NCBI GenBank assembly: GCA_051530055.1
Contig: CM121342.1
Coordinates: forward strand, 8,447,480-8,511,479
Length of the DNA: 64,000 nt
Direction: 5' to 3'
Origin: Neoechinorhynchus agilis
Taxonomy: Eukaryota > Animalia > Acanthocephala
The translations under genes were made by a program, and so were the position numbers. Shown here piece by piece: positions 1 to 64,000 of this stretch. The first letter of the stretch is position 1, and every line of letters starts with the position of its first letter. The notes beneath the pieces were generated by a model. It ran no database searches. It saw nothing but the letters and a program-made list of their open reading frames with translations, and was not told where the DNA came from.

Positions 1-96
1 TGAACGATCAAAGAAAACGAATTTAGCGCCCTACAAAAATATTAATGTAGCACAAAAACGTAAAAGTTCAATTTTGGCTGAGATGGAAATTTAACA

Positions 97-164
97 GCAT
101 TGGTGGTTCAGTGGTATTCTCGCCTGCCACGCGGGAGACCCGGGTTCGATTCCCGGCCAATGCA
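97..164 (+). tRNA. tRNA-Gly(GCC)-like gene, probably a pseudogene (3-nt deletion in the D-arm)
   Basis: GCATTGGTGGTTCAGTGGT-ATTCTCGCCTGCCACGCGGGAGACCCGGGTTCGATTCCCGGCCAATGCA matches eukaryotic tRNA-Gly-GCC except that GGTAGAATTCTC is shortened to GGTATTCTC. No T-run terminator follows immediately. Confidence 0.8.
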
Positions 165-465
165 ACAGCTGATTGGACACCGACAAACGTTCCTAGGAGG
201 ACCGCACTTCCCTTCCTCCCTAAAATTCGGCCGCAATCAATTCTAAAATACATAATAAAATCATGCCGACACGGACTTACGTTCACTAAGTCAACAACAA
301 AATTATTCTTTTAGCAGCGCGGCGATCCAACGCGGATATGCCGCGGCCATCAAGGAAGCTGTTGAATAATCATAGCAAACGTTTAGTTTTTTATTACGGA
401 TGTTCATATAGAAAAAATATATCACCAGCCAGTTACATTTTTTATAAGTCTTGAAGTGACCATTA

Positions 466-499
466 CACGGCTGATTGCTTTCCTTGGGCACAGCTCACC
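466..499 (+). repeat. Dispersed TIR-like motif (CACGGCTG...TTCCTTGGGCAC(AC)AGCYCACC), copy 1
   Basis: The same motif occurs inverted at 2380-2417, direct within 34057-34175, and twice in the 37855-38034 foldback. Confidence 0.65.
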
Positions 500-2340
500 T
501 TCTCACTCACGCATTTCTCGCTCGAGAGGGGTTGCGGTTCCCTCGACAACCAATTTATCCTGTTTGATGCAATCCACTCATCGTTTCCTCGGCCTTTCTC
601 GTCGGCGATTTCACGTTATTTCCAGTCCCTCCGTACTGTGCAGTATGTGATCTGCTTCGCACTTCGAAACTTTATCGTGCCAATGCAACCTTCTTTGACG
701 ATCAACTCTGAATAGCGGCAAGTGCCGAACAGCTCCCTGATGTCCGCATTTCTTTTCGTATCCTAGAGAGTGTACCCTGCTGCCCATCTCAGCATCCTCA
801 TCTCGTTCGTTTCTAATCTTCTGAGGTCGTCTTGCTTGGTCGTCCAAGTTTCTGCGCCATATAACATGGCTGGTCGCACCACGGTCTCGAGCACCAGCCC
901 TTTCAATTTCGGTGAGATCCTTATGTCGCATAGTACACCAGATATCTTCCTCCTGTTGAGGCACCGCTTTGTATAAGAACAGTTATTTCGGGTTCGAGGT
1001 AATTTGTCATATTTACTTCGCTGCCCAGATATTTTACTGTTCTTCACATCGTCAAATCGACACCTTCTAACTTTAACGCTTTCAGTCCCATGCATATCGT
1101 GTTAAACCTGTTTACCTTAAGACCGTTGGCTTCCAATGCCTCACGCCACCCTTCCATACTTCGCTGAGCCCTTTCACGTGTTTCGGCTGTCACAATCAAG
1201 TCATCAGCAAACAATAGTGTCCATGGAAGCTTGTGGGCGATTTGCTAAGATCCCTCGTGACGAATAAGAACGGACTGAGAGCGGATCCCTGATGCAATCC
1301 CACTGTAACCTCAAAATAGTTTGCCTCTCACAGACTGCATCTGACACATGTGCAGGATCCTTCGTACATAATCATGATTGCTCTTATGTATTCCTCGAAA
1401 AGTTTTTTTTTGAGGCACGTCAATATTAGGTCTCTCGGCACTCTATCATAGGCTTTTTCAAGGTCCACGAATACATTCCATTTCCAGCTTACCTATTAGC
1501 GATTAAGCTCAGTATCCTGTAGAAACCACCACCTGATTCTATTGTTCACTTTCCCGGCATACCGTTTCCTCTTTGTTCTGATCGTCAAGTCCGCTATTAC
1601 TACTCGGTGTTGTGGTACTCAATCTTCTTCGAGAATCGTTTTGACGTTCTTTATTTCGCTCCATCGTAATATCGGGTAAAGGATGAAATCAATTTGACTA
1701 GATTTTCCACCGCTCGAATCCCCCTTTTGGAAAAACGTGTTTGCTAGTCGCAGTTCTCTTGAAACGACCAAGTCAAGGAGCTTTTCACCTTCGGCCCATG
1801 CACTCGTTCGTAACCGTCTCTATCTTCCACATGTCCATTGAACTCTCTTGTAATCGCATAACGAGTGCTCTTCGAGTTCGCAACAGTATCCGATAAGCTT
1901 TGCCAAAATTGTTGTTAATCGAATCGCACCAATATGATCCTACCATTTGTTTTGATCACTTCCAAAACGCAATCGACTAGTCCTTTTTCCATGATGACTC
2001 CCACCCCATTCCTGTCATTTGGCTCGCCACTATAGATTATTTTATAACCATCTCCTAGTTCACGGGCTTTCGCTCCTTTCCACCTGGCCTCCTGCACTCC
2101 TAGTATGCCGATCTTTCTCCTTCTCATCATATCAACTATTTCCCGAATCCTTCCCGTCATCGATCCCACATTTAGCGTTGCTATTCTTAGGTCAGCTGTG
2201 CAGACCAATTTCTTTAGCCGAGACCATTCATGCTTCGATAGCCCTTGATGATTTAACGCAAATTCTGGGCGAAGAAATTGCGCGTCGCATATAGGGGACG
2301 CCTTAGTCCTTTGGTTGATTCGATTGTTGGTTGTCATTTG
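500..2340 (-). mobile_element. RTE-clade non-LTR retrotransposon, internally deleted and decayed
   Basis: ORF 1915-2337 has the APE N-terminus (IATLNVGSMTGR...GILGVQEARWKG...RNGVGVI). ORF 763-1095 has the RTE C-terminal motif KGLVLETVVRPAMLYGAETW. EN is joined to mid-RT near 1500. Confidence 0.9.
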
Positions 2341-2379
2341 GGTCTTTAAAAATTCATATCAATTTCAATGATCAAAGAT

Positions 2380-2417
2380 ATCGGTGGGCTGTGTGCCCAA
2401 GGAAAAAAACAGAGGTG
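2380..2417 (-). repeat. Dispersed TIR-like motif, inverted copy
   Basis: ATCGGTGGGCTGTGTGCCCAAGGAAAAAAACAGAGGTG is a reverse-complement match to the 466-499 and 34057-34175 motif. Confidence 0.65.
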
Positions 2418-2560
2418 TAAGGGGACCTTCAACGCAAAATTAAATTATTTGCTCTTCCGGGCTCTGACGATGTCAAAGGTGAAACCTTCCTCGTTAACAA
2501 CGGCGTCGACATTGAGAATCGGAATCGATGTCTCGATGATGAACGTCTTTTAAGGATCCG

Positions 2561-2632
2561 ATCTCGGTCGGGGAATCGAACCCCGGTCATCCGCGTGACA
2601 GGCGGGTATACTCACCACTATACTAACACCGA
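2561..2632 (-). tRNA. tRNA-Asp(GTC)-like gene with a mispaired acceptor stem, possible pseudogene
   Basis: The reverse complement reads TCGGTGTTAGTATAGTGGTGAGTATACCCGCCTGTCACGCGGATGACCGGGGTTCGATTCCCCGACCGAGAT. D, anticodon (GTC) and T arms are recognisable, but the acceptor stem pairs only 4 of 7. Confidence 0.8.
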
Positions 2633-3097
2633 CGCTTAAAATTTCATCCACGGATATTGGAAAATCAAATCCGATTTATCGGAATCTTATCTCTCTTATT
2701 GTAAATCTCCAAATCTAAAAGTAAACAATGTAAATAATGCCTCCAGCTCTATCTCGCCTAGCGGCTACAAAAACTGCAGCGGAAATATATACAGTATATA
2801 AATTTTAAGAGCAATTTTTAGCGTTTTCGATTTGTTTTCTGAATACCAACACCGTAGCCTCTAAATAAACGATCACAAAATCGTCAGTGTTCGTTCTTGT
2901 TAGTTGAAGACCGATGATGAACCAGGACTAAAAGTACAAGACAAAAAATTGCGTACATGTTAAAAAACATTCGGAGGAGTTTCCGATTTGCCTTAGTAAG
3001 AATAATATGAAAATCTCTTTTATGTAAGAAAGATTAAAACCAGCTTCTATTTAGAATAAAAACTTACTTTTTAAGCACTTCCTTTCTTCGCATTGCC

Positions 3098-3500
3098 CAC
3101 TTTTCGCATGTTGGCTAAATGTTCCTAGCATCCTTCCTTACTAAGACGATTGGGGTCAACCATTCGACTTCTCTGTTATATTCACGCTTGCCAAAATTTC
3201 CCGTTACACCAATCTTTGAATCTCTCGTTTACCCAGGTCTTGCAATACATAGGGTATTCGTCTCGCTGGACATCGTATCGGGTTAGCTTCACGCGATAAG
3301 CGTAATTTCACCTTAATATCCTTCATTGCAACCGTATCTCCCTCGGATAAATTTGCCAAATCCTCCCAAATGCTTCCAGCTTCTTTCTCCAAATCCATTC
3401 TCCTGGCATAAACCTGAGACGGTACTTTGATTTTGAAGGCTCCCGGAAACGGCAATCCAAATGAACATATCGTGGTGTGATTGGCCACTGTCACTTCTAA
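3098..3500 (-). mobile_element. Ty3/Gypsy pol fragment (start of RT), part of an inverted copy of 42601-43578
   Basis: ORF 3204-3494 has PIRCPARRIPYVLQDLGKREIQRLV followed by a degenerate W-TP-V-V-K motif. It is near-identical in reverse to 43182-43578. Confidence 0.8.
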
Positions 3501-3599
3501 TTTTCTCGATTTATCATTTCGCTAAACATTCGCTTCACAGCTTCTTAACGTGTCAACCTTTACCCCTCCATATACTTTCGCTTCACGTTTAGGTAGTGC

Positions 3600-4074
3600 C
3601 TTCGCACTCTCGCGTATGCGTTTAACTGGCAATAATCTTGCCTTTGTTCTCTACGGCATCTTCCACGAAGAAATACTTAAAAATTACGATCCGATTAATA
3701 GGTTTTAGACCTTATTTAACAAATGAAAATCCGTAACTCTTTTTATGTCGAGCGGCGAATCGCGAGGTTCGCCGCTCGGAGAAATAGCCGATTAAATTGA
3801 GCGAAGGTGAAATTGTGGACCACGAGAACCATATTATCAGAAATCAGACCCCGCTTCTCCGCAATGGGAAAAACTGAAGTAGGCTAATAATACCTTGCAA
3901 AGCTGTGATGGTTTGGACCTCAGGAATTCTTCGCGGTTACGATTGGGGACAGGTCTGTTGCTTTATTACAAATCCTCAACGGTGATCCAGAATCAACGGA
4001 GACTGGAACTCCGCCGACTGCTGCAATCGTCATTCTTAATCATCATTTCAAATCCTAGTTTTGCCATGGACGGT
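3600..4074 (-). repeat. Fragment of unknown repeat Y (sequence found upstream of the kinase cassette)
   Basis: Reverse-complement similarity to 6454-6910 and 11992-12440. Near-identical in reverse to 42601-43070. Confidence 0.7.
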
Positions 4075-4129
4075 GCCTTCTAAACCAAAAGTGAATCTGT
4101 GAGTTTTGGTTGAAATTCCGCGTAGATGA

Positions 4130-4465
4130 CGAAACAATGAATAAAATTACTTTTATTCATATAAAAAATCTCTATAAAGCTTCTTATATGAACGTTTGAT
4201 TCAAATTTGACCCAGGAGAACTTTTTTAAGTTTCAATAGACCATTGAATTTTTCACTTTTTGCGATATGCTGATAAATTCATAATCGCCCTTCTAAATTT
4301 TACGCATTTTCATGATGGAAACAAAACGAATTTTCGGGTAATTTTTGCGCCATATTTCTACTGTTTTGATATGGCAGAAAAATTGAAGCAATTTATATGG
4401 TCCGATATTTCTGCACAATCTTGTGCCTTTGTCAAGAGTTTTTCTTTAGGAAATTACAAGTAAGC
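4130..4465 (+). pseudogene. Decayed unknown exon X ending in a GTAAGC donor-like site
   Basis: Frame YADKFIIALLNFTHFHDGNKTNFRVIFAP..YFYCFDMAEKLKQFI..ENYK is conserved in several copies with a synonymous-biased divergence pattern. Confidence 0.45.
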
Positions 4466-4489
4466 TTACTAACAAACAAACTGATGACA

Positions 4490-6330
4490 AACCCGAACTG
4501 GAACGCTGGTGGAATGAGACAGCCGAAGTGATTCGTAGTGAAGCAAAAAAAACTAGGAATGACATCGAGGAAACCTAAACCCCAAAACAAAGAGGCATGG
4601 AGGTGGAATCAAGTCGTCAAGGACGCAATAAATCTAAAGAAGTCAGTCAGGAAAAGATTGGATTTTGACGCTTCGGCCTCGAATGCAGACGCTTACAAAC
4701 AGGCTAAAAGGAAGGCCGCATGAGAATGCGCCAAAGCCAAGAGGGAAGCCGATAACGGCCTGTTCTAAAAATTGCAGCGAGGGAGTTGTAGAGATATGGT
4801 CTTCAGGTTGGCCAAAGTCAGGGATAAAAAATCGCGGAATATCGTGCACCTCAAAATGATCAGTGATAGCCATGGCAAGACGCTGGACCAATGCAAGGAC
4901 ATTTTGGATAGGTGGAAGGAATATTTCAGCACTCTGTTGAACACTGAGAATGACAGACTGCTTCTAGAGGACTTACACCCGAATGTCAATATGACGAGGC
5001 CGTACTCGTACGATGAGATGGCTGCACAGCTCAGGAAAATGAAGACTGGTAGGAGCGGCGGTCCAGAGAACATGCCGATCGAACTGTGGCAGTCAATGGG
5101 AGTCTTGGGAATAAAGTTGCTCATGGGGCTCTTTCAGAAGATAGATGTTGAGGAAAAGATCCCGTCGGAATGGCAGGGAAGCATATTGATACTGATCTTC
5201 AAAGGCAAAGGAGATGTTCTGCAGTGTAGAAGCTACCGCGGCATCAAACTCATGTCTCACACAATGAAACTGTGGTAACGAATGATCGATTACAGGATTA
5301 GCGAGGAGATCCGAATCAGCGAGGATCAACGGGGATTCGTGCCCGGCAGAAGCACAATCGACGCCATATTCGTGCTGAGGCAGCTGTATGAGAGGTAGTG
5401 TGTTTGTCGATTTGGATGGGGCGTACGACACGGTCCCTCGGGATCCAGTGATCCAGTGTGGGCATGGCTCAGTAAAAGGAATTGTCCCGAACACTATGTC
5501 GCGGCGATCCAAGCGATGCATCGAGAGTGCTACACCTGCGTGCGATGCCGCAGTGGAACCACCGACTATTTCCGAGCTTCCGTGGGTCGGCAACAGGGTT
5601 CCACCCTGAGCTCATTCTTGTTATCGATCGCCGGACGATTTGTTGCTCACAGCTAGGGACGTGGACACGCTCAAGAATTTGTTGGAGAGTTGGCGACAGC
5701 AATTAGGAAGCAACGGATTGAGAGTGAACAGGTGCAAAACGAAATACATGGAGCCGGGTAACATCGATATGCAAGGAACTCAGATCGAAAAGATGAACAC
5801 CTTCAAATATTTGGGCAGCATGTTGAACATGCAATGTGAGCTCACACCAGAGATCGGACAAAGAGTTCAATGCAGGTGGAACAACTGGAGGAACACAATA
5901 GGCATCCTTTGCGATAAGCTTCTCCCGAACAAGATTTAAGGGCGGGTGTACAAGGCAGTAGTGCGACCCGCAATGCTTTACGTAGCAGAGACGTGGGCTA
6001 CGAAGAAGGAAGACGTTCAACGATTAGCCGTCAACGAAATGCGTATGCTGAGATGGTCTGCAGGATTGACACGCAAGGATCGAGTGAACAATGAGGAGGT
6101 GCGATAGCTGTTTGCTGTCGAGCCGATAGAGGAGGCAATCGCTAAGAGGCGGATGCGATGCTACCTGCAGGTGACACAAGCAGATGAAGACGTCTGGGTG
6201 AAGAGCGTATGGAGAATCGAGCTCGAGGGGAAAAGGAAAAGAGGGATGCACAAGAAGAGGTGGAAGGACAGTATGAGCGGAGATCTCAAGACGCTCGGAA
6301 AGGAGAATAACGAAGACGAAAGCTGACAAT
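4490..6330 (+). mobile_element. RTE-clade LINE, 5'-truncated (linker + RT + C-terminus), frameshifted
   Basis: WWNETAEVIR, KEAWRWNQVVK, GPENMPIELW, YRGIKLMSHTMKLW, VDLDGAYDTVPR, QQGSTLS, FKYLGS, VRPAMLY, across ORFs 4538-4723, 4772-5278, 5388-5609 and 5640-5939. Confidence 0.9.
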
Positions 6331-6453
6331 GCTGAAAAGAACGACCTCTCAAGTGAGAGTAAAGTTCAAAGAAATGTTGTTGTTATGTTGTTTCCCAAAT
6401 GGAACGTTCAATATTTTAAATTTAAAGTCACCCAGTACCGCGATGCGTTCGTT

Positions 6454-8330
6454 CGTTTACAGCAGTCACCGGAGTGCCAGTCTTCGTTGATTCTGGACCA
6501 CTGTTGAGGGCTTTTAATAAAGCCAATTTTTTCCAGTAATCTTCAGGGTTCGTAGCAGACCTGCCCCCAATCGCAGCCCGAAGGGTTCCAGAAGTCCAAA
6601 CCATCGCAGCTCTTCAAGGTATTAGCCTACTTTAGTGTTTCCTATTACGGAGAAGTGGGGTTTATTCTCGTGGTCAACAATTTTCACCTTCGCTCAACTT
6701 AACCCGATTAACCTCATTTTAAACAGAGAAATAGCCGATTAAATACAGAGCCTCGCGACTCTCCCGCTTGACATAAAAAGAGTTACGGATTTTCATTTGT
6801 TAAATAACGTCTAAAACCTAGTGATCGGATCGTAATTTTTAAGTATTTTTTCGTGGAAGATACCTACAAGAACAAAAACAGGAATATTGCCAGTTAAACG
6901 GATACGCGAATCCATATCGTCTAATGGCAGTGGACATGTTGGTTGTCCATATGAACGGACCGTTTCCGAGGTGCGCTCCTCTCGACGATATGTCCGATGT
7001 TGTACATTTGAATGATCGTTGCATTTTGGGAACCGGCAATAATTTCAATAATCATTAAAATAACATGCCGTTCGTGCATTTAAAAGGATATATTCAGCTT
7101 TCAGGGTTTTTCATACCAAGAGAATATTAGATCGGCTGCAATATTTGTAAGCCAGAGCAAAACATCGGATACATCAGACGCGACCAAGGAAACTGCGCGT
7201 AATCCTATTCGCTAGAGAGATTTTCTTCGAGCCTACACATTTTAACGGGAGAAATATTTCTATGTTAATATTGTTGCAGAGATGGCCGAGATGATTAAAA
7301 TGTATCGGGCAAAGATGTGTTTGAGCTTTTAAGAGATGGTGTTTAATACGAAGATTTTCAAATCGGACTGATTTTTTTGAAGAATCTTCCAATGAAGATA
7401 TACATTAAAAGTGTTTACAAATAAAATTATAAAAGCCACATGCAAGCAGTTAACAAATAATAATCAACATTAATTATTCTACAAATGATACAAGCTTAAA
7501 AGAGCAAAATGAGGCCATCAATGCGAAGTAGTTAAATTTTCGGAAAAAAAGCTGCGTTAGAAATAAAAACTTACGTCCATTGTCCACAAAATGGACATGG
7601 CAATGACATGGCAGAATAGAGCAAACGATTTTATGTACGACAACAAACTGATTAGATTGCGATTGTTCTTATATTGGCGGACTGGAACACATTGGTCCAA
7701 TTATTTTTAAACAAGGCAACTTCACCAACACCTCCTGTCGGCCGTATTCGAATTTCACGCCGACGGAATATCAGATCGGGATCGCTTGTGCGTACAGTTT
7801 CGCAAACTCTCAGCTAATAGAGCAAAGAAGCCGCATATTTTGAGCTTTTACAGTCAACAATCATAAATGTCCAGGTATAGTCACTTTTATTTACGAGTGC
7901 TAAAATATTCAAAAAAAGGAAGATAAAATTTTTTGAATTTGATAAGATTGTTGTTTTATTGTTCGGCTTTAATATTGTAACTTTATTAGTAGTCGCCTCT
8001 TTTCTAGCCGCGAGTCAAAAGCGACTCATTAAAACTCAAGTCACTTTCACCCTCTTTAAGGTAAATGGTGTTTGTTCTGACATTTAGGGTCGCTTTTCTT
8101 AATGAATATCAACGACATGATCATCATGAGTTGCTAGAAAGTGACATGAACGATTCAATTGGTATCAAAAAACAACATTTAAAGGATTGAGATCATATGG
8201 AAGCCTTCGCGTTCATTTATTTCTTTGTTTGAATAAGAATATTCCGTAAAAAGCGAAAAGGGCAGTATACTACTTCGCAAGTTCAATTTTCGCCCTAATA
8301 CCATTTTTATCCGAAGTTCAATCGAGAACT
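6454..8330 (+). repeat. Unknown repeat Y (about 1.9 kb, upstream flank of kinase copy 1)
   Basis: Direct copy at 11992-13880. Diverged copies at 28320-29390 (+), 33530-33830 (-) and 42525-43065 (+). Confidence 0.8.
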
Positions 8331-8407
8331 GGGAGATTCCGACAATTTGCGATTACTTTCATTAACCTTGTCTAGCGAGCAGTTGAAGCAATGGATCGCG
8401 AATGGAA

Positions 8408-8563
8408 GGCGGGCCAATATAAGCAGTCGCATATTTACCTGGTCATTGATTATGACACAAAATGTTTGCTAAAACACTGCTCAAGACGAAGACATACATG
8501 GAGTTGCATGAACTGCAATAATATTTTCAAAACAATATCATCAATAAACAAGTGAGTATAAAA
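8408..8563 (+). promoter_or_regulatory. Putative Pol II promoter of the kinase: GC-rich/CCAAT box and TATAAAA
   Basis: GGCGGGCCAAT at about 8408-8418 and TATAAAA at 8557-8563, about 100 bp before the ATG at 8662. TATAAAA is retained at 14101-14107, 40408-40414 and 48067-48073 (minus strand). Confidence 0.55.
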
Positions 8564-8661
8564 GCAGCTGAGATCAATGTTTGAAGACCGTGGGAATTTA
8601 AGGATCCACTTGCGAGCTCTTTGAATCGAGACTACAATTTAAAACTCATCTCTCTTCGCTC

Positions 8662-9726
8662 ATGGTTCAAATTACGATCGAGAATATCAAGCGAGCGGGA
8701 GTTCTCGGCCACGATAATAAAGTTTATATCTTGGGAGATTTAATTGGTGAAGGCAGTTTCGGGCAAGTTCTCAAATGCAAACAGAGGGGATCAAAAAGAA
8801 ACCTTGCAGTTAAAATATTAAAGAACGCCATTGGGGACTTCGACATGGATGATTGCGAAGTCAAGATGTTTAAGGCATTGAAAGAGGCCGATGGAGAACA
8901 AGCTAACATCGCAGTGCCCCTCGAAATGTTTAAGTACTGCGGACATCAATGTATTATTCTTGAACACTACGAAATGGACCTTAATGTGTTTGTAAACAAA
9001 TTTGGACCAATGCAAATGAATCACTTGTTATCCTTGGCATGTCAAATGTTGCAAGCATTAGCCAAGCTAAAAGAACTTAACATTGTTCATGGAGATCTAA
9101 AACCAGGAAATATTATGATGGTCAATTGTCTAGATAAACGTGAACAATTCAAGCTCATTGATTTTGGTCTTGCCGTACAACTACGAAACCAGGAGTCTCT
9201 CTATGGATACCTCCAAACTTCGTACTATCGAGCTCCGGAAATGATCGTGGGTTTACCCATCGCTAAATCAATCGACATGTGGAGCCTTGGTTGCACTATC
9301 GGGGAACTCGCGATTGGCAGGCCAATATTTCCAGGGAGTGACGATTATGAGACACTGGTCAGAATAACGATAGCAAGAGGTGTTATCCCGAATGCGGTCC
9401 TAAATAATGGAGTACGCACATTGCTATACTATAATAGGACAATCAACGGAGATGGATGGGTGCTGAAATCTCCATTGGAAAGGGGAATCTTTCCGTCTAA
9501 CAGCAGTGCATTGCATCCACCGATAACGTCCTTGGACAGCATTATTAGTCTAATGCCTCGAGATTATCGGACACAACAAGATACGCAAAACAAAAGCAAA
9601 TTAGGGGCAATGATGGATCGCATGCTTAAAATTTCCCCCGAGGATCGAGTTGATCCAACCGTCGCCCTTCAAACATACTTTTCAGAGAATGCTGACACTC
9701 AATTATGGGCTGGTAGGCCTTTATGA
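8662..9726 (+). CDS. Intronless HIPK/DYRK-like CMGC Ser/Thr kinase, kinase domain only (354 aa), intact
   Basis: GEGSFGQV, AVK, alphaC Glu (DCEVK), HGDLKPGN, LIDFG, YGYLQTSYYRAPEMIVGLP, IDMWSLGC, ELAIGRPIFPG. The HIPK-type signature is YLQSRYYRAPE-I-LGLP...IDMWSLGC. Confidence 0.9.
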   Translation: MVQITIENIKRAGVLGHDNKVYILGDLIGEGSFGQVLKCKQRGSKRNLAVKILKNAIGDFDMDDCEVKMFKALKEADGEQANIAVPLEMFKYCGHQCIILEHYEMDLNVFVNKFGPMQMNHLLSLACQMLQALAKLKELNIVHGDLKPGNIMMVNCLDKREQFKLIDFGLAVQLRNQESLYGYLQTSYYRAPEMIVGLPIAKSIDMWSLGCTIGELAIGRPIFPGSDDYETLVRITIARGVIPNAVLNNGVRTLLYYNRTINGDGWVLKSPLERGIFPSNSSALHPPITSLDSIISLMPRDYRTQQDTQNKSKLGAMMDRMLKISPEDRVDPTVALQTYFSENADTQLWAGRPL

Positions 9727-9952
9727 TTGTACAAGTCCATTGGTCAGAATTTCTACCATTTGTCGATGTTTCGGCATTTGTCGTTTCCAATAAATACTGC
9801 TTTCATTGATGTGAATTTAAGTAAAAGACTGCTATTAAATTTTTATGACGGATATTCATTTAAATGGGCAATTCTGTGCTATAATCAGTTCCCTTTTTAA
9901 GCTAAAACACTGTTATAAGTAAATGTCGATATGTGAGGTACCGGAGAATGTG

Positions 9953-10164
9953 GTTGCAGTTATTGTTTTTCTACGTCCGGTAAATAATTATTTATTAAAG
10001 ACGTTCCGAACTTCGTAGGGTTCATCAATAGTTCTAAAATACAAGATGATTAGTAATTATTTGCTTCCACTTGTATTTTAGAACTGATGATGAACCCGAC
10101 GAGGTTCGAAACGTCTTTAATAAATAATCATTTACAGGGTATAGACCAAAACAATAACTTCAAC
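9953..10164. repeat. Imperfect inverted repeat (about 93-95 bp arms, 24-nt loop)
   Basis: 9953-10045 is the reverse complement of 10070-10164, e.g. AGTTCTAAAATACAAG / CTTGTATTTTAGAACT and ATTATTTATTAAAGACGTT / AACGTCTTTAATAAATAAT. Confidence 0.9.
10075..10125 (+). ncRNA. Minimal type-I hammerhead ribozyme motif (Penelope pLTR type)
   Basis: CTGATGA-T (10084-10091), stem II GAACC/GGTTC around loop CGACGA, GAAA-C-GTC with a palindromic ACGT stem III, and a short stem I (GAA/TTT). Confidence 0.6.
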
Positions 10165-10819
10165 TATTATAAGTGATTTATGCGCACGTGAAAACGGAGT
10201 TGATGCGAAAAGCACAAGTGGCCTTTGTATTCTAAAAGGCTGAAGCCTAAATTTAAATATTTATTTTCATCTACTGTTATTTTCATGTTTTTAGAAACCG
10301 AACTGCCTCCCAAAAGCAATGAAAAATGAACTTTAAGAATATATAGGAACAAACGCAATTTTGTGCAGCTAATATGTTTTCTAATTAAAGTAATAGAACC
10401 TACGTATTGGGAAATGGGTTTTGTCGATATCTCAAACGCTAATAGAGATAATTCCTCATGATTTACAAATCTTAACACGTTTAGAATGCAATTTAGTTTG
10501 TCACAATCTTTTACGGATTAAAATTTCATATTGCTTAAAGTCGTGTAACGAATTTCAGTTAAGGACATGAGCAAAAATTGTATATTGTAATGCTTTTATT
10601 GTTTCGAACCGAATGACCTTGTTAATACTCAGCGAGCTGAAAAGTTAATTTATATTTTGCGGAATCACATGTAAAAAAAGGCATAAGTATCAGAAAATCT
10701 TTCAAAAACGAAATTGTAAGGTTTCCCATCTCTTTGCATTACAGCTTTTCAGTATTTATTTACACCCTTGTAAGAACATTTCTTATAAATAATATAAAAC
10801 GATACTACTTTTTAGGCTA

Positions 10820-11811
10820 TAAGCAATTGGTTTACTTATCCTCGTGAATTCATAATTCAGAGCGTTCGTTTGAGCCTCATAACAAGGTGGGCAAGATAAT
10901 TAAATTGACTAAAATTTTATTTTGACTCTAAAATTTTTTTTTGAAGTGAGGTTGAGAAATTGATATAAAAATGCTATAAACTGATGCGACAAACGGATCG
11001 TAGCAAATAAAATGCGAATGTAGAATAAATAAAGGTACTGATTTTACCTCCATAAAAACCGTGCACGAGGAATTTCTGAGATAAATAATAATTTCTTACA
11101 GTCAATCCGTCAATCAGGTGAAAAATAAATGTTATTACTATCGAAGGTTTGGAAGTTATTTGAACGCTTTCAAATTTGCATAATTTTGAAAAGTTAGGCT
11201 AAGTGCCCGCTGATTTTGAATAATCTTATGTCCCCTTAAATCGTAAATACTCCAAGCACACAAAGGAAAATATGGGCGCTTTTGTCGATATCCAATCCCT
11301 TCATCGGCGTGGGTGATCTTCATCTAAAATAAACCATCAGTGAGATGATATCAATCAACTTGGAATGCGGAATCGTCGTCTTTTTGCCGCCTCTTATTTG
11401 AGAATTCGTCTAGGTATTCATCTATGTAGTCCTGACCTGCCATTTTGTAGTCGCCGCTGATTCTGGGTAACCGTTGATGACTTTTATTAGTGGCCATTTT
11501 GCCTAGAAATCGTCAGGGTTCTAAAGGGCCTGCCCAATGGTAAGACCGAAATATGATTATGGTAAATTCCTAGTTTTCTTAGATTATATAATCCGACGAA
11601 AGCCTTCGAATGAAGAACACTTGCAACATTGAAAGAACGATCCAATCGTTTTAGGTTTACATAATTTTGGAAATTTCGCCGAAGAATTTAATGTGTACCG
11701 TTTGCATTGTTATTACTCGTCTTTGTTGGCTGTCGCAAATTCCAGGTTTCGTCAGGGCAATAACAATCAAATTCGGACTTGGAACCTCTGTTCCTTATGT
11801 TTCGACGATGC
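10820..11811 (+). repeat. About 1 kb segment duplicated directly at 50150-51141
   Basis: Long stretches of identity, e.g. CAGAGCGTTCGTTTGAGCCTCATA through GTTTCGACGATGC. Confidence 0.9.
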
Positions 11812-11991
11812 ACCTAGAGGGATCAGTTACTTTATTTTGCTTTCTATCACAAACGAACAGGAGATAGAAACTTTAAGCCCATGCGGCTGCCACTAAGATC
11901 TTGCCGATTGTTACTGAGATCCTATTGGTTCACGTTAGAAATCCACACAGTCCATGGCAAAACTGGAGTTTGAAAAGATGGTTAAGATTGA

Positions 11992-14900
11992 CGTTTACAG
12001 CAGTCACCGCAGTCCCAGTCTTCGTTGATTCTGGACCACTGTTGAGGGCTTTTAATAAAGCCAATTTTTTCCAGTAATCTTCAGGGTTCGTAGCAGACCT
12101 GCCCCCAATCGCAGCCCGAAGGGTTCCAGAAGTCCAAACCATCGCAGCTCTTCAAGGTATTAGCCTACTTTAGTGTTTCCTATTACGGAGAAGTGGGGTT
12201 TATTCTCGTGGTCAACAATTTTCACCTTCTCTCAACTTAACCCGATTAACCTCATTTTAAACAGAGAAATATCCAATTGAATACAGAGCCTCGCGACTCT
12301 CCGCTTGACATAAAAAGAGTTACGGATTTTCATTTGTTAAATAACATCTAAAACCTACTGATCGGGTCCTAATCTTTAAGTATTTCTTCGTGGAAGATAC
12401 CTTCAAGAACAAAAACAGGATTATTGCCAGTTAAACGGATACGCGAATCCATATCGTCTAATGGCAGTAGACATGTTGGTTGTCCATATGAACGGACCGT
12501 TTCCGAGGTGCGCTCCTCTCGACGATATGTCCGATGTTGTACATTTGAATGATCGTTGCATTTTGGGAACCGGCAATAATTTCAATAATCATTAAAATAA
12601 CATGCCGTTCGTGCATTTAAAAGGATATATTCAGCTTTCAGGGTTTTTAATACCAAGAGAATATTAGATCGGCTGCAGTATTTGTAAGCCAGAGCAAACC
12701 TACGGATACATCAGAAGCGACCAAGGAAACTGCGCGAAATCCTATTCGCTAGAGAGATTTTCTTCGAACCTACACATTCTAACGGGAGAAATATTTCTAT
12801 GTTAATATTGTTGCAGAGATGGCCGAAATGATTAAAATGTATCGGGCAAAGATGTGTTTGAGCTTTTATGAGATGGTGTTTAATACGAAGATTTTCAAAT
12901 CCGACTGATTTTTTTGAAGAATCTTACAATGAAGATATACATTAAAAGTGTTTACAAATAAATTGATAAAAGCCACATGCAAGCTGTTAACAAATAATAA
13001 TCAACATTAATTATTCTACAAATGATACAAGCTTAAAAGAGCAAAATGAGGCCATCAATGCGAAGTAGTTAAATTTGCGGAAAAACAAGCTGCGTTAGAA
13101 ATAAAAACTTACGTCCATTGTCCACAAAATGGACATGGCAATGTTGTAACAGAATAGAGCAAACGATTTTATGTACGACAACAAACTGATTAGATAGCGA
13201 TTGTTCTTATATTGGCGGACTGGAACACATTGGTCAAATTATTTTTAAACAAGGCAACTTCTTCGCTTCTTCCTGTCGGCCGTATTCGGATTTCACGCCG
13301 ACGGAATATCAGACCGGGATCGCTTGTGTGTACGGTTTCGCAAACTCTCAGCTAATAGAGCAAAGAAGCCGCATATTTTGAGCTTTTACAGTCAGCAATC
13401 ATAAATGTCCAGGTTTAGTAACTTTTATTTACGAGTCCTAAAATATCCAAAAAAAGGAAGATAAAATTTTTTGAATTTGATAAGATTGTTGTTTTATCGG
13501 TCGGCTTAAATATTGTAACTTTATTAGTGGTCGCCTCTTTTCTAGCCGCCAGTCAAAAGCGACTCATTAAAACTCGGTCTTTCGCCTCTTTGGGTAGTGG
13601 TGTTGTTATTGACATTTAGGGTCGCTTTTCTTAATGAATATCAACGACATGATCATCACTTGGTTAGCACAAGAGAAGGAAATTGACATGAACGATTCAA
13701 TTGGTATCAAAAAGCAACATTTGAAGTTGAGAATCATATGGAAGCCTTCGCGTTCATTTATTTCATTGTTTGAATAAGAATATTCCGTAAAAAGCGAAAA
13801 GGGCAGCATACTACTTCGCAGGTTAAATTTTCGCCCTAATACCATTTTTATCCGAAGTTCAATCGAGAACTGGGAGATTCCGACAATTCGCGATTACTTT
13901 CATTTACCTTATCGACCGAGCAGTTGAAGCAATGGATGTCGCGAATGGAAGGCGGGCCAATATAAGCAGTCGCATATTTACCTGGTCATTGATTATGACA
14001 CAAAATGTTTGCTAAAACACTGCTCAAGACGAGGACATCACATGGACGGCCATGAACTGCAATAATATTTCCAAAACAATGTCATCAATAAACAAGTGAG
14101 TATAAAAGCAGCTGAGATCAATGTTTGAAGACCGTGGGAATTTAAGGATCCACTTGCAGGCTGCGGATCCGATTTCACAATTTAAAACTCATCTCTCTTC
14201 GCTCATGGTTCAAATTCAAGATAGAGAATATCAACTGAAGAAGGCGGGAGTTCTCGGCCACGATAATAAGGTTTATATCTGGAGATTGTGGTGGTGAAGC
14301 AGTTTCGGGCAAGTTCTCAAATGCAAACAGAGGGGATCAAAAAGCAACCTTGCAGTTAAAATATTAAAGAACGCCATTGGGGACTTCGACATGGATGATT
14401 GCGAAGTCAAGATGTTTAAGGCATTGAAAGAGGCCGATGGAAAACAAGCTAACATCGCAGTGCCCCTCGAAATGTTTAAGTATTGCGGACATCAATGTAT
14501 TATTCTTGAACACTACGAAATGGACCTTAGTGTGTTTGTAAACAAATTTGGACCAATGCAAATGAATCACTTGTTATCCTTGGCATGTCAAATGTTGCAA
14601 GCATTAGCCAAGCTAAAAGAACTTAACATTGTTCATGGAGATCTCAAGCCAGGAAATATTATGATGGTCAATTGTCTAGATAAACGTGAACAATTCAAAC
14701 TCATTGATTTTGGTCTTGTCGTACAACTACGAAACCAGGAGTCTCTCTATGGATACCTCCAAACTTCGTACTATCGAGCTCCGGAAATGATCGTGGGTTT
14801 ACCCATCGCTAAATCAATCGACACCATGTGGAGCCTTGGTTGCAGTATCGGGGAACTCGCGATTGGCAGGCCAATATTTCCAGGGAAGTGACGATTATGA

Positions 14901-15066
14901 GACACTGGTCAGAATAACGATAGCAAGAGGTGTTATCGAATGCGGTCCTAAATAATGGAGTACGCACATTGCTATACTATAATAGGACAATCAACGGAGA
15001 TGGATGGGTGCTGAAATCTCCATTGGAAAGGGGAATCTTTCCGTCTAACAGCAGTGCATTGCATCT
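11992..15066 (+). repeat. Direct segmental duplicate of 6454-9517 (repeat Y + promoter + most of the kinase)
   Basis: Continuous by-eye alignment from CGTTTACAGCAGTCACC to GCAGTGCATTGCATC. Confidence 0.9.
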
Positions 15067-15376
15067 ACCGTTAGTGTCTTTGGCTCAAGAAGATCCGCAA
15101 AACACCAACAAGTTTTTGGCAATGCTGGGTCACCTGCTTGAACTTATCCCCGAGAGTCGAGGTGATCCCACGGTCGGCATCAAACAAAAATGGAGACGTC
15201 GCCCAAATTTCCGGATAACGAGCGGCGATCATTTTCGTATTTTCTACGAAGAAAAGAATCAGTATGATTTTGTGGAGGTGAGCATTAACAGAAAAGGTAA
15301 ATATTCGGAAACGTTGTTAGCAACAAAATATTTGGCGTTTAGGGCGAAAACGTTCCTTATTCTACAAAAACGATAA
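14205..15376 (+). pseudogene. HIPK-like kinase copy 2, frameshifted, with an alternative C-terminus
   Basis: ATG at 14205 followed by indels. ORF 14391-14891 is near-identical to copy 1 but carries a DTMWS insertion and a frameshift at FPGK. ORF 14930-15376 carries a different C-terminus. Confidence 0.9.
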
Positions 15377-15835
15377 TGTGTTCATCCAAATATTTATTCC
15401 GAAACATCAACATTTTGCATTTATCGAATACTTGAAACCACTCTTTTCAATCTAAACTTAGAAAAACATTGTATATAAAATGAAGTTTGTAAACGATTTA
15501 AGAGACAATCTATTACCCAATTCCCAAACAGTCGAAGTAAAAATTACTTCAATAATGTTTTTATTTCGCAGAAAAATTGAAGTAATTTATTTTCTTACAC
15601 TGACTTTGATTAATTTGCTGAATTTTCGAAACCCCAGCTGCATTCGAAAAAAATTGAGGATGTCTTAAAAATTTGAGAAATAATCAAAATTGTAAATTTC
15701 AAGAATACTTCGTCCTGTTAATTCGCCATTCTACACAGCACATATCTTTTATTTCTAAGAAACAAACCTAACAAGACGGAAAAATTGAAGAAACTTATTT
15801 GTTCCGATATTTCAGAAGTATTTCGATGAGGAAAA

Positions 15836-16200
15836 GCTTACTTGTAATTTGCTAAAGGAAAACCCATGACAAAGGCACAAGATTGTCCAGAAATATCGGA
15901 TTTTATAAATTGCTTCAATTTTTCTGCCATATCAAAACAGTAGAAATATTTCTCAGTGGTGGTTTTTGTGGCTTTGCTTCCATAAGGCACAAAAGTCACC
16001 CAAAAATTCATTTTATTTCCTTCATCAAAATGCGTGAAATTTAGAAGAGCGGTTTAGAATTTAGTGGCATATGGCGAAAAGTGAAAAATTCGATGGTCTA
16101 TTGAAACTTAACAAAAAATTCCTTCGTCGAATTTGAATCAAACGTTGATATAAGAAGCCTTTCAGAGATTTTTTATATGAACAAAAATAATTGTATTCAA
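15836..16200 (-). pseudogene. Decayed unknown exon X, copy downstream of and convergent with kinase copy 2
   Basis: Reverse complement of 46045-46394. The GTAAGC donor-like site is at 15841-15836. Confidence 0.45.
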
Positions 16201-17049
16201 TGTTTCGTCATCTACGTGGAATTTCTTCAGAATTGTTTACCCAAATACTAAAAAAATTCTGAAGGCCCACGTAGAGGAGCCCAATCTTGATCCGAACCAA
16301 ACCTTACAGATTCACTTTTTTGGTTTACAAGGCGGCGCGAAACTTATGTCAATTTGAGATTATCCATTACTTCGTGTCTTTATCCTAATAAATCCAGCTA
16401 GAGACTAAGATTTTCTAGAAATCTATAAGGGTGCTTTGCACAGATTTCCCATTTTCCATCTTTCGACGCCAACATAATATCTATCTTCGAGATATTGATT
16501 AAAATCATTCGCCGGAGTAATTTTCTTTTTCTTTGGTAAGGGGATGTCTGCTGATCAACAAAAAAGGGTTTACCTGTTATTTTAAAATAAAATGAAACAA
16601 ATTGACACTCCCTTTCCCACAATAAAAGACTAGTTAATTTCCTTTTTATTACCAATAGCATTAAGCAAAACAACATTTTACAAATAGCAGAGTAATACTG
16701 TCAAACATTCTTATTCTAATAATAGGATCCTACTAATTTTAGAAATAACACCATCGATTGGTAAACATATTATCCTCTACGAGGTCGCAAAAGATTTGAT
16801 ATCGCAGACATTAGTAAGAATGATCGACAGGGAGAGGCGAAGGTTAGTTGTGGACAATTGTTAAAGCTTTGTTATTTCAATTTTTGTCGCATATCAATAC
16901 AAATCGCTTCAACCGCTTTCTATGTTGCATTGAAACAACTCAAATTTGACCTGACACATTTTGATATTGCTAATTAACAAAACGTTTGCAAAGCAGCCTT
17001 CTAAATTTCTAAAAATTCTTAATCTCAAGTTGAATTTACGGGGATAAGG

Positions 17050-19450
17050 ACACGAAAGCAAGTACGCTGAACCTAACGGACAAAAAACGCGTTCAAATTT
17101 GGAAAACATGGGCCATCTCTGGCCTTACGTTTTTTAGTCGCTGTGAACCTCCGGAACAACGTCTTATTTTTGGAAAGGTTCTGCTAAAAAATGCACTATT
17201 CCTCAAACAGCTAGATATTGACTCCTTGAAAGATAATCTATGCAGATGCACAGGAGGATACGGCGTGATGTGTTAATTTTTTCCCACTCGTCCCTAGATG
17301 CCATTAGAATGCAGGAAATAATTGCTGGTTTTATTGATTGATCAATAAATTTAAGGCATTTCGAGGGCGCCGAGAAATTATTCGTAGACATCTTGACGGA
17401 TTTATCCCAAGCCCTAAGCAAATTATTCGAAGTCAAGTCTCCAGTACTTAGGGATCGCAGCAGAGGCAACTTCAGCCAGTTACCATTAGGCACTAAGCCA
17501 GCACCAAACGATAATTTCTCAATAATCTCATTAACCACTGATTTGTCAGAGGTGTCTCGAATTCAACTAGCCGCTCTGACTTTCCACCTAACATATTTGG
17601 AGTTTTTTAGAATGCACCAGAAAGATTTAGTGGAAGATGAAAGACGCTTAATGATCCGCTGATGATCTGCTAAATGAAGCCCATAATTGCAAGCCCAGCA
17701 TTTTCGCGTCTAATTACGACTTAGACGTGTCGTCCTGTAAAAGAATAGCTTTCTTTATTTAAGCCGCACAATATCGCAAATAATTCAAGGTTACCCTACT
17801 AGTTACAGAATAATTAGGCACTGATAAAAATATATTGGACATTTTAGAAATTAGATGATTCCACGCCGGAAGGGTACTATAATTCGGCATTGTACGCTTG
17901 ATTGCGAAATTGAAGAAGGTTACATTAAGGAGAGAGAAGCGATATTTTCGGGATAATGACAGGTCGTCCGTAATATTCCATGTCGACATATCATGGAAGC
18001 AAATTTCCGCAATCGACGTCTGTTTGGCGAGGGATATTGTCACGCGTCGATCCAATCGGGCGAATCAACCATCAAAGAAGAAATGAGAATTGTTATGGAG
18101 CCTGTGAAAAGTAGGTTGAATAGGACAGATGAATTCGTGTGTGCCATCACGATTGGCCACAGCCAGGGTCCATTTTCTGGACAGATCATTAAAATCCCCG
18201 AACAAGGGAACGTTCCCAATGCCAAGAATGTGTTGAAGAATGTCCTTGGTTGTGGATTTATGGATTAAATTAGGGCGAACATACACATTTCCTATTAAAA
18301 GTTTCCTCCTGCTTTTCCTTTCATCTCGAATAGAGCGAATAATAAGTTCTCATTTAAATAACTTTGAACAAGAGAGACGCATAACTCTTTCTTGAATAGA
18401 GACAATAGGCCAGAGGAATGAGGGTTTAACGGAGAAGGGAAAACGTCGTATTTCATCAAAACTGAAGTAGGTAATAAATTATTAAATTCGAAGGCTGCTT
18501 TCTTTACTTCGTGGAGGCAAATAAAATCCCGGTTAATGTGATTGAAAAAATTAAGTCTATTAAGAGCCGCGGCTCCACCGGAGTTCCACTGAAGGCAGTG
18601 AAGATTTAGGGGTGCTGGAGAGGTCCCACTGGGCATCATTCGATGGAGATGGGCTCCATGAGTGCATCAGAATCGCTAGTAATGATTCTACTGGCTGAGG
18701 CATCATTAGCAGCACTGCGTGGAGCTTTCTTGTTCACTTTGTCACGGCCTTTGGCAAACCCCGCTTACCTTTAGGTTGTGCAGAGACCATCTTGACACCA
18801 TTGTTCGGGTTGCAATCCGAGACTGAAGCGAACTGGTTGGGCGTTGCTGGTTGTATCAAGGTAAGTAGCTTGTGAATATGTTCAGCTAGTTGGTTCTGCA
18901 TATTATTGAAGAGCATTGTTATTAGGTGGGACACTTCCTCCAATACTTTCTCAGAGATTCTCTGACATATTATATTCTCATTCAAGATGCTTCGACCGTT
19001 ATCAGCAGCGGCCTTAGGAGTCTCCTGGACCACGGTTTTAGATACCATCGTAGGAATCTAGTTTTTGTTGCTAGCACCAGATGTACCCGCTCTACAAGCG
19101 TTTACATATTACTTGAAGCAGCGGCATCCTTTAAAATAACTCCTATGACTACCACCACAATTTCCGCACTTGACAATCTTGTTGTTGCAGACTGGCATAT
19201 GATAGAGTTCTGGGCAGAAGCAGCATTTTTGAATTTTGCTGGCTTTGTTCGTCTTAAAATAACAGTCGAAATGAATTTATTACAACTCAAAAATTTAATT
19301 TTTGCTGCACCTGTAGCCAATAGTGTTTTCCGTCATTGTGATATTTGACAAATGACGAATAGTCGTCCATATATTCTTTATTAACAGAGACCATTTTTAG
19401 GGTTCCGTTCCAGAGGTTGACTTTATTCTAACAATATTATCTTCCTTCTT
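17050..19450 (-). mobile_element. APE-type LINE B (ORF1 with CCHC knuckles, EN, pre-RT region), 3'-truncated
   Basis: ORF1 frame KCCFCPELYHMPVC..KCGNCGGSHRSYFKGC at about 19110-19230. EN motifs LHCLQWNSGG, DFICLHEVK (18295-18639), VYVRP and LFGDFND (18065-18286). ORF 17203-17538 is homologous to the pre-RT region of LINE A. Confidence 0.8.
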
Positions 19451-19599
19451 CGTATCAAGCCATGGTTTGAGGAATCCCGACCAAGTAGATTCCTTTGTTG
19501 ATACTTATATCGCCGTCATCTTGCAGACATAATTTTGTTTTTTAATCGACAGATCAGTGTAACGGTTGAGGATTTGCATCCTCGACAATGTCTATTTGA

Positions 19600-22500
19600 A
19601 GCTTTGTGGGTGGCCGTATGCCTCCCTCCACCGCAACACTAGGTGGTTGCGATAACATTCTGAACCCTTTTGCCCCTCCCTAAAAAAAGAGAATTTATTC
19701 AGCATATCGAGTATAATTCAAGTATAAGTCAGTGCGATGGACAATGAGTATAAATTAGGAATATGAGTAAGATGTCCAACGATTGCACCGTTGCAGGCAA
19801 AGATCCTTCAGGAACCCAGCCCAGGATTTTGGTAGCAAATCAATGTGCCTGAAGAACTCTTGAATGAAGAGTGGCTTGTGTTCGGGAGGGCGATCTCTTG
19901 AGAAAAACACTAGGCTGGAAATGGCCCACGACTTCCAGATAGTACGAACGTGATGAAAGTCAAGTCCCAATTTGTAAGCGCGAGTGGCTTTTGATTTAGC
20001 TATTTTGAGAAGTTTCTTCAATTTTGAAATGCCAGTCCTGGGGGATAAGTTGACCGTAAGAGTGTGACCGAGAATACGCAGTTTACTGGGCATAAAATTC
20101 TCGACAGGTGAGGATGAAGAATTATTGGAAAGGTGTGAGGAAAAGAAAAGTTTTAGATCTTTGCGTAAACAACTTGAACGGGTTTTGAAGATCAGTTTTG
20201 TTTTTGAAAAATTGAGAGAGAGGTTCATGCGAGGTAGCATGGTGTTAAGATAGTCTATAGACTGTATAATTAAAAGTTTTAAACTGGTGATCCTGTGAGA
20301 TTTCAGCACAAAGGTGAAATCATCAGCATAGCAGATCAAGTTAGCGTTATAAGAGAAGTTTTGTACAAGATATTGAGAGGCCAAGAGGAATAAGATAGTA
20401 GAGAGAGGTGATCCCTGTGGGACACCATTAAGAGGGTAATATAAGGTTTTTGTAGCGTCATCGTCAAAAAAGAAGGCCTTTGAGAACAGTGTATTGTGAA
20501 TCCTGGCAATAAGATTATGTGGAACACTGAAAAATTCTAACATCTCGATAATAAAGCCCAGCGAGATTTTGTCAAAAGCCTGAGACAGGTCCACTGCTAA
20601 AATAGCACGTAGAGGGAAGGCATCGTCCCCGAAATTCGAGTAAATGTCAGCCAGCGCTGAGTGAACAGATTTGCCTTTTAAAAAACCATGACAATTACTG
20701 GAGATGCAGTTGTGTTCCCTGATAAAAAGATTTAGTTTATGCGCTAGAGCACGTTCATAGATGGTGACCAGGGGATTTTGCAGGGAGATCGGCCGAAGGT
20801 CGTTGGGAGCCGTAACTAACTTCCTCCCATTCTTAACTAAAAATATGCGCCTCGAAATGTTGATATCTCTCCAGGCATAAGGGGAGCACTTCAACATCAG
20901 ATTCGCTATGAGGAGGACACTCTCCCGAGAAAGCAGGGATAGGCATTTTGTCCCTGAGGTGCTATTGGATGAGGACAATTTTGGATTAAGGGACCAAACT
21001 TTGACAATATCAGATTGATTTAAATCAGATCGATTAGGAATTAGCCTCCTAAAAATGACTAGAGTAATGCCTTTAGCACATGATGAGCCATGAAAGTCAA
21101 AGATAGACGAGAGAATATGATCCATAGAGGATGCTTTTAACCATGAGGTGAGTTTCGACCCCCAACTGATAAACCTCTTCTTCCCAGAGGCCATATTCCA
21201 CCAGGACGATGAGAATGTTTGTAAGGATTTTAGGGTAGCGCGGTCGGAAACCAATTGTTGTCGACATCGAGCAGCCCAGTAATGACTAAAGAGCACTTTG
21301 ACAAGAAGAGTATCTCCACGAATTTTGGCTTGATATAATTCACGCCCAATAAAACGGAAGGATCTTCTTTCATAAGGTCTAGAAAAAGTTCTTTGTGGTT
21401 GATAGAGGAACAGATTAGCGGTGGTATTGATAAAACTGTTAATTTGAGGTAGGGAATAATTTAGAGAATTAGTTAAAACCGAACAAGATAGAAGTGAATA
21501 GCTAATCGCTCTGAAAAAGCGATGTTCAGAGGAGACAAATGAAGGACTCTCCTGAGTGTATTATTGGAGCCGATAGACCATATTAAGATATCATGACCCG
21601 TTAGGTGGAAGCGAGAAAATTGACGATCTACTTGAACTAGCAGATTTAAGCATTTCCTGTGAATGATAAGATCCAGGAAGGAATGCGTGTTATTTTTAGT
21701 TAGAATATGAAAGGATGGGGTGAGAGGAGCGGAGTTCGTATTGAGGTTTAGCGGAGTTAACTATGGCTTTGGACCATTTCATTGAGGGATCGTTAAAATC
21801 ACCAACAATGAAGTCAATATTGGCACGAAGGCATTTAATGACATTCTTAACGGCCGGACGATGAATAAAACCGGGTCGTATGTACAGATTGACAATAGTG
21901 AAAGGCCGGCGAGTGAAATAAAATTTAAAGATAGAGTAGGATAGCTCATTTGTCGTGAAGGAAGATGATAAGGAGGGATTGAGAGAGGATTTGAAGACAG
22001 AAATAAGCCCTTGAGACGAATGATCGAATGGATCAGAGATAAAGGAATTGTATTCAGGAGAATCAAGCTGCGGTAGGAGATTAAAAAGTTGGGAGGTATT
22101 AAAAATACTCTTGCTTTCTTGTAAAAGTAAGATGGAAGCTCCCGATATGAGACTATTAATTTTCGGAAGATTGGGGTGCAGAGTTCATCACGCAAATGTC
22201 TCATACCCTCAACGGCTGCAATAGAAATTGGAAGTCCAGATTTTCTTGATTTGATGAAGTATTTAATTGTGCAGCCGAATGATGATTCGAAAAGATCCCT
22301 ATCCTCCTTGCATATATCCGGTTGGAGTCCATGAACAAGAAATTGAACCTTTTGCGAGGTTGCAGAGACCGTTTAGAGATTATTAGGAAGATTGGAATTG
22401 GCGAATTTAACCAGATTGGACATCCATTCATATTTGGAAACATAAATCCTCATGGTGCCGGCGAAATAAGATAGTTTATCAACTCGTTTTATGCCATCGT

Positions 22501-23289
22501 TATTGAATGTGTGAGCCCAAGGAGTAATCAGCTTGTCGAACATGACTTGTTTTGGAAGAATGGGGTTAGATTTGACAGTGACCACAAAAGGCCATCTTTT
22601 GGTAGGAAGAGCTTGATAATGTTTGAGAAGACATTTGACGAAGATGTTTTTGCTTTGAGATGGGAGAGCATTTGCTCTCGATGTTCGATTGGTACCGACC
22701 CTCCGCAATTATCAATGAGCGCGTCCACGGAGCAACGCTTTGGTTGTAGATTACGTCCTTAGGCATAATCGGATTTGACTTGATTGTGAGTATATACGGC
22801 CATCTCTTGACCGGAAGGGCTAGGTACTCGCGTTGAGTTTTGAATGAAGATGTCAGCTGTTGGGGGATTTCATCAGAAAGGGACCCTTCCAACAGGAACT
22901 GAGAAGTGGGATTCGATCCTGAATCAGTGATTGATGGCTGTTTGTCGCGCTTCATGTCTTTGAGAATATTACTCCGAACCTCCGGAGGTACGGGAATTCT
23001 CAGGGAAGTGGGTGGCCGTTTGCCACCCTCCGCCAAAACATTGGTACGCATTTTTTTGACCCCTCCCTACCACGACACGCATAATGTGCATTGGTGCGCG
23101 ATATCGATCTGCCCTAGGTCACACCTCCGCTCTTTCGATAAAAGGGATAACGCGTTTTCGGCTTCTTCAACCTTAGGCTTCTCCTTGGCATCCCAATTAT
23201 CTCTTCGCTTGTTCCAGTCTCGTCTGTTCTACCTGGCGCAAGTTTTGTTCGTCGACCTCCTTGTTTTCTAACTCGATGTTAACTCCCAT
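19600..23289 (-). mobile_element. APE-type LINE A (ORF1 + EN + RT), decayed, related to LINE B
   Basis: ORF1 fragments at 22200-23289. EN frame IVNLYIRP, IVGDFND, SFLDLII, TGHDIL at about 21590-22110. RT ORF at 19755-21296. Confidence 0.85.
19755..21296 (-). CDS. Non-LTR reverse transcriptase ORF (513 aa) of LINE A
   Basis: DLRPISLQN, HGFLKGKS, AVDLSQAFDKI, GVPQGSPLSTILF, CYADDF, LNFSKTK. Confidence 0.85.
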   Translation of the reverse strand: MLFSHYWAARCRQQLVSDRATLKSLQTFSSSWWNMASGKKRFISWGSKLTSWLKASSMDHILSSIFDFHGSSCAKGITLVIFRRLIPNRSDLNQSDIVKVWSLNPKLSSSNSTSGTKCLSLLSRESVLLIANLMLKCSPYAWRDINISRRIFLVKNGRKLVTAPNDLRPISLQNPLVTIYERALAHKLNLFIREHNCISSNCHGFLKGKSVHSALADIYSNFGDDAFPLRAILAVDLSQAFDKISLGFIIEMLEFFSVPHNLIARIHNTLFSKAFFFDDDATKTLYYPLNGVPQGSPLSTILFLLASQYLVQNFSYNANLICYADDFTFVLKSHRITSLKLLIIQSIDYLNTMLPRMNLSLNFSKTKLIFKTRSSCLRKDLKLFFSSHLSNNSSSSPVENFMPSKLRILGHTLTVNLSPRTGISKLKKLLKIAKSKATRAYKLGLDFHHVRTIWKSWAISSLVFFSRDRPPEHKPLFIQEFFRHIDLLPKSWAGFLKDLCLQRCNRWTSYSYS

Positions 23290-23546
23290 TCTCCTCCCTA
23301 TTCTCTCCAGGCCCGCCTCCTGGAGGTATCTGAGGATCCGGAGAGATGTACGAACTCTTAACGTTTCGAAAGAGTTTAAGTGGTCATATCACTTTTCTGA
23401 TGTAAAACATAAAATTTCTCTGACCGCCGAAAGTGCTAAAATAATTCACATCGATAAAAAAGAAATATATACATGAGGTCGAGAAAATCAGCTGACAATG
23501 TAACAAATGATGAAAAAACATACGGTTGAACAAACCAATTTCGTCA

Positions 23547-23702
23547 GCTGAGTTTGTACATTTCGTAGTTGTGAAGAGGTGGTCTAGTGGACTCGTGCCC
23601 AGAATCCCTGTTTCAGGGTCAAAGTGTTCGAATCCACGATTGCCAATGACGCAAAACCAAAGGGGAGGAAATACCACTGAAGGGAGGAAACTCACCGATG
23701 AG
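23547..23702 (+). repeat. tRNA-like (A-box/B-box) SINE-type repeat, copy 1
   Basis: GTAGTTGTG..TGGTCTAGTGG (A-box), hairpin CCCTG-TTT-CAGGG, GTTCGAATCC (B-box), and a body of about 55 bp shared with 34233-34386. Confidence 0.55.
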
Positions 23703-23711
23703 CAGCGCCTC

Positions 23712-23935
23712 CTGGAGGTCTGAGGGACGTGCTGATAAAGAGAGGGTATCCGGGTAGCAAGATAGCTCGATGTATTCGGGACGCACGCTATGCTACCTTC
23801 AGGAAGCAAAACGAACCAAAAGAACGGGGTTTCGTTTGAAGTTCCATTCGTTAATGATCAATGGAACGCGATGCGAATCGAATCTTGAGGTCGGCAAGAT
23901 ACAACTCAGATCCCTTTTTTTGATTCTGAAATGTG
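23712..23935 (+). mobile_element. Penelope-like element fragment (post-RT C-terminal extension)
   Basis: Reads LRDVLIKRGYPGSKIARCIRDA, matching the L..RGYP...I motif of PLE RT C-terminal extensions. Confidence 0.45.
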
Positions 23936-24093
23936 TTGGCGTCCAAAGATGGAGAATGGGAAATCAGTGCAAAGCACCCTTCTAGATTTCTAGAAATTCT
24001 TAATCTCTAGCTGAATTTATCAGGATAAAGACACGAACTAATGGACAATCTCCAATTGACAAATGATCTCAAAATCCCTCAGTAGTTTCCCGC

Positions 24094-25235
24094 TGCCTTC
24101 TAAACCAAAAGGTGAATCTGTTAGTTTTGGTTGAAATTCCGCGTAGATGACGAAACAATGAATAAAATTACTTTTATTCATATAAAAAATCTCTATAAAG
24201 CTTCTTATACGAACGTTTGATTCAAATTTGACCCAGGAGAATTTTTGTTAAGTTTCAATAGACCATTGAATTTTTCACTTTTTGCGATATGCTGATAAAT
24301 TCATAATCGCCCTTCTAAATTTTACGCATTTTCATGAAGGAAACAAAACGAATTTTCGGGTAATTTTTGCGCCATATTTCTACTGTTTTGATATGGCAGA
24401 AAAATTGAAGCAATTTATATGGTTCGATATTTCTGCACAATCTTGTGCCTTTGTCAAGAGTTTTTCTTTAGAAAATTACAAGTAAGCTTACTAACAAACA
24501 AACTGATGACAAACCCGAACTGGAACGCTGGTGGAATGAGACAGCTGAAGTGATTCGTAGTGAAGCAAAAAAAACTAGGAATGACATCGAGGAAACCTAA
24601 ACCCCAAAACAAAGAGGCATGGAGGTGGAATCAAGTCGTCAAGGACGCAATCAATCTAAAGAAGTCAGTCAGGAAAAGATTGGATTTTGACGCTTCGGCC
24701 TCGAATGCAGACGCTTACAAACAGGCTAAAAGGAAGGCCGTATGAGAATGCGCCAAAGCCAAGAGGGAAGCCGATAACGGCCTGTTCTAAAAATTGCAGC
24801 GAGGGAGTTGTAGAGATATGGTCTTCAGGTTGGCCAAAGTCAGGGATAAAAAATCGCGGAATATCGTGCACCTCAAAATGATCAGTGATAGCCATGGCAA
24901 GACGCTGGACCAATGTAAGGACATTTTGGATAGGTGGAAGGAATATTTCAGCACTCTGTTGAACACTGAGAATGACAGACTGCTTCTAGAGGACTTACAC
25001 CCGAATGTCAATATGACGAGGCCGTACTCGTACGATGAGATGGCTGCACAGCTCAGGAAAATGAAGACTGGTAGGAGCGGCGGTCCAGAGAACATGCCGA
25101 TCGAACTGTGGCAGTCAATGGGAGTCTTGGGAATAAAGTTGCTCATGGGGCTCTTTCAGAAGATAGATTTGGAGGAAAAGATCCCGTCGGAATGGCAGAG
25201 AAGCATATTGATACTGATCTTCAAAGGCAAAGGAG
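24094..25235 (+). repeat. Near-identical direct duplicate of 4074-5213 (exon X + 5' part of the RTE)
   Basis: Matching ORFs 4260/24282, 4538/24560 and 4772/24794 differ by only a few substitutions. The offset is about 20.02 kb. Confidence 0.95.
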
Positions 25236-27240
25236 TTGGATTCGCAAGACGTTCTTTCAAAACTTCATATACGTTACACTGTCTACTGTACTGAATTTGT
25301 TCAACGTCAGATTAAACATCAATTGATGGTAATCCGGTAAAATATGCAAGTAAACGAAGAAATGTATTCGAAATAGAAGTAACATTCCCGATATAAAGTT
25401 TAGATATCATGTTACAAACTCCGCTTCATCCAACTGAGTAATCGCTGAAGTTAGCAGACATAGCAGCGGAAGCGTTTCTCATAGAGACAGATATTACTCA
25501 AGAACTTCGCGATCAAAACACACCTTCTCCTCAAAGCAACTGAATTTGCTGAACAAGGGACCCGACTATATTATTAAGAATAAGATTGATCGACTAAAAT
25601 CCGATGTGAAACAGAGCTGCTCATAAACTCACATCCAGATCTGGTGAGTTCAATTTTGGCCTATGACAGGAAAGCTCGTACTCGGAACGTTCGCAACGAT
25701 AATGATGAAATGGCAATCGCAAAGTCCGTGAAGGATGTGGCATCAATAATGATTTGCAAATCTGACAAAGGACGCGCTTTATTAGCTGTGGACATGGAAT
25801 GCTATCAAAAGAGGGCTATGGATCTTCTTAACTCTGACAAATTCGGGAGGCTGGCGAAAGATCCCACGCGAAGCAGAGAAACTAAATTTAACGGTTTCCT
25901 AAGGAACTTGTTGAACCGGTCGCTGATCAGTCTTCAATTTTACAACGGGACGCGTTCATCATCGGCTAAGTGTGCGTTTCTATATCTCCTTCCGAAGATT
26001 CACAAGCCAATCATGCAGTACCGTCCAATTATAGCCAGTTACATGTCATTCAACCATCGCCTATCCAAAAGGATCAATGTTTTATTAAGATCGATTGTAG
26101 CAACTTCCGCCTCGCACATCAAGGATGGACCCACGTTTGCAATTGAGATCAGGAAAATAAACGTTAAGCTCCACAGAATGTTTACGGCCGATGTTAATGC
26201 TCTTTTCACCAATGTCCCGTTGACCAAAACGATCGAACTATCGGCTGATTTACTATCGAAGAATTGCAGTGAACCATGTTTGGACCGTGGTACGTGGTAT
26301 TCCCTAATTCAATGGTGCACGAGTATGACTGCCTTTGAATTCGAGGGTTCTTTTTACAATCAAAAAGATGGTGTAGCCATGGGATCTCCACTAGCTCTGA
26401 CTTTGTGCGACATTTACATGCGGGATTGGGAGTTCACTTTTTTGGAGTCTCATAGTTATGTAAATCGACGGTGGCGTTATGTTGACGATGCATTCATTCT
26501 AACTGATCCAAACCACAACAAAGATTCACTAAATGTTGATCTGAATATTCAAGATTCACACAAACAGTGGACAGTCAACGAAGAGGGCATCGACGGTGAG
26601 GTCTCGTTCATCACAAGGCAAAGTTAGCACCTCACTTTTTCGTAAGGCGAACCTACCATGGGGACCACCACACTGGTCAAGCCACCAACCGATAAGGCAT
26701 AAAATCTCGGCGGTCTCTTCATACTTCCGAAGAGCCTCTCTTATCTCATCCACTCGATTGGCGTGGAGTAAAGAAAGGGAGAAGATAGTCCAGAAGCTAA
26801 AAATGATGGGATATCCCAAATGGATTATAGACCGCGGAATCAAAAGCAGGAAGTACCATCCACACAACAACCACAACCAAAAATCGCCCGCAGAGCTTAT
26901 ATGTTTTGAAAAAGTGAACTTCATTGATGATGAAACAAATCAGATGATCTACTCCATTATGAGTAAGAAGGCTGGAACTCGTCTCTATAACAATAAAGGA
27001 ATCGCCCTCAGATGCACATTCAAGAGGAAGAGTAAAACTGAGCCGATGCATGGGTTTTACAGAATGCACTGTGAACAGTGTGATAAAGTCTACATCGGAT
27101 AAACGATGCAGGGCATTAAGAAGAGGGTCTCGCAACATAAGCAAGCTTGCATTCGATTTGAGCATTCTTCGGCAATCTCAAATCATCAAGAGACATGTAA
27201 GCATCGAGCGGATTTTGGTGGCACCTATTTCGATGCACTA
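25236..27240 (+). mobile_element. Penelope-like element (RT + GIY-YIG), disrupted
   Basis: LNLLNKGPDY. ORF 25644-26627 has KSDKG, LYLLPKIHKP..YRPII, DVNALFTNVP, YNQKDGVAMGSPL and WRYVDDAF. ORF 26596-27102 has GYPKWII and GFYRMHCEQCDKVYIG*T. Confidence 0.92.
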
Positions 27241-27281
27241 TCTCGGATGAAATCAGGCTTATTGCCTCGAACGTTTCGAAC

Positions 27282-27440
27282 CTATTTATATTCGAACGTT
27301 TCGAACCTATTTATATATAAGGATTCGATGACAATACGTTCGAAACGCCGACCAATGCGAACTAGTGTTGTAGCGGCACTAAAATCAATAGTGTGCCCTG
27401 TGTTTTTTGCATGGGCCACCACTGCGGAACTAATATAATG
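27282..27440 (-). mobile_element. Penelope-like GIY-YIG C-terminal fragment, opposite strand
   Basis: SAVVAHAKNTGHTIDFSAATTLVRIGRRFERIVIESLYI. Confidence 0.75.
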
Positions 27441-27865
27441 GGCAATTTCTGCCCTAACTTTTTTTAGTCGCGGTTGTCCACCCGAACAGCGGCCCATTTT
27501 CGGTGAGGCCCTGCTACAAAACGCGTCATTCTTAAGACAAAAAGAGAAAATGGAATTGGTCAAGAGAATGAACTACTAACTATAAACAAAATTAACTTAA
27601 AATCCTATGTTTCACAACTTTGAGCGCTATCACGTGTGCTTCTAATATATATTTGTTGTTGTTGAACTAATATCCGTGTTACAGATAAATTAATTAAATG
27701 ACATTGTTTTTAGCTTTTTTTGATTCCCAGGAAGCTGTAGTCATATTTTAGACCGTTTAATCGAGAATTCTGCTAGTTGATAAACAGGTAAAAGAATATG
27801 CGCAACGTATATAATATTTCGCCCCCAACGTGGGTCTTCAGATCTAAAAATAAGGCATGGAGAAT

Positions 27866-28153
27866 TTATGTAATCTTCATTTTGAGGATATAATCGGGCT
27901 TGTTGCCTTCCATTGTTTCGTTATTTTTGATACAGATCGCTTCAGTTATGATACGAGTGTATTGATCGTCGCTACGGTCCAATATTTTTGTGTCATTAAA
28001 ATCGATTGAGTGTCCTGTGTTATCTACATGATTTACTATTGCAGAATTTTTATCTTGCCTCCTCAAATCGTATTTGTGTTCATAAGTTTTGCGAGCAACA
28101 TTATTCGTTTGTCCTGACTTGTTGCAGTCTGTGCATGGCATGCTATAAACCAC
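27866..28153 (-). mobile_element. Penelope-like GIY-YIG fragment, third copy
   Basis: VYSMPCTDCNK..GQT...EHKYDLRRQDKNSAIVNHVDNTGHSIDFNDTKIL...RIITEAICI. Confidence 0.8.
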
Positions 28154-28319
28154 GCCATGTGGTGGGTCACCCTTCGCAGAACTTATGAAAGCATTGAAGG
28201 TCTTTTGTTGTTTGGTGTAAGTTACTGTTTTAATTCCTTTTAGTCAATACGCATTCACTATTTTTGAGTTCAAATTATTGTGCCATTTTTCATTTACATA
28301 AGGGATGTTTATGTATCGT

Positions 28320-29390
28320 TTTTCCTCACTTGCAGAGCGGACGGAAGTGTTGACAATGTATCGGGCAAGGATGTGTTTTAACTTTCAAGAGATGGTGTTT
28401 AAGACGAAGATTTTCAAATCGGGTGGTTTTTTCAAGAATCTTCTAATGAAGATTAACATTAAAAATGTCTACAAATCAACATTGTTGTTTGGTTAAATTA
28501 TTAGTACTTATAAAAGTTCCCAAAAAATTTATTTATTGTGACAAAAGCCACTTACAACCAAAAAAGTTCCACTAAAATTTATTTATTATTACAAAAGCCA
28601 CTTACAAGCCGTTAACAATAAGCAAAATCAGGCCATTAAAGCGAAGTAGTTAAATTTGCGGAATAAAGGAATTGCGTTGGAAATAAAACCTACGTCCAGC
28701 ATGCACAAAATGGAGAGGGCAATGATTTGGCAGAATGGAGCAAACGATTTTAAAATCGACAACAATCTGATTGGATCGCCATTGTTTTTATATTGGCAGA
28801 CTGGAACACATTGGTCTATTTATTTTTAAGCAAGGCAACTTCACCAACACCTCCTGTCGGCCGTATTCGAATTTCGAGCCGACGGAGTCACCAATCTCGA
28901 TCGCTTGTGTGGACAATTTCGCCGATTCTCATTTAATAGAACCGAGAAGCCGCATGTATTTAGATTTTACAGTCAACAATCATAAATGTCCAGCTTTAGT
29001 AGTTTTTTTACGAGCTTCAAAGTATTTCCAAAAAATGAAAACAATATATAATTTTTATGAATTTCGCAAGCCTCAGGTTCCTTCGGCAGGCTGAAATATT
29101 GTAACTATGATGGGGGTCATCTTTTTTCTAGACGTCAGTCAAAAACGACTCATTTAAACTCACATTAGTTTCACCCTTTTTAGGATAAATGGTGTTCATT
29201 CCGACGTTTAGGATCGTTTTTTCTTAGCGAATATCCACGACATAATCATCATGAGTTGCTCGAAAGTTACATGAACGATTTAATTGGTAACCAAAAACAA
29301 CATTTCAGAGATTTATATCACATGCAAGCTTTCGCGTGCATTTATTTCGTTGCTTAGATATGAATATTCTGTAAATAGCGAAAAGGACAG
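28320..29390 (+). repeat. Diverged copy of unknown repeat Y
   Basis: Colinear with 7280-8270, e.g. ATGTATCGGGCAA.GATGTG and CAAGGCAACTTCACCAACACCTCCTGTCGGCCGTATTCGAATTTC. Confidence 0.8.
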
Positions 29391-29394
29391 TGTC

Positions 29395-29620
29395 CCGCTC
29401 TCTCCTCGTACGTCCTCTCTCTCTTCGACGTCCTCTCTCAGTTCAGTCAACGTGATCTCTCTCGATCAGTCAGCGTCCTCTCTCTCAGTTCAGTCAACGT
29501 CCTCTCTCTCAGTTCAGTCAACGTCCTCTCTCAGTTCAACATTTTATCTTTCAGCTCAACGTCTTCTCTCTCTCCGTTCAACGTCCTCTCTATCAATCAG
29601 TCAACGTCCTCTCGCTCGTA
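29395..29620 (+). repeat. Imperfect ~24-bp minisatellite (CAGTTCAGTCAACGTCCTCTCTCT)
   Basis: Repeated CAACGTCCTCTCT units lie directly before the CR1-like ORF1. Confidence 0.8.
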
Positions 29621-29635
29621 AACTTCCTCTAATCA

Positions 29636-32075
29636 ATGAACGGTGAACGAGGATCTGACAACTATTCCACTCTTATTGACGTTGCACTAAAGAAATGCTT
29701 TGAACGAGTTACTGAAACTCTAAAGGACTCATTAATTGAAATGATGACCACAGTTAAGGATATATTAACGGAGGCTATTGAGTGCGAAAAGGAAGCTCTC
29801 AAAAGTGAACAATTAATCGAAGTCAGAAAGTACAAAGGAAAGAAAGCTAACGGTTCAAAAAGGCAGTCAAAGGTTTTATAGGTGAATTCTAAAAAACCGA
29901 CTAAAGGTTCACTGAAATCGGATGGTGAAGCGGCCACAGGTTTTGTAAGATTCCATCTGTATGCTAAACTCGAATGAAGATTTGTTGGAAACGAATGGTG
30001 TTCTAAAGACTGAGAATATTTCGACTTTTACTAGGGACTTTTAACCACCCTTAGAGGATATTTAGCCAGTAGTACTTTATGATTCCAATATTACTGTCGA
30101 GGAGCATGATATTGTGATTGGGATAAAAGGTAACGATAGGAAAAAGGAAAGCGATCCAGCTGAAGTAATTACTAAGAAAGCTGCGGTCGGACAAAAGGTC
30201 CAAGTAACACCTGAACAAGTAGTAACAAGAGCAAAAGGAGGAACTCCATCAAAATCAATCAACCATCCGATTCATTTCGGTAGTGATACACCTTCTCCAC
30301 CACTACCATCATCCCTCGCCGCTCTGAATTCGACCCATCGCATTATGCACTCCTCCCTCGATGATAGAAATCGCACCATATTTATTCCTGGTATGTCGGA
30401 GGCCCCTGTAGCAGATCCTGTCGCAGATGATGCACACAACCGCCACCAAATCCTTCGAATCGGTCAATTCATTTCCCCGACATTCACTCTACTATTCCTC
30501 CTCCATCAACAGTTATGCGCATTCCATCCAAAAATCCCTTTAACCCGAGAAAACGTCTCCTCAAAGTAACTTTTATTTCGCCACTTCCTAACAGGAGATA
30601 CAAACTCCTTACTTCTCAACTTTCTTTTCGTATCCATTCACATAAGAACTTATCACAAAATCTTTTCACCGACCCTTCAAACTCAACCAAGATCTCATCT
30701 TCCCAGTGTAACCCGTCACTTTCAGCGAACACCCACGAACATCTCCCCCATCCCAAAAAATCGAAGAATAAGCGACTTCCCAGTTTCTTTGATTACGTGC
30801 AACTCCACCGACGCCCGAATAACCACAAAGGTCAATCTCCCAGCCCTTCCACATTAAATACTCTCTTTTTCCCGAATCAAGTAAATAATTATCTCTCTGC
30901 CCCTACTAAACCGTAGCTGATCCATGCAAAGTCTCAACCCCAAACTCATTTCTATCATTACCAATCACTCATCCCAACTCAAATTTTCGAGTCGCCCCCA
31001 GACTTCTCTCTTTGGGATAATCAATCGTTCTTTATCGGCATCCCGCAACGATTCGTCCCTTAACCCGCCATCTCCAACGAACAACGCAACCCCAATCACC
31101 CTCACTTCCGCCCCAATTTACCGAAATCGTAAATTCCCTTCCTTACCGTTTTCTATTGCAATACTAGTAGCCTCCTTCCTAAACTAGATGAAATTTCACT
31201 CAAATCATTTACCTCAAAAGCCGACGTAGTAATCTTAACAGAAACGCGGCTTACCTCCTTCAACAGCGACTCAGCAATCCTTCCCGGGTACTCTTCCTTC
31301 CATACATACTGCGATGACCGTCCAGGAGGGGTCTCAATTTACGTACGGCAATCGCTACCTTACGCTTTATCTCTCACAGACTCTCTACAAAACCCCGATC
31401 TAGAATTCATCCCAGTCCATTCCATAGCTCCTCTGAGAAACGGCCTTAGAGAATTCACCATTGCTGGCGTATATCGCCCTCCGGCCTCTCGCCCTGAGTT
31501 CTCCTTGTTCCAAATTGACTCTATGATGGAGCTCATAAACTCCACAAATTCGCACCTTTTCTTAATTGTAGGGGACTTCAATAATCTATTTCCTCTTCTA
31601 CCCTTCTCCGAATTGCATCTACTTATTGACTTCCCAACCCGTCTTGACGCTCATCTTGACAAAGTGTTCACAAATATCGACGCCTACTCATCTGCCTAAA
31701 AACTCCCTCCCTCCGCGATACCACCTTTCTGCCCTCATTATTCCCTCCACCCTACATCAGCGAATAAAATCTCCCCGTTCACCCGTCTGGGATAAACGTA
31801 ATCATCACATCCACAATTTTATAAAATTGTTCAACTCTAATATTCGCACATTCCACTCTGACAACACAAATGACCCTTTTTTGGCCATGTCCTCCCTAAA
31901 CTCAATCATAAAAAATTCACTAACTTCGACAATTCCCAAGAAATTCATTAGGATCTCCAATCACGACCTTCCATGGATAACCCCCATTTTGAAACTTTTC
32001 AAAGGCAAGCTTTTAAGGCCGATCGCAATAACTCCCCAGGCCCTCCCCGTTTACAAAAAGCACTTAATAACAAAG
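29636..32075 (+). mobile_element. CR1/L2-like LINE, 5' half (ORF1 + APE endonuclease), truncated
   Basis: ORF1 motif DDRNRTIFIPGMSE...RLLKVTF. EN frame ADVVILTETRL, GGVSIYV, GVYRPP, IVGDFN, FPTRLDAHLDKVFTN, followed by PWITP. Confidence 0.85.
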
Positions 32076-32094
32076 TAATAATCCGCTTCTTTCC

Positions 32095-33440
32095 GAGGCA
32101 TCCCAACGTTTCCATTGCAATCGGAATGAATATATATATTGATGCCCATCGAGCGAGTACTTATGCCGCTTCTTTTCCTCGCTGAAGCTGGCAAATCCCA
32201 AACTTGTATTTTCCCGGAGCACCATGGGAGGAAAGTCGCTCCATCAGGGCGTTTACAGTCGTTCCGGGAAAGTCCGACTGGTTCGAGTCGAGCGGGAGAA
32301 GCGGCCGTTGAGAGGGCTTCCTCAATTATGCGGTTGACTGCTGAGTGTTGTGCTTGGCGAGCATTTGAACGCTTGCAGTCAGGGCCGTTAGTTCCCGACC
32401 TGTTCAATGTCTCACCGCACCGGCATGTATATGAGCCTTAGAAATTGATGCCCGAACGAAGTCCCACAGCGACGGTGACTGCTTGGTCATCCAGCCTCGT
32501 GCCAACAGCCGTGATCGGGAAAGCCTTCAAGAAGTCGCTTGAGTGTGAAGTCGAGACTGCCAGGAGACGAGCTCTATCGGTCGAAGTCTTCAGAAGGTAA
32601 GCGATCTTCTGTAGCGACAGACATCGTCCTGGTATGAACAGAGCGTCGTGTCGCGGCATGTGCAAGATCCTGGAGGCTGTGAGCCGCAATTGATCGATAT
32701 CTTTTGAGAGGAACGTTTCCAGGTTAGACAGGTTATCGATTGGAGACCCGAGAATGTCAGCTGAGTCGGTTTCATTTGTCTTTGCTCCGGGTAGTACGGT
32801 GAGCAGTCTCGATGCATCCTCTTAATCGTCCGAAATTATCTCGCATTTGTCCGTTCTCACGAATAGTCCGATATCGGCATCCATTTCGGAGATGTTTTTG
32901 ATGTCGCGGATGAGCTGGTCGATCTCCCCTCCAATGCAACAGTCGTGGCGGTACCAGATCGACAACTAAGACGAAGAGCTGTGGGCAAGATGATTGATCG
33001 TCAATGCGAATAGCAGAGGACCTAGAGGATCATCTTGTTGAACGCCCTTTGCTGATTTGACGTGGAATTCGCCGGACAGCAGCATGCTGGACTGGTCGAA
33101 GCACAAGGACACGTACTGGTAGATTTCTGGTAGGTGATGGTGGACAACCTCTGTCATCGCGGTGCGGCATATTGACTTGAACGCGTTCTGCATGTCAAGC
33201 TTGACCATAGCCGTTCCCTTATGGATACCATTCCGACTATACGCTCGGGCTGAGTGTACGGCCGCCTCGGCTCCAGCAGGAACTGCGACTCCTAATTGAA
33301 CTGGCAAGAGTTGATCGATAAATTGATCGGTAGCGAACTGACATGCGACTTTGGACGCCAATCGACGGAAGGTATAACCCACAGCAATGGGGCGAACCCC
33401 TCCACCTTTTTTGGTGAAAGTGATCAGCTTGGCACCTGTA
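32095..33440 (-). mobile_element. CRE-clade non-LTR element (RT + REL endonuclease), decayed
   Basis: GAKL..KKGGGVRPIAVGYTFRRL, QLGVAVPAGAEA, KLDMQNAF, GVQQDDPLGPLLFAL, RLLAVS, RLEPVGLSRNDCKRPDG, VWD. Confidence 0.88.
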
Positions 33441-33529
33441 GGATAATCTATGTTGATTATTAATTGTTAACTTGTTGTATGTGGCGTTTGGTAACAATAA
33501 ATTAATTTTACTGGAGGTTTTATAAGTGC

Positions 33530-33830
33530 AGATTCTTCAAAAAGATCCGTCCAATGTGAAAATCTTAGTTTTAAACACCATCTCTTGAAAGTTCAAACAC
33601 ATCCTTGCCCGATACATTGTCATCACTTCGGTTCGTTCTGCAAGTTTAAAATAGTGCAAATCGATTCTCGCTTTATGAGCAAATCCGTACGAATTCTCAA
33701 CGGCAACGACGATACACGTATTTTTCCATGGTAAACAAATACCAATATAAACAGAAATATTTCTCCTGGTAGAATGTGTAGGCTCGAAGGAAACCTGTTT
33801 TTATTCCACGGATGACAAATTAGCGAAGGG
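33530..33830 (-). repeat. Diverged inverted fragment of unknown repeat Y
   Basis: AAACACCATCTCTTGAAAGTT.AAACACATCCTTGCCCGATACATTGTCA and GAAATATTTCTCC..TAGAATGTGTAGG match 7230-7360 and 28330-28430 in reverse. Confidence 0.75.
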
Positions 33831-34056
33831 ATCCGGATGGCGTAGACCAAAAGAGTCCTTGATGGCCCACCACCATGTTGAGTGGCCACCTGATCGAATT
33901 TTAGAGGAGAGGAGTCTGATATTGCGACTGTGATAAAAGGTAACGATAGGAAAAGCAAAAGCGATTCAGCTGAAGTTACTACTAAAAAACGTACGGTTGA
34001 ACAAATGGTCGGCGAAGCATTTGAACGAGGAGGAACAAATAAATACTTCATTTTGA

Positions 34057-34175
34057 AGACTGCCAGCCGGTAACTTTTATTAAGTATCAATGTGCGGCCT
34101 TTTCCACGGCTGATAATTTTCCTTGGGCACACAGCCCACCGATCTGGATCAGAGAGGGAATTAGATCACTCTATA
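34057..34175 (+). repeat. Dispersed TIR-like motif with flank
   Basis: CCAGCCGGTAA...CACGGCTGATAATTTTCCTTGGGCACACAGCCCACCGATCTGG, colinear with 424-499 and 37838-37958. Confidence 0.65.
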
Positions 34176-34232
34176 CCATGAACCATACGGGAAAAAATAC
34201 AATGGCTTTGAATTAAAAAAATAAAAAAACTG

Positions 34233-34386
34233 GCTGAGTTATACATCCCGTAGTTGTGTCGAGGTGGTCAAGTGGACTAATGCCCTTGGTCCCAGTTTAG
34301 GGTCAACTGGTTTGAATCCGTTACCACCAATGACGCACAACCAAAGGAGAGGAAATACCGCTGAAGGGAAGAAACTCACTGATGAG
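34233..34386 (+). repeat. tRNA-like SINE-type repeat, copy 2
   Basis: GCTGAGTT..TACAT..GTAGTTGTG..GGTGGTCAAGTGGACT...GGTTTGAATCC...AATGACGCA.AACCAAAGG.GAGGAAATACC.CTGAAGGGA.GAAACTCAC.GATGAG, colinear with 23547-23702. Confidence 0.55.
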
Positions 34387-34422
34387 TCCTGCAAGCATTA
34401 TTATTTAGAGATTAACATAAAT

Positions 34423-36822
34423 ATGTCCCAAGAACGAAGAAATGATCAAAATAAAGAACAAGCGTCTTCAATTGCCGAACCTGATAGTAAGAAACAATCT
34501 ATTGATACAACAGTCGGACTAAACCTTCATTTGGGAACAACTGAGCCGCTTGATCAAGGGCGATCATCCCATGACTTAGCAGTCACTGGACACGTCGAAG
34601 TGGCACAATCTACATCACTGCATCTACATCAAGCACAACCAGAATCAGTTGTCCATTCTGTCCACCACAACGAAGAACGTCATCCGGAAACACCGCAGAG
34701 AAAACGTAGTCTTCAAGTGGAAGCTACGGCCGAGGAACAGCGAACTTATGGCACGTCTTCAACCGCCAAGCGTTTTCGGATACCTGCTGAAATGACTACA
34801 CGAGTGCAGCCGCAGCAAAAAGTATTGATTCAACCTGATATCCGCCAAAAAAACCGGGGGGGAAAATGACGACCAAAGTTATATAACAGGACATCAGGAA
34901 GCGGGAGAACGAAAACGATGCCATGCAGGAGAAAATTCGGAATCAAATATACCGACAATTAAGACATCACCAGCAAGCAAGAGATCACGAGGACTGCTAG
35001 AACAATTTGAAAGAGCGCAGCCTAGTGTTAGTCGGAGAACGTTGACACCGTTGCCGCAACCTCACGCTCAGAATCAACAAGTGTTTATGAATCCCTGAAT
35101 ACAATCCGCTGGTCAGGGTGGAAATTATGATTCGGCCCAAAATCTCCAGTTTCCATCCCAACAAACGTCTAGAGAAAATTATGGGCAAGCGCGGCGAATA
35201 ACAATGACTGCTGCAATGCAATCTGCTGGTCAATACGGAAATTATACTCCGGCGCCGAATCCACAAGGCCCATCCCAAAAAACGCCCCAAAAATACTATG
35301 GGCACGCGCAGCCAATGGCAATGAATGCTGCAATGCGATCTAGTGGTCAAGGAGGGTATTATATTCCGGCGCCAAATCAACAGGTCCCACCACAACAAAC
35401 GCTTCCAAGAGACCATGGGCAAGCGCAGCGAATGGCAATGACTGCTGCAATGCAATCTGCTGGTCAATGCAGAAACTATACTCCGGCGCCGAATCTACAG
35501 GGCCCACCCCACCAAACGCCTCAAGGATATTACGGGCAAGTGCAGCGAGTGCAAACGAATGCTGGAGTGCCGACCGCTGGTCCAGGCGGATATAATATTC
35601 CGGCATCGAATCCACGAGGCCCACCCCAACGAACGCCTCGAGGATATTATGGGCAAGTGCAGCGAGTGCAAATGAATGCTGGAGTGCCGACCGCTGGTCA
35701 AGGCGGATATAATATTCCGCTATCGAATCCACAGGGCCCACCCCAACAAACGCCTCAAGGATATTACGGGCGAGTGCAAATGAATGCTGGAGTGCCGACC
35801 GCTGGTCAAGGCGGATATAATATTCCGGTATCAAATCCACAGGACCCACCCCAACAAACGCCCCAAGGATGTTATGGGCAAGTACTGCGTATGCCCATGA
35901 ATTCCGGAGTACCGGCCACTGGTCAAGGCGGATATTATATTCCGGTACTGAATCCACAGGACCCACCCCAGCAGATTAATATCCAACGTTCCGGACAAGT
36001 GCAGGGAATGCCAATGAATGCGGGGGTGCCGACCGCTCGTCAACGCGGATATTTTTCTCGGGCGCCCAATCCACAAGGTCAGTCCCAACAGATGAATATC
36101 CAACGTTCCGGACAAGTGCAGCAAATGCCAACGATTGCTAGAATACCGACCGCAAGTGAAGGTGGATATCCGATGATCGGACAGCGTCGTCAAATTCCCC
36201 TTCAACAGATACCACCTCAACAGTTGATAAAGGATCAACGATTGTCAGTAGGAAATGTAATGCAGGCTACTGCCCAAATCCGCATTTTCCAAATCAACCG
36301 ATGAATTTTAAACAGTATAGACAAGTGCAGGGAATGCCATTTGATTGCCGGGCGCCTATAATTCCAAGAAATCTTCAATTGCAATTTCCGGCACATCAGC
36401 AGGCCCTAACCCAGCAATTGGTACAAATAAATCAGATGCCGATGAATTTTAGGGCACCGACTTATGATCAAGTTCCAATCGTGATGAGCGATTCGCGATC
36501 GCAAGTTTCCACCCAGCAGGATCCTCAAATACAAGAGTAACCTTCAAAAAATCAGCGGACAGAACAGGAATCTATCTCAAATATATCGCAGCACCAATGT
36601 GAGCAACCCGGAGCTGCTCAAGAAAGTCGCCAGAATAATGTTTCCCTTCGGCAACGGTTGGACAGGAAGCGATGCTTTCCTCAAGTTGAAGAATTTATGG
36701 AAGATCGTGGAATCGAGACTCAAACCACATCAAAGAGACCACGGATTCCGGTGGACAAAGCGACGGTCAAAAAAGGCGGCATGCCCGTACAGCCAATAAA
36801 TGAAGGAAACTTATGGGCATAG
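34423..36822 (+). pseudogene. Low-complexity Q/P/G/Y-rich protein gene with ten 39-aa repeats, disrupted
   Basis: ATG at 34423. Frameshift in an A/G run near 34860, TGA at 35096-35098, open frame 35204-36304, frameshift near 36250, TAA at 36538-36540, and a continuing frame to TAG at 36820-36822. 117-bp repeat starts at 35087, 35204, 35321, 35438, 35555, 35672, 35780, 35897, 36014 and 36131. Confidence 0.7.
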
Positions 36823-36845
36823 CAAAAAGGGCGATGTGCTTCTAC

Positions 36846-37480
36846 CTGGCATAAAGCCGCGCTGGGCTTCGCTGATTTGGATCTCCTCCCCAATCCTATT
36901 GTCAACCATTCGCTTCCACAATTTCATTGTGTGGGACATCAGCTTGATGCCACCGTAATTGCTACACCGCAGAATATTTCCTTTACCCTTAAAAATCGGC
37001 ACAAGTATGCTTCTTTGCCATGCTGGCGGAATCTTTTGCTCGGTATCTATCTTTCGAAAGTCTAGTAAGCAGTTTGACTCCGAAGGCGTCCAAACATTTC
37101 CATAACTAAATCGGGATGTTATCTGGACGGGCACTCTTACCAATCTTCATCTTTCTGATCTGCGTTGCGACGTCATCGTATGAATACGGTTTAGCCATAT
37201 TGATATTCGGCTGTACTTGTTCAATAGGCAATCTTTTATTCTCTCTGTTCAGGAGGGATCCGAAGTACTCCTTTCATCTGTTCAAAATATCGTTGTCTTG
37301 ATCAAGCATCCTACCCTCACTGTCGTTGATCATTTTGTGTCGTACGATGTCCCTAGACCTTTTGTCCCGGATTTTGGCCAACTTGAAGATAATATCCCTC
37401 CAATCATCTCTCTCCAGCTGGTCATATAGTTCTTGATCGGCTTCCCTCTTTGCTTTGGCGCATTCTCGGGATGCCCCGAG
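36846..37480 (-). mobile_element. RTE-clade LINE fragment
   Basis: WQRSILVPIFKGKGNILRCSNYGGIKLMSHTMKLWKRMVDNRI...QRGFMPGRST. Homologous to 4720-5350. Confidence 0.85.
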
Positions 37481-37854
37481 ACCTGATTTGGAAAAGCATC
37501 GCTTCCAATTTATTTAATGAGGTGGAAAGAGAGAGAGCAACGAAGGGGCAAAAGTGGACTATTTCTCGAATAACGCCTTTAGAATTACTTTCTTTACTTG
37601 TGGTTCTTCAATTCTATTGCTGAACATTTAAGCATTGCTGAGATTTTGGAAATAATTTTTCCCGAATTTTCGAATGCTCGCATAAATCTTGTAGAAAAAA
37701 AAACACATTTTAGTTTTATGAACCTTTGATTGTTAATGTGAATGTGGATTCAGTCATATCTTTATGTTGCGTTGAAAAGAATTAATTGTACCTTGGGTTA
37801 AATGGTAATAATAACATATTTTATTGTTTTATGAAGATTGGCCAGCCGGTAATT

Positions 37855-38034
37855 TATATCGATGTGTTTAATATTATGACACGGCTGTTAATTTTTGGGC
37901 ACACAGCCCACCGACCTGGTTCAGAGTAGTAATTCAATTACTCAAAGCACTGAACCATCCTACTCTGAACCAGGTCGGTGGGCTGTGTGTCCAAAAATTA
38001 ACAGCCGTGTCATAATAGGCCACACATCGATATA
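37855..38034. repeat. Foldback / MITE-like inverted repeat (58-bp near-perfect arms, about 75 bp including the imperfect outer part, 30-nt spacer)
   Basis: 37872-37929 versus 37960-38017 has a single mismatch. An outer TATATCGATGTGT / ACACATCGATATA pair extends the arms. Confidence 0.9.
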
Positions 38035-38249
38035 TTTTATTGTTACAAACAGAGAAACCATGTACCACTGGGTCCTCGCGAGCACTCTAGTTCTAATTTG
38101 TCAAACGAATGCGGTTGTTCATTTTGAAGAGGATTACGGGTTCGGTCGGGTGGGAATATCCGGTCGGTGGGTGCCTCTTCGTGTTAATATCCGGTCGGGG
38201 GATGTCCGTTCGGGTGGGAATTGGTGTTGATTTCCGATCTTTCCTCCGA

Positions 38250-39480
38250 ATCAATTCGCATTTGGAGGATTGGGCAGTAAAGAGGAAAAAGCGGAGGTAG
38301 AGATTTGTGCGAGGAACTGAAGGATGAAATTTTTTGGGACGACGAGTGTTGTAAGTATGAGTAAAAGGAGAAATTTGCGGTAGAAATTGAGACGGAAGAG
38401 AATGAAGGCACTTTGAGTGTTTTTGAAAGATTAGATAGAGGTGTTTTTCTAAAGGCACGAGTTCGGTGGCGAAGATTAGAGCGCATCTCTTGTGAAAGTG
38501 TTATGTTTTATAAAAAGGTTGGATATGCGTAGATGAGCGTTGGTAGGATTGCGAAGTTATACAAGTACTTAAGGTCTTTGGATAATAATCCAAGAAATTG
38601 GAGGCGTTTGAGAAGATAGAGTTTATTGGACCCTCTGTTCAACGAAATTGATATGTGCTTGTCCTACTTTAGATTTTCTTGAAAATGAAGACCAAGTATA
38701 CGAACAGAGGAGACACGATTGATAGGAAACAAAAAGCAGCTGATCGGAAGGGCTATTTGAGATTGAGGGGACGATTTCGAAGCACTTAGTTAAGGATAAG
38801 ATATTTCGAGGAGTAAAATGTTTGAACGTGAGAAATCTTGTTAGAAGTAATTGAGAGTGAGGGGAGAGCCGGCGCCTGCATAAAGATTGTGAGATCATCC
38901 ACATACAAGAAGTATTTACAATACGAAAAGGATGGAATAATATCGTTCAGAAAAATGTTGAAAAGAATGGGGGAGAGAAAAGCCCCTTGTGGGATTCCTT
39001 AGTTGATTGCTAAGGTGTTAGAGGCGATGATCTCTATTTCGGTAAATTGTAATTTATTGTTTAGAAAGGATTTCGACCATTTTATTTGCCAAGCGGCAAG
39101 ACCAAATTTAGAGTAAGTATCAAGGAGAAGATTGTGATCGAAGGAATCAAAAGCTTTATGAATGTCGATTTGGATGAGTCGAGAAATAAATAAAGGGTGT
39201 GAGTCGAGGTTATGAAGAGAATCGTAGATGCAAAGAAGGGCGTCCGTACAAGAAAAGCCGGGCCGGAAACCGAATTGAATGGGTGGAATTTTTTGATTAA
39301 AGATTTGGGTCTTCAATGAAATGAGGGGTTCGCTGTAGTAGTTCATCGATCTTGGAGATATCGAAGAACAATGTGACTGTGAGGATTCGAATGTCGCGGC
39401 AGCATTTGATTTAAGGTTAGGCGGAGATTGAAGCAATGACTTCCAAGACACATTCCACCTTTGATTAACAGAAATGGATT
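38250..39480 (-). mobile_element. CR1/L2-like LINE, 3' half (RT and C-terminus)
   Basis: QFGFRPGFSCTDAL, IDIHKAFDS, WSKSFLNNKLQF, GIPQG..LSPILFNIFLND, and the C-terminal HTYNTRR motif. Confidence 0.88.
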
Positions 39481-39789
39481 TGATATATTGCTAAATAACG
39501 CGACGTTGGAGGCCTAAAGCTGATGCCTTGTCTAAAATCCACTTCTCATGGGCACGCTTTTATATCATATTTAATTGGTTCTATAATGTTAGATTTTTTA
39601 GGATAAAATATATTACAAAAATGATCAAGGCATCTTTATTGATATCCAGTTCAGTCTTCAGTCCAATAGTATAGAGATTTCTAGTGAATTTTAAAAAATC
39701 AACAATATTTTTCAAAGATAAAGGATTAATTAAAATAACATTTTTGGTATTCATTCATTCTATTTTTTCCACCTTGGCAGCTTAGTTTA

Positions 39790-40125
39790 CCCTCGCAGTA
39801 AGCAACATTCCTTACTCTCTCGAAATCGCTGGAGGTGCAGCCAGTGCAGCGGAAGGGAGGAAGGTACGAAAATATAGAGAATTAGCAAGGGCCCACTATG
39901 TTGTCCCCTTCGGAGTTCGGCACTCACTCTGCTCCAGGATTTCTCGAAGAAATTGAGAGAAACGACCGGCGACGAACTAGCGGGTGTATTCCTGGGACAA
40001 AATATCTCGCTTGCAGTACAACGAGGCAATGCTGCTGGCGTGATAGCGACAGCCGACGAAGCAGAGAAGCTAAGATTTTGCGGACGGTGGTGATTGCATA
40101 AGAACTAACAAAAAAACATTCTTTT
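39790..40125 (+). mobile_element. CRE-clade element 3' end, abutting the promoter of kinase copy 3
   Basis: Near-identical to 53045-53395, with an internal deletion (ACCCTCGCAGTAAGCAACATTCC ... TTTTGCGGACGGTGGTGATTG..AGAACTAAC). Confidence 0.85.
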
Positions 40126-40512
40126 TGGGAAAACATTTTTCGTCCTAATTCAATTTTTATCCGAAGTTCAAGCGATAACTGGGAGATTCCGACAATTCGC
40201 GATTACTTTCATTTACCTTATCGACCGAGCAGTTGAAGCATTGGATCGCGAATGGAAGGTGGGCCAATATAAGCATTCGTCTATTTACCTGGTCAATGAT
40301 TATGACACAAAACGTTGGCCAAAACACTGCTCAAGACTAGGACATCACATGGACTGGCATGAACTGCAATAATATTTTCAAAACAATGTCATCAATAAAC
40401 AAGTGGGTATAAAAGCTGCTGAGATCAATGTTTGAAGACTGTGTGAATTTAAGGATCCACTTGCGAGCTATTTGAATCGAGACTACAATTTTAAACTCAT
40501 CTCTCTTCGTTC

Positions 40513-41656
40513 ATGGTTCAAATTGCGATCGAGAATATCAAGCGAGCGGGAGTTCTCGGACACGATAATAAAGTTTATATCTTGGGAGATTTAATTTGTG
40601 AAAGCAGTTTCGGGGAAGTTCTCAAATGAAAACAGAGGGGACCAAAAAGCAACCTTGCAGTTAAAATATTAAAGAACGCCATTGGGGACTTCGACATGGA
40701 TGATTGCGAATTCACGATGTTTAATGCCATAAAAGAGGTTGATGGAGAACGAGCTAATATCGCAGTGTCCCTCGAAATGTTTAAGTAATGCAGTCATCCG
40801 TGCATGATTCTTGAACACTACGAAATGGTAAACACATTTGGACCAACGCCAAACAATCGGTTGTTTTCCTTGGTATAACCAAATGTTGCAAGCATTGGAG
40901 AAGCTAAAAGATCTTCATGGAGATCTCAAGCTAGGAAATATTATGATGGCCAATTGTCTAGGTAAACCTGAACAATTCAAACTCATTGATTTTGGTCTTG
41001 CCGTACAACTACGAAACCAAGAGTCTCTCTATGGATACCTCCAAACTTCGTACTATCGAGCTCCGGAAATGATCGTGGGTTTACCCATCGCTAAATCAAT
41101 CGACATGAAGAGCCTTGGTTGCACTATCGGGGAACTCGCGGTTGGGAGGCCAATGTTTCCAGGGAGTGATGATTATGAAACACTGGTTAGAATAACGATA
41201 ACAAGAGGTGTTATCCCGAATGCGGTCCTTGATAATGGAGTACGGACATTGCTATACTATAATAGGACAATCAACGGAGATGGATGGGTGCTGAAATCTC
41301 CATTGGAAAGGGGAATCTTTCCGCCGAACAACAGTGCGCTGCATCTACCGTTAGTGTCGTTGGCTCAAGAAGATCCGCAAAACACCAACAAGTTTTTGGC
41401 AATGCTGGGTCACCTGCTTGAACTTATCCCCGAGAGTCGAGGTGATCCCACGGTCGGCATCAAACAAAAATGGAGACGTCGCTCAAATTTCCGGATAACG
41501 AGCGGCGATCATTTTCGTATTTTCTACGAAGAAAAGAATCAGAATGATTTTGTGGAGGTGAGCATTAACGGAAAAGGTAAATATTCGGAAACGTTGTTAG
41601 CAACAAAATATTTGGTTTTTAGGGCGAAAACGTTCCTTATCCTACAAAAACGATAA
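40513..41656 (+). pseudogene. HIPK-like kinase copy 3
   Basis: ATG at 40513, in-frame TGA at 40627-40629 and TAA at 40786-40788, deletions, HGDLKLGN, DMKSLG, and the alternative C-terminus. Confidence 0.9.
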
Positions 41657-43169
41657 GGTGTTCATCCAAATATTTATTCCGAAACATCAACATTTTGTTT
41701 TTATCGAATACTTGAAACCATTCTTTTCAATCTAAACTTAGAAAAACATTGTATCAAAAATGAAGTTTGTTAACGATTTAAGAGACAATCTATTACCCAA
41801 TTCCCAAACAGTCGAAGTAAAAATTATTTCAATAATGTTTTTATTTCGCAGAAAAATTGAAGTAATTTATTTTCTTACACTGACTTTGATTAATGTGCCG
41901 AATTTTCGAAACTCCAGCTGCATTCAAAAAATTCGAGGCTGTCTTAAAAATTTGAGATATAATCAAAATTGTAAATTTCAAGAATACTTCGTTGCTGCGA
42001 ATTCGCCATTCAATACAACACATATTTTTTATTTCTAAGAACCAAACCTAACAAGGCGGAAAAATTGACGGCGCAAAAATTACCCGAAAATTCGTTTTGT
42101 TTCCTTCATGAAAATGCGTGAAATTTAGAAGGGCGATTATGAATTTATCAGCATATCGCAAAAAGTGAAAAATTCAATGGTCTATTGAAACTTAACAAAA
42201 ATTCTCCTGTGTCAAATTTGAATCAAACGCTCATATAAGAAGCTTTACAGAGATTTTTTATATGAATAAAAGTAATTTTATTCATTGTTTCGTCATCTAC
42301 GCGGAATTTCAACCAAAACTCACAGATTCACTTTTTGGTTTAGAAGGCAGCGGGAAACTACTGATGGATTTTGAGATCATTTGTCAATTGGAGATTATCC
42401 ATTAGTTCGTGTCTTTATCCTGATAAATTCAGCTAGAGATTAAGAATTTCTAGAAATCTAGACGGGTGCTTTGCACTGATTTCCCATTCTCCATCTTTGG
42501 ACGCCAACATAACAGGGAATGAAGACCTTAAGCCCCTGCGGCTGCCACTAAGATCTGATCGCATGTTACCGAGATCTTATTGGTTTGCCTTAGAAATCCA
42601 CACCGTCCATGGCAAAACTAGGATTTGAAATGATGATTAAGAATGACGATTGCAGCAGTCGGCGGAGTTCCAGTCTCCGTTGATTCTGGATCACCGTCGA
42701 GGATTTGTAATAAAGCAACAGACCTGTCCCCAATCGTAACCGCGAAGAATTCCTGAGGTCCAAACCATCACAGCTTTGCAAGGTATTATTAGCCTACTTC
42801 AGTGTTTCCTATTACGGAGAAGCGGGGTCTGATTTCTGATAATATGGTTCTCGTGGTCCACAATTTCACCTTCGCTCAATTTAATCGGCTATTTCTCCGA
42901 GCGGCGAACCTCGCGATTCGCCGCTCGACATAAAAAGAGTTACGGATTTTCATTTGTTAAATAAGGTCTAAAACCTATTAATCGGATCGTAATTTTTAAG
43001 TATTTCTTCGTGGAAGATGCCGTAGAGAACAAAGGCAAGATTATTGCCAGTTAAACGCATACGCGAGAGTGCGAAGGCACTACCTAAACGTGAAGCGAAA
43101 GTATATGGAGGGGTAAAGGTTGACACGTTAAGAAGCTGTGAAGCGAATGTTTAGCGAAATGATAAATCG

Positions 43170-44110
43170 AGAAAATTAGAAGTGACAGTGGCCAATCACA
43201 CCACGATATGTTCATTTGGATTGCCGTTTCCGGGAGCCTTCAAAATCAAAGTACCGTCTCAGGTTTATGCCAGGAGAATGGATTTGGAGAAAGAAGCTGG
43301 AAGCATTTGGGAGGATTTGGCAAATTTATCCGAGGGAGATACGGTTGCAATGAAGGATATTAAGGTGAAATTACGCTTATCGCGTGAAGCTAACCCGATA
43401 CGATGTCCAGCGAGACGAATACCCTATGTATTGCAAGACCTGGGTAAACGAGAGATTCAAAGATTGGTGGAACGGGAAATTTTGGAAAGCGTGAATATAA
43501 CAGAGAAGTCGAATGGTTGACCCCAATCGTCTTAGTAAGGAAGGATGCTAGGAACATTTAGCCAACATGCGAAAAGTGTTACAGAGATTGCAGGAAACTT
43601 GCGTCAACGTGTGGAGATTCTTGGGAAATGTTCTTGAAGATGGGGTTTGCAGAGCAGATGAGAAGGAAGTCAAAGATTTGGTTTATGCTAGCTCGCCGGT
43701 GGACAAGCAAGAACTAAAACATTTCTTGGAGCAGTGAGTTTTCATGAAAATTTATTCCACAGTTGCAATCCAAGTGTGCTGATCTCTACAAACTATTAAG
43801 AAAGGATCAAAGATGGATCCGGAACCAGAGCTTAAAGAGTTGTTTCAATGCAACATAGAAAGCGGTTGAAGCGATTTGTATTGATATGCGACGTAAGCGA
43901 GAAGGGAGTCCTGCGATGTTCGCACCCAGAAAATTAAGCATGGCCGAAAGTAATTATTCAACGATAGGAAAAGAGGCCTCGCAATTTTCTTTGGAGCCAA
44001 ACGATTCTATCAATACTTTTATGGCCGATTTTTTGAACTAGAGATTGATCACAAACCATCATCATACGTTTTAGTGGTTACAAATGCGATCTCAGCCGAG
44101 ATGTCCACTG
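43170..44110 (+). mobile_element. Ty3/Gypsy pol remnant (RT start to RNase H-like domain)
   Basis: PIRCPARRIPYVLQDLGKREIQRLVEREIL, KRFVLICDVSEKGV and KRFYQYFYGRFFELEIDHKP. Confidence 0.85.
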
Positions 44111-44339
44111 CCATTATACGATATGGTTAGACTTTGGGGCCAAGCGTGCAGGAATCTGGTTTTTTCCATTTTGAATCTAGAACCTCCTTATAAATAGAGA
44201 AGGTTTCTTCAAAAATTCAATTACTTCTGCAAGGACAATATTGGTAAAATAAGATTTAACTTTTTATTCTTTATTTAATAAAATTAATTTTATTCGGCAT
44301 TAAAAAAAGTTATTTCAAATGATAACGAAAAGTTTTAAA

Positions 44340-44915
44340 AACTCGGTACTTCAAATGCGATCGAAAATTTAAAAACTATAAAAACCAAGATTTAGGTGCG
44401 TATACAGCACAGAAATCGATTAAGCTTACAATTTTCAACGAATCCGACAGCGTGAACATCATATTCCTGTGATACTAAAGGAAATTCGCGATTGGATTCT
44501 ATTTGAATGCTTCGATAATTTTTACGCTAACGCTAGTATGTATTTTTGCCATAAATTTGGAAACCCTCCGCCATCTCCAAATTTGGACACGAGTTCTATT
44601 GTCCTTCGCAGGAGAGCGATGATTTGTATGAACATTCGCGTGCAAAACGACGATTTAGCTTAGACGAAAATAGATTGATCTTAACTCAGATTGTCCTCTG
44701 TTGCTCATAAGGATATTAAGGCTGAAAATATTTTGGTGGACGACAGCGACTATGTAAAAGTAACCAAGTTCGAATTCGCTAAATTCTTAAACGAGAAACC
44801 GATGAGTATTTGTCGAATAGCAGAATACGGGGCATAAGAAGTGGACGATATGGATAAAAAACAAGTGGCGATTGGTGAGCACTTGGCGTTTTGGCCTACG
44901 AGCTTCAGATGGAAT
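44340..44915 (+). pseudogene. Decayed PKA/AGC-like kinase
   Basis: DLYEHSRAKRRFSLDENRLILTQIVL, HKDIKAENILVDDSDYVKVTKFEFAK, ICRIAEYGA*E and DW*ALGVLAYEL parallel PKA-C subdomains V-IX (AQIVL, DLKPENLL, VTDFGFAK, CGTPEYLAPE, DWWALGVLIYEM). Confidence 0.75.
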
Positions 44916-45149
44916 GAAGATTCTGGTCAAAGCTCAATACGAGAGGTATAAAGTTCGTGAACGTTTCCCCGGCAATTTTTGACAAATAATATTAACTTTT
45001 GCCACATCAACTGCAAACAAATTTTCGCTGAATTTGCGATTTCTTCGACTAATATCAAGCAACACGAAAAAAGGAGAGCCATTTTTAACCTTTCCGTGCT
45101 TCGAAAATCGCTTTTAGTTGACAAATGTAGTCCAAGTGAGGATCTCATC

Positions 45150-45272
45150 ACAATACCCGCGGCGACTGGAGAGCCAAGATCGACTTCGTTCTTGGCGCAA
45201 AAAATAAGCATTGCGGTGCAGCGGGGCAATGCGACCAGCATTTTGGCCCGCGCCGATGAATGGGAGCGTTGA
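45150..45272 (+). mobile_element. CRE-clade 3' end fragment (different subfamily)
   Basis: ATGEPRSTSFLAQKISIAVQRGNATSIL. Confidence 0.7.
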
Positions 45273-46044
45273 TCATCTGAATTGGAAGTATAAAAGTTCA
45301 AAAGCATTTTGGAAACGGTATATTAACATAGGTATAGAAAACGACAAAAATTTAAATAACAAAGCTTTATCGAATCTCCCTGTCGGTCATTCTTACTAAT
45401 GTCTACGATATCAAATCTTTTGCGACCTCGTAGAGGATAATATGCTTACCAATCGATGGTGTTATTTCTAAAATTAGTAGGATCCTATTATTAGAATAAG
45501 AATATTTGACAGTATTACTCTGCTATTTGTAAAATGTTGTTTTGCTTAATGCTATTGGTAATAAAAAGGAAATTAACTAGTCTTTTATTGCGGGAAAGGG
45601 AGTGTCAATTTGTTTCATTTTATTTTAAAATAACAGGTAAACTCTTTTTTGTTGATCAGCAGACATCCCCTTACCAAAGAAAAAGAAAATTACTCCGGCG
45701 AATGATTTTAATCAATATCTCGAAGATAGATATTATGTTGGCGTCGAAAGATGGAGAATGGGAAATCTGTGCAAAGCACCCTTATAGATTTCTAGAAAAT
45801 CTTAGTCTCTAGCTGGATTTATTAGGATAAAGACACGAAGTAATGGATAATCTCAAATTGACATATGATCTCAAAATGCCTCAGTAGTTTCGCGCCGCCT
45901 TGTAAACCAAAAAAGTGAATCTGTAAGGTTTGGTTCGGATCAAGATTGGGCTCCTCTACGTGGGCCTTCAGAATTTTTTTAGTATTTGGGTAAACAATTC
46001 TGAAGAAATTCCACGTAGATGACGAAACATTGAATACAATTATT

Positions 46045-46394
46045 TTTGTTCATATAAAAAATCTCTGAAAGGCTTCTTATATCAACGTTTGATTCAAATT
46101 CGACGAAGGAATTTTTTGTTAAGTTTCAATAGACCATCGAATTTTTCACTTTTCGCCATATGCCAATAAATTCTAAACCGCTCTTCTAAATTTCACGCAT
46201 TTTGATGAAGGAAATAAAATGAATTTTTGGGTGACTTTTGTGCCTTATGGAAGCAAAGCCACAAAAACCACCATTGAGAAATATTTCTACTGTTTTGATA
46301 TGGCAGAAAAATTGAAGCAATTTATAAGATCCGATATTTCTGGACAATCTTATGCTTTTGTCATGGGTTTTCCTTTAGAAAATTACAAGTAAGC
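46045..46394 (+). pseudogene. Decayed unknown exon X, convergent with kinase copy 4
   Basis: SIDHRIFHFSPYANKF*TALLNFTHFDEGNKMNFWVTFVPYGSKATKTTIEKYFYCFDMAEKLKQFIRSDISGQSYAFVMGFPLENYK, followed by GTAAGC at 46389. Confidence 0.45.
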
Positions 46395-46824
46395 TTTTCC
46401 TCATCGAAAAACTTCTGAAATATCGGAACAAATAAGTTTCTTCAATTTTTCCGCCTTGTTAAGTTTTGCTCTTAGAAATAAAAGATATGTGTTGTGTAGA
46501 ATGGCGAATTCACAGAACGAAGTATTCTTGAAATTTACAATTTTGATTATTTCTCAAATTTTTAAGACATGCTCAATTTTTTTCGAATGCAGCTGAGTCA
46601 GTGTAAGAAAATAAATTACTTCAATTTTTCTGCGAAATAAAAACATTATTAAAATAATTTTTACTTCGACTGTTTTGGAATTGGGTAATAGATTGTCTCT
46701 TAAATCGTTAACAAACTTCATTTTTGATACAATGTTTTTCTGAGTTTAGATTGAAAAGAGTGGCTTCAAGTATTCGATAAAAACAAAATGTTGATGTTTC
46801 GGAATAAATATTTGGATGAACACA

Positions 46825-47968
46825 TTATCGTTTTTGTAGGATAAGGAATGTTTTTGCCCTAAACACCAAATATTTTGTTGCTAACAACGTTTCCGAATAT
46901 TTACCTTTTCCGTTAATGCTCACCTCCACAAAATCATACTGATTCTTTTCTTCGTAGAAAATACGAAAATGATCGCCGCTCGTTATCCGTAAACTTGAGC
47001 GACGTCTCCATTTTTGTTTGATGCCGACCGTGGGATCAACTCGACCCTCGGGGATAAGTTCAAGCAGGTGACCCAACATTGCCAAAAACTTGTTGGTGTT
47101 TTGCGGATCTTCTTGAGCCAAAGACACTAACGGTAGATGCAGCGCACTGTTGCTCGGCGGAAAGATTCCCCTTTCCAATGGAGATTTCAGCACCCATCCA
47201 TCTCCGTTGGTTGTCCTATTATAGTATAGCAATGTCCGTACTCCATTATCAAGGACCGCATTCGGGATAACACCTCTTGTTATCGTTATTCTAACCAGTG
47301 TTTCATAATCATCATTCCCTGGAAACATTGGCCTCCCAACCGCGAGTTCCCCGATAGTGCAACCAAGGCTCTTCATGTCGATTGATTTAGCGATGGGTAA
47401 ACTCACGATCATTTCCGGAGCTCGATAGTACGAAGTTTGGAGGTATCCATAAAGAGACTCTTGGTTTCGAAGTTGTACTTCAAGACCAAAATCAATGAGT
47501 TTGAATTGTTCAGGTTTACCTAGACAATTGACCATCATAATATTTCCTAGCTTGAGATCTCCATGAAGGTCTTTTAGCTTCTCTAATGCTTGCAACATTT
47601 GGTTATACCAAGGAAAACAACCGATTTTTTGGCGTTGGTCCAAATGTGTTTACCATTTCGTAGTGTTCAAGAATCATGCACGGATGACTGCATTACTTAA
47701 ACATTTCGAGGGACACTGCGATATTAGCTCGTTCTCCATCAACCTCTTTTATGGCATTAAACATCGTGAATTCGCAATCATACATGTCGAAGTCCCCAAT
47801 GGCGTTCTTCAATATTTTAACTGCAAGGTTGCTTTTTGATCCCCTCTGTTTGCATTTGAGGACTTCCCCGAAACTGTCCTCGCCAATTAAGTCTCCCAGG
47901 ATATAAACTTTATTATCGTGGCTAAGAACTCCCGCTCGCTTGATATTCTCGATCGCAATTTGAACCAT
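46825..47968 (-). pseudogene. HIPK-like kinase copy 4 (inverted partner of copy 3)
   Basis: ORFs 47693-47968 and 46825-47643. Shares the codon-92 TAA, the deletions, KLGN and DMKS with copy 3. Confidence 0.9.
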
Positions 47969-48384
47969 GAACGAAGAGAGATGAGTTTAAAATTGTAGTC
48001 TCGATTCAAATAGCTCGCAAGTGGATCCTTAAATTCACACAGTCTTCAAACATTGATCTCAGCAGCTTTTATACCCACTTGTTTATTGATGACATTGTTT
48101 TGAAAATATTATTGCAGTTCATGCCAGTCCATGTGATGTCCTAGTCTTGAGCAGTGTTTTGGCCAACGTTTTGTGTCATAATCATTGACCAGGTAAATAG
48201 ACGGATGCTTATATTGGCCCACCTTCCATTCGCGATCCAATGCTTCAACTGCTCGGTCGATAAGGTAAATGAAAGTAATCGCGAATTGTCTGAATCTCCC
48301 AATTATCGTTATAACTCTGGAAAAAAACTGAATTAGGACGAAAAATGTTTTCCCAAAAAGAATGTTTTTTTGTTAGTTCTTATA

Positions 48385-48565
48385 CAATCACCACCGTCCG
48401 CAAAATCTTAGCTTCTCTCCTTCCTCGGTTGTTGCTATCACGCTAGCAGCATTGCCTCGTTGTACTGCGAGCGAGATATTTTGTCCCAGGAATACACCCG
48501 CTAGTGCGTCGCCGATCGTTTCTCTCAATTTCTTAGAGAGATCCAGGAGCAGAGTGAGTGTCCGT
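48385..48565 (-). mobile_element. CRE-clade 3' end abutting the promoter of kinase copy 4
   Basis: KKLRETIGDALAGVFLGQNISLAVQRGNAASVI. Mirror image of 39940-40125. Confidence 0.85.
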
Positions 48566-48579
48566 ACCTTCGTCTCAAC

Positions 48580-49490
48580 GAGGATATGTACGGAGGAAGT
48601 TAAACATAGATCCGAACGCCTATTGGAGATACTGATACTTTCCTGGGTAAGATTGGCTTGCACCGAGGATCTGCTCTTAGTCCTTACCTGTTTATACTTG
48701 TACTCGACGAGATAACCTGCAGCTTTAGCTAAGGGCCTCCTTAGAACGTGATGTTCGACGACGACATCGTTCTGATCAGCTTCTCCTGCAAAGAACTCAA
48801 CGAGGATCTCGAGAAATGGAGAGGGTCGTTCGATGACTATGGCATGAGAATTTGCAAAGAAAAGACAGTTTATGTGGGTTAATGAAAGTAAACGCTTTGT
48901 GGATTTATCTCAAACCGATGATGACAAAAAATTATTTCTAACATGATCGCTAATCTCGACTTTATCTGCAGCAGGAAAGAGTACTAAACTGTCAAGATCA
49001 CTTTCGCTATATGGGGTCCATAGTAAACTCCGGGAGCGATATGAGTGATGAGATAACGGCTCGGATTCAAAACGGGTGGTCGAAATGGAAGAGCCTAACC
49101 AGCGTAATTTGCGACGGTCGAGTCCCATTAGAGCTCAAGGGACATATTTACAAAGTCGCGACAAGATCCGATTTACGGAGCCTAAACTTCGAACGCGACG
49201 AACCTGCAAATCAGGCGCCTCGGAACGACGGAAATGCGCATACTCCGTTATCCAGTTGGATAAGATCGAAAATAAATATGTGCTAGGATCCGCTCATGTG
49301 AACAAAATAGGCGACTTGGTTTGCGAACAGCATTCAAGATTAAATGGGCGATTAAAATGACAAGATCCGAACGAACTAGAGCGAATGGTCTCAAGCATAG
49401 AAATAGCAGGAGTTCGAAGGCGAGGGCGGCCTAAAAAGCGTTTTAAGGAATGGATGTGGTGCTGAACTAGCGACTCCAAAAAGCGAAAAG
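48580..49490 (+). mobile_element. RTE-clade LINE 3' fragment
   Basis: GKIGLHRGSALSPYLFILVLD, MFDDDIVL, FRYMGS, ARIQNGWSKWKSLTSVICD..PLELKGHIYK, RRGRPKKR. Confidence 0.88.
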
Positions 49491-50149
49491 CTTAAAGAAA
49501 GTGTGCGTGTTTCTCATCCGAAACAAAATAAAGTCGAACATAAGCCAAAATATCATAAAATTCATGCTTAGGATTTCTCCAATTTTACAAATAACGCCAC
49601 GCATTTGGATCTTTGGATTTCGCAACAAGTCTTTCATCAGAAACAAAATAAAGCCGAATCTAAGGCAAAAGATAATTTTATTCAACGTTTCGTCATTTAT
49701 GTTGAATTTCTTCAGAATGGTTTACACAAATACTAAAACAATTCTGAAGAAGTCCCACGTAGAGGAGCCCAATCTTGATCCGTACCAAACGTTAAGATTT
49801 ACCTTTTTTGTTTACAAAGCGGCGGGAAACTACTGAGGGATTTTGAGATCATTTGTCAATCGGGGATTATCCATTAGTTCGTGTCTTTATCCTGGTAAAT
49901 TCAGCTATATATTAATAATTTTTAGAAATTTAGAAGGGTGCTTTGCACATCTTCATTTTCTTTGGTAAGAGGATGCCTGCTGATCAACCAATACAGTTTT
50001 CCTGTTATTTTAAAATAAAGCGGAACAAATTGACAGTCCGTTTCCGGGAATGAAAGATTAGTTAATTTCTTTTTTATTACGAATTACTTTAAGCAAAACA
50101 ATATTTTACAAACAGCAGAGTAATACTGTCAAATGTTCTTATTCTAATA

Positions 50150-51141
50150 TAAACAATCGGTTTACTTATACTTATGAATTCATCCATCAGAGCGTTCGTT
50201 TGAGCCTCATAAAAGGTGGGCAAGATAATTAAATTGACTAAAATTTTATTTTGACTCTAGAAACACTTTTTTAAGTGAGGTGAAGAAATTGAGGTAAAAA
50301 TTCGATAAACTGATACGACAAACGGATCTTAGCAAATAAAATGCGAATGTAGATTAAGTAATGGTACTAATTTTACATCTATAAAAACCGGGCACGAGGA
50401 ATTTCTGAGATAAATAATAATTTCTTACAGTCAATCCGTCAATCAGGTGAAAAATAAATGTTATTACTATCGAAGGTTTGGAAGTTATTTGAACGCTTTC
50501 AAATTTGCATAATTTTGAAAAGTTAGGCTAAGTGCCCGCTGATTTTGAATAATCTTATGTCCGTTTAAATCGTAAATACTCCAAGCACACAAAGGAAAAT
50601 ATGGGCGCTTTTGTCGATATCCAATCCCTTCATCGGCGTGGATGATCTTCATCTTTAATAAACCATCAGTGAGATGATATCAATCAACTTGGAATGCGGA
50701 ATCGTCGTCTTTTTTGCCGCCTCTTATTAGAGAATTCGTCTAGGTATTCTTCTATGTAGTCCTGAACTGCCATTTTGTAGTCGCCGCTGATTCTGGGTAA
50801 CCGTTGATGACTTTTATTAGTGGCCATTTTGCCTAGAAATCGTAAGGGTTCTAAAGGGCCTGCCCAATGGTAAAACCGAAATATGATTATGGTCAATTCC
50901 TAGTTTCCTTAGATTATTTAATCCGACGAAAGCCTTCGAATGAAGAACACTTGCAACATTGAAAGAACGATCCAATCGTTTTAGGTTTATATAATTTTGG
51001 AAATTTCGCTGAAGAATTTAATGTGTACCGTTTGCATTGTTATTACTCGTCTTTGTTGGCTGTCGCAAATTCCAGGATTCGTCAGGGCAATAACAATCAA
51101 ATTCGGACTTGGAACCTCTGTTCCTTATGTTTCGACGATGC
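50150..51141 (+). repeat. Direct duplicate of 10820-11811
   Basis: By-eye alignment. ORFs 11667/50997 and 11693/51023 are nearly identical. Confidence 0.9.
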
Positions 51142-51142
51142 G

Positions 51143-51860
51143 TGGGCGCTTTTGTCGATATCCAATCCCTTCATCGGCGTGGGTTGGCTCTGGCCCTTCG
51201 AGTGCGGCTGAGCGCCTCCGATGTGTACAGGTCAGCCGAAAGGCTCGCAAAAAGGAATATAGCCGAAAGGCTCAAAAAGAAGATGTCGTAAGATCCTGAG
51301 TGTATGCGAACTAAAAGCTGTTTGAGGCTATGTGATAAATAAGAAACAAAACACTGGGAGTATAAGAGAAGAAGCAACAGTGCCGGTTTTTCGCACATTT
51401 GATCGATCGATGCAAACACGGGTCGCGTACAAAGCTCAATTGGACTGCCATTTTGAAGCTTATGGTGTCATGCCAAATAAAAGAAAACGAGCATTTTTCG
51501 TAGCATGGATGAACACGGAGATGATGGCTATTGTGTGCAAATCCGCGGAGCTTAGCACAGTGGAGTACGAGGATATTAAAAAGATTCTAGATATCTTCTA
51601 TGTACAAAAGAAGCCAATCGCGCAAGCTCGGTTCATCTTCTACAGCGGGAATGCGATTTCTTCGATGAAGCGATAACAAACGAAGAACAAGCAATTGAAC
51701 AACGAATCCGGGATCATATGATCTGGTACGTACAGCATGACGAAATCCGCCGGGCAACATTGAAAAAGCAAAATTCGAGCTTTGAGGATGTAACGAGGAT
51801 CGTCCAAATAGTGGAGTCAGCAAAAGAAGCAGAGAAGAGCATGACGAATCCGTCGTGAGC
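51143..51860 (+). mobile_element. Ty3/Gypsy putative LTR remnant plus gag fragment
   Basis: ORF 51332-51676 reads FDRSMQTRVAYKAQLDCHFEAYGV...YEDIKKILDIFY...AQARFIFY and continues by frameshift as IRDHMIWYVQHDEIRRATL, typical of Gypsy gag. The LTR assignment of 51143-51346 is tentative. Confidence 0.65.
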
Positions 51861-51924
51861 GCACTCCGAGCAAGTTGAGCTCATTAAGCGAGCGAGGCAA
51901 ATGGCACCAAAGAATCAACATGTG

Positions 51925-53395
51925 CCCAGCTCGGTTAGTCGACCGCCTGACTGGAGAGGATTTGAATCAATGGTCATTGAGCTCAATGCTGGAAAGTTTG
52001 AGCTCCTAGTATTAAATATCGAAGACGTCGCCCAAGTTAAAGAGCTAATATATGGGTTCGAGGCCGTAGCTCCAGGTCTGAAACTCGTGACTCCAGAGCA
52101 ACTCGGCCTCCTGGGTAGTTGCGTCTTTGATTCAAATGTGGAAGCTGAGATCGGCCGTATCATACCGAAATTTTCGTTGCTGTGCGATAGGTTGAGCGCT
52201 CTCTCGGCTCACGAAGCGTTATTTCTGATAAAGAACGCACTCTTTATTCCGAAATCAGCAACATTCTTCAAACATAAGGAAGGATTGGCTAAGCTCGACG
52301 GCAAGGCGAGGGCTTGTCTCGAGTGTATATTAAATGTCCAGCTCTCAGATGAGGCGTGGCGACAAGCTTCATTGCCTGTCATCTGGAGGAATTGGCATTC
52401 GGGCGCTAGAAGACCGTGCCTTGCCAGCCTTTCTTGGATCGTTTGAGGGGAGCCTACTAGTATCGAAGAAAATTCTGAGGTAAAAGTTTTGTCTTGACCA
52501 TGACTTTGTAATGGTAGTTGAAGAATGGTGTCAGCAGACAGGCGCTAACCATGTTCCCGTGAATGGCCTCAGACAGTCGATCTGGGACAGACCTCTCGTC
52601 GCGAGAGCTCACAGCTCTCTACTTTCAGGTTCTATCGACCGGGTCGTCCGAGCTAGATTGTTGGCAGTTTCAACACGAGAATCTGGGGCGTGGTTGGAGG
52701 CTGTTCCTCTGGCATCAGTGGGAACTCTTCTCACTGACGAGGTAACGAGGATCGCAGTGTCCTTAAGACTTGGTCTCCCGATATGCACGCCCCATCGCTG
52801 TCGATGTGGGTCTTTGGTTGAGGCTTTCGGGCGACACGGTCTCGTTTGCCGAAAGTCAGGAGGAAGGTTCTCGCGTCATTCTGAGATCAAAAGCGTAATT
52901 TCTCGGGCGTTGAGAACGGCGAACTTCCCCAACATCTTGGAACCCGCCCATCTTTGTCGATTAGACGGTCGTCGACCTGACGGAATTTCGGTCTTTCCGT
53001 GGCGGGAGGGCAAATGCCTTTTCTGGGACGCCACGTCTGTGGACACCCTCGCAGTAAGCAACATTCCATACTCTCTCGAAATCGCTGGAGGTGCAGCCAC
53101 TGCAGCGGAATGTAGAAAAGGTACGAAAATATAGGGATTTAGCAAAGGCCCACTATTTTGTCCCCTTCGGATTAAAGATGTATGGGGCGCTTGGCAGCAC
53201 GGCGCTCACTCTGCTAAAGGATATCTCGAAGAAATTGAGAGAAACGGCCGGCGACGCACGAGCACTTGTATTCGTGCGACCAAATATCTCGCTTACAGTA
53301 CAACGAGGCAATACTGCTAGCGTGGTAGAGACAGCCGAGGAAGGGGAGAAACTCCAATTTTGCGGACGGTGGTGATTGTATCAGAACTAACAAAT
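51925..53395 (+). mobile_element. CRE-clade non-LTR element, 5'-truncated (post-RT region, zinc finger, REL endonuclease)
   Basis: LGLLGS, HEALFLIKNALFIPK, QASLPV, RLLAVSTRESGAWL, RLGLPICTPHRCRCG, HGLVC, RH, LEP, DGRRPDG, WDATSVDT, QRGN. Confidence 0.92.
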
Positions 53396-53619
53396 AAACG
53401 TTTATTGGGAAAAAACAAAAGCCAATTCTAAATGTTTGCAACTTAGATGAAAGAGCATATTGTCACATTTTTATTAATACAATTTGTTATCTTCGAAGCC
53501 TGCTGAAAGCTATTTAACCAATTCATAATCCCACTTGACAAAATATGTGCAAAAGGTTTAGAAAAGTCCCGCTCCTTACTTCAAATTCCCTCAAAATGTT
53601 GGGTTATTTCTTCAAAAGT

Positions 53620-56600
53620 TGCGAGGAATATCAGCCAAACGTACTGAGATAACAAAAATTTCTAAATATCCAAAAGTGCAAAAAAGCTTGATTATTGTAT
53701 TTGAAAAATAATTCTACTGACCGTACATTTCCCAATTTTATGGACAAAAACGATTCCGAAAAAGTTTCGCAGGGTTACTTCTGAAAAAAAGTTACCGAAC
53801 AATTTTAGACAAACGTATTGAGATTGTGAGGAAATCTATCAACAACCAAAATTTCTTAATATCCAAAAGTGTAAAAAGCCTGATTATTGTACTTGAACAA
53901 TAATTCTACTGACCGTCCATTTCCTAATTTTACAGACAAAAACGATTCAGAAAAAGTTTCGCAGGGTTATTTCTGAAAAATTTTTACGAACAATGTTAGA
54001 CAAACTTACTGAGATTGTCAGCAAATCTATCAAAAACCAAAATTTATTAATATCCAAAAGTGCAAAAACCCTCATTATCGTACTTGAAAAATTATTCTAC
54101 TGACCGTACATTTCCCAATTTTATGGACAAAAACGATTCAGAAAAAGTTCGCAGGTTTATTTCTAAAAAAAGTTTCCTAACAATGCTAGACAAACGCAAT
54201 GAGATTGCGAGCAAATCTATCAAAAACCGAAATTTCTTAATATCCAAAAGTGCAAAAAGCGTCATGATTGTATTTGAAAAATAATTCTACTGACCGTACA
54301 TTTCCTGATTTTATGGACGAAAACCACTCAGAAAAAAGTTCGCGAGGTTATTTCTGAAAAAAAGGTTCGGAACAATTTTAGGCAAACGTACTGAGATTGC
54401 GAGCAAATCTATCAAAAACCAACATTTCTTAATATCCAAAAGTGTAAAAAGCCTCATTATTGTATTTGAAAAATAATTCTACTGAAAGTCAGTCTCTCAA
54501 TTTTATGAACAAAAACGACTCAGAAAAGGTTTCGCAGGATTATTTCTGAAAAAAAGTTTCCGAACAATGCTAGACAGAGGTACTGAGATTGCGAGCAAAT
54601 CTATCAAAAACCAAAATTTCTTAATATCCAAAAGTGCAAAAAGCCTGATTTTTGTACTTGAAAAATAATTCTACTGATCGTCCATCTCCCAATTTTACGA
54701 ACAAAAACCACTCAGAAAAGGTTTCGCCGGTTAATTTCTAAAAAACGTTTCCGAACAATGCTAGACAGAGGTACTGAGATTGCGAGCAAATCTATCAAAA
54801 ACCGAAATTTCTTAATATCCAAAAGTGCAAAAAGCCTCATTGTTGTATTTGAAAAATAATTCTACCGACCGTACATTTCCGAATTTTATGGACAAAAGCG
54901 AATTAGAAATAGTTTCGCAGGTTTATTTCTAAAAAAATTTCCGAACAATGTTAGACAAACGCAATGAGATTGCGAGCAAATCTATCAAAAACGGCCTGTT
55001 GTATTTGAAAATAATTCTACCGACCGTACATTTCCGAATTTATACAAAAGCGAATTAGAAATAGTTTCAGGTTTATTTCAAAAAAATTTCCGAACAATGT
55101 TAGACAAACGCAATGAGATTGCGAGCAAATCTATCAAAAACGAAATTTCTTAATATCCAAAAGTGCAAAAAGCGTCATGATTGTATTTGAAAAATAATTC
55201 TGCTGACCGCACATTTCTCGCTTTTATGGACAAAAACCATACAGAAGTTTCGCAAGGTTATTTCTGAAAAAAAGGTTCCGAACAATTTTAGGCAAACGTA
55301 CTGAGATTGCGAGCAAATCTATCAAAAACCAAAATTTCTTAATATCCAAAAGTGCAAAAAGCCTGATTTTTGTACTTGAAAAATAATTCTACTGACCGTC
55401 CATCACCCAATTTTATGAACAAAAACCACTCAGAAAAGGTTTCGCCGGTTAATTTCTAAAAAAAGTTTCCGAACAATGCTAGACAAACGAAATGAGATTG
55501 CTAGGAAATCTATCAAAAACCAAAATTTCTTAATATCCAAAAGTGCAAAAAGCGTCATTGCTGTATTTGAAAAATAATTCTACCGACCGTACATTTCCGA
55601 ATTTTATGGACAAAAACGATACAGAAAAAGTTTCGCAGGGTTATTTCTGAAAAAAGTTTACGAACAATGTTAGACAAACGTACTGAGATTGTCAGCAAAT
55701 CTATCAAAACCCAAAAATTTTCTACATCCAAAAGTGATAAAAACCCTCAATATTGTATTTGAAAAATAATTCTACTGACCGCACATTTCCTGATTTTATG
55801 GACGAAAACGATTCCGAAGAAGGTTCGCAGGGTTATTTCTGAAAAAGTTACCGAACAATTTTAGACAAACGTACTGAGATTGTAAGCAAATCTATCAAAA
55901 ACCGAAATTTCTTTATATCCCAAAGTGCAAAAAGCCTGATTATTGTTCTTGAAAAATAATTCTACCGACCGTACATTTCCCAGTTTTATGGACAAAAACG
56001 ATACAGAAAAAGTTTCGCAGGGTTATTTCTGAAAAAAGTTTACGAACAATGTTAGACAAACGTACTGAGATTGTCAGCAAATCTATCAAAAACCAAAATT
56101 TTTTTATATTCAAAAGTGCAAAAACCCTCAATATTGTATTTGAAAAATAATTCTACTTACCGCACATTTCCTGATTTTATGGACGAAAACGATTCCGAAA
56201 AAGGTTCGCAGGGTTATTTCTGAAAAAGTTACCGAACAATTTTAGACAAACGTACTGAGATTGTAAGCAAATCTATCAAAACCGAAATTTCTTTATATCC
56301 AAAAGTGCAAAATGCCTCATTGTTGTATATGAAAAATAATTCTACCGACCGTACATTTCCGAATTTTATGCACAAAAACGAATTAGAAATAGTTTTGCAG
56401 GTTTATTTTTAAAATAAAGTTTCCGAACAATGTTAGACAAACGTACTGAGATTGCGAGCAAATCTATCAAAAACCAAAATTTCTTAATATCCAAGAGTGC
56501 AAAAAGCGTTATGATTGTATTTGAAAAATAATTCTACTGACCGCACATTTCCTGATTTTATGGACGAAAACGATTCCGAAAAAGGTTCGCAGGGTTATTT

Positions 56601-56787
56601 CTGAAAAAAGGTTCCGAACAATTTTAGACAAACGTACTGAGATTGTGAGCAAATCTATCAACAATCAGAATTTCTTAATATCAAAAAGTGCAAAAAGCGT
56701 CATTATTGTATTTGAAAAATAATTCTACTGACCGCACACTTTCCAATTTTATGGACAAAAACGATTTAGAAAAAGTTTCGAAGGGTG
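53620..56787. repeat. Satellite 1, about 191-bp monomer, about 16.5 copies
   Basis: AATAATTCTAC unit starts at 53707, 53899, 54090, 54280, 54472, 54664, 54855, 55010, 55193, 55382, 55573, 55765, 55955, 56146, 56335, 56527 and 56718. A degenerate partial unit reappears at about 59598-59690. Confidence 0.97.
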
Positions 56788-59585
56788 CGTCTTTGCACCT
56801 TTTTTGGGTCTGCCTCGTTTCCTAGTTCCCTCAATCTCCATTTATACTATTTCGTATATAAATGCGTCCCGAGTTCCATTTTTTACTTTCTCGCTCCATT
56901 TGATCATTCGTTGCTGAATTACTTCCTTCACATCCTCCACCTTGGTCGATCCACGCACATATTTATTTGGGATCATGTCTCTCCTGATGACTCCAGCCAT
57001 CCATCGCAGCATATTCATCTTGGCCACCTGTAGTCTTTTGATGTGGCTGAGCCATAAATCATCGTTGGTCGTTTCGCAGTCTTATACACGTGACCTTTTA
57101 TCATCAGTGGTACCTTATTATCACAAATGATCCCTGTGAGACTTCTCCATTTCATCCACACGTTTTGAATCCTGGCGCTTATTTCGCCTGTCATGTCGTT
57201 TTCCCTCGATACGAGTGAACCCAGATTTTTGAAGTTCTCAGCTTTGTTCAGTTGCGCATCTTGTGAGCAAATGGTTTTCGTTTTATCCTTCGAGATATGT
57301 CGATCATTTCTTTCCAAGGCCTCTCCATTTTTCCAGGTCTTAATGTAGTTCTTGGCATGTTTAGCTCGACAATACAATATTTTCATCAAATAAAATATTC
57401 CACGGAGCACCTCTATTTAACGGTTCGCTGATTACGTCCATGATTATCACGAATAAATATGGACTTAGTGCTGATCCTTGATGTAGTCCAGCTTTCCCGA
57501 GGAATTCGCTCGTGTTTCCGACCGGGGTTCTTACTATTATCTTGCATTCCTTGTACATGTCTTGTATTACTCGAACGTATACGGCTGGACAGAATTTCCT
57601 GCTCAGGCACATCCATATCAGATCTCTGGGGACGGTATCGTAGGCCTTTTTGAGGTCAATGAAGACACTGCAGCTCTTTCTGCTTTTCATAGCACTTTTC
57701 GTACAACTGTCTCATTGCAAATGTTGCATCTATGCTACTTCTGGCCGGCATAAAGCCTCTTTGAATTACAGATATTGATATTTCACTCTTCAAGCGTCGA
57801 TCAATTATTCGCTCGTACAGCTTCATCGTGTGATATATCAATTTGATTCCTCTGTGGCAGCTGCATTCTCTTACATCCCCCTTTTCCTTTGAAAATCGGG
57901 ATCATAACACTTCGCCTCCATTCGCCTGGAATCCGTTCAGTATCGAAGATACGTCGTACAAATTTAGTCAATAAATAAATAGCATCATCTCCGAAGACTT
58001 TTCAGACCTCTATCGGTATTTCATCTGGTCCGGTCCCTTTGCCGTTTTTCATTTTGGAAAGAGCTATCCTGACTTCGTTATTCGATATGATTTGTACTAA
58101 TCCTTGGTTCGATCTTTCATTTCCACTTTTTCCTCCGCGATTTTCGGAATTCAAAAGTTGTTCGAAATAACTTTTCCATCTCTCACGAATGTTTTCATCG
58201 TTGTGTAAAACGTTACCGTCGTTATCTTTGACTTGCCTCACATTCGTTACGTCCTTCGATTTTCGGTCTGGGATTCTTGCAACTTTGAATACATACGAGT
58301 TTCCTTCATCCTAGCCGCCTCTGCTTCTTGCTTCGAAATCAGCACCGCTACCTTTGCTCTTCTTTTGGCCTCCCTGTATATTTTTGGTTTTCTTCAGATG
58401 CCTCTTTTTTGGCTGTCACTGCTATCCGGACTGCATCGTTCCACTACCAAGTTGTCCTTTTAGGTCCTTTTCTCCCGGAGGTTTGCCCGAAAGTTTCCCT
58501 TCCGACGCACCGTATGAACTCTGCTGTTTTAGTCCACCAAACATTAGGGTCCACGATGTCATACTCTATATTGCCGATCACCATCTTCTTGAACTTGTCT
58601 CGACTTTGCGGTTCTTCGAGGCCTGATATTTTCTTCGATTGATGTTTCGAATTCGAAGATCGATCAATAATGGTCAATGTTATGTTGTGCATATTTCTCC
58701 TAGAACAATTTTTGAGTCTAACTTCTTTCCATTTACTTTGTGGATACAGAATGTAGTCGATTTGAGTTTGTCGTCCACCGCTACTATATGTGACAAGGTG
58801 TCTCGTCGGTTTCTGAAGAAATGTATTTGCGATCCTCAAATCGTTTGCTAATGCGAAATTTACAATACATTCGCCCTCCTGATTTCTGTTTCCGAAGCCT
58901 TTTCTACCATGCACTTGGTGACATCCTACGTTCTCAGCTCCCGCATGACCATTGAAATCCCCACAAACAGCGTATCGGTCCTCTTTCGTTACATTTCGCA
59001 TAACGTCATACAAGTCTTAGTAAAACTCGTCTTTCTCCTGCTGTGGAAGGCCGGCTTGTGGAGCATAACAGGACACTATTACCATACATTGACCTCCAAG
59101 ATCTATCTTCATCCACATCATTCTATCGCTTTTTCGGTTCACTTCGATCACTCCGTCTGTGTACGTGTTGCTCAAAATTACTCCGATCCCATTTCGTCCG
59201 GTTGATGTTCCATTGTAGTACAACTTGTAACCATCGCCCAGTTCCCTTGCTTTTGATCCCTTCCACCTCAGTTCCTGGACACATAGAATACCAATCTTTC
59301 TTCGCTTCATCATATCTACAACCTCCATTGATTTCCCCGTCATCGTACCCACATTGAGGGTACCGACTGTTATATTTCGCTGCTTCGTACATTTTTGCTC
59401 TTTCGTTAACTTATACACAGAGTTCAAGCGTATTCTCTGTGCGTCCCCTACTTGGGACGCCCTAGTCCGAGGTCTTGTATTCGTTTGATTGTTCATTTTC
59501 GGTTTTATTGGAGCGAAATGCTTTACATCCGGATGCCCTTCCTGCAGCCAATTCTCCCCATTTATCCGGGGCGTGGGACCTGCAT
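56788..59585 (-). mobile_element. Near full-length RTE-clade LINE inserted at the edge of satellite 1, with multiple stops
   Basis: ORF 59017-59658 (VGTLNVGTMTGKS...ILCVQELRWKG), ORF 58444-59013 (CGDFNGH, QIDYIL), RT pieces (DLKKAYDTVPR, GLHQGSALSP) and the C-terminal RGRPKK motif near 56800. Confidence 0.93.
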
Positions 59586-59594
59586 CCTCGTGAG
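59548..59594 (-). ncRNA. Degenerate twister-ribozyme-like remnant at the RTE 5' end
   Basis: The minus strand reads GCAGGTCCCACGCCCCGGATAAATGGGGAGAA, resembling the twister P1-type core GGUCCCAAGCCCGGAUAAA..GGAGGG. Pseudoknot and 5' residues are altered. Confidence 0.45.
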
Positions 59595-60157
59595 CCAATC
59601 TATCCAAAATTTCTTTATATTCAAAAGTGCAAAAAGCCTCATTGTTATTGTATGACACGAAAACAACTACTGACCGTAAATTTCCGTTTTTGTTCCAAAA
59701 AGTGTGTTGGTAAGATGCACTCGAGAACAGTTTTGGTTGTGAACAATGCCGGTGAACAGAAACTCGTTGTTGAGAACAAAGTCCATGTTCAACGACCTGG
59801 TCAAATCGGATTCCTCAAGATCCAAGAGTCCATGGTTCGTACGAGTGACATCATCTACGCGCATACAACAATCTCGCGCATATGCGCGCATTGTGCGGCG
59901 ATGGAGGCGGCGGCGGCGGCGGTGTGTGTTCTATATCTACTTCTACACTACCTGCTTCTCTGTCTCCTTCTCCCACACAAGCAGGCAAGCGTATACACTC
60001 GCCAGAAAGATCCGCTGGCTTTTTTAGATCGTCAAAAAGGTTAGTCAAGGATACGCTAGAGGGTGCCGCGTAGAACCGCTCATAGACCACTACGATCATC
60101 TGTCTCGTCATTAGACTTTGTGTTTTTTTAAACTTTTTTTGAAGGACTATTTGACGA

Positions 60158-61291
60158 TGACGTCATCTGCACACTTTCTCACTGAGAAAAGAAAAAATTT
60201 GATTTTTCATCTTAGTCATCGCATGGAACATTAGTCGTAGTTACTTCGATTTCAAAGAAAAAAAACCAACAACTAAAACTCTAAAATGAACGTTGCTCTC
60301 TACACATTTCTACCGTTTTCTTTTTCACACAGTGGTGACGTCATTATAAGAATACCAAACGAGCAATTCGCGTGATTGATTTTTCGCTTTTAAAACACAT
60401 TCCTTACCACCATCCTGAGTTTGTCGGAAAATATCACACTTTTGCGCTACTGTCATTCCGCAATGACGTCATCTCTTTTCGTTTTTGAAAGCACTGGGTC
60501 AATCCAAGTTGTAAATTTGGCGATGACGAAGTGTCAATTCAACCAAATCTCGGTATGGATAATTCTTATGTGCGCTTCACATATCAACCAATTAGCCTAT
60601 TTGTTGTTATTGCCAACGATAAGGCGATTTTATAAGCATTCGCGAGTGACGTCACTATTATGAAATCACATTTCGGAATTGCAAGACTTAGCGGCTCAAA
60701 CCTTATAGATCCTCGTAACATCGAATCTGTGATGATACACACGCTCGTCTCAATTGCCATATCGATGACGTCATATTCCCAGGCAGCTCCTTTTTTCCAG
60801 TGCGTCAACTGGCAAGATCACGTCGTCGAAATTGCTTTCATGTGACAGCGCTTCACTTCTCGTCTTACGCTTTCTTCTTGTAAGCGCCTTACCATGGGCT
60901 GATCGCCCTTCTGCTTCTTTAAAACGCTTATTTGTAGTCTCCTTTTTTAATCCGTGTTTTTCTTAACGCCTCCACTTGAAAAAACACTTTAAAGTCATTT
61001 GATTCTTTATTTGTGACGTCCAACATCTCGATTAAATGAGATCCGGATTCACAGAAATGACGCTGAAAACTTGTTTTGGAATGCCGTCAATCCCATTGAA
61101 TCAGATATGTTACTTAAAGGGTCACCAATCTCACAAATAGGATTAAAACATTTTAATTTTCGAATCGCACTTCTTTGAACAACAAAATTATACTAGTCAA
61201 TGACGTCACTATATCCAGCTTTGACCAATTTTTCTTCAATTAACCTCACTTTTATAAATTCATAGTTTTCCCTTGCTAAATAGTGACGTCC
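60158..61291. promoter_or_regulatory. Cluster of TGACGTCA (CRE/ATF-type) palindromes
   Basis: Perfect sites at 60158, 60336, 60464, 60647, 60766 and 61201. TGACGTCC variants at 61014 and 61284. Confidence 0.45.
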
Positions 61292-61520
61292 AACACCATT
61301 TGTTTCCGAATGGATTTTTCTTTTTTTCCGAAAACACGGGAACAACCTTCGTTTTCTATTGTTCTTTTTTGCTCCCGTTCAAGTCTACAACGCCATCGAT
61401 ATTTTGCCAATATTTTCTTCAACGTTTTCTTTTTTTTAACGTCAAATGCCTTTCGAAAATAAAACCAATAAAAGTATCATTTCTCAAAATTCTACAATAT
61501 TTTTTCCAATCTTACTTCAA

Positions 61521-64000
61521 CGAAACTAAATTTTAAACAAATTCGATACTTCAAAAAACCCTAGAATTCGATAATCCCAAAAATTAAATTAATGTTGTTG
61601 TACACTACCAAATATACTTCTTTTTTCTTGACCTAAAGAAGCCTCCTTTTTTCCGTAAAGGCGTATCCTGTATCCATCCGCGATGACGTCACCCCGAAAC
61701 TAAATTTTAAGCAAATTCGATACTTCACTTCAAAAAAAACTAGAATTGGTTAATCCCGATAATTAAATTAATGTTGTTGTACACTACCAAATATACTTCT
61801 TTTTTCTTGACCTAAAGAAGCCTCCTTTTTTCCGTAAAGGCGTATCCTGTATCCATCCGCGATGACGTCACCCCGAAACTAAATTTTAAGCAAATTCGAT
61901 ACTTCACTTCAAAAAAAACTAGAATTGGTTAATCCCGATAATTAAATTAATGTTGTTGTACACTACCAAATATACTTCTTTTTTCTTGACCTAAAGAAGC
62001 CTCCTTTTTTCCGTAAAGGCGTATCCTGTATCCATCCGCGATGACGTCACCCCGAAACTAAATTTTAAGCAAATTCGATACTTCACTTCAAAAAAAACTA
62101 GAATTGGTTAATCCCGATAATTAAATTAATGTTGTTGTACACTACCAAATATACTTCTTTTTTCTTGACCTAAAGAAGCCTCCTTTTTTCCGTAAAGGCG
62201 TATCCTGTATCCATCCGCGATGACGTCACCCCGAAACTAAATTTTAAGCAAATTCGATACTCCACTTCAAAAAAAACTAGAATTGGTTAATCCCGATAAT
62301 TAAATTAATTTTGTTGTACACTACCAAATATAATTCTTTTTTCTTGACCTAAAGAAGCCTCCTTTTTTCCGTAAATACGTATCCTGTATCCGTCGGCGAT
62401 GACGTCATCCCGAAACTCCAAATTTTAAACAAATTCGATACTTCACTTCAAAAAACCCCTTGAATTCGATAATCCCGAAAATTAAATTAATTTTGTTGTA
62501 CACTACCAAATATACTTCTTTTTTCTTGACCTAAAGAAGCCTCCTTTTTTCCGTAAAGACGTATCCTGTATCCGTCGGCGATGACGTCATCCCGAAACTC
62601 CAAATTTTAAACAAATTCGATACTTCACTTCAAAAACCCCTTGAATTCGATAATCCCAAAAATTAAATTAATTTTGTTGTACACTACCAAATATACTTCT
62701 TTTTTCTTGACCTAAAGAAGCCTCCTTTTTTCCGTAAATACGTATCCTTTATCCGTCGGCGATGACGTCATCCCGAAACTCCAAATTTTAAACAAATTCG
62801 ATACTTCACTTCAAAAAACCCCTTGAATTCGATAATCCCGAAAATTAAATTAATTTTGTTGTACACTACCAAATATAATTCTTTTTTCTTGACCTAAAGA
62901 AGCCTCCTTTTTTCCGTAAATACGTATCCTTTATCCGTCGGCGATGACGTCATCCCGAAACTCCAAATTTTAAACAAATTCGATACTTCACTTCAAAAAC
63001 CCCTTGAATTCGATAATCCCAAAAATTAAATTAATTTTGTTGACCACAAATATAATTCTTTTTTCTTGACCTAAAGAAGCCTCCTTTTTTCCGTAAATAC
63101 GTATCCTTTATCCGTCGGCGATGACGTCATCCCGAAACTCTAAATTTTAAACAAATTCGATACTTAACTTCAAAAACCCCTTGAATTCGATAATCCCAAA
63201 AATTAAATTAATTTTGTTGTACACTACCAAATATACTTCTTTTTTCTTGACCTAAAGAAGCCTCCTTTTTCCCGTAAAGACGTATCCTATATCCATCCGC
63301 GGTGACATCATCCCGAAACTCCAAATTTTAAACAAATTCGATACTTCACTTCAAAAAACCCCTTGAATTCGATAATCCCGACAATTAAATTAATTTTGTT
63401 GTACACTACCAAATATAATTCTTTTTTCTTGACCTAAAGAAGCCTCCTATTTTCCGTAAATACGTATCCTGTATCCGTCGGCGATGACGTCATCCCGAAA
63501 CTCCAAATTTTAAACAAATTCGATACTTCACTTCAAAAAACCCCTTGAATTCGATAATCCCGACAATTAAATTAATTTTGTTGTACACTACCAAATATAA
63601 TTCTTTTTTCTTGACCTAAAGAAGCCTCCTTTTTTCCGTAAATACGTATCCTTTATCCGTCGGCGATGACGTCATCCCGAAACTCTAAATTTTAAACAAA
63701 TTCGATACTTAACTTCAAAAAACCCCTTGAATTCGATAATCCCGAAAATTAAATTAATTTTGTTGACCACAAATATAATTCTTTTTTCTTGACCTAAAGA
63801 AGCCTCCTTTTTTCCGTAAATACGTATCCTTTATCCGTCGGCGATGACGTCATCCCGAAACTCTAAATTTTAAACAAATTCGATACTTAACTTCAAAAAC
63901 CCCTTGAATTCGATAATCCCAAAAATTAAATTAATTTTGTTGTACACTACCAAATATACTTCTTTTTTCTTGATCTAAAGAAGCCTCCTTTTTCCCGTAA
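61521..64000. repeat. Satellite 2, 177-182-bp monomer, about 14 copies, runs off the window end
   Basis: GATGACGTCA anchor at 61682, 61861, 62040, 62219, 62398, 62580, 62761, 62943, 63120, 63301 (variant), 63483, 63665 and 63843. Confidence 0.98.

Follow-up and report, generated by a model that had tools for sequence, protein, structure and literature searches.

The DNA analyzed here (the window) is a 64,000-nucleotide stretch of CM121342.1 from the acanthocephalan Neoechinorhynchus agilis, located at ~8.447-8.511 Mb, and it carries four copies of an HIPK-like kinase gene together with their flanks (Table 1). The four gene starts, at positions 8662, 14205, 40513, and 47968 (minus strand), are exactly those given in a preliminary description of this sequence, which had also claimed that copy 1 alone is intact. 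This was confirmed: copy 1 encodes 354 aa without interruption, whereas copies 2 to 4, read in the frame of copy 1, each carry 3 to 7 frameshifting indels and 1 or 2 stops. In searches, copy 1 was entered as one continuous ORF and the broken copies piece by piece. The copy 3 gene contains 3 frameshifting and 4 in-frame indels along with 2 stops, and the copy 4 gene contains 4 indels of each type and 1 stop. One ORF piece from each of these two copies (40838-41653 and 46828-47643) still matched Pkinase, with E = 4e-20 and 5e-19, respectively. In the public gene set, the family is split into many short "hypothetical proteins," and the copy 1 model, at ~8.456 Mb, comprises 238 aa only. The terms HIPK and DYRK are absent from the N. 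agilis genome paper and one supplement to it (PMC12690905), and the kinase family is mentioned in neither the genome paper nor the piRNA paper (PMC12690905, PMC12256650).

Table 1. Features of the kinase locus (positions in the window)
Feature	Position	Strand	Description
Repeat "Y" of copy 1	6454-8283	+	Transposon-like mosaic, 94.6% identical to 11992-13827
Upstream region, copy 1	8284-8661	+	CCAAT at 8414, TATAAAA at 8557; putatively promoter-like
Copy 1 kinase gene	8662-9726	+	Intact single-exon ORF, 354 aa, stop at 9724-9726
Type-1 (ancestral) 3′ flank, copy 1	9727-10693	+	Common to L001, L003, and L006 at 80-87%
Repeat "Y" of copy 2	11992-13827	+	Self-BLASTN match to "Y" of copy 1
Upstream region, copy 2	13828-14204	+	93.9% identical to 8284-8661
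Copy 2 broken kinase gene	14205-15186	+	7 frameshifting and 2 in-frame indels, 1 stop
"X" 3′ flank of copy 2	15187-16941	+	Non-coding, transposon-derived
Reverse-transcriptase ORF between the two copy pairs	19755-21296	-	RVT_1, E = 1e-26; retrotransposon remnant
Copy 3, left arm of palindrome	39921-42512	+	5′ flank 39921-40133, upstream region 40134-40512, kinase 40513-41486, partial X
Young repeat ending the X region of copy 3	42070-43578	-	Self-BLASTN
Copy 4, right arm of palindrome	45342-48560	-	X 45342-46986, kinase 46987-47968, upstream region 47969-48347, 5′ flank 48348-48560

Self-BLASTN of the window returned matches far beyond chance. Segment 6454-9535 aligned with 11992-15083 over 3.1 kb at 94.6% identity, and 13828-16889 aligned at 90.7% both with 48344-45342 on the minus strand (3.1 kb) and, over 13828-15788, with 40137-42068. 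The two arms of the palindrome (39921-42068 and 48560-46442) matched at 95%, including 1965 nt ungapped at 97%. As proposed, all four copies share an upstream region containing CCAAT and TATAAAA motifs; it measures ~378 bp rather than ~350 bp and is common to copies 1-4 and to two loci outside the window (L002 and L011) at 89-94% identity. In the four window copies, the TATAAAA motif precedes the ATG by 104-105 bp, and among the young copies covering each motif, the TATA site is kept in 8/8 and CCAAT in 6/6. By motif match only, we infer that this region is promoter-like.

The flanking blocks turned out to be more heterogeneous than first described. The repeat Y reported upstream of copies 1 and 2 is indeed shared by them (94.6%), but it is not one repeat; it is a mosaic of fragments rearranged elsewhere, with pieces recurring at 3610-4029, 42647-43066, 28330-29391, and 33437-33631. 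At L002, L005, and L011, pieces of it reappear differently ordered and oriented. The left end of the copy 2 block falls inside a repeat fragment that extends further left (11856-12446) than in copy 1. Similarly, the "exon X" reported for copies 2 to 4 is shared by copies 2 and 4 and partially by copy 3, and the X of copy 2 is also found at L002, L005, L010, and L011. Copy 3 has X only to 42512, across a ~200-bp gap, and over 42070-42512 it matches young repeats (23934-24373 and 4071-4351) at 97-98% identity, as against 81-91% for X in copies 2 and 4. The young repeat that ends this region matches 3098-4075 at 99.4% (43578-42601) and 23934-24373 at 97.7% (42509-42070). The coding status of X was rejected: beyond the kinase reading frame it has no ORF longer than 92 aa and no coding signal, and it consists largely of old transposon fragments whose pieces match repeats at 4112-4467, 24133-24489, 42070-42512, and 49668-50149.

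The surroundings are as repeat-dense as claimed. Internal repeats cover 51% of the window, and 73% when a further 100 kb taken from five other kinase loci is included in the comparison; the window also holds three ORFs for reverse transcriptase as well as three tandem arrays, of which two are non-coding satellites. Besides the reverse-transcriptase ORF listed in Table 1, there are reverse-transcriptase pieces at 25644-26627 (+) and 38999-39451 (-) and weak AP-endonuclease-like pieces at 1915-2337 (-) and 58444-59013 (-) that score below the Pfam threshold. A Pfam scan of 26 window ORFs or ORF pieces left 21 without a match, and Rfam identified two tRNAs only. The setting is probably heterochromatic or pericentromeric. 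One centromeric satellite common to the kinase loci was also considered and discarded, as satellites differ at every locus. This landscape belongs to a compact genome of 46 Mb, about a third of which is coding (PMC12690905).

Identity of the copy 1 kinase

Copy 1 matched Pkinase with E = 6e-43, and its closest solved structures by sequence are HIPK2/3 (E ~1e-52; 7e-52 to 1e-51 when set against DYRK1A/B at ~3e-43). It keeps 16/16 invariant columns of a 42-kinase alignment, including the catalytic Lys, Glu, HxD, Asn, and DFG, and its activation-loop tyrosine aligns with that of HIPK2. A fold search with its AlphaFold2 model (pLDDT 89.6, pTM 0.90) ranked HIPK3/HIPK2 first, with TM-scores of 0.84-0.86 and 31-33% identity to the human proteins. 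Among 1.84 billion representative proteins, none outside N. agilis exceeded 50% identity to copy 1, and no protein named HIPK4 was present among the matches listed. In a neighbor-joining tree without bootstrap, copy 1 sits on a long basal branch of the HIPK group. By sequence and fold, copy 1 is a very divergent HIPK-class (CMGC, DYRK-related) kinase composed of the catalytic domain only. In HIPKs, the C-terminal regulatory region includes interaction, PEST, and tyrosine/histidine-rich parts; both this long region and the N-terminal extension are absent from the 354-aa copy 1 ORF, which is predicted to encode an active Ser/Thr kinase devoid of the HIPK regulatory tail.

Could copy 1 simply be the ordinary HIPK ortholog of N. 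agilis? The canonical gene was found elsewhere, on a third chromosome (CM121343.1): it encodes a protein of 935 aa (P0164) that is 34% identical to copy 1, which aligns only to its residues 145-498. The ortholog interpretation was thus discarded. The preliminary description had further presented copy 1 as a kinase-only, single-exon gene, as opposed to multi-exon animal HIPKs. The kinase-only part holds, but intronlessness is nothing special in this species, as residues 4-935 of P0164 are encoded by one exon and the gene is almost intronless. With a single-exon coding region in the canonical gene, intron loss says nothing for or against a retrogene origin. A recent retrocopy of P0164 was rejected given the 34% identity, the upstream sequence carried by the copies, and a parent that is itself nearly intronless. 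Processed-retrogene marks were likewise missing, with no poly(A) at the copy ends and with ~380 bp of upstream sequence and kilobases of flank retained, which upholds the earlier claim of amplification at the DNA level.

The same comparisons bear on the proposal that the locus is an endogenous viral segment whose kinase came from a large DNA virus. Such an origin has in its favor only the existence of protein kinase genes in large DNA viruses and the short, single-exon form of the gene. The best viral structural matches share 14-24% identity with copy 1 at TM-scores of at most 0.76 (0.84-0.86 for HIPK2/3), whereas animal HIPKs, at 31-44% identity and reaching 35-44%, are nearer. No viral hallmark domain was found in the window ORFs, and the N. 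agilis HIPK itself is also essentially intronless. We therefore regard a viral origin as extremely improbable.

Copy number, junctions, and decay of the family

The family is dispersed well outside this locus, with 13 gene-length copies at eight loci (the window and L001, L002, L003, L005, L006, L010, and L011); the census covered loci carrying annotated family members, so that 13 is a lower bound for the genome. These copies occupy two of the three chromosome-scale scaffolds and one unplaced contig of 6.6 kb, and 12 of the 13 are broken, copy 1 being the only intact one. They are arranged as a neighboring direct pair, palindromes, interchromosomal blocks, and, at L002, an array in which a 543-bp kinase fragment is repeated ~10 times in tandem. 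L001 and L006 are palindromes with arms of up to 4.4 kb at 95-98% identity and are duplicates of each other. L005 adjoins a 172-bp satellite of 55.5 units and bears an inverted fragment, and tail-to-tail inverted pairs occur at four places (copies 3/4, L001, L006, and L005). Furthermore, collinearity with L003, on a different chromosome, extends over window positions 34660-39788.

The limits of the copies were compared across the eight loci. An amplified unit made of Y, kinase, and X had been proposed, but no such fixed unit was found: the ends are ragged, without shared base-exact termini, and comprise two 5′ junction types, two 3′ tail types, and three 3′ end points, copy 2 moreover being recombinant. 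This pattern also weighs against the suggestion that the kinase was cargo of a transposon (Helitron, Pack-type, or large composite element) that captured it with its promoter and moved both. Such a carrier would fit the presence of copies on two chromosomes and one unplaced contig, flanks built from transposon pieces, a 5′ limit near 8284 in six copies, and a 3′ limit near 16917-16941 in three. However, the two 3′ tails are unrelated, the limits show no terminal inverted repeats, long terminal repeats, or terminal hairpin, and no duplicated flank (target-site duplication) is visible in alignments of the copy ends. In addition, transposase, Rep/helicase, and integrase domains are absent from the 26 ORFs or ORF pieces, where hits to mobile-element proteins were limited to reverse transcriptase and weak endonuclease matches, and collinear blocks of >5 kb move together with the kinase, as in segmental duplication. 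Transposon cargo is thus a very unlikely explanation.

The N. agilis assembly is an ONT R9.4 and Illumina hybrid built from ~50 pooled worms (PMC12690905), and one or two real genes could in principle have been multiplied or corrupted by misassembly of pooled long reads. The copy on a 6.6-kb unplaced contig and the many small indels of copy 2 relative to its low substitution divergence would be compatible with this. Yet copies are 5-20% apart and have different flanks at each locus, far over the level of haplotypes or errors, frameshifts are not concentrated in homopolymers (no small frameshift of copy 2 lies in a homopolymer of ≥4 bases), and relatedness is orderly, with subfamilies, a common frameshift, and graded dS. 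A largely artefactual family is accordingly highly improbable, although some indels in near-identical copies could be assembly errors given the hybrid, pooled-worm assembly.

The reading that we consider probable is that of a lineage-specific family spread by segmental duplication and by recombination or conversion in repeat-rich DNA, with copy 1 as the only intact gene and the others as pseudogenes. Its founder would have been a single-exon unit of ~1.45 kb, made of ~380 bp of its own upstream region and the 354-aa ORF. Segmental duplication at the DNA level, in surroundings rich in retrotransposons and satellites, would have spread the family, and not transposition, retroposition, or viral integration; the outcome would be the neighboring direct pair, the tail-to-tail inverted pairs, the between-chromosome blocks, and the tandemly arrayed internal fragment of the gene. 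Two types are distinguished: type 1 (copy 1, L001, L003, and L006) retains the reading frame to its end, along with the ancestral 3′ flank, and in type X (copies 3, 4, L002, L005, L010, and L011) transposon-derived sequence replaces the end of the frame. Within the type-1 flank, copy 1 has its own foldback insertion (~9921-10188), whose inverted repeat (9953-10164) is absent from L001, L003, and L006. Copy 2 is a recombinant of the two types, being 98% identical to copy 1 over 14328-15077 and then 97-100% identical to X-type copies. The junctions were probably made by homologous recombination or gene conversion, acting both among repeat fragments and among the kinase copies themselves.

Duplication would mostly have copied genes that were already dead, with copies other than copy 1 carried passively as pseudogenes. 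Copies 3, 4, and L005 have one frameshift in common, and at least these three were broken before being copied further. Copy 2 has six private frameshifts and copy 1 has none. Selection has probably acted on copy 1, as far as sequence comparison can tell: dN/dS between copy 1 and the old subfamily is 0.35 at dS ~0.36, climbing to 0.5-0.65 and then 0.88 in younger pairs. Since copies 1 and 2 split, substitutions number 14/17/15 by codon position, showing no bias, and copy-1-specific changes comprise 6 non-synonymous versus 2 synonymous after polarization with outgroups, which left 29/48 sites ambiguous and so did not demonstrate selection. Copy 1 could also be a very young pseudogene whose frame is intact by chance.

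Comparison with known multi-copy systems

The family offers a dated series of events (dS 0.05 to 0.38) leading from gene birth through palindromic duplication and gene conversion to a satellite-like fragment array. With 13 or more copies in satellite and retrotransposon blocks, it forms a conspicuous part of the repeat landscape of a compact 46-Mb genome, and its recognition is of value for annotation, as it is hidden under short hypothetical proteins. Relative to HIPK1-4, the copy 1 kinase domain is nearest HIPK2/3 by sequence and fold, but it shares 34-44% identity with any HIPK, at 354 aa has no C-terminal region, falls on its long branch outside the canonical HIPK cluster in the simple tree, and belongs to a multi-copy family. 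Teleost HIPK-like proteins obtained the top summed scores in an exhaustive search with copy 1; those of icefish, killifish, sea bream, wrasse, and cichlid likewise represent independent multi-copy expansions of HIPK-class kinase domains, and several of the models hold two or more such domains. A literature search on HIPK expansions in teleosts found nothing. These proteins are, however, only 26-35% identical to copy 1 and cluster apart in the tree; there is no sign of fish-parasite transfer, and an origin from the fish host was discarded.

Systems of genetic conflict offer a second comparison, namely, Stellate/Su(Ste), Dox with its hairpin suppressors, and the Smok/Tcr kinase family. By analogy, copy 1 might act in the germline while the dead palindromes give rise to hairpin small RNAs or piRNAs that silence it. 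We know of no Stellate/Su(Ste)- or Dox/hairpin-like arms race in Acanthocephala, and this would be one if true. One intact copy facing many dead ones, the recurrence of tail-to-tail inverted pairs at four places, and the repeat-rich setting are consistent with this scenario, as is the fact that N. agilis retains piRNAs, whose strength of genomic clustering has been measured (PMC12256650). On the other hand, L001 and L006 are duplicates of each other, which reduces the number of independent palindrome events, and repeat-rich DNA also gives rise to palindromes passively. As the lineage that multiplied most was broken beforehand, selection for dosage is not needed. We view a selfish, germline-acting family as unlikely. 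Expression of copy 1 in the gonad would make the family a genetic-conflict candidate in a phylum that has received little study; otherwise, the family would be an ordinary example of gene-family decay in heterochromatin. Smok/Tcr is a multi-copy kinase system (PMC6394906), and the N. agilis family resembles it, Stellate/Su(Ste), and sex-chromosome palindromes as a multi-copy derivative of a signaling protein with pseudogenes, inverted repeats, and repeat-rich surroundings. The likeness to Stellate and Smok is purely architectural: as in ampliconic or palindromic families, multiple gene copies of high identity are arranged as direct and inverted repeats.

The segmental-duplication reading finds its counterpart in core duplicons and pericentromeric blocks. 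The N. agilis family differs from these in its tiny host genome (46 Mb), in that nearly all copies are dead, and in having no evidence of positive selection or new fusion transcripts. As in core duplicons, however, a kinase and upstream core recurs in differing flanks, with junctions in repeats, gene conversion between copies, and interchromosomal blocks.

Four kinase copies in a repeat-rich setting

Self-BLASTN of the window recovered four copies of the HIPK-like kinase gene, in agreement with the preliminary description. The segment 6454-9535 aligned with 11992-15083 at 94.6% identity, and 13828-16889 and 13828-15788 aligned at 90.7% with 48344-45342(-) and 40137-42068, respectively. Segments 39921-42068 and 48560-46442 were 95% identical; 1965 nt of this inverted match align without gaps at 97%. 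The upstream region with CCAAT and TATAAAA motifs ascribed to all copies was also found: about 378 bp are common to the four at 89-94% identity, with TATAAAA 104-105 bp 5' of each ATG and CCAAT at 8414. As had been claimed, only copy 1 is intact, while copies 2-4 carry three to seven frameshifting indels and one or two stops each. The copy 1 protein matched N. agilis gene models, among them P0001, the annotated model of copy 1 itself.

Positions of kinase copies, related loci and neighboring features (unprefixed positions refer to the window, L-prefixed positions to the respective locus; indels are frameshifting, and indels and stops are counted in the copy 1 frame)
Feature	Position	Description
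Copy 1	ATG 8662 (+)	intact 354-aa ORF
Copy 2	ATG 14205 (+)	7 indels, 1 stop
Copy 3	ATG 40513 (+)	3 indels, 2 stops
Copy 4	ATG 47968 (-)	4 indels, 1 stop
P0001, annotated model of copy 1	CM121342.1, ~8,456,489	238 aa, begins at internal Met
L001	CM121341.1, 2.56 Mb	palindrome with a kinase copy on each arm; arms reach 4.4 kb, 96-98% identical
L006	CM121341.1, 2.60 Mb	duplicate of L001 palindrome module, 94-97% identical; own arms 95-96%
L003	CM121341.1, 14.03 Mb	kinase fragment
L002	CM121342.1, 7.18 Mb	kinase copy with internal 543-bp segment ~10x in tandem (L002:8647-14059), then X
L005	CM121342.1, 8.06 Mb	5'-truncated copy abutting 172-bp satellite (55.5 units), plus inverted fragment
L011	CM121342.1, 11.53 Mb	copy split by ~2 kb, including repeat also at window 51970-53313
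L010	unplaced 6.6-kb contig	one copy
P0164 (ACOME3_009359), canonical HIPK	CM121343.1, third chromosome-scale scaffold; L007:3632-6430	935 aa; flanked by ordinary genes
tRNA-Gly(GCC)	97-164 (+)	left window edge
tRNA-Asp(GTC)	2562-2633 (-)	left window edge
Repeat family	3098-5216, 23934-25238, 42070-43578	97-99% identity
RT-like ORF	25644-26627	follows one copy of the repeat family
Foldback, MITE-like insertion	9921-10188	inverted repeat at 9953-10164; its main arms measure 76 nt and are 87% identical
Tandem-repeat ORF	35204-36304 (annotated gene 35204-36822)	117-bp (39-aa) repeats, rich in Pro, Gln, Gly, Tyr
AT-rich satellite, ~192 bp	53651-56786	
AT-rich satellite, ~182 bp	61521-64000	extends past window end

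The surrounding DNA is repeat-dense, in line with the TE-dense chromatin proposed, with a self-repeating fraction of 51% in the window (73% once a further 100 kb, taken from five of the other kinase loci, is included) and three reverse-transcriptase (RT) ORFs. One of these showed weak similarity to an RNA-directed DNA polymerase of known structure, 8c8j. Resemblance to AP endonucleases was seen in two pieces but was weak, below the Pfam cut-off; together, these features suggest remnants of non-LTR retrotransposons. The close identity within the tabulated repeat family, whose ORFs contained no recognized protein domain, suggests either recent activity or recent conversion, judging from sequence. 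The window also carries tandem arrays of 117, 192, and 182 bp. Satellites vary between kinase loci, and the two unrelated AT-rich satellites of the window were absent from the others. Three kinase loci, at 7.2-8.5 Mb, lie at 44-52% of the length of their 16.4-Mb chromosome and may be pericentromeric.

Identity of the copy 1 kinase

Copy 1 matched the Pfam Pkinase domain (E = 6e-43), and its closest solved structures by sequence were HIPK2 and HIPK3 (E ~1e-52), followed by DYRK1A/B (E ~1e-43). The alignment with HIPK2 spans the glycine loop, catalytic lysine, catalytic loop, DFG motif, and activation loop including its tyrosine, and copy 1 keeps 16 of the 16 invariant columns in an alignment of 42 kinases. 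A confident AlphaFold2 model (pLDDT 89.6, pTM 0.90) superposed best on HIPK3/HIPK2, with TM-scores of 0.84-0.86 at 31-33% identity. An endogenous viral segment, one of the origins initially put forward, was not supported: the best viral kinases in BFVD were more distant than the HIPKs (TM-score ≤0.76, 14-24% identity), and no viral domain was detected in the 26 window ORFs or ORF pieces scanned.

Since the claim of lineage restriction depends on the absence of relatives, an exhaustive search of 1.84 billion representative proteins was run, and above 50% identity to copy 1 it returned only N. agilis fragments. Animal HIPKs were the best single-domain matches, at 35-44% identity. The closest relative outside N. 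agilis, P0230, is a single-exon, 391-aa kinase encoded on a 5-kb contig of GCA_052426985.1 (L008:475-1650) and is 42-44% identical.

Copy 1 could also have been simply the ordinary HIPK ortholog of its host. This was rejected because the canonical N. agilis HIPK, P0164, is a separate gene on another scaffold and shares only 34% identity with copy 1 over the whole kinase domain (residues 145-498 of P0164). A simple neighbor-joining tree without bootstrap placed copy 1 on a long, basal branch of the HIPK group, separate from both P0164 and the teleost expansions. Residues 4-935 of P0164 are encoded by one uninterrupted exon; intronlessness is therefore nothing exceptional here and uninformative on retroposition, and the earlier argument that an intronless copy stands out from the multi-exon HIPKs of animals fails in N. 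agilis.

Dispersed loci and variable unit limits

N. agilis is an acanthocephalan parasite of mullets, and the window lies at roughly 8.447-8.511 Mb on CM121342.1, a chromosome-scale scaffold of 16.38 Mb in assembly GCA_051530055.1. Looking up annotated relatives of copy 1 showed that the copies are not confined to the window: seven further loci were found on CM121341.1, CM121342.1, and an unplaced contig. Copy 1 was the only intact gene-length copy among the 13 examined. At L002, a kinase gene fragment has been turned into a satellite-like array, whose head-to-tail units are 95-97% identical and span the coding sequence from about one-seventh to three-fifths of its length; the public annotation breaks this array into several short "kinase" genes. 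At L005, the satellite (L005:1-9496, 93% identity) extends past the locus start and stops 1-2 bases short of the truncated kinase copy.

The preliminary description envisaged an amplified unit comprising an upstream repeat region (Y), the kinase, and a downstream exon (X), possibly carried as transposon cargo. The junctions speak against a fixed unit of this kind. The common core begins near 8284, from where copies 1 and 2, L003, and L011 run on into Y-like sequence, while copies 3 and 4 and L002 change to other sequence, which in copies 3 and 4 is a repeat also present at 53045-53413. Two unrelated 3' tails follow the kinase: type 1 (copy 1, L001, L003, and L006) keeps the full reading frame, and type X (copies 2, 3, and 4, L002, L005, L010, and L011) departs just before its end and stops raggedly at three different points. 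Y itself is a mosaic of repeat pieces, and X consists largely of old copies of repeats present elsewhere in the window, with no ORF longer than 92 aa past the kinase frame, so that it does not qualify as an exon. Transposon cargo fared no better: neither terminal inverted repeats nor long terminal repeats were found pairing the limits of the unit, and no transposase domain was detected among the 26 ORFs and pieces.

Several junctions instead bear marks of recombination. Copy 2 is a hybrid of the copy 1 and X types: it matches copy 1 at 98% over 14328-15077 and, from there on, X-type copies at 97-100%. Copies 1 and 2 share a block whose left limit falls within a repeat fragment. The exchanged tract is thus bounded on both sides by homologous sequence, a pattern that gene conversion or unequal recombination would produce. 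From 42070 on, the X tail of copy 3 matches young repeat copies at 97-98% and then runs into one, which points to recombination through a transposon. Adjoining copy 3, more than 5 kb (34660-39788) runs collinear with a paralogous block on another chromosome, L003:14351-21291, at 83-93% identity; the tandem-repeat ORF within this stretch (35204-36304) is without a Pfam match. The foldback insertion downstream of copy 1 is missing from the corresponding 3' flank of L001, L003, and L006.

Decay of the copies and mode of spread

Compared with copy 1, the old L001/L006 subfamily gave a dN/dS of 0.35 (dS ~0.36), the X-type copies gave 0.49-0.65, and copy 2 gave 0.88, which fits a constrained founder gene whose duplicates decayed later. 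One frameshift is common to copies 3 and 4 and L005; their lineage had thus died before being copied to other loci, a point in favor of passive amplification. In copy 2, six frameshifts are private, against none in copy 1; the probability of such a split is about 0.016 if indels fall evenly on both lineages, which is modest evidence that the copy 1 frame is maintained. Recent constraint on copy 1 is not demonstrated, because substitutions since the split from copy 2 show no codon bias.

The 46.2-Mb genome was assembled with MaSuRCA from ONT R9.4 and Illumina reads of pooled worms and annotated by BRAKER (PMC12690905). None of the small frameshifts in copy 2 lies within a homopolymer of at least four bases, which makes simple nanopore error less likely.

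Taken together, the DNA-level amplification initially proposed is real, as kinase copies carry their upstream region and flanks. It is best explained by segmental duplication, homologous recombination, and gene conversion, which would have spread copies of a lineage-specific, kinase-only HIPK-like founder in heterochromatin-like DNA, with copy 1 the one intact survivor among the copies examined. A less likely reading is a germline conflict in which the palindromic dead copies would serve as small-RNA sources.

HIPK-like families also appear to have expanded in several teleosts. The top summed scores of the exhaustive search belonged to one beetle protein and to teleost proteins matched over two to five separate stretches, which are repeated HIPK-like kinase domains within one gene model; identities were 26-37%. 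Icefish, killifish, sea bream, and wrasse (P0121-P0128) have large families, many with repeated kinase domains per gene model, and one icefish cluster comprises 17 members. This teleost expansion looks parallel to, and independent of, the N. agilis family.

Follow-up and report, generated by a model that had tools for sequence, protein, structure and literature searches.

Sex-chromosome ampliconic palindromes consist of large near-identical arms that are kept by arm-to-arm gene conversion, typically at >99.9% identity. In mouse oocytes, inverted pseudogene duplications reportedly give rise to endo-siRNAs, as Tam et al. 2008 and Watanabe et al. 2008 are said to have found, and this class is defined by sequenced small RNAs together with target derepression in Dicer/Ago2 mutants. 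Related text on pseudogene-derived endo-siRNAs is given in PMC2708354 and PMC6944382. A Drosophila hairpin RNA (hpRNA) counts as such when its siRNAs depend on Dicer-2 and it comes from a single primary transcript whose level goes up in dcr-2 mutants. Loci such as Nmy/Tmy, directed against Dox, and hp-tHMG carry arms that come from a young amplified gene family (PMC10292708, PMC10317233).

A pair of dead kinase copies in the acanthocephalan Neoechinorhynchus agilis resembles these Drosophila loci in the origin of its arms, in their position near intact paralogs and in stretches of perfect complementarity to a putative target, while its likeness to the mouse-oocyte pseudogenes lies in arms that could fold to long double-stranded RNA (dsRNA) against the founding gene. 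It differs from the Drosophila loci in that each arm has its own sense promoter, with 3.2-4.7 kb between them, and its kinase family, unlike Dox, is without known drive activity. Small RNAs define the fly and mouse systems, whereas this pair is described by its sequence. The locus as it stands is an ordinary product of gene-family turnover.

Within the window (the whole 64-kb stretch of DNA that was analysed), a repeat search with exact counting paired 39921-41885 with 46596-48560 as an ungapped core of 1965 nt with 65 mismatches and no indels (96.7% complementary), the two cores being separated by 4710 nt between 41885 and 46596. When small indels were allowed in blastn, the high-identity arms extended to 42068/46442 (2149 nt, 95.0%, three gap openings), and past them a symmetry of 87-91% ran inward to 42512/45733, leaving a gap of 3220 nt. 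The left arm is copy c3, a kinase pseudogene with its upstream region (39921-42068, plus strand), and the right arm is the kinase pseudogene c4 (46442-48560, minus strand), the sole minus-strand kinase copy in the window; the two are arranged tail to tail, that is, convergently. The inner extensions are unit tails at 42070-42512 (plus) and 45733-46244 (minus, inside 45342-46441), with an asymmetric spacer at 42513-45732 between them. The inverted repeat is thus real and far beyond chance, and the earlier note, which had placed mirrored arms at 39940-42065 and 46440-48560, weaker symmetry inward to about 42520/45740 around a spacer of about 3.2 kb, and two dead kinase copies tail to tail, was right on each count.

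Both arms start in the same kind of repeat fragment. On the left, the fragment (39789-40133, plus, with a second instance at 53045-53413) meets the kinase upstream region at 40133|40134, the arm start at 39921 falling within it, and on the right it forms the outer end of the arm (48346-48560, minus), with the junction to the kinase unit at 48347|48346. Judged by its sequence, this junction is a shared derived character of c3 and c4. It is hardly credible that the inversion, or part of the mosaic described below, came from mis-assembly or, in this hybrid of ONT, HiFi and Illumina data, from repeats that were cross-polished. The genome was obtained by MaSuRCA hybrid assembly, purge_dups and Hi-C scaffolding with limited HiFi data (PMC12690905), and abrupt jumps to 99-100% identity between distant copies might be products of cross-polishing. 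However, 65 sites and several indels in the inner part distinguish the arms, and homology is absent from the spacer and from the two outer flanks, so the pair can be neither a fold-back chimera of reads nor a false duplication of alleles; the window holds no N runs.

The intact copy c1 occupies 8557-9794 (plus), with a TATA box at 8557, an ORF at 8662-9726 and AATAAA at 9789. The gene is intronless and its HIPK/DYRK-like product of 354 aa, which has a precomputed PF00069 hit, is a kinase domain only with the complete catalytic core in a single frame. Among solved structures, HIPK2 was the best match (E 6.6e-52; HIPK2/3 at ~1e-52), followed by DYRK1A/B at ~1e-43, a ranking by E value. Like HIPK2, a CMGC kinase, c1 shows the Gly-rich loop, the VAIK-type Lys, HxD, DFG and the activation-loop YxxxYYRAPE/APE, aligned over residues 20-273. 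Unlike HIPK/DYRK kinases, it has no more than the kinase domain, lacks introns and is multi-copy; its closest protein matches are N. agilis proteins, and identity outside N. agilis is just 33-40%. The deposited members number at least 12 and fall into several clusters, spread over two large scaffolds and a small contig, and sequence comparison identifies the family as a lineage-specific, intronless, HIPK/DYRK-like (CMGC) family that is multi-copy in N. agilis.

Both arms carry disabling lesions relative to this intact paralog. A TAC>TAA stop, a 15-nt deletion, a +1-nt insertion and a 9-nt deletion are common to c3 and c4, all within 129 nt; in the left arm (40786-40914, plus) they lie at 40786-40788, 40827|40828, near 40877 and 40913|40914, and the four matching lesions of the right arm lie at 47567-47695 (minus). 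A further stop, TGC>TGA at 40627-40629 (plus), is private to c3, since c1, c2 and c4 have TGC there. In both arms the stop and the frameshift cut off the N-lobe, leaving the catalytic core incomplete in any one frame. The promoter region is identical in the two arms, and the TATA box TATAAAAG is found at 40408-40415 (plus; ATG 40513-40515) and 48073-48066 (minus; ATG 47968-47966), in each case preceding the retained ATG by 105 nt, the very distance seen in c1 (8557). Similarity to c1, taken in 150-nt windows, is 86-96% but stops at c1 position ~9535, from where on the 3′ ends are unrelated. The inward-facing TATA promoters, the lesions shared by both pseudogenes and, as far as that position, the closeness to the intact copy over most of the kinase domain, all proposed in the earlier note, were therefore confirmed.

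Both arms keep a 272-codon open frame, and the Pkinase profile scored their ORFs at 72.7 and 69.1 bits (curated cut-off 31.7). Convergent gene models are already deposited on them: ACOME3_006614 (KAL7671710.1, 40883-43517, plus) joins an exon at 40883-41557 over a GT..AG intron (~41558-43153) to an exon in the spacer at 43155-43517, and ACOME3_006615 (KAL7671711.1, 46749-47598, minus) has exons at 47598-46900 and 46859-46749 around a ~40-nt intron. Since the annotation that called both arms as genes was guided by RNA-seq (PMC12690905), some transcription of the arms is likely. The arms might accordingly be read as working genes as annotated, encoding an N-terminally truncated, C-lobe-only fragment (~268-346 aa) that serves as a catalytically dead decoy or scaffold, and the common ORF, a C-lobe inter-arm dN/dS of 0.37-0.40 and deposited models on both arms and on similar copies elsewhere are in keeping with it. 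This is nevertheless very unlikely. The shared stop and frameshift come after the codons for the Gly loop and the catalytic Lys, three residues just before HxD are lost to the 9-nt deletion, and the probability that an open frame outlasts 22 substitutions by chance is ~0.41. The cut-off N-lobe has an equally low dN/dS (0.20), a value that selection on a C-lobe product cannot account for.

Neutral substitution in two pseudogenes would give a dN/dS of ~1, whereas 14 of the 27 changes between the arms are synonymous against a neutral expectation of 7.8 (P=0.007, dN/dS 0.29). The c4 tail matches that of c2 at 99-100%, the whole of 45342-46441 being 98-100% identical to 15635-16889 of c2, and the c3 tail (42070-42512) is 97-98% identical to 23934-24373 and 4071-4351 on the minus strand, whereas the c3 and c4 tails are only 84-91% identical to each other. 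Copy c2 is itself a mosaic, with a 5′ half like c1 (97-99%) and a 3′ half and tail like c3/c4 (95-100%). The paralog ACOME3_006519, encoded elsewhere, is nearer to c4 (97.5%; 93.6% to c3) than c3 is. Copy-to-copy exchange is indicated by the tail identities with non-partner copies, the proximity of ACOME3_006519 and the synonymous enrichment, which fits imported patches rather than decay in place. Such patches may be the source of the synonymous excess, if not the full explanation. The mismatches that separate the arms form clusters (P=0.006), one tract of 279 nt is perfect (P=0.0025), and changes polarised with c1 and c2 gave 33 derived in c4 and 12 in c3. Part of the near-perfect tracts could, as a caveat on the mosaic, stem from short-read polishing of the hybrid assembly in repeats (PMC12690905).

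The inverted arms carry members of an amplified family and a sign of a conversion tract, the 279-nt stretch, as ampliconic palindromes do. They are unlike such palindromes in being just 96.7% identical, 2 kb long and made of dead genes, and in exchanging with non-partners (c2, ACOME3_006519) at least as much as with each other. A palindrome maintained by conversion would show arm identity far above that of other pairs, whereas here 96.7% stands against 98-99.4% for other pairs in the window.

At least seven unit remnants in both orientations lie in the window, namely four copies of the kinase and the tails of three more units. In tandem to c1 at a unit spacing of ~5540 nt, c2 (13828-16941, plus) is frameshifted by private indels. 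The further tails are two inverted remnants, X1 (3098-4467, minus; 97-99% identical to 42070-43578) and X2 (23934-24489, minus; 98% to 42070-42509), and c5 (49668-51141, plus), which is without a kinase and 86-88% identical to the c4 tail and 95% to 10818-11811 of c1. Inverted (3098-4075 versus 43578-42601, 99.4%) and direct duplications (4071-5216 versus 24091-25238, 98.5%; 10818-11811 versus 50148-51141, 95%) occur alongside RT ORFs, retroelement fragments and two satellites. The spacer is of the same make: 42601-43578 is a 99.4% copy of 3098-4075 (minus), 43155-43517 is a retroelement-like ORF, 43701-43756 matches 16886-16941 (minus), 43757-45341 is an insertion relative to c2, 43886-44041 is a weak RNase H remnant, and a diverged fragment of the arm-edge element lies near 44927-45307. 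With other 95-99% direct and inverted duplications in the window, the c3/c4 repeat is nothing special in its setting.

The repeat is probably best explained as an inverted segmental duplication in a decaying, locally amplified kinase cluster, and it most likely arose as a by-product, neutral and without a selected function. The common upstream junction and the four shared lesions within 129 nt show that the arms go back to one lesion-bearing template or were homogenised by one conversion tract. A repeat fragment would first have been placed upstream of a c3/c4-type copy, which would then have been disabled and copied the other way round, the outer breakpoint falling within the fragment (39921/48560). 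Patches would have been swapped between the arms and with other family members via ectopic recombination or gene conversion, and retroelement pieces would have filled the spacer. Present consequences would be mainly structural, the arms being a substrate for spacer inversion and more exchange, with at most incidental dsRNA if one transcript crosses both. Against a neutral by-product, the synonymous excess could mean selection on a truncated product, and the identical promoter region and the 272-codon frame have been kept in arms that were both called as genes; neutrality, moreover, is beyond proof from sequence by itself.

The earlier note took the pair for a candidate hairpin-RNA suppressor in a driver-plus-suppressor-like module. 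At such a hairpin locus a transcript from the promoter of one arm would run through the spacer into the other arm and form ~2 kb of near-perfect dsRNA, from which Dicer would produce siRNAs that silence c1 and its paralogs. The sequence prerequisites are present and a role in gene silencing is possible. The long inverted repeat has near-perfect arms (1965 nt ungapped, 96.7%), 28 perfect duplex stretches of at least 21 bp cover 1667 of the 1965 arm positions, and perfect antisense complementarity of siRNA length to c1 was found: the c1 mRNA region 8560-9800 has 1221 21-mers, of which the left arm shares 242 exactly and the right arm 142, with longest exact matches of 87 and 52 nt, respectively. 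Neither arm has AATAAA/ATTAAA 3′ of its pseudo-ORF, unlike c1 with its AATAAA 63 nt past the stop, and the model ACOME3_006614 is spliced into the spacer as far as 43517. N. agilis has miRNAs, PIWI and ping-pong piRNAs; as it lacks an RdRP, its dsRNA would come from hairpins or from convergent transcripts (PMC12256650, which cites the public small-RNA data PRJNA1127840). A mixture of hairpins and intact paralogs in one cluster has a precedent in hp-tHMG (PMC10317233). Even so, the hairpin locus is quite unlikely. The promoter of each arm gives sense RNA, and for antisense RNA a transcript has to run on for over 5 kb past several AATAAA signals; across the 3.2-4.7 kb they stand at 42265, 42709, 44277 and 45560 on the plus strand, with more beyond, and the minus strand has the equivalent. 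No strand bias towards G:U-compatible changes is seen among the transitions (23 versus 18), the repeat is one of the numerous duplications, direct as well as inverted, of a decaying repeat cluster, the arms are no more alike than other duplicate pairs in the window, and c1 is 31 kb distant without sign of being a selfish driver.

In Drosophila, Su(Ste) piRNAs act on Stellate. By comparison, the whole repeat-rich stretch might be a piRNA-producing cluster, in which kinase pseudogenes in both orientations would be passengers yielding piRNAs, perhaps incidentally targeting the kinase family. Retroelement fragments and unit remnants do lie in both orientations with satellites adjacent, and PIWI, ping-pong piRNAs and clustered piRNA loci are known in N. 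agilis (PMC12256650), but this proposal is rather doubtful, as TE density by itself does not define such a cluster and the window also has apparently ordinary genes, namely two tRNAs and the intact kinase.

The locus has a value for annotation, as two deposited 'hypothetical protein' genes are N-terminally truncated remnants of a dead kinase copy, one of which (ACOME3_006614) is modelled as fused to a retroelement ORF. It also offers a small, clean case of paralogs exchanging patches, in which a lesion-bearing tract has likely spread. There is little chance that ACOME3_006614/006615 are a working hairpin or dual-strand small-RNA source restraining the recently amplified HIPK-like family. If they were, Syndermata would have a first described endogenous hairpin-RNA regulator, in an acanthocephalan host, from a lineage without RdRP, and there would be a hint of intragenomic conflict around the family; siRNAs or piRNAs from the arms against the kinase family would bring a neglected parasite phylum within the range of pseudogene-hairpin regulation and flag this family as a possible conflict locus.

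The kinase pseudogenes c3 (left arm, 39921-42068, + strand) and c4 (right arm, 46442-48560, - strand) form a real inverted pair of dead copies lying tail to tail. The earlier note's inverted repeat was confirmed: 39921-41885 is the complement of 46596-48560 at 96.7% identity over 1965 nt, free of indels, and the 65 mismatches divide into 41 transitions and 24 transversions. The high-identity arms extend to 42068/46442 if a few indels are allowed. The weaker inward symmetry and the spacer of about 3.2 kb described there were also borne out, since symmetry of 87-91% runs on to 42512/45733 and leaves 3220 nt between, and the few substitutions and common lesions it saw hold with these 65 mismatches and four shared lesions. 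Both arms start within one repeat fragment related to 53045-53417, and the junction between this fragment and the kinase unit is the same in both (40133/40134 and 48347/48346). No N runs occur within the window. Allelic false duplication and a fold-back chimera were ruled out, as the flanks and the spacer share no homology and 65 sites tell the arms apart.

The window belongs to the published 46-Mb N. agilis genome, produced by MaSuRCA hybrid assembly, Hi-C scaffolding and BRAKER annotation with RNA-seq (PMC12690905). The intact copy c1 (8662-9726, + strand) is an uninterrupted 354-codon ORF. Among solved structures it is closest to HIPK2/3 (E about 1e-52) and then to DYRK1A/B, and its alignment with HIPK2 spans the Gly-rich loop, the catalytic Lys, the HxD and DFG motifs and the YYRAPE segment. 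In a protein similarity search, its nearest relatives were N. agilis proteins only, one match being the product encoded in the window itself, on a scaffold of 16.4 Mb, and identity to proteins outside N. agilis was at most 33-40%. The family is therefore lineage-specific and intronless and consists of the kinase domain alone. At least 12 of its members are deposited, and they form several clusters spread over two large scaffolds and a small contig. A poly(A) remnant of a retrogene origin was sought after the AATAAA of c1 and none was found. Among the nearest proteins outside N. agilis are many from lineage-specific HIPK-like expansions of teleosts, to which the hosts of this parasite belong; at 33-40% identity they are much too distant to hint at a recent transfer. 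The deposited model of c1 (P0001, 238 aa) begins at Met116, although the reading frame runs without a stop from 8662 and specifies the entire N-lobe. On the other scaffold, too, several paralogs have models that begin within the N-lobe.

The frameshifted copy c2 lies in tandem with c1, the units being spaced about 5540 nt apart, and carries many private indels. Its comparison with c1 (13828-15450) gave 20 gap openings per 127 mismatches, and other pairs gave one per 22-26; this indel richness could be true decay or stem from indel errors that long reads left behind in a repeat. Copies c2, c3 and c4 have in common a deletion of 36 nt and a 3' end with no relation to that of c1, and only c1 among the four copies has an AATAAA soon after the stop codon. 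TATAAAAG is retained 105 nt upstream of the ATG in all four.

The four lesions common to c3 and c4 fall within 129 nt (40786-40914 in c3, 47567-47695 in c4) and comprise a TAC>TAA stop (40786-40788 and 47695-47693), a 15-nt deletion, a +1 insertion and a 9-nt deletion, which takes out three residues directly before the HxD motif. They are packed as though one tract had brought them. A TGC>TGA stop at 40627-40629 is private to c3, and the paralog ACOME3_006519, located elsewhere on the scaffold, is without at least the 9-nt deletion. Broken reading frames were queried as separate ORF pieces, and each exon of the deposited spliced models was compared on its own. The model on c3, ACOME3_006614 (P0122), matches at 225/225 residues in exon 40883-41557 and 121/121 in exon 43155-43517, with an implied intron of about 41558-43153 ending in GT..AG, and thus joins the c3 C-lobe to a retroelement-like ORF of the spacer. 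The model on c4, ACOME3_006615 (P0121), matches at 232/233 residues over 47598-46900 and 37/37 over 46859-46749. Each of the two begins at an internal Met past the lesions and misses the ATP-binding lobe.

Identity across the repeated units is a patchwork. The outer 2 kb of c3 and c4 are 96-100% identical, and their unit tails share only 84-91%, while the c4 tail is 99-100% identical to that of c2, 28 kb off and in opposite orientation, and the c3 tail shares 97-98% identity with the remnants 4071-4351 and 23934-24373. The weaker symmetry therefore reflects two distinct unit-tail sub-lineages, as each tail matches other copies better than its partner. Mismatches in the arm core concentrate in 39936-40190 and 40557-40699 (P=0.006), and a perfect 279-nt tract covers the promoter, 5' UTR and ATG (P=0.0025). 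Near-perfect tracts in this patchwork may also come from cross-polishing of repeats in assembly. Polarisation with c1 and c2 placed 33 derived changes in c4 and 12 in c3, and ACOME3_006519, 97.5% identical to c4 and 93.6% to c3, has many of the c4 states.

Within the kinase frame (40513-41653 versus 47968-46828), 14 of 27 differences between c3 and c4 are synonymous against 7.8 expected (P=0.007, dN/dS 0.29), a signal also present in the N-lobe, which precedes the shared stop and is cut off (dN/dS 0.20). Such an excess is unexpected for dead copies, and in-place neutral decay of the arms does not predict it. It is read here as conversion patches imported from constrained paralogs, because import from paralogs evolving under constraint would predict a synonymous excess; the clustered lesions could have been spread by the same import.

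The inverted repeat is one among many rearrangements in the window. Unit tails without a kinase lie at 3098-4467 (-), 23934-24489 (-) and 49668-51141 (+), and young duplications link 3098-4075 with 43578-42601 (99.4%, inverted), 4071-5216 with 24091-25238 (98.5%, direct) and 10818-11811 with 50148-51141 (95%, direct). Three reverse-transcriptase ORFs, at 19755-21296 (-, RVT_1 E 1.2e-26), 25644-26627 (+, E 3.4e-07) and 38999-39451 (-, E 1.1e-09), represent at least two retroelement kinds. Two different satellites occupy 53651-56786 (period 191-192 bp) and 61521-64000 (period 182 bp, continuing past the window end). The only Rfam matches were tRNA-Gly(GCC) (97-164, +) and tRNA-Asp(GTC) (2562-2633, -), with none within the arms. 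A 117-nt tandem repeat (35098-36169) lies within a 366-codon P/Q/G-rich open frame (35204-36304), which had no Pfam match and may be a repetitive protein gene. The spacer (42513-45732) holds one partner of the 99.4% duplication, 1.6 kb inserted relative to c2, 56 nt that carry on the c2 tail and a weak RNase H remnant that fell short of the cut-off (E 0.008), beyond which Pfam searches of its ORF pieces returned nothing. About mid-spacer, at 44268-44299, AATAAA/ATTAAA hexamers are dense on both strands and would plausibly stop transcripts from either side.

The earlier note proposed the arms as a candidate hairpin-RNA suppressor of the intact kinase in a driver-plus-suppressor-like module. The sequence offers what a hairpin RNA would need: 1667 of the 1965 arm positions fall in perfect duplex of 21 bp or more, and of the 1221 c1 21-mers the left arm contains 242 and the right arm 142 without a mismatch. 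N. agilis possesses miRNAs, PIWI and ping-pong piRNAs and lacks RdRP (PMC12256650). However, both promoters give sense RNA, and to make antisense kinase RNA, transcription on either strand would have to read through 3.2-4.7 kb and pass several poly(A) hexamers. Mismatches show no strand bias to G:U-compatible transitions (23 versus 18), the test for RNA-pairing selection, the arms are preserved no better than neighbouring duplicates, and c1 bears no sign of being a driver. The indel-free core was rejected as a mark of constraint, because other duplicates in the window have one gap per 6-26 mismatches and zero per 65 is unremarkable here. The defining features of hpRNAs are small RNAs that depend on Dicer and a primary transcript raised in dcr-2 mutants (PMC10317233). 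Of the possible small-RNA roles, a selected hairpin is very unlikely and incidental piRNA-cluster output unlikely. The inverted pair is probably best explained as neutral, having arisen by duplication and by exchange between paralogs in a decaying kinase cluster.
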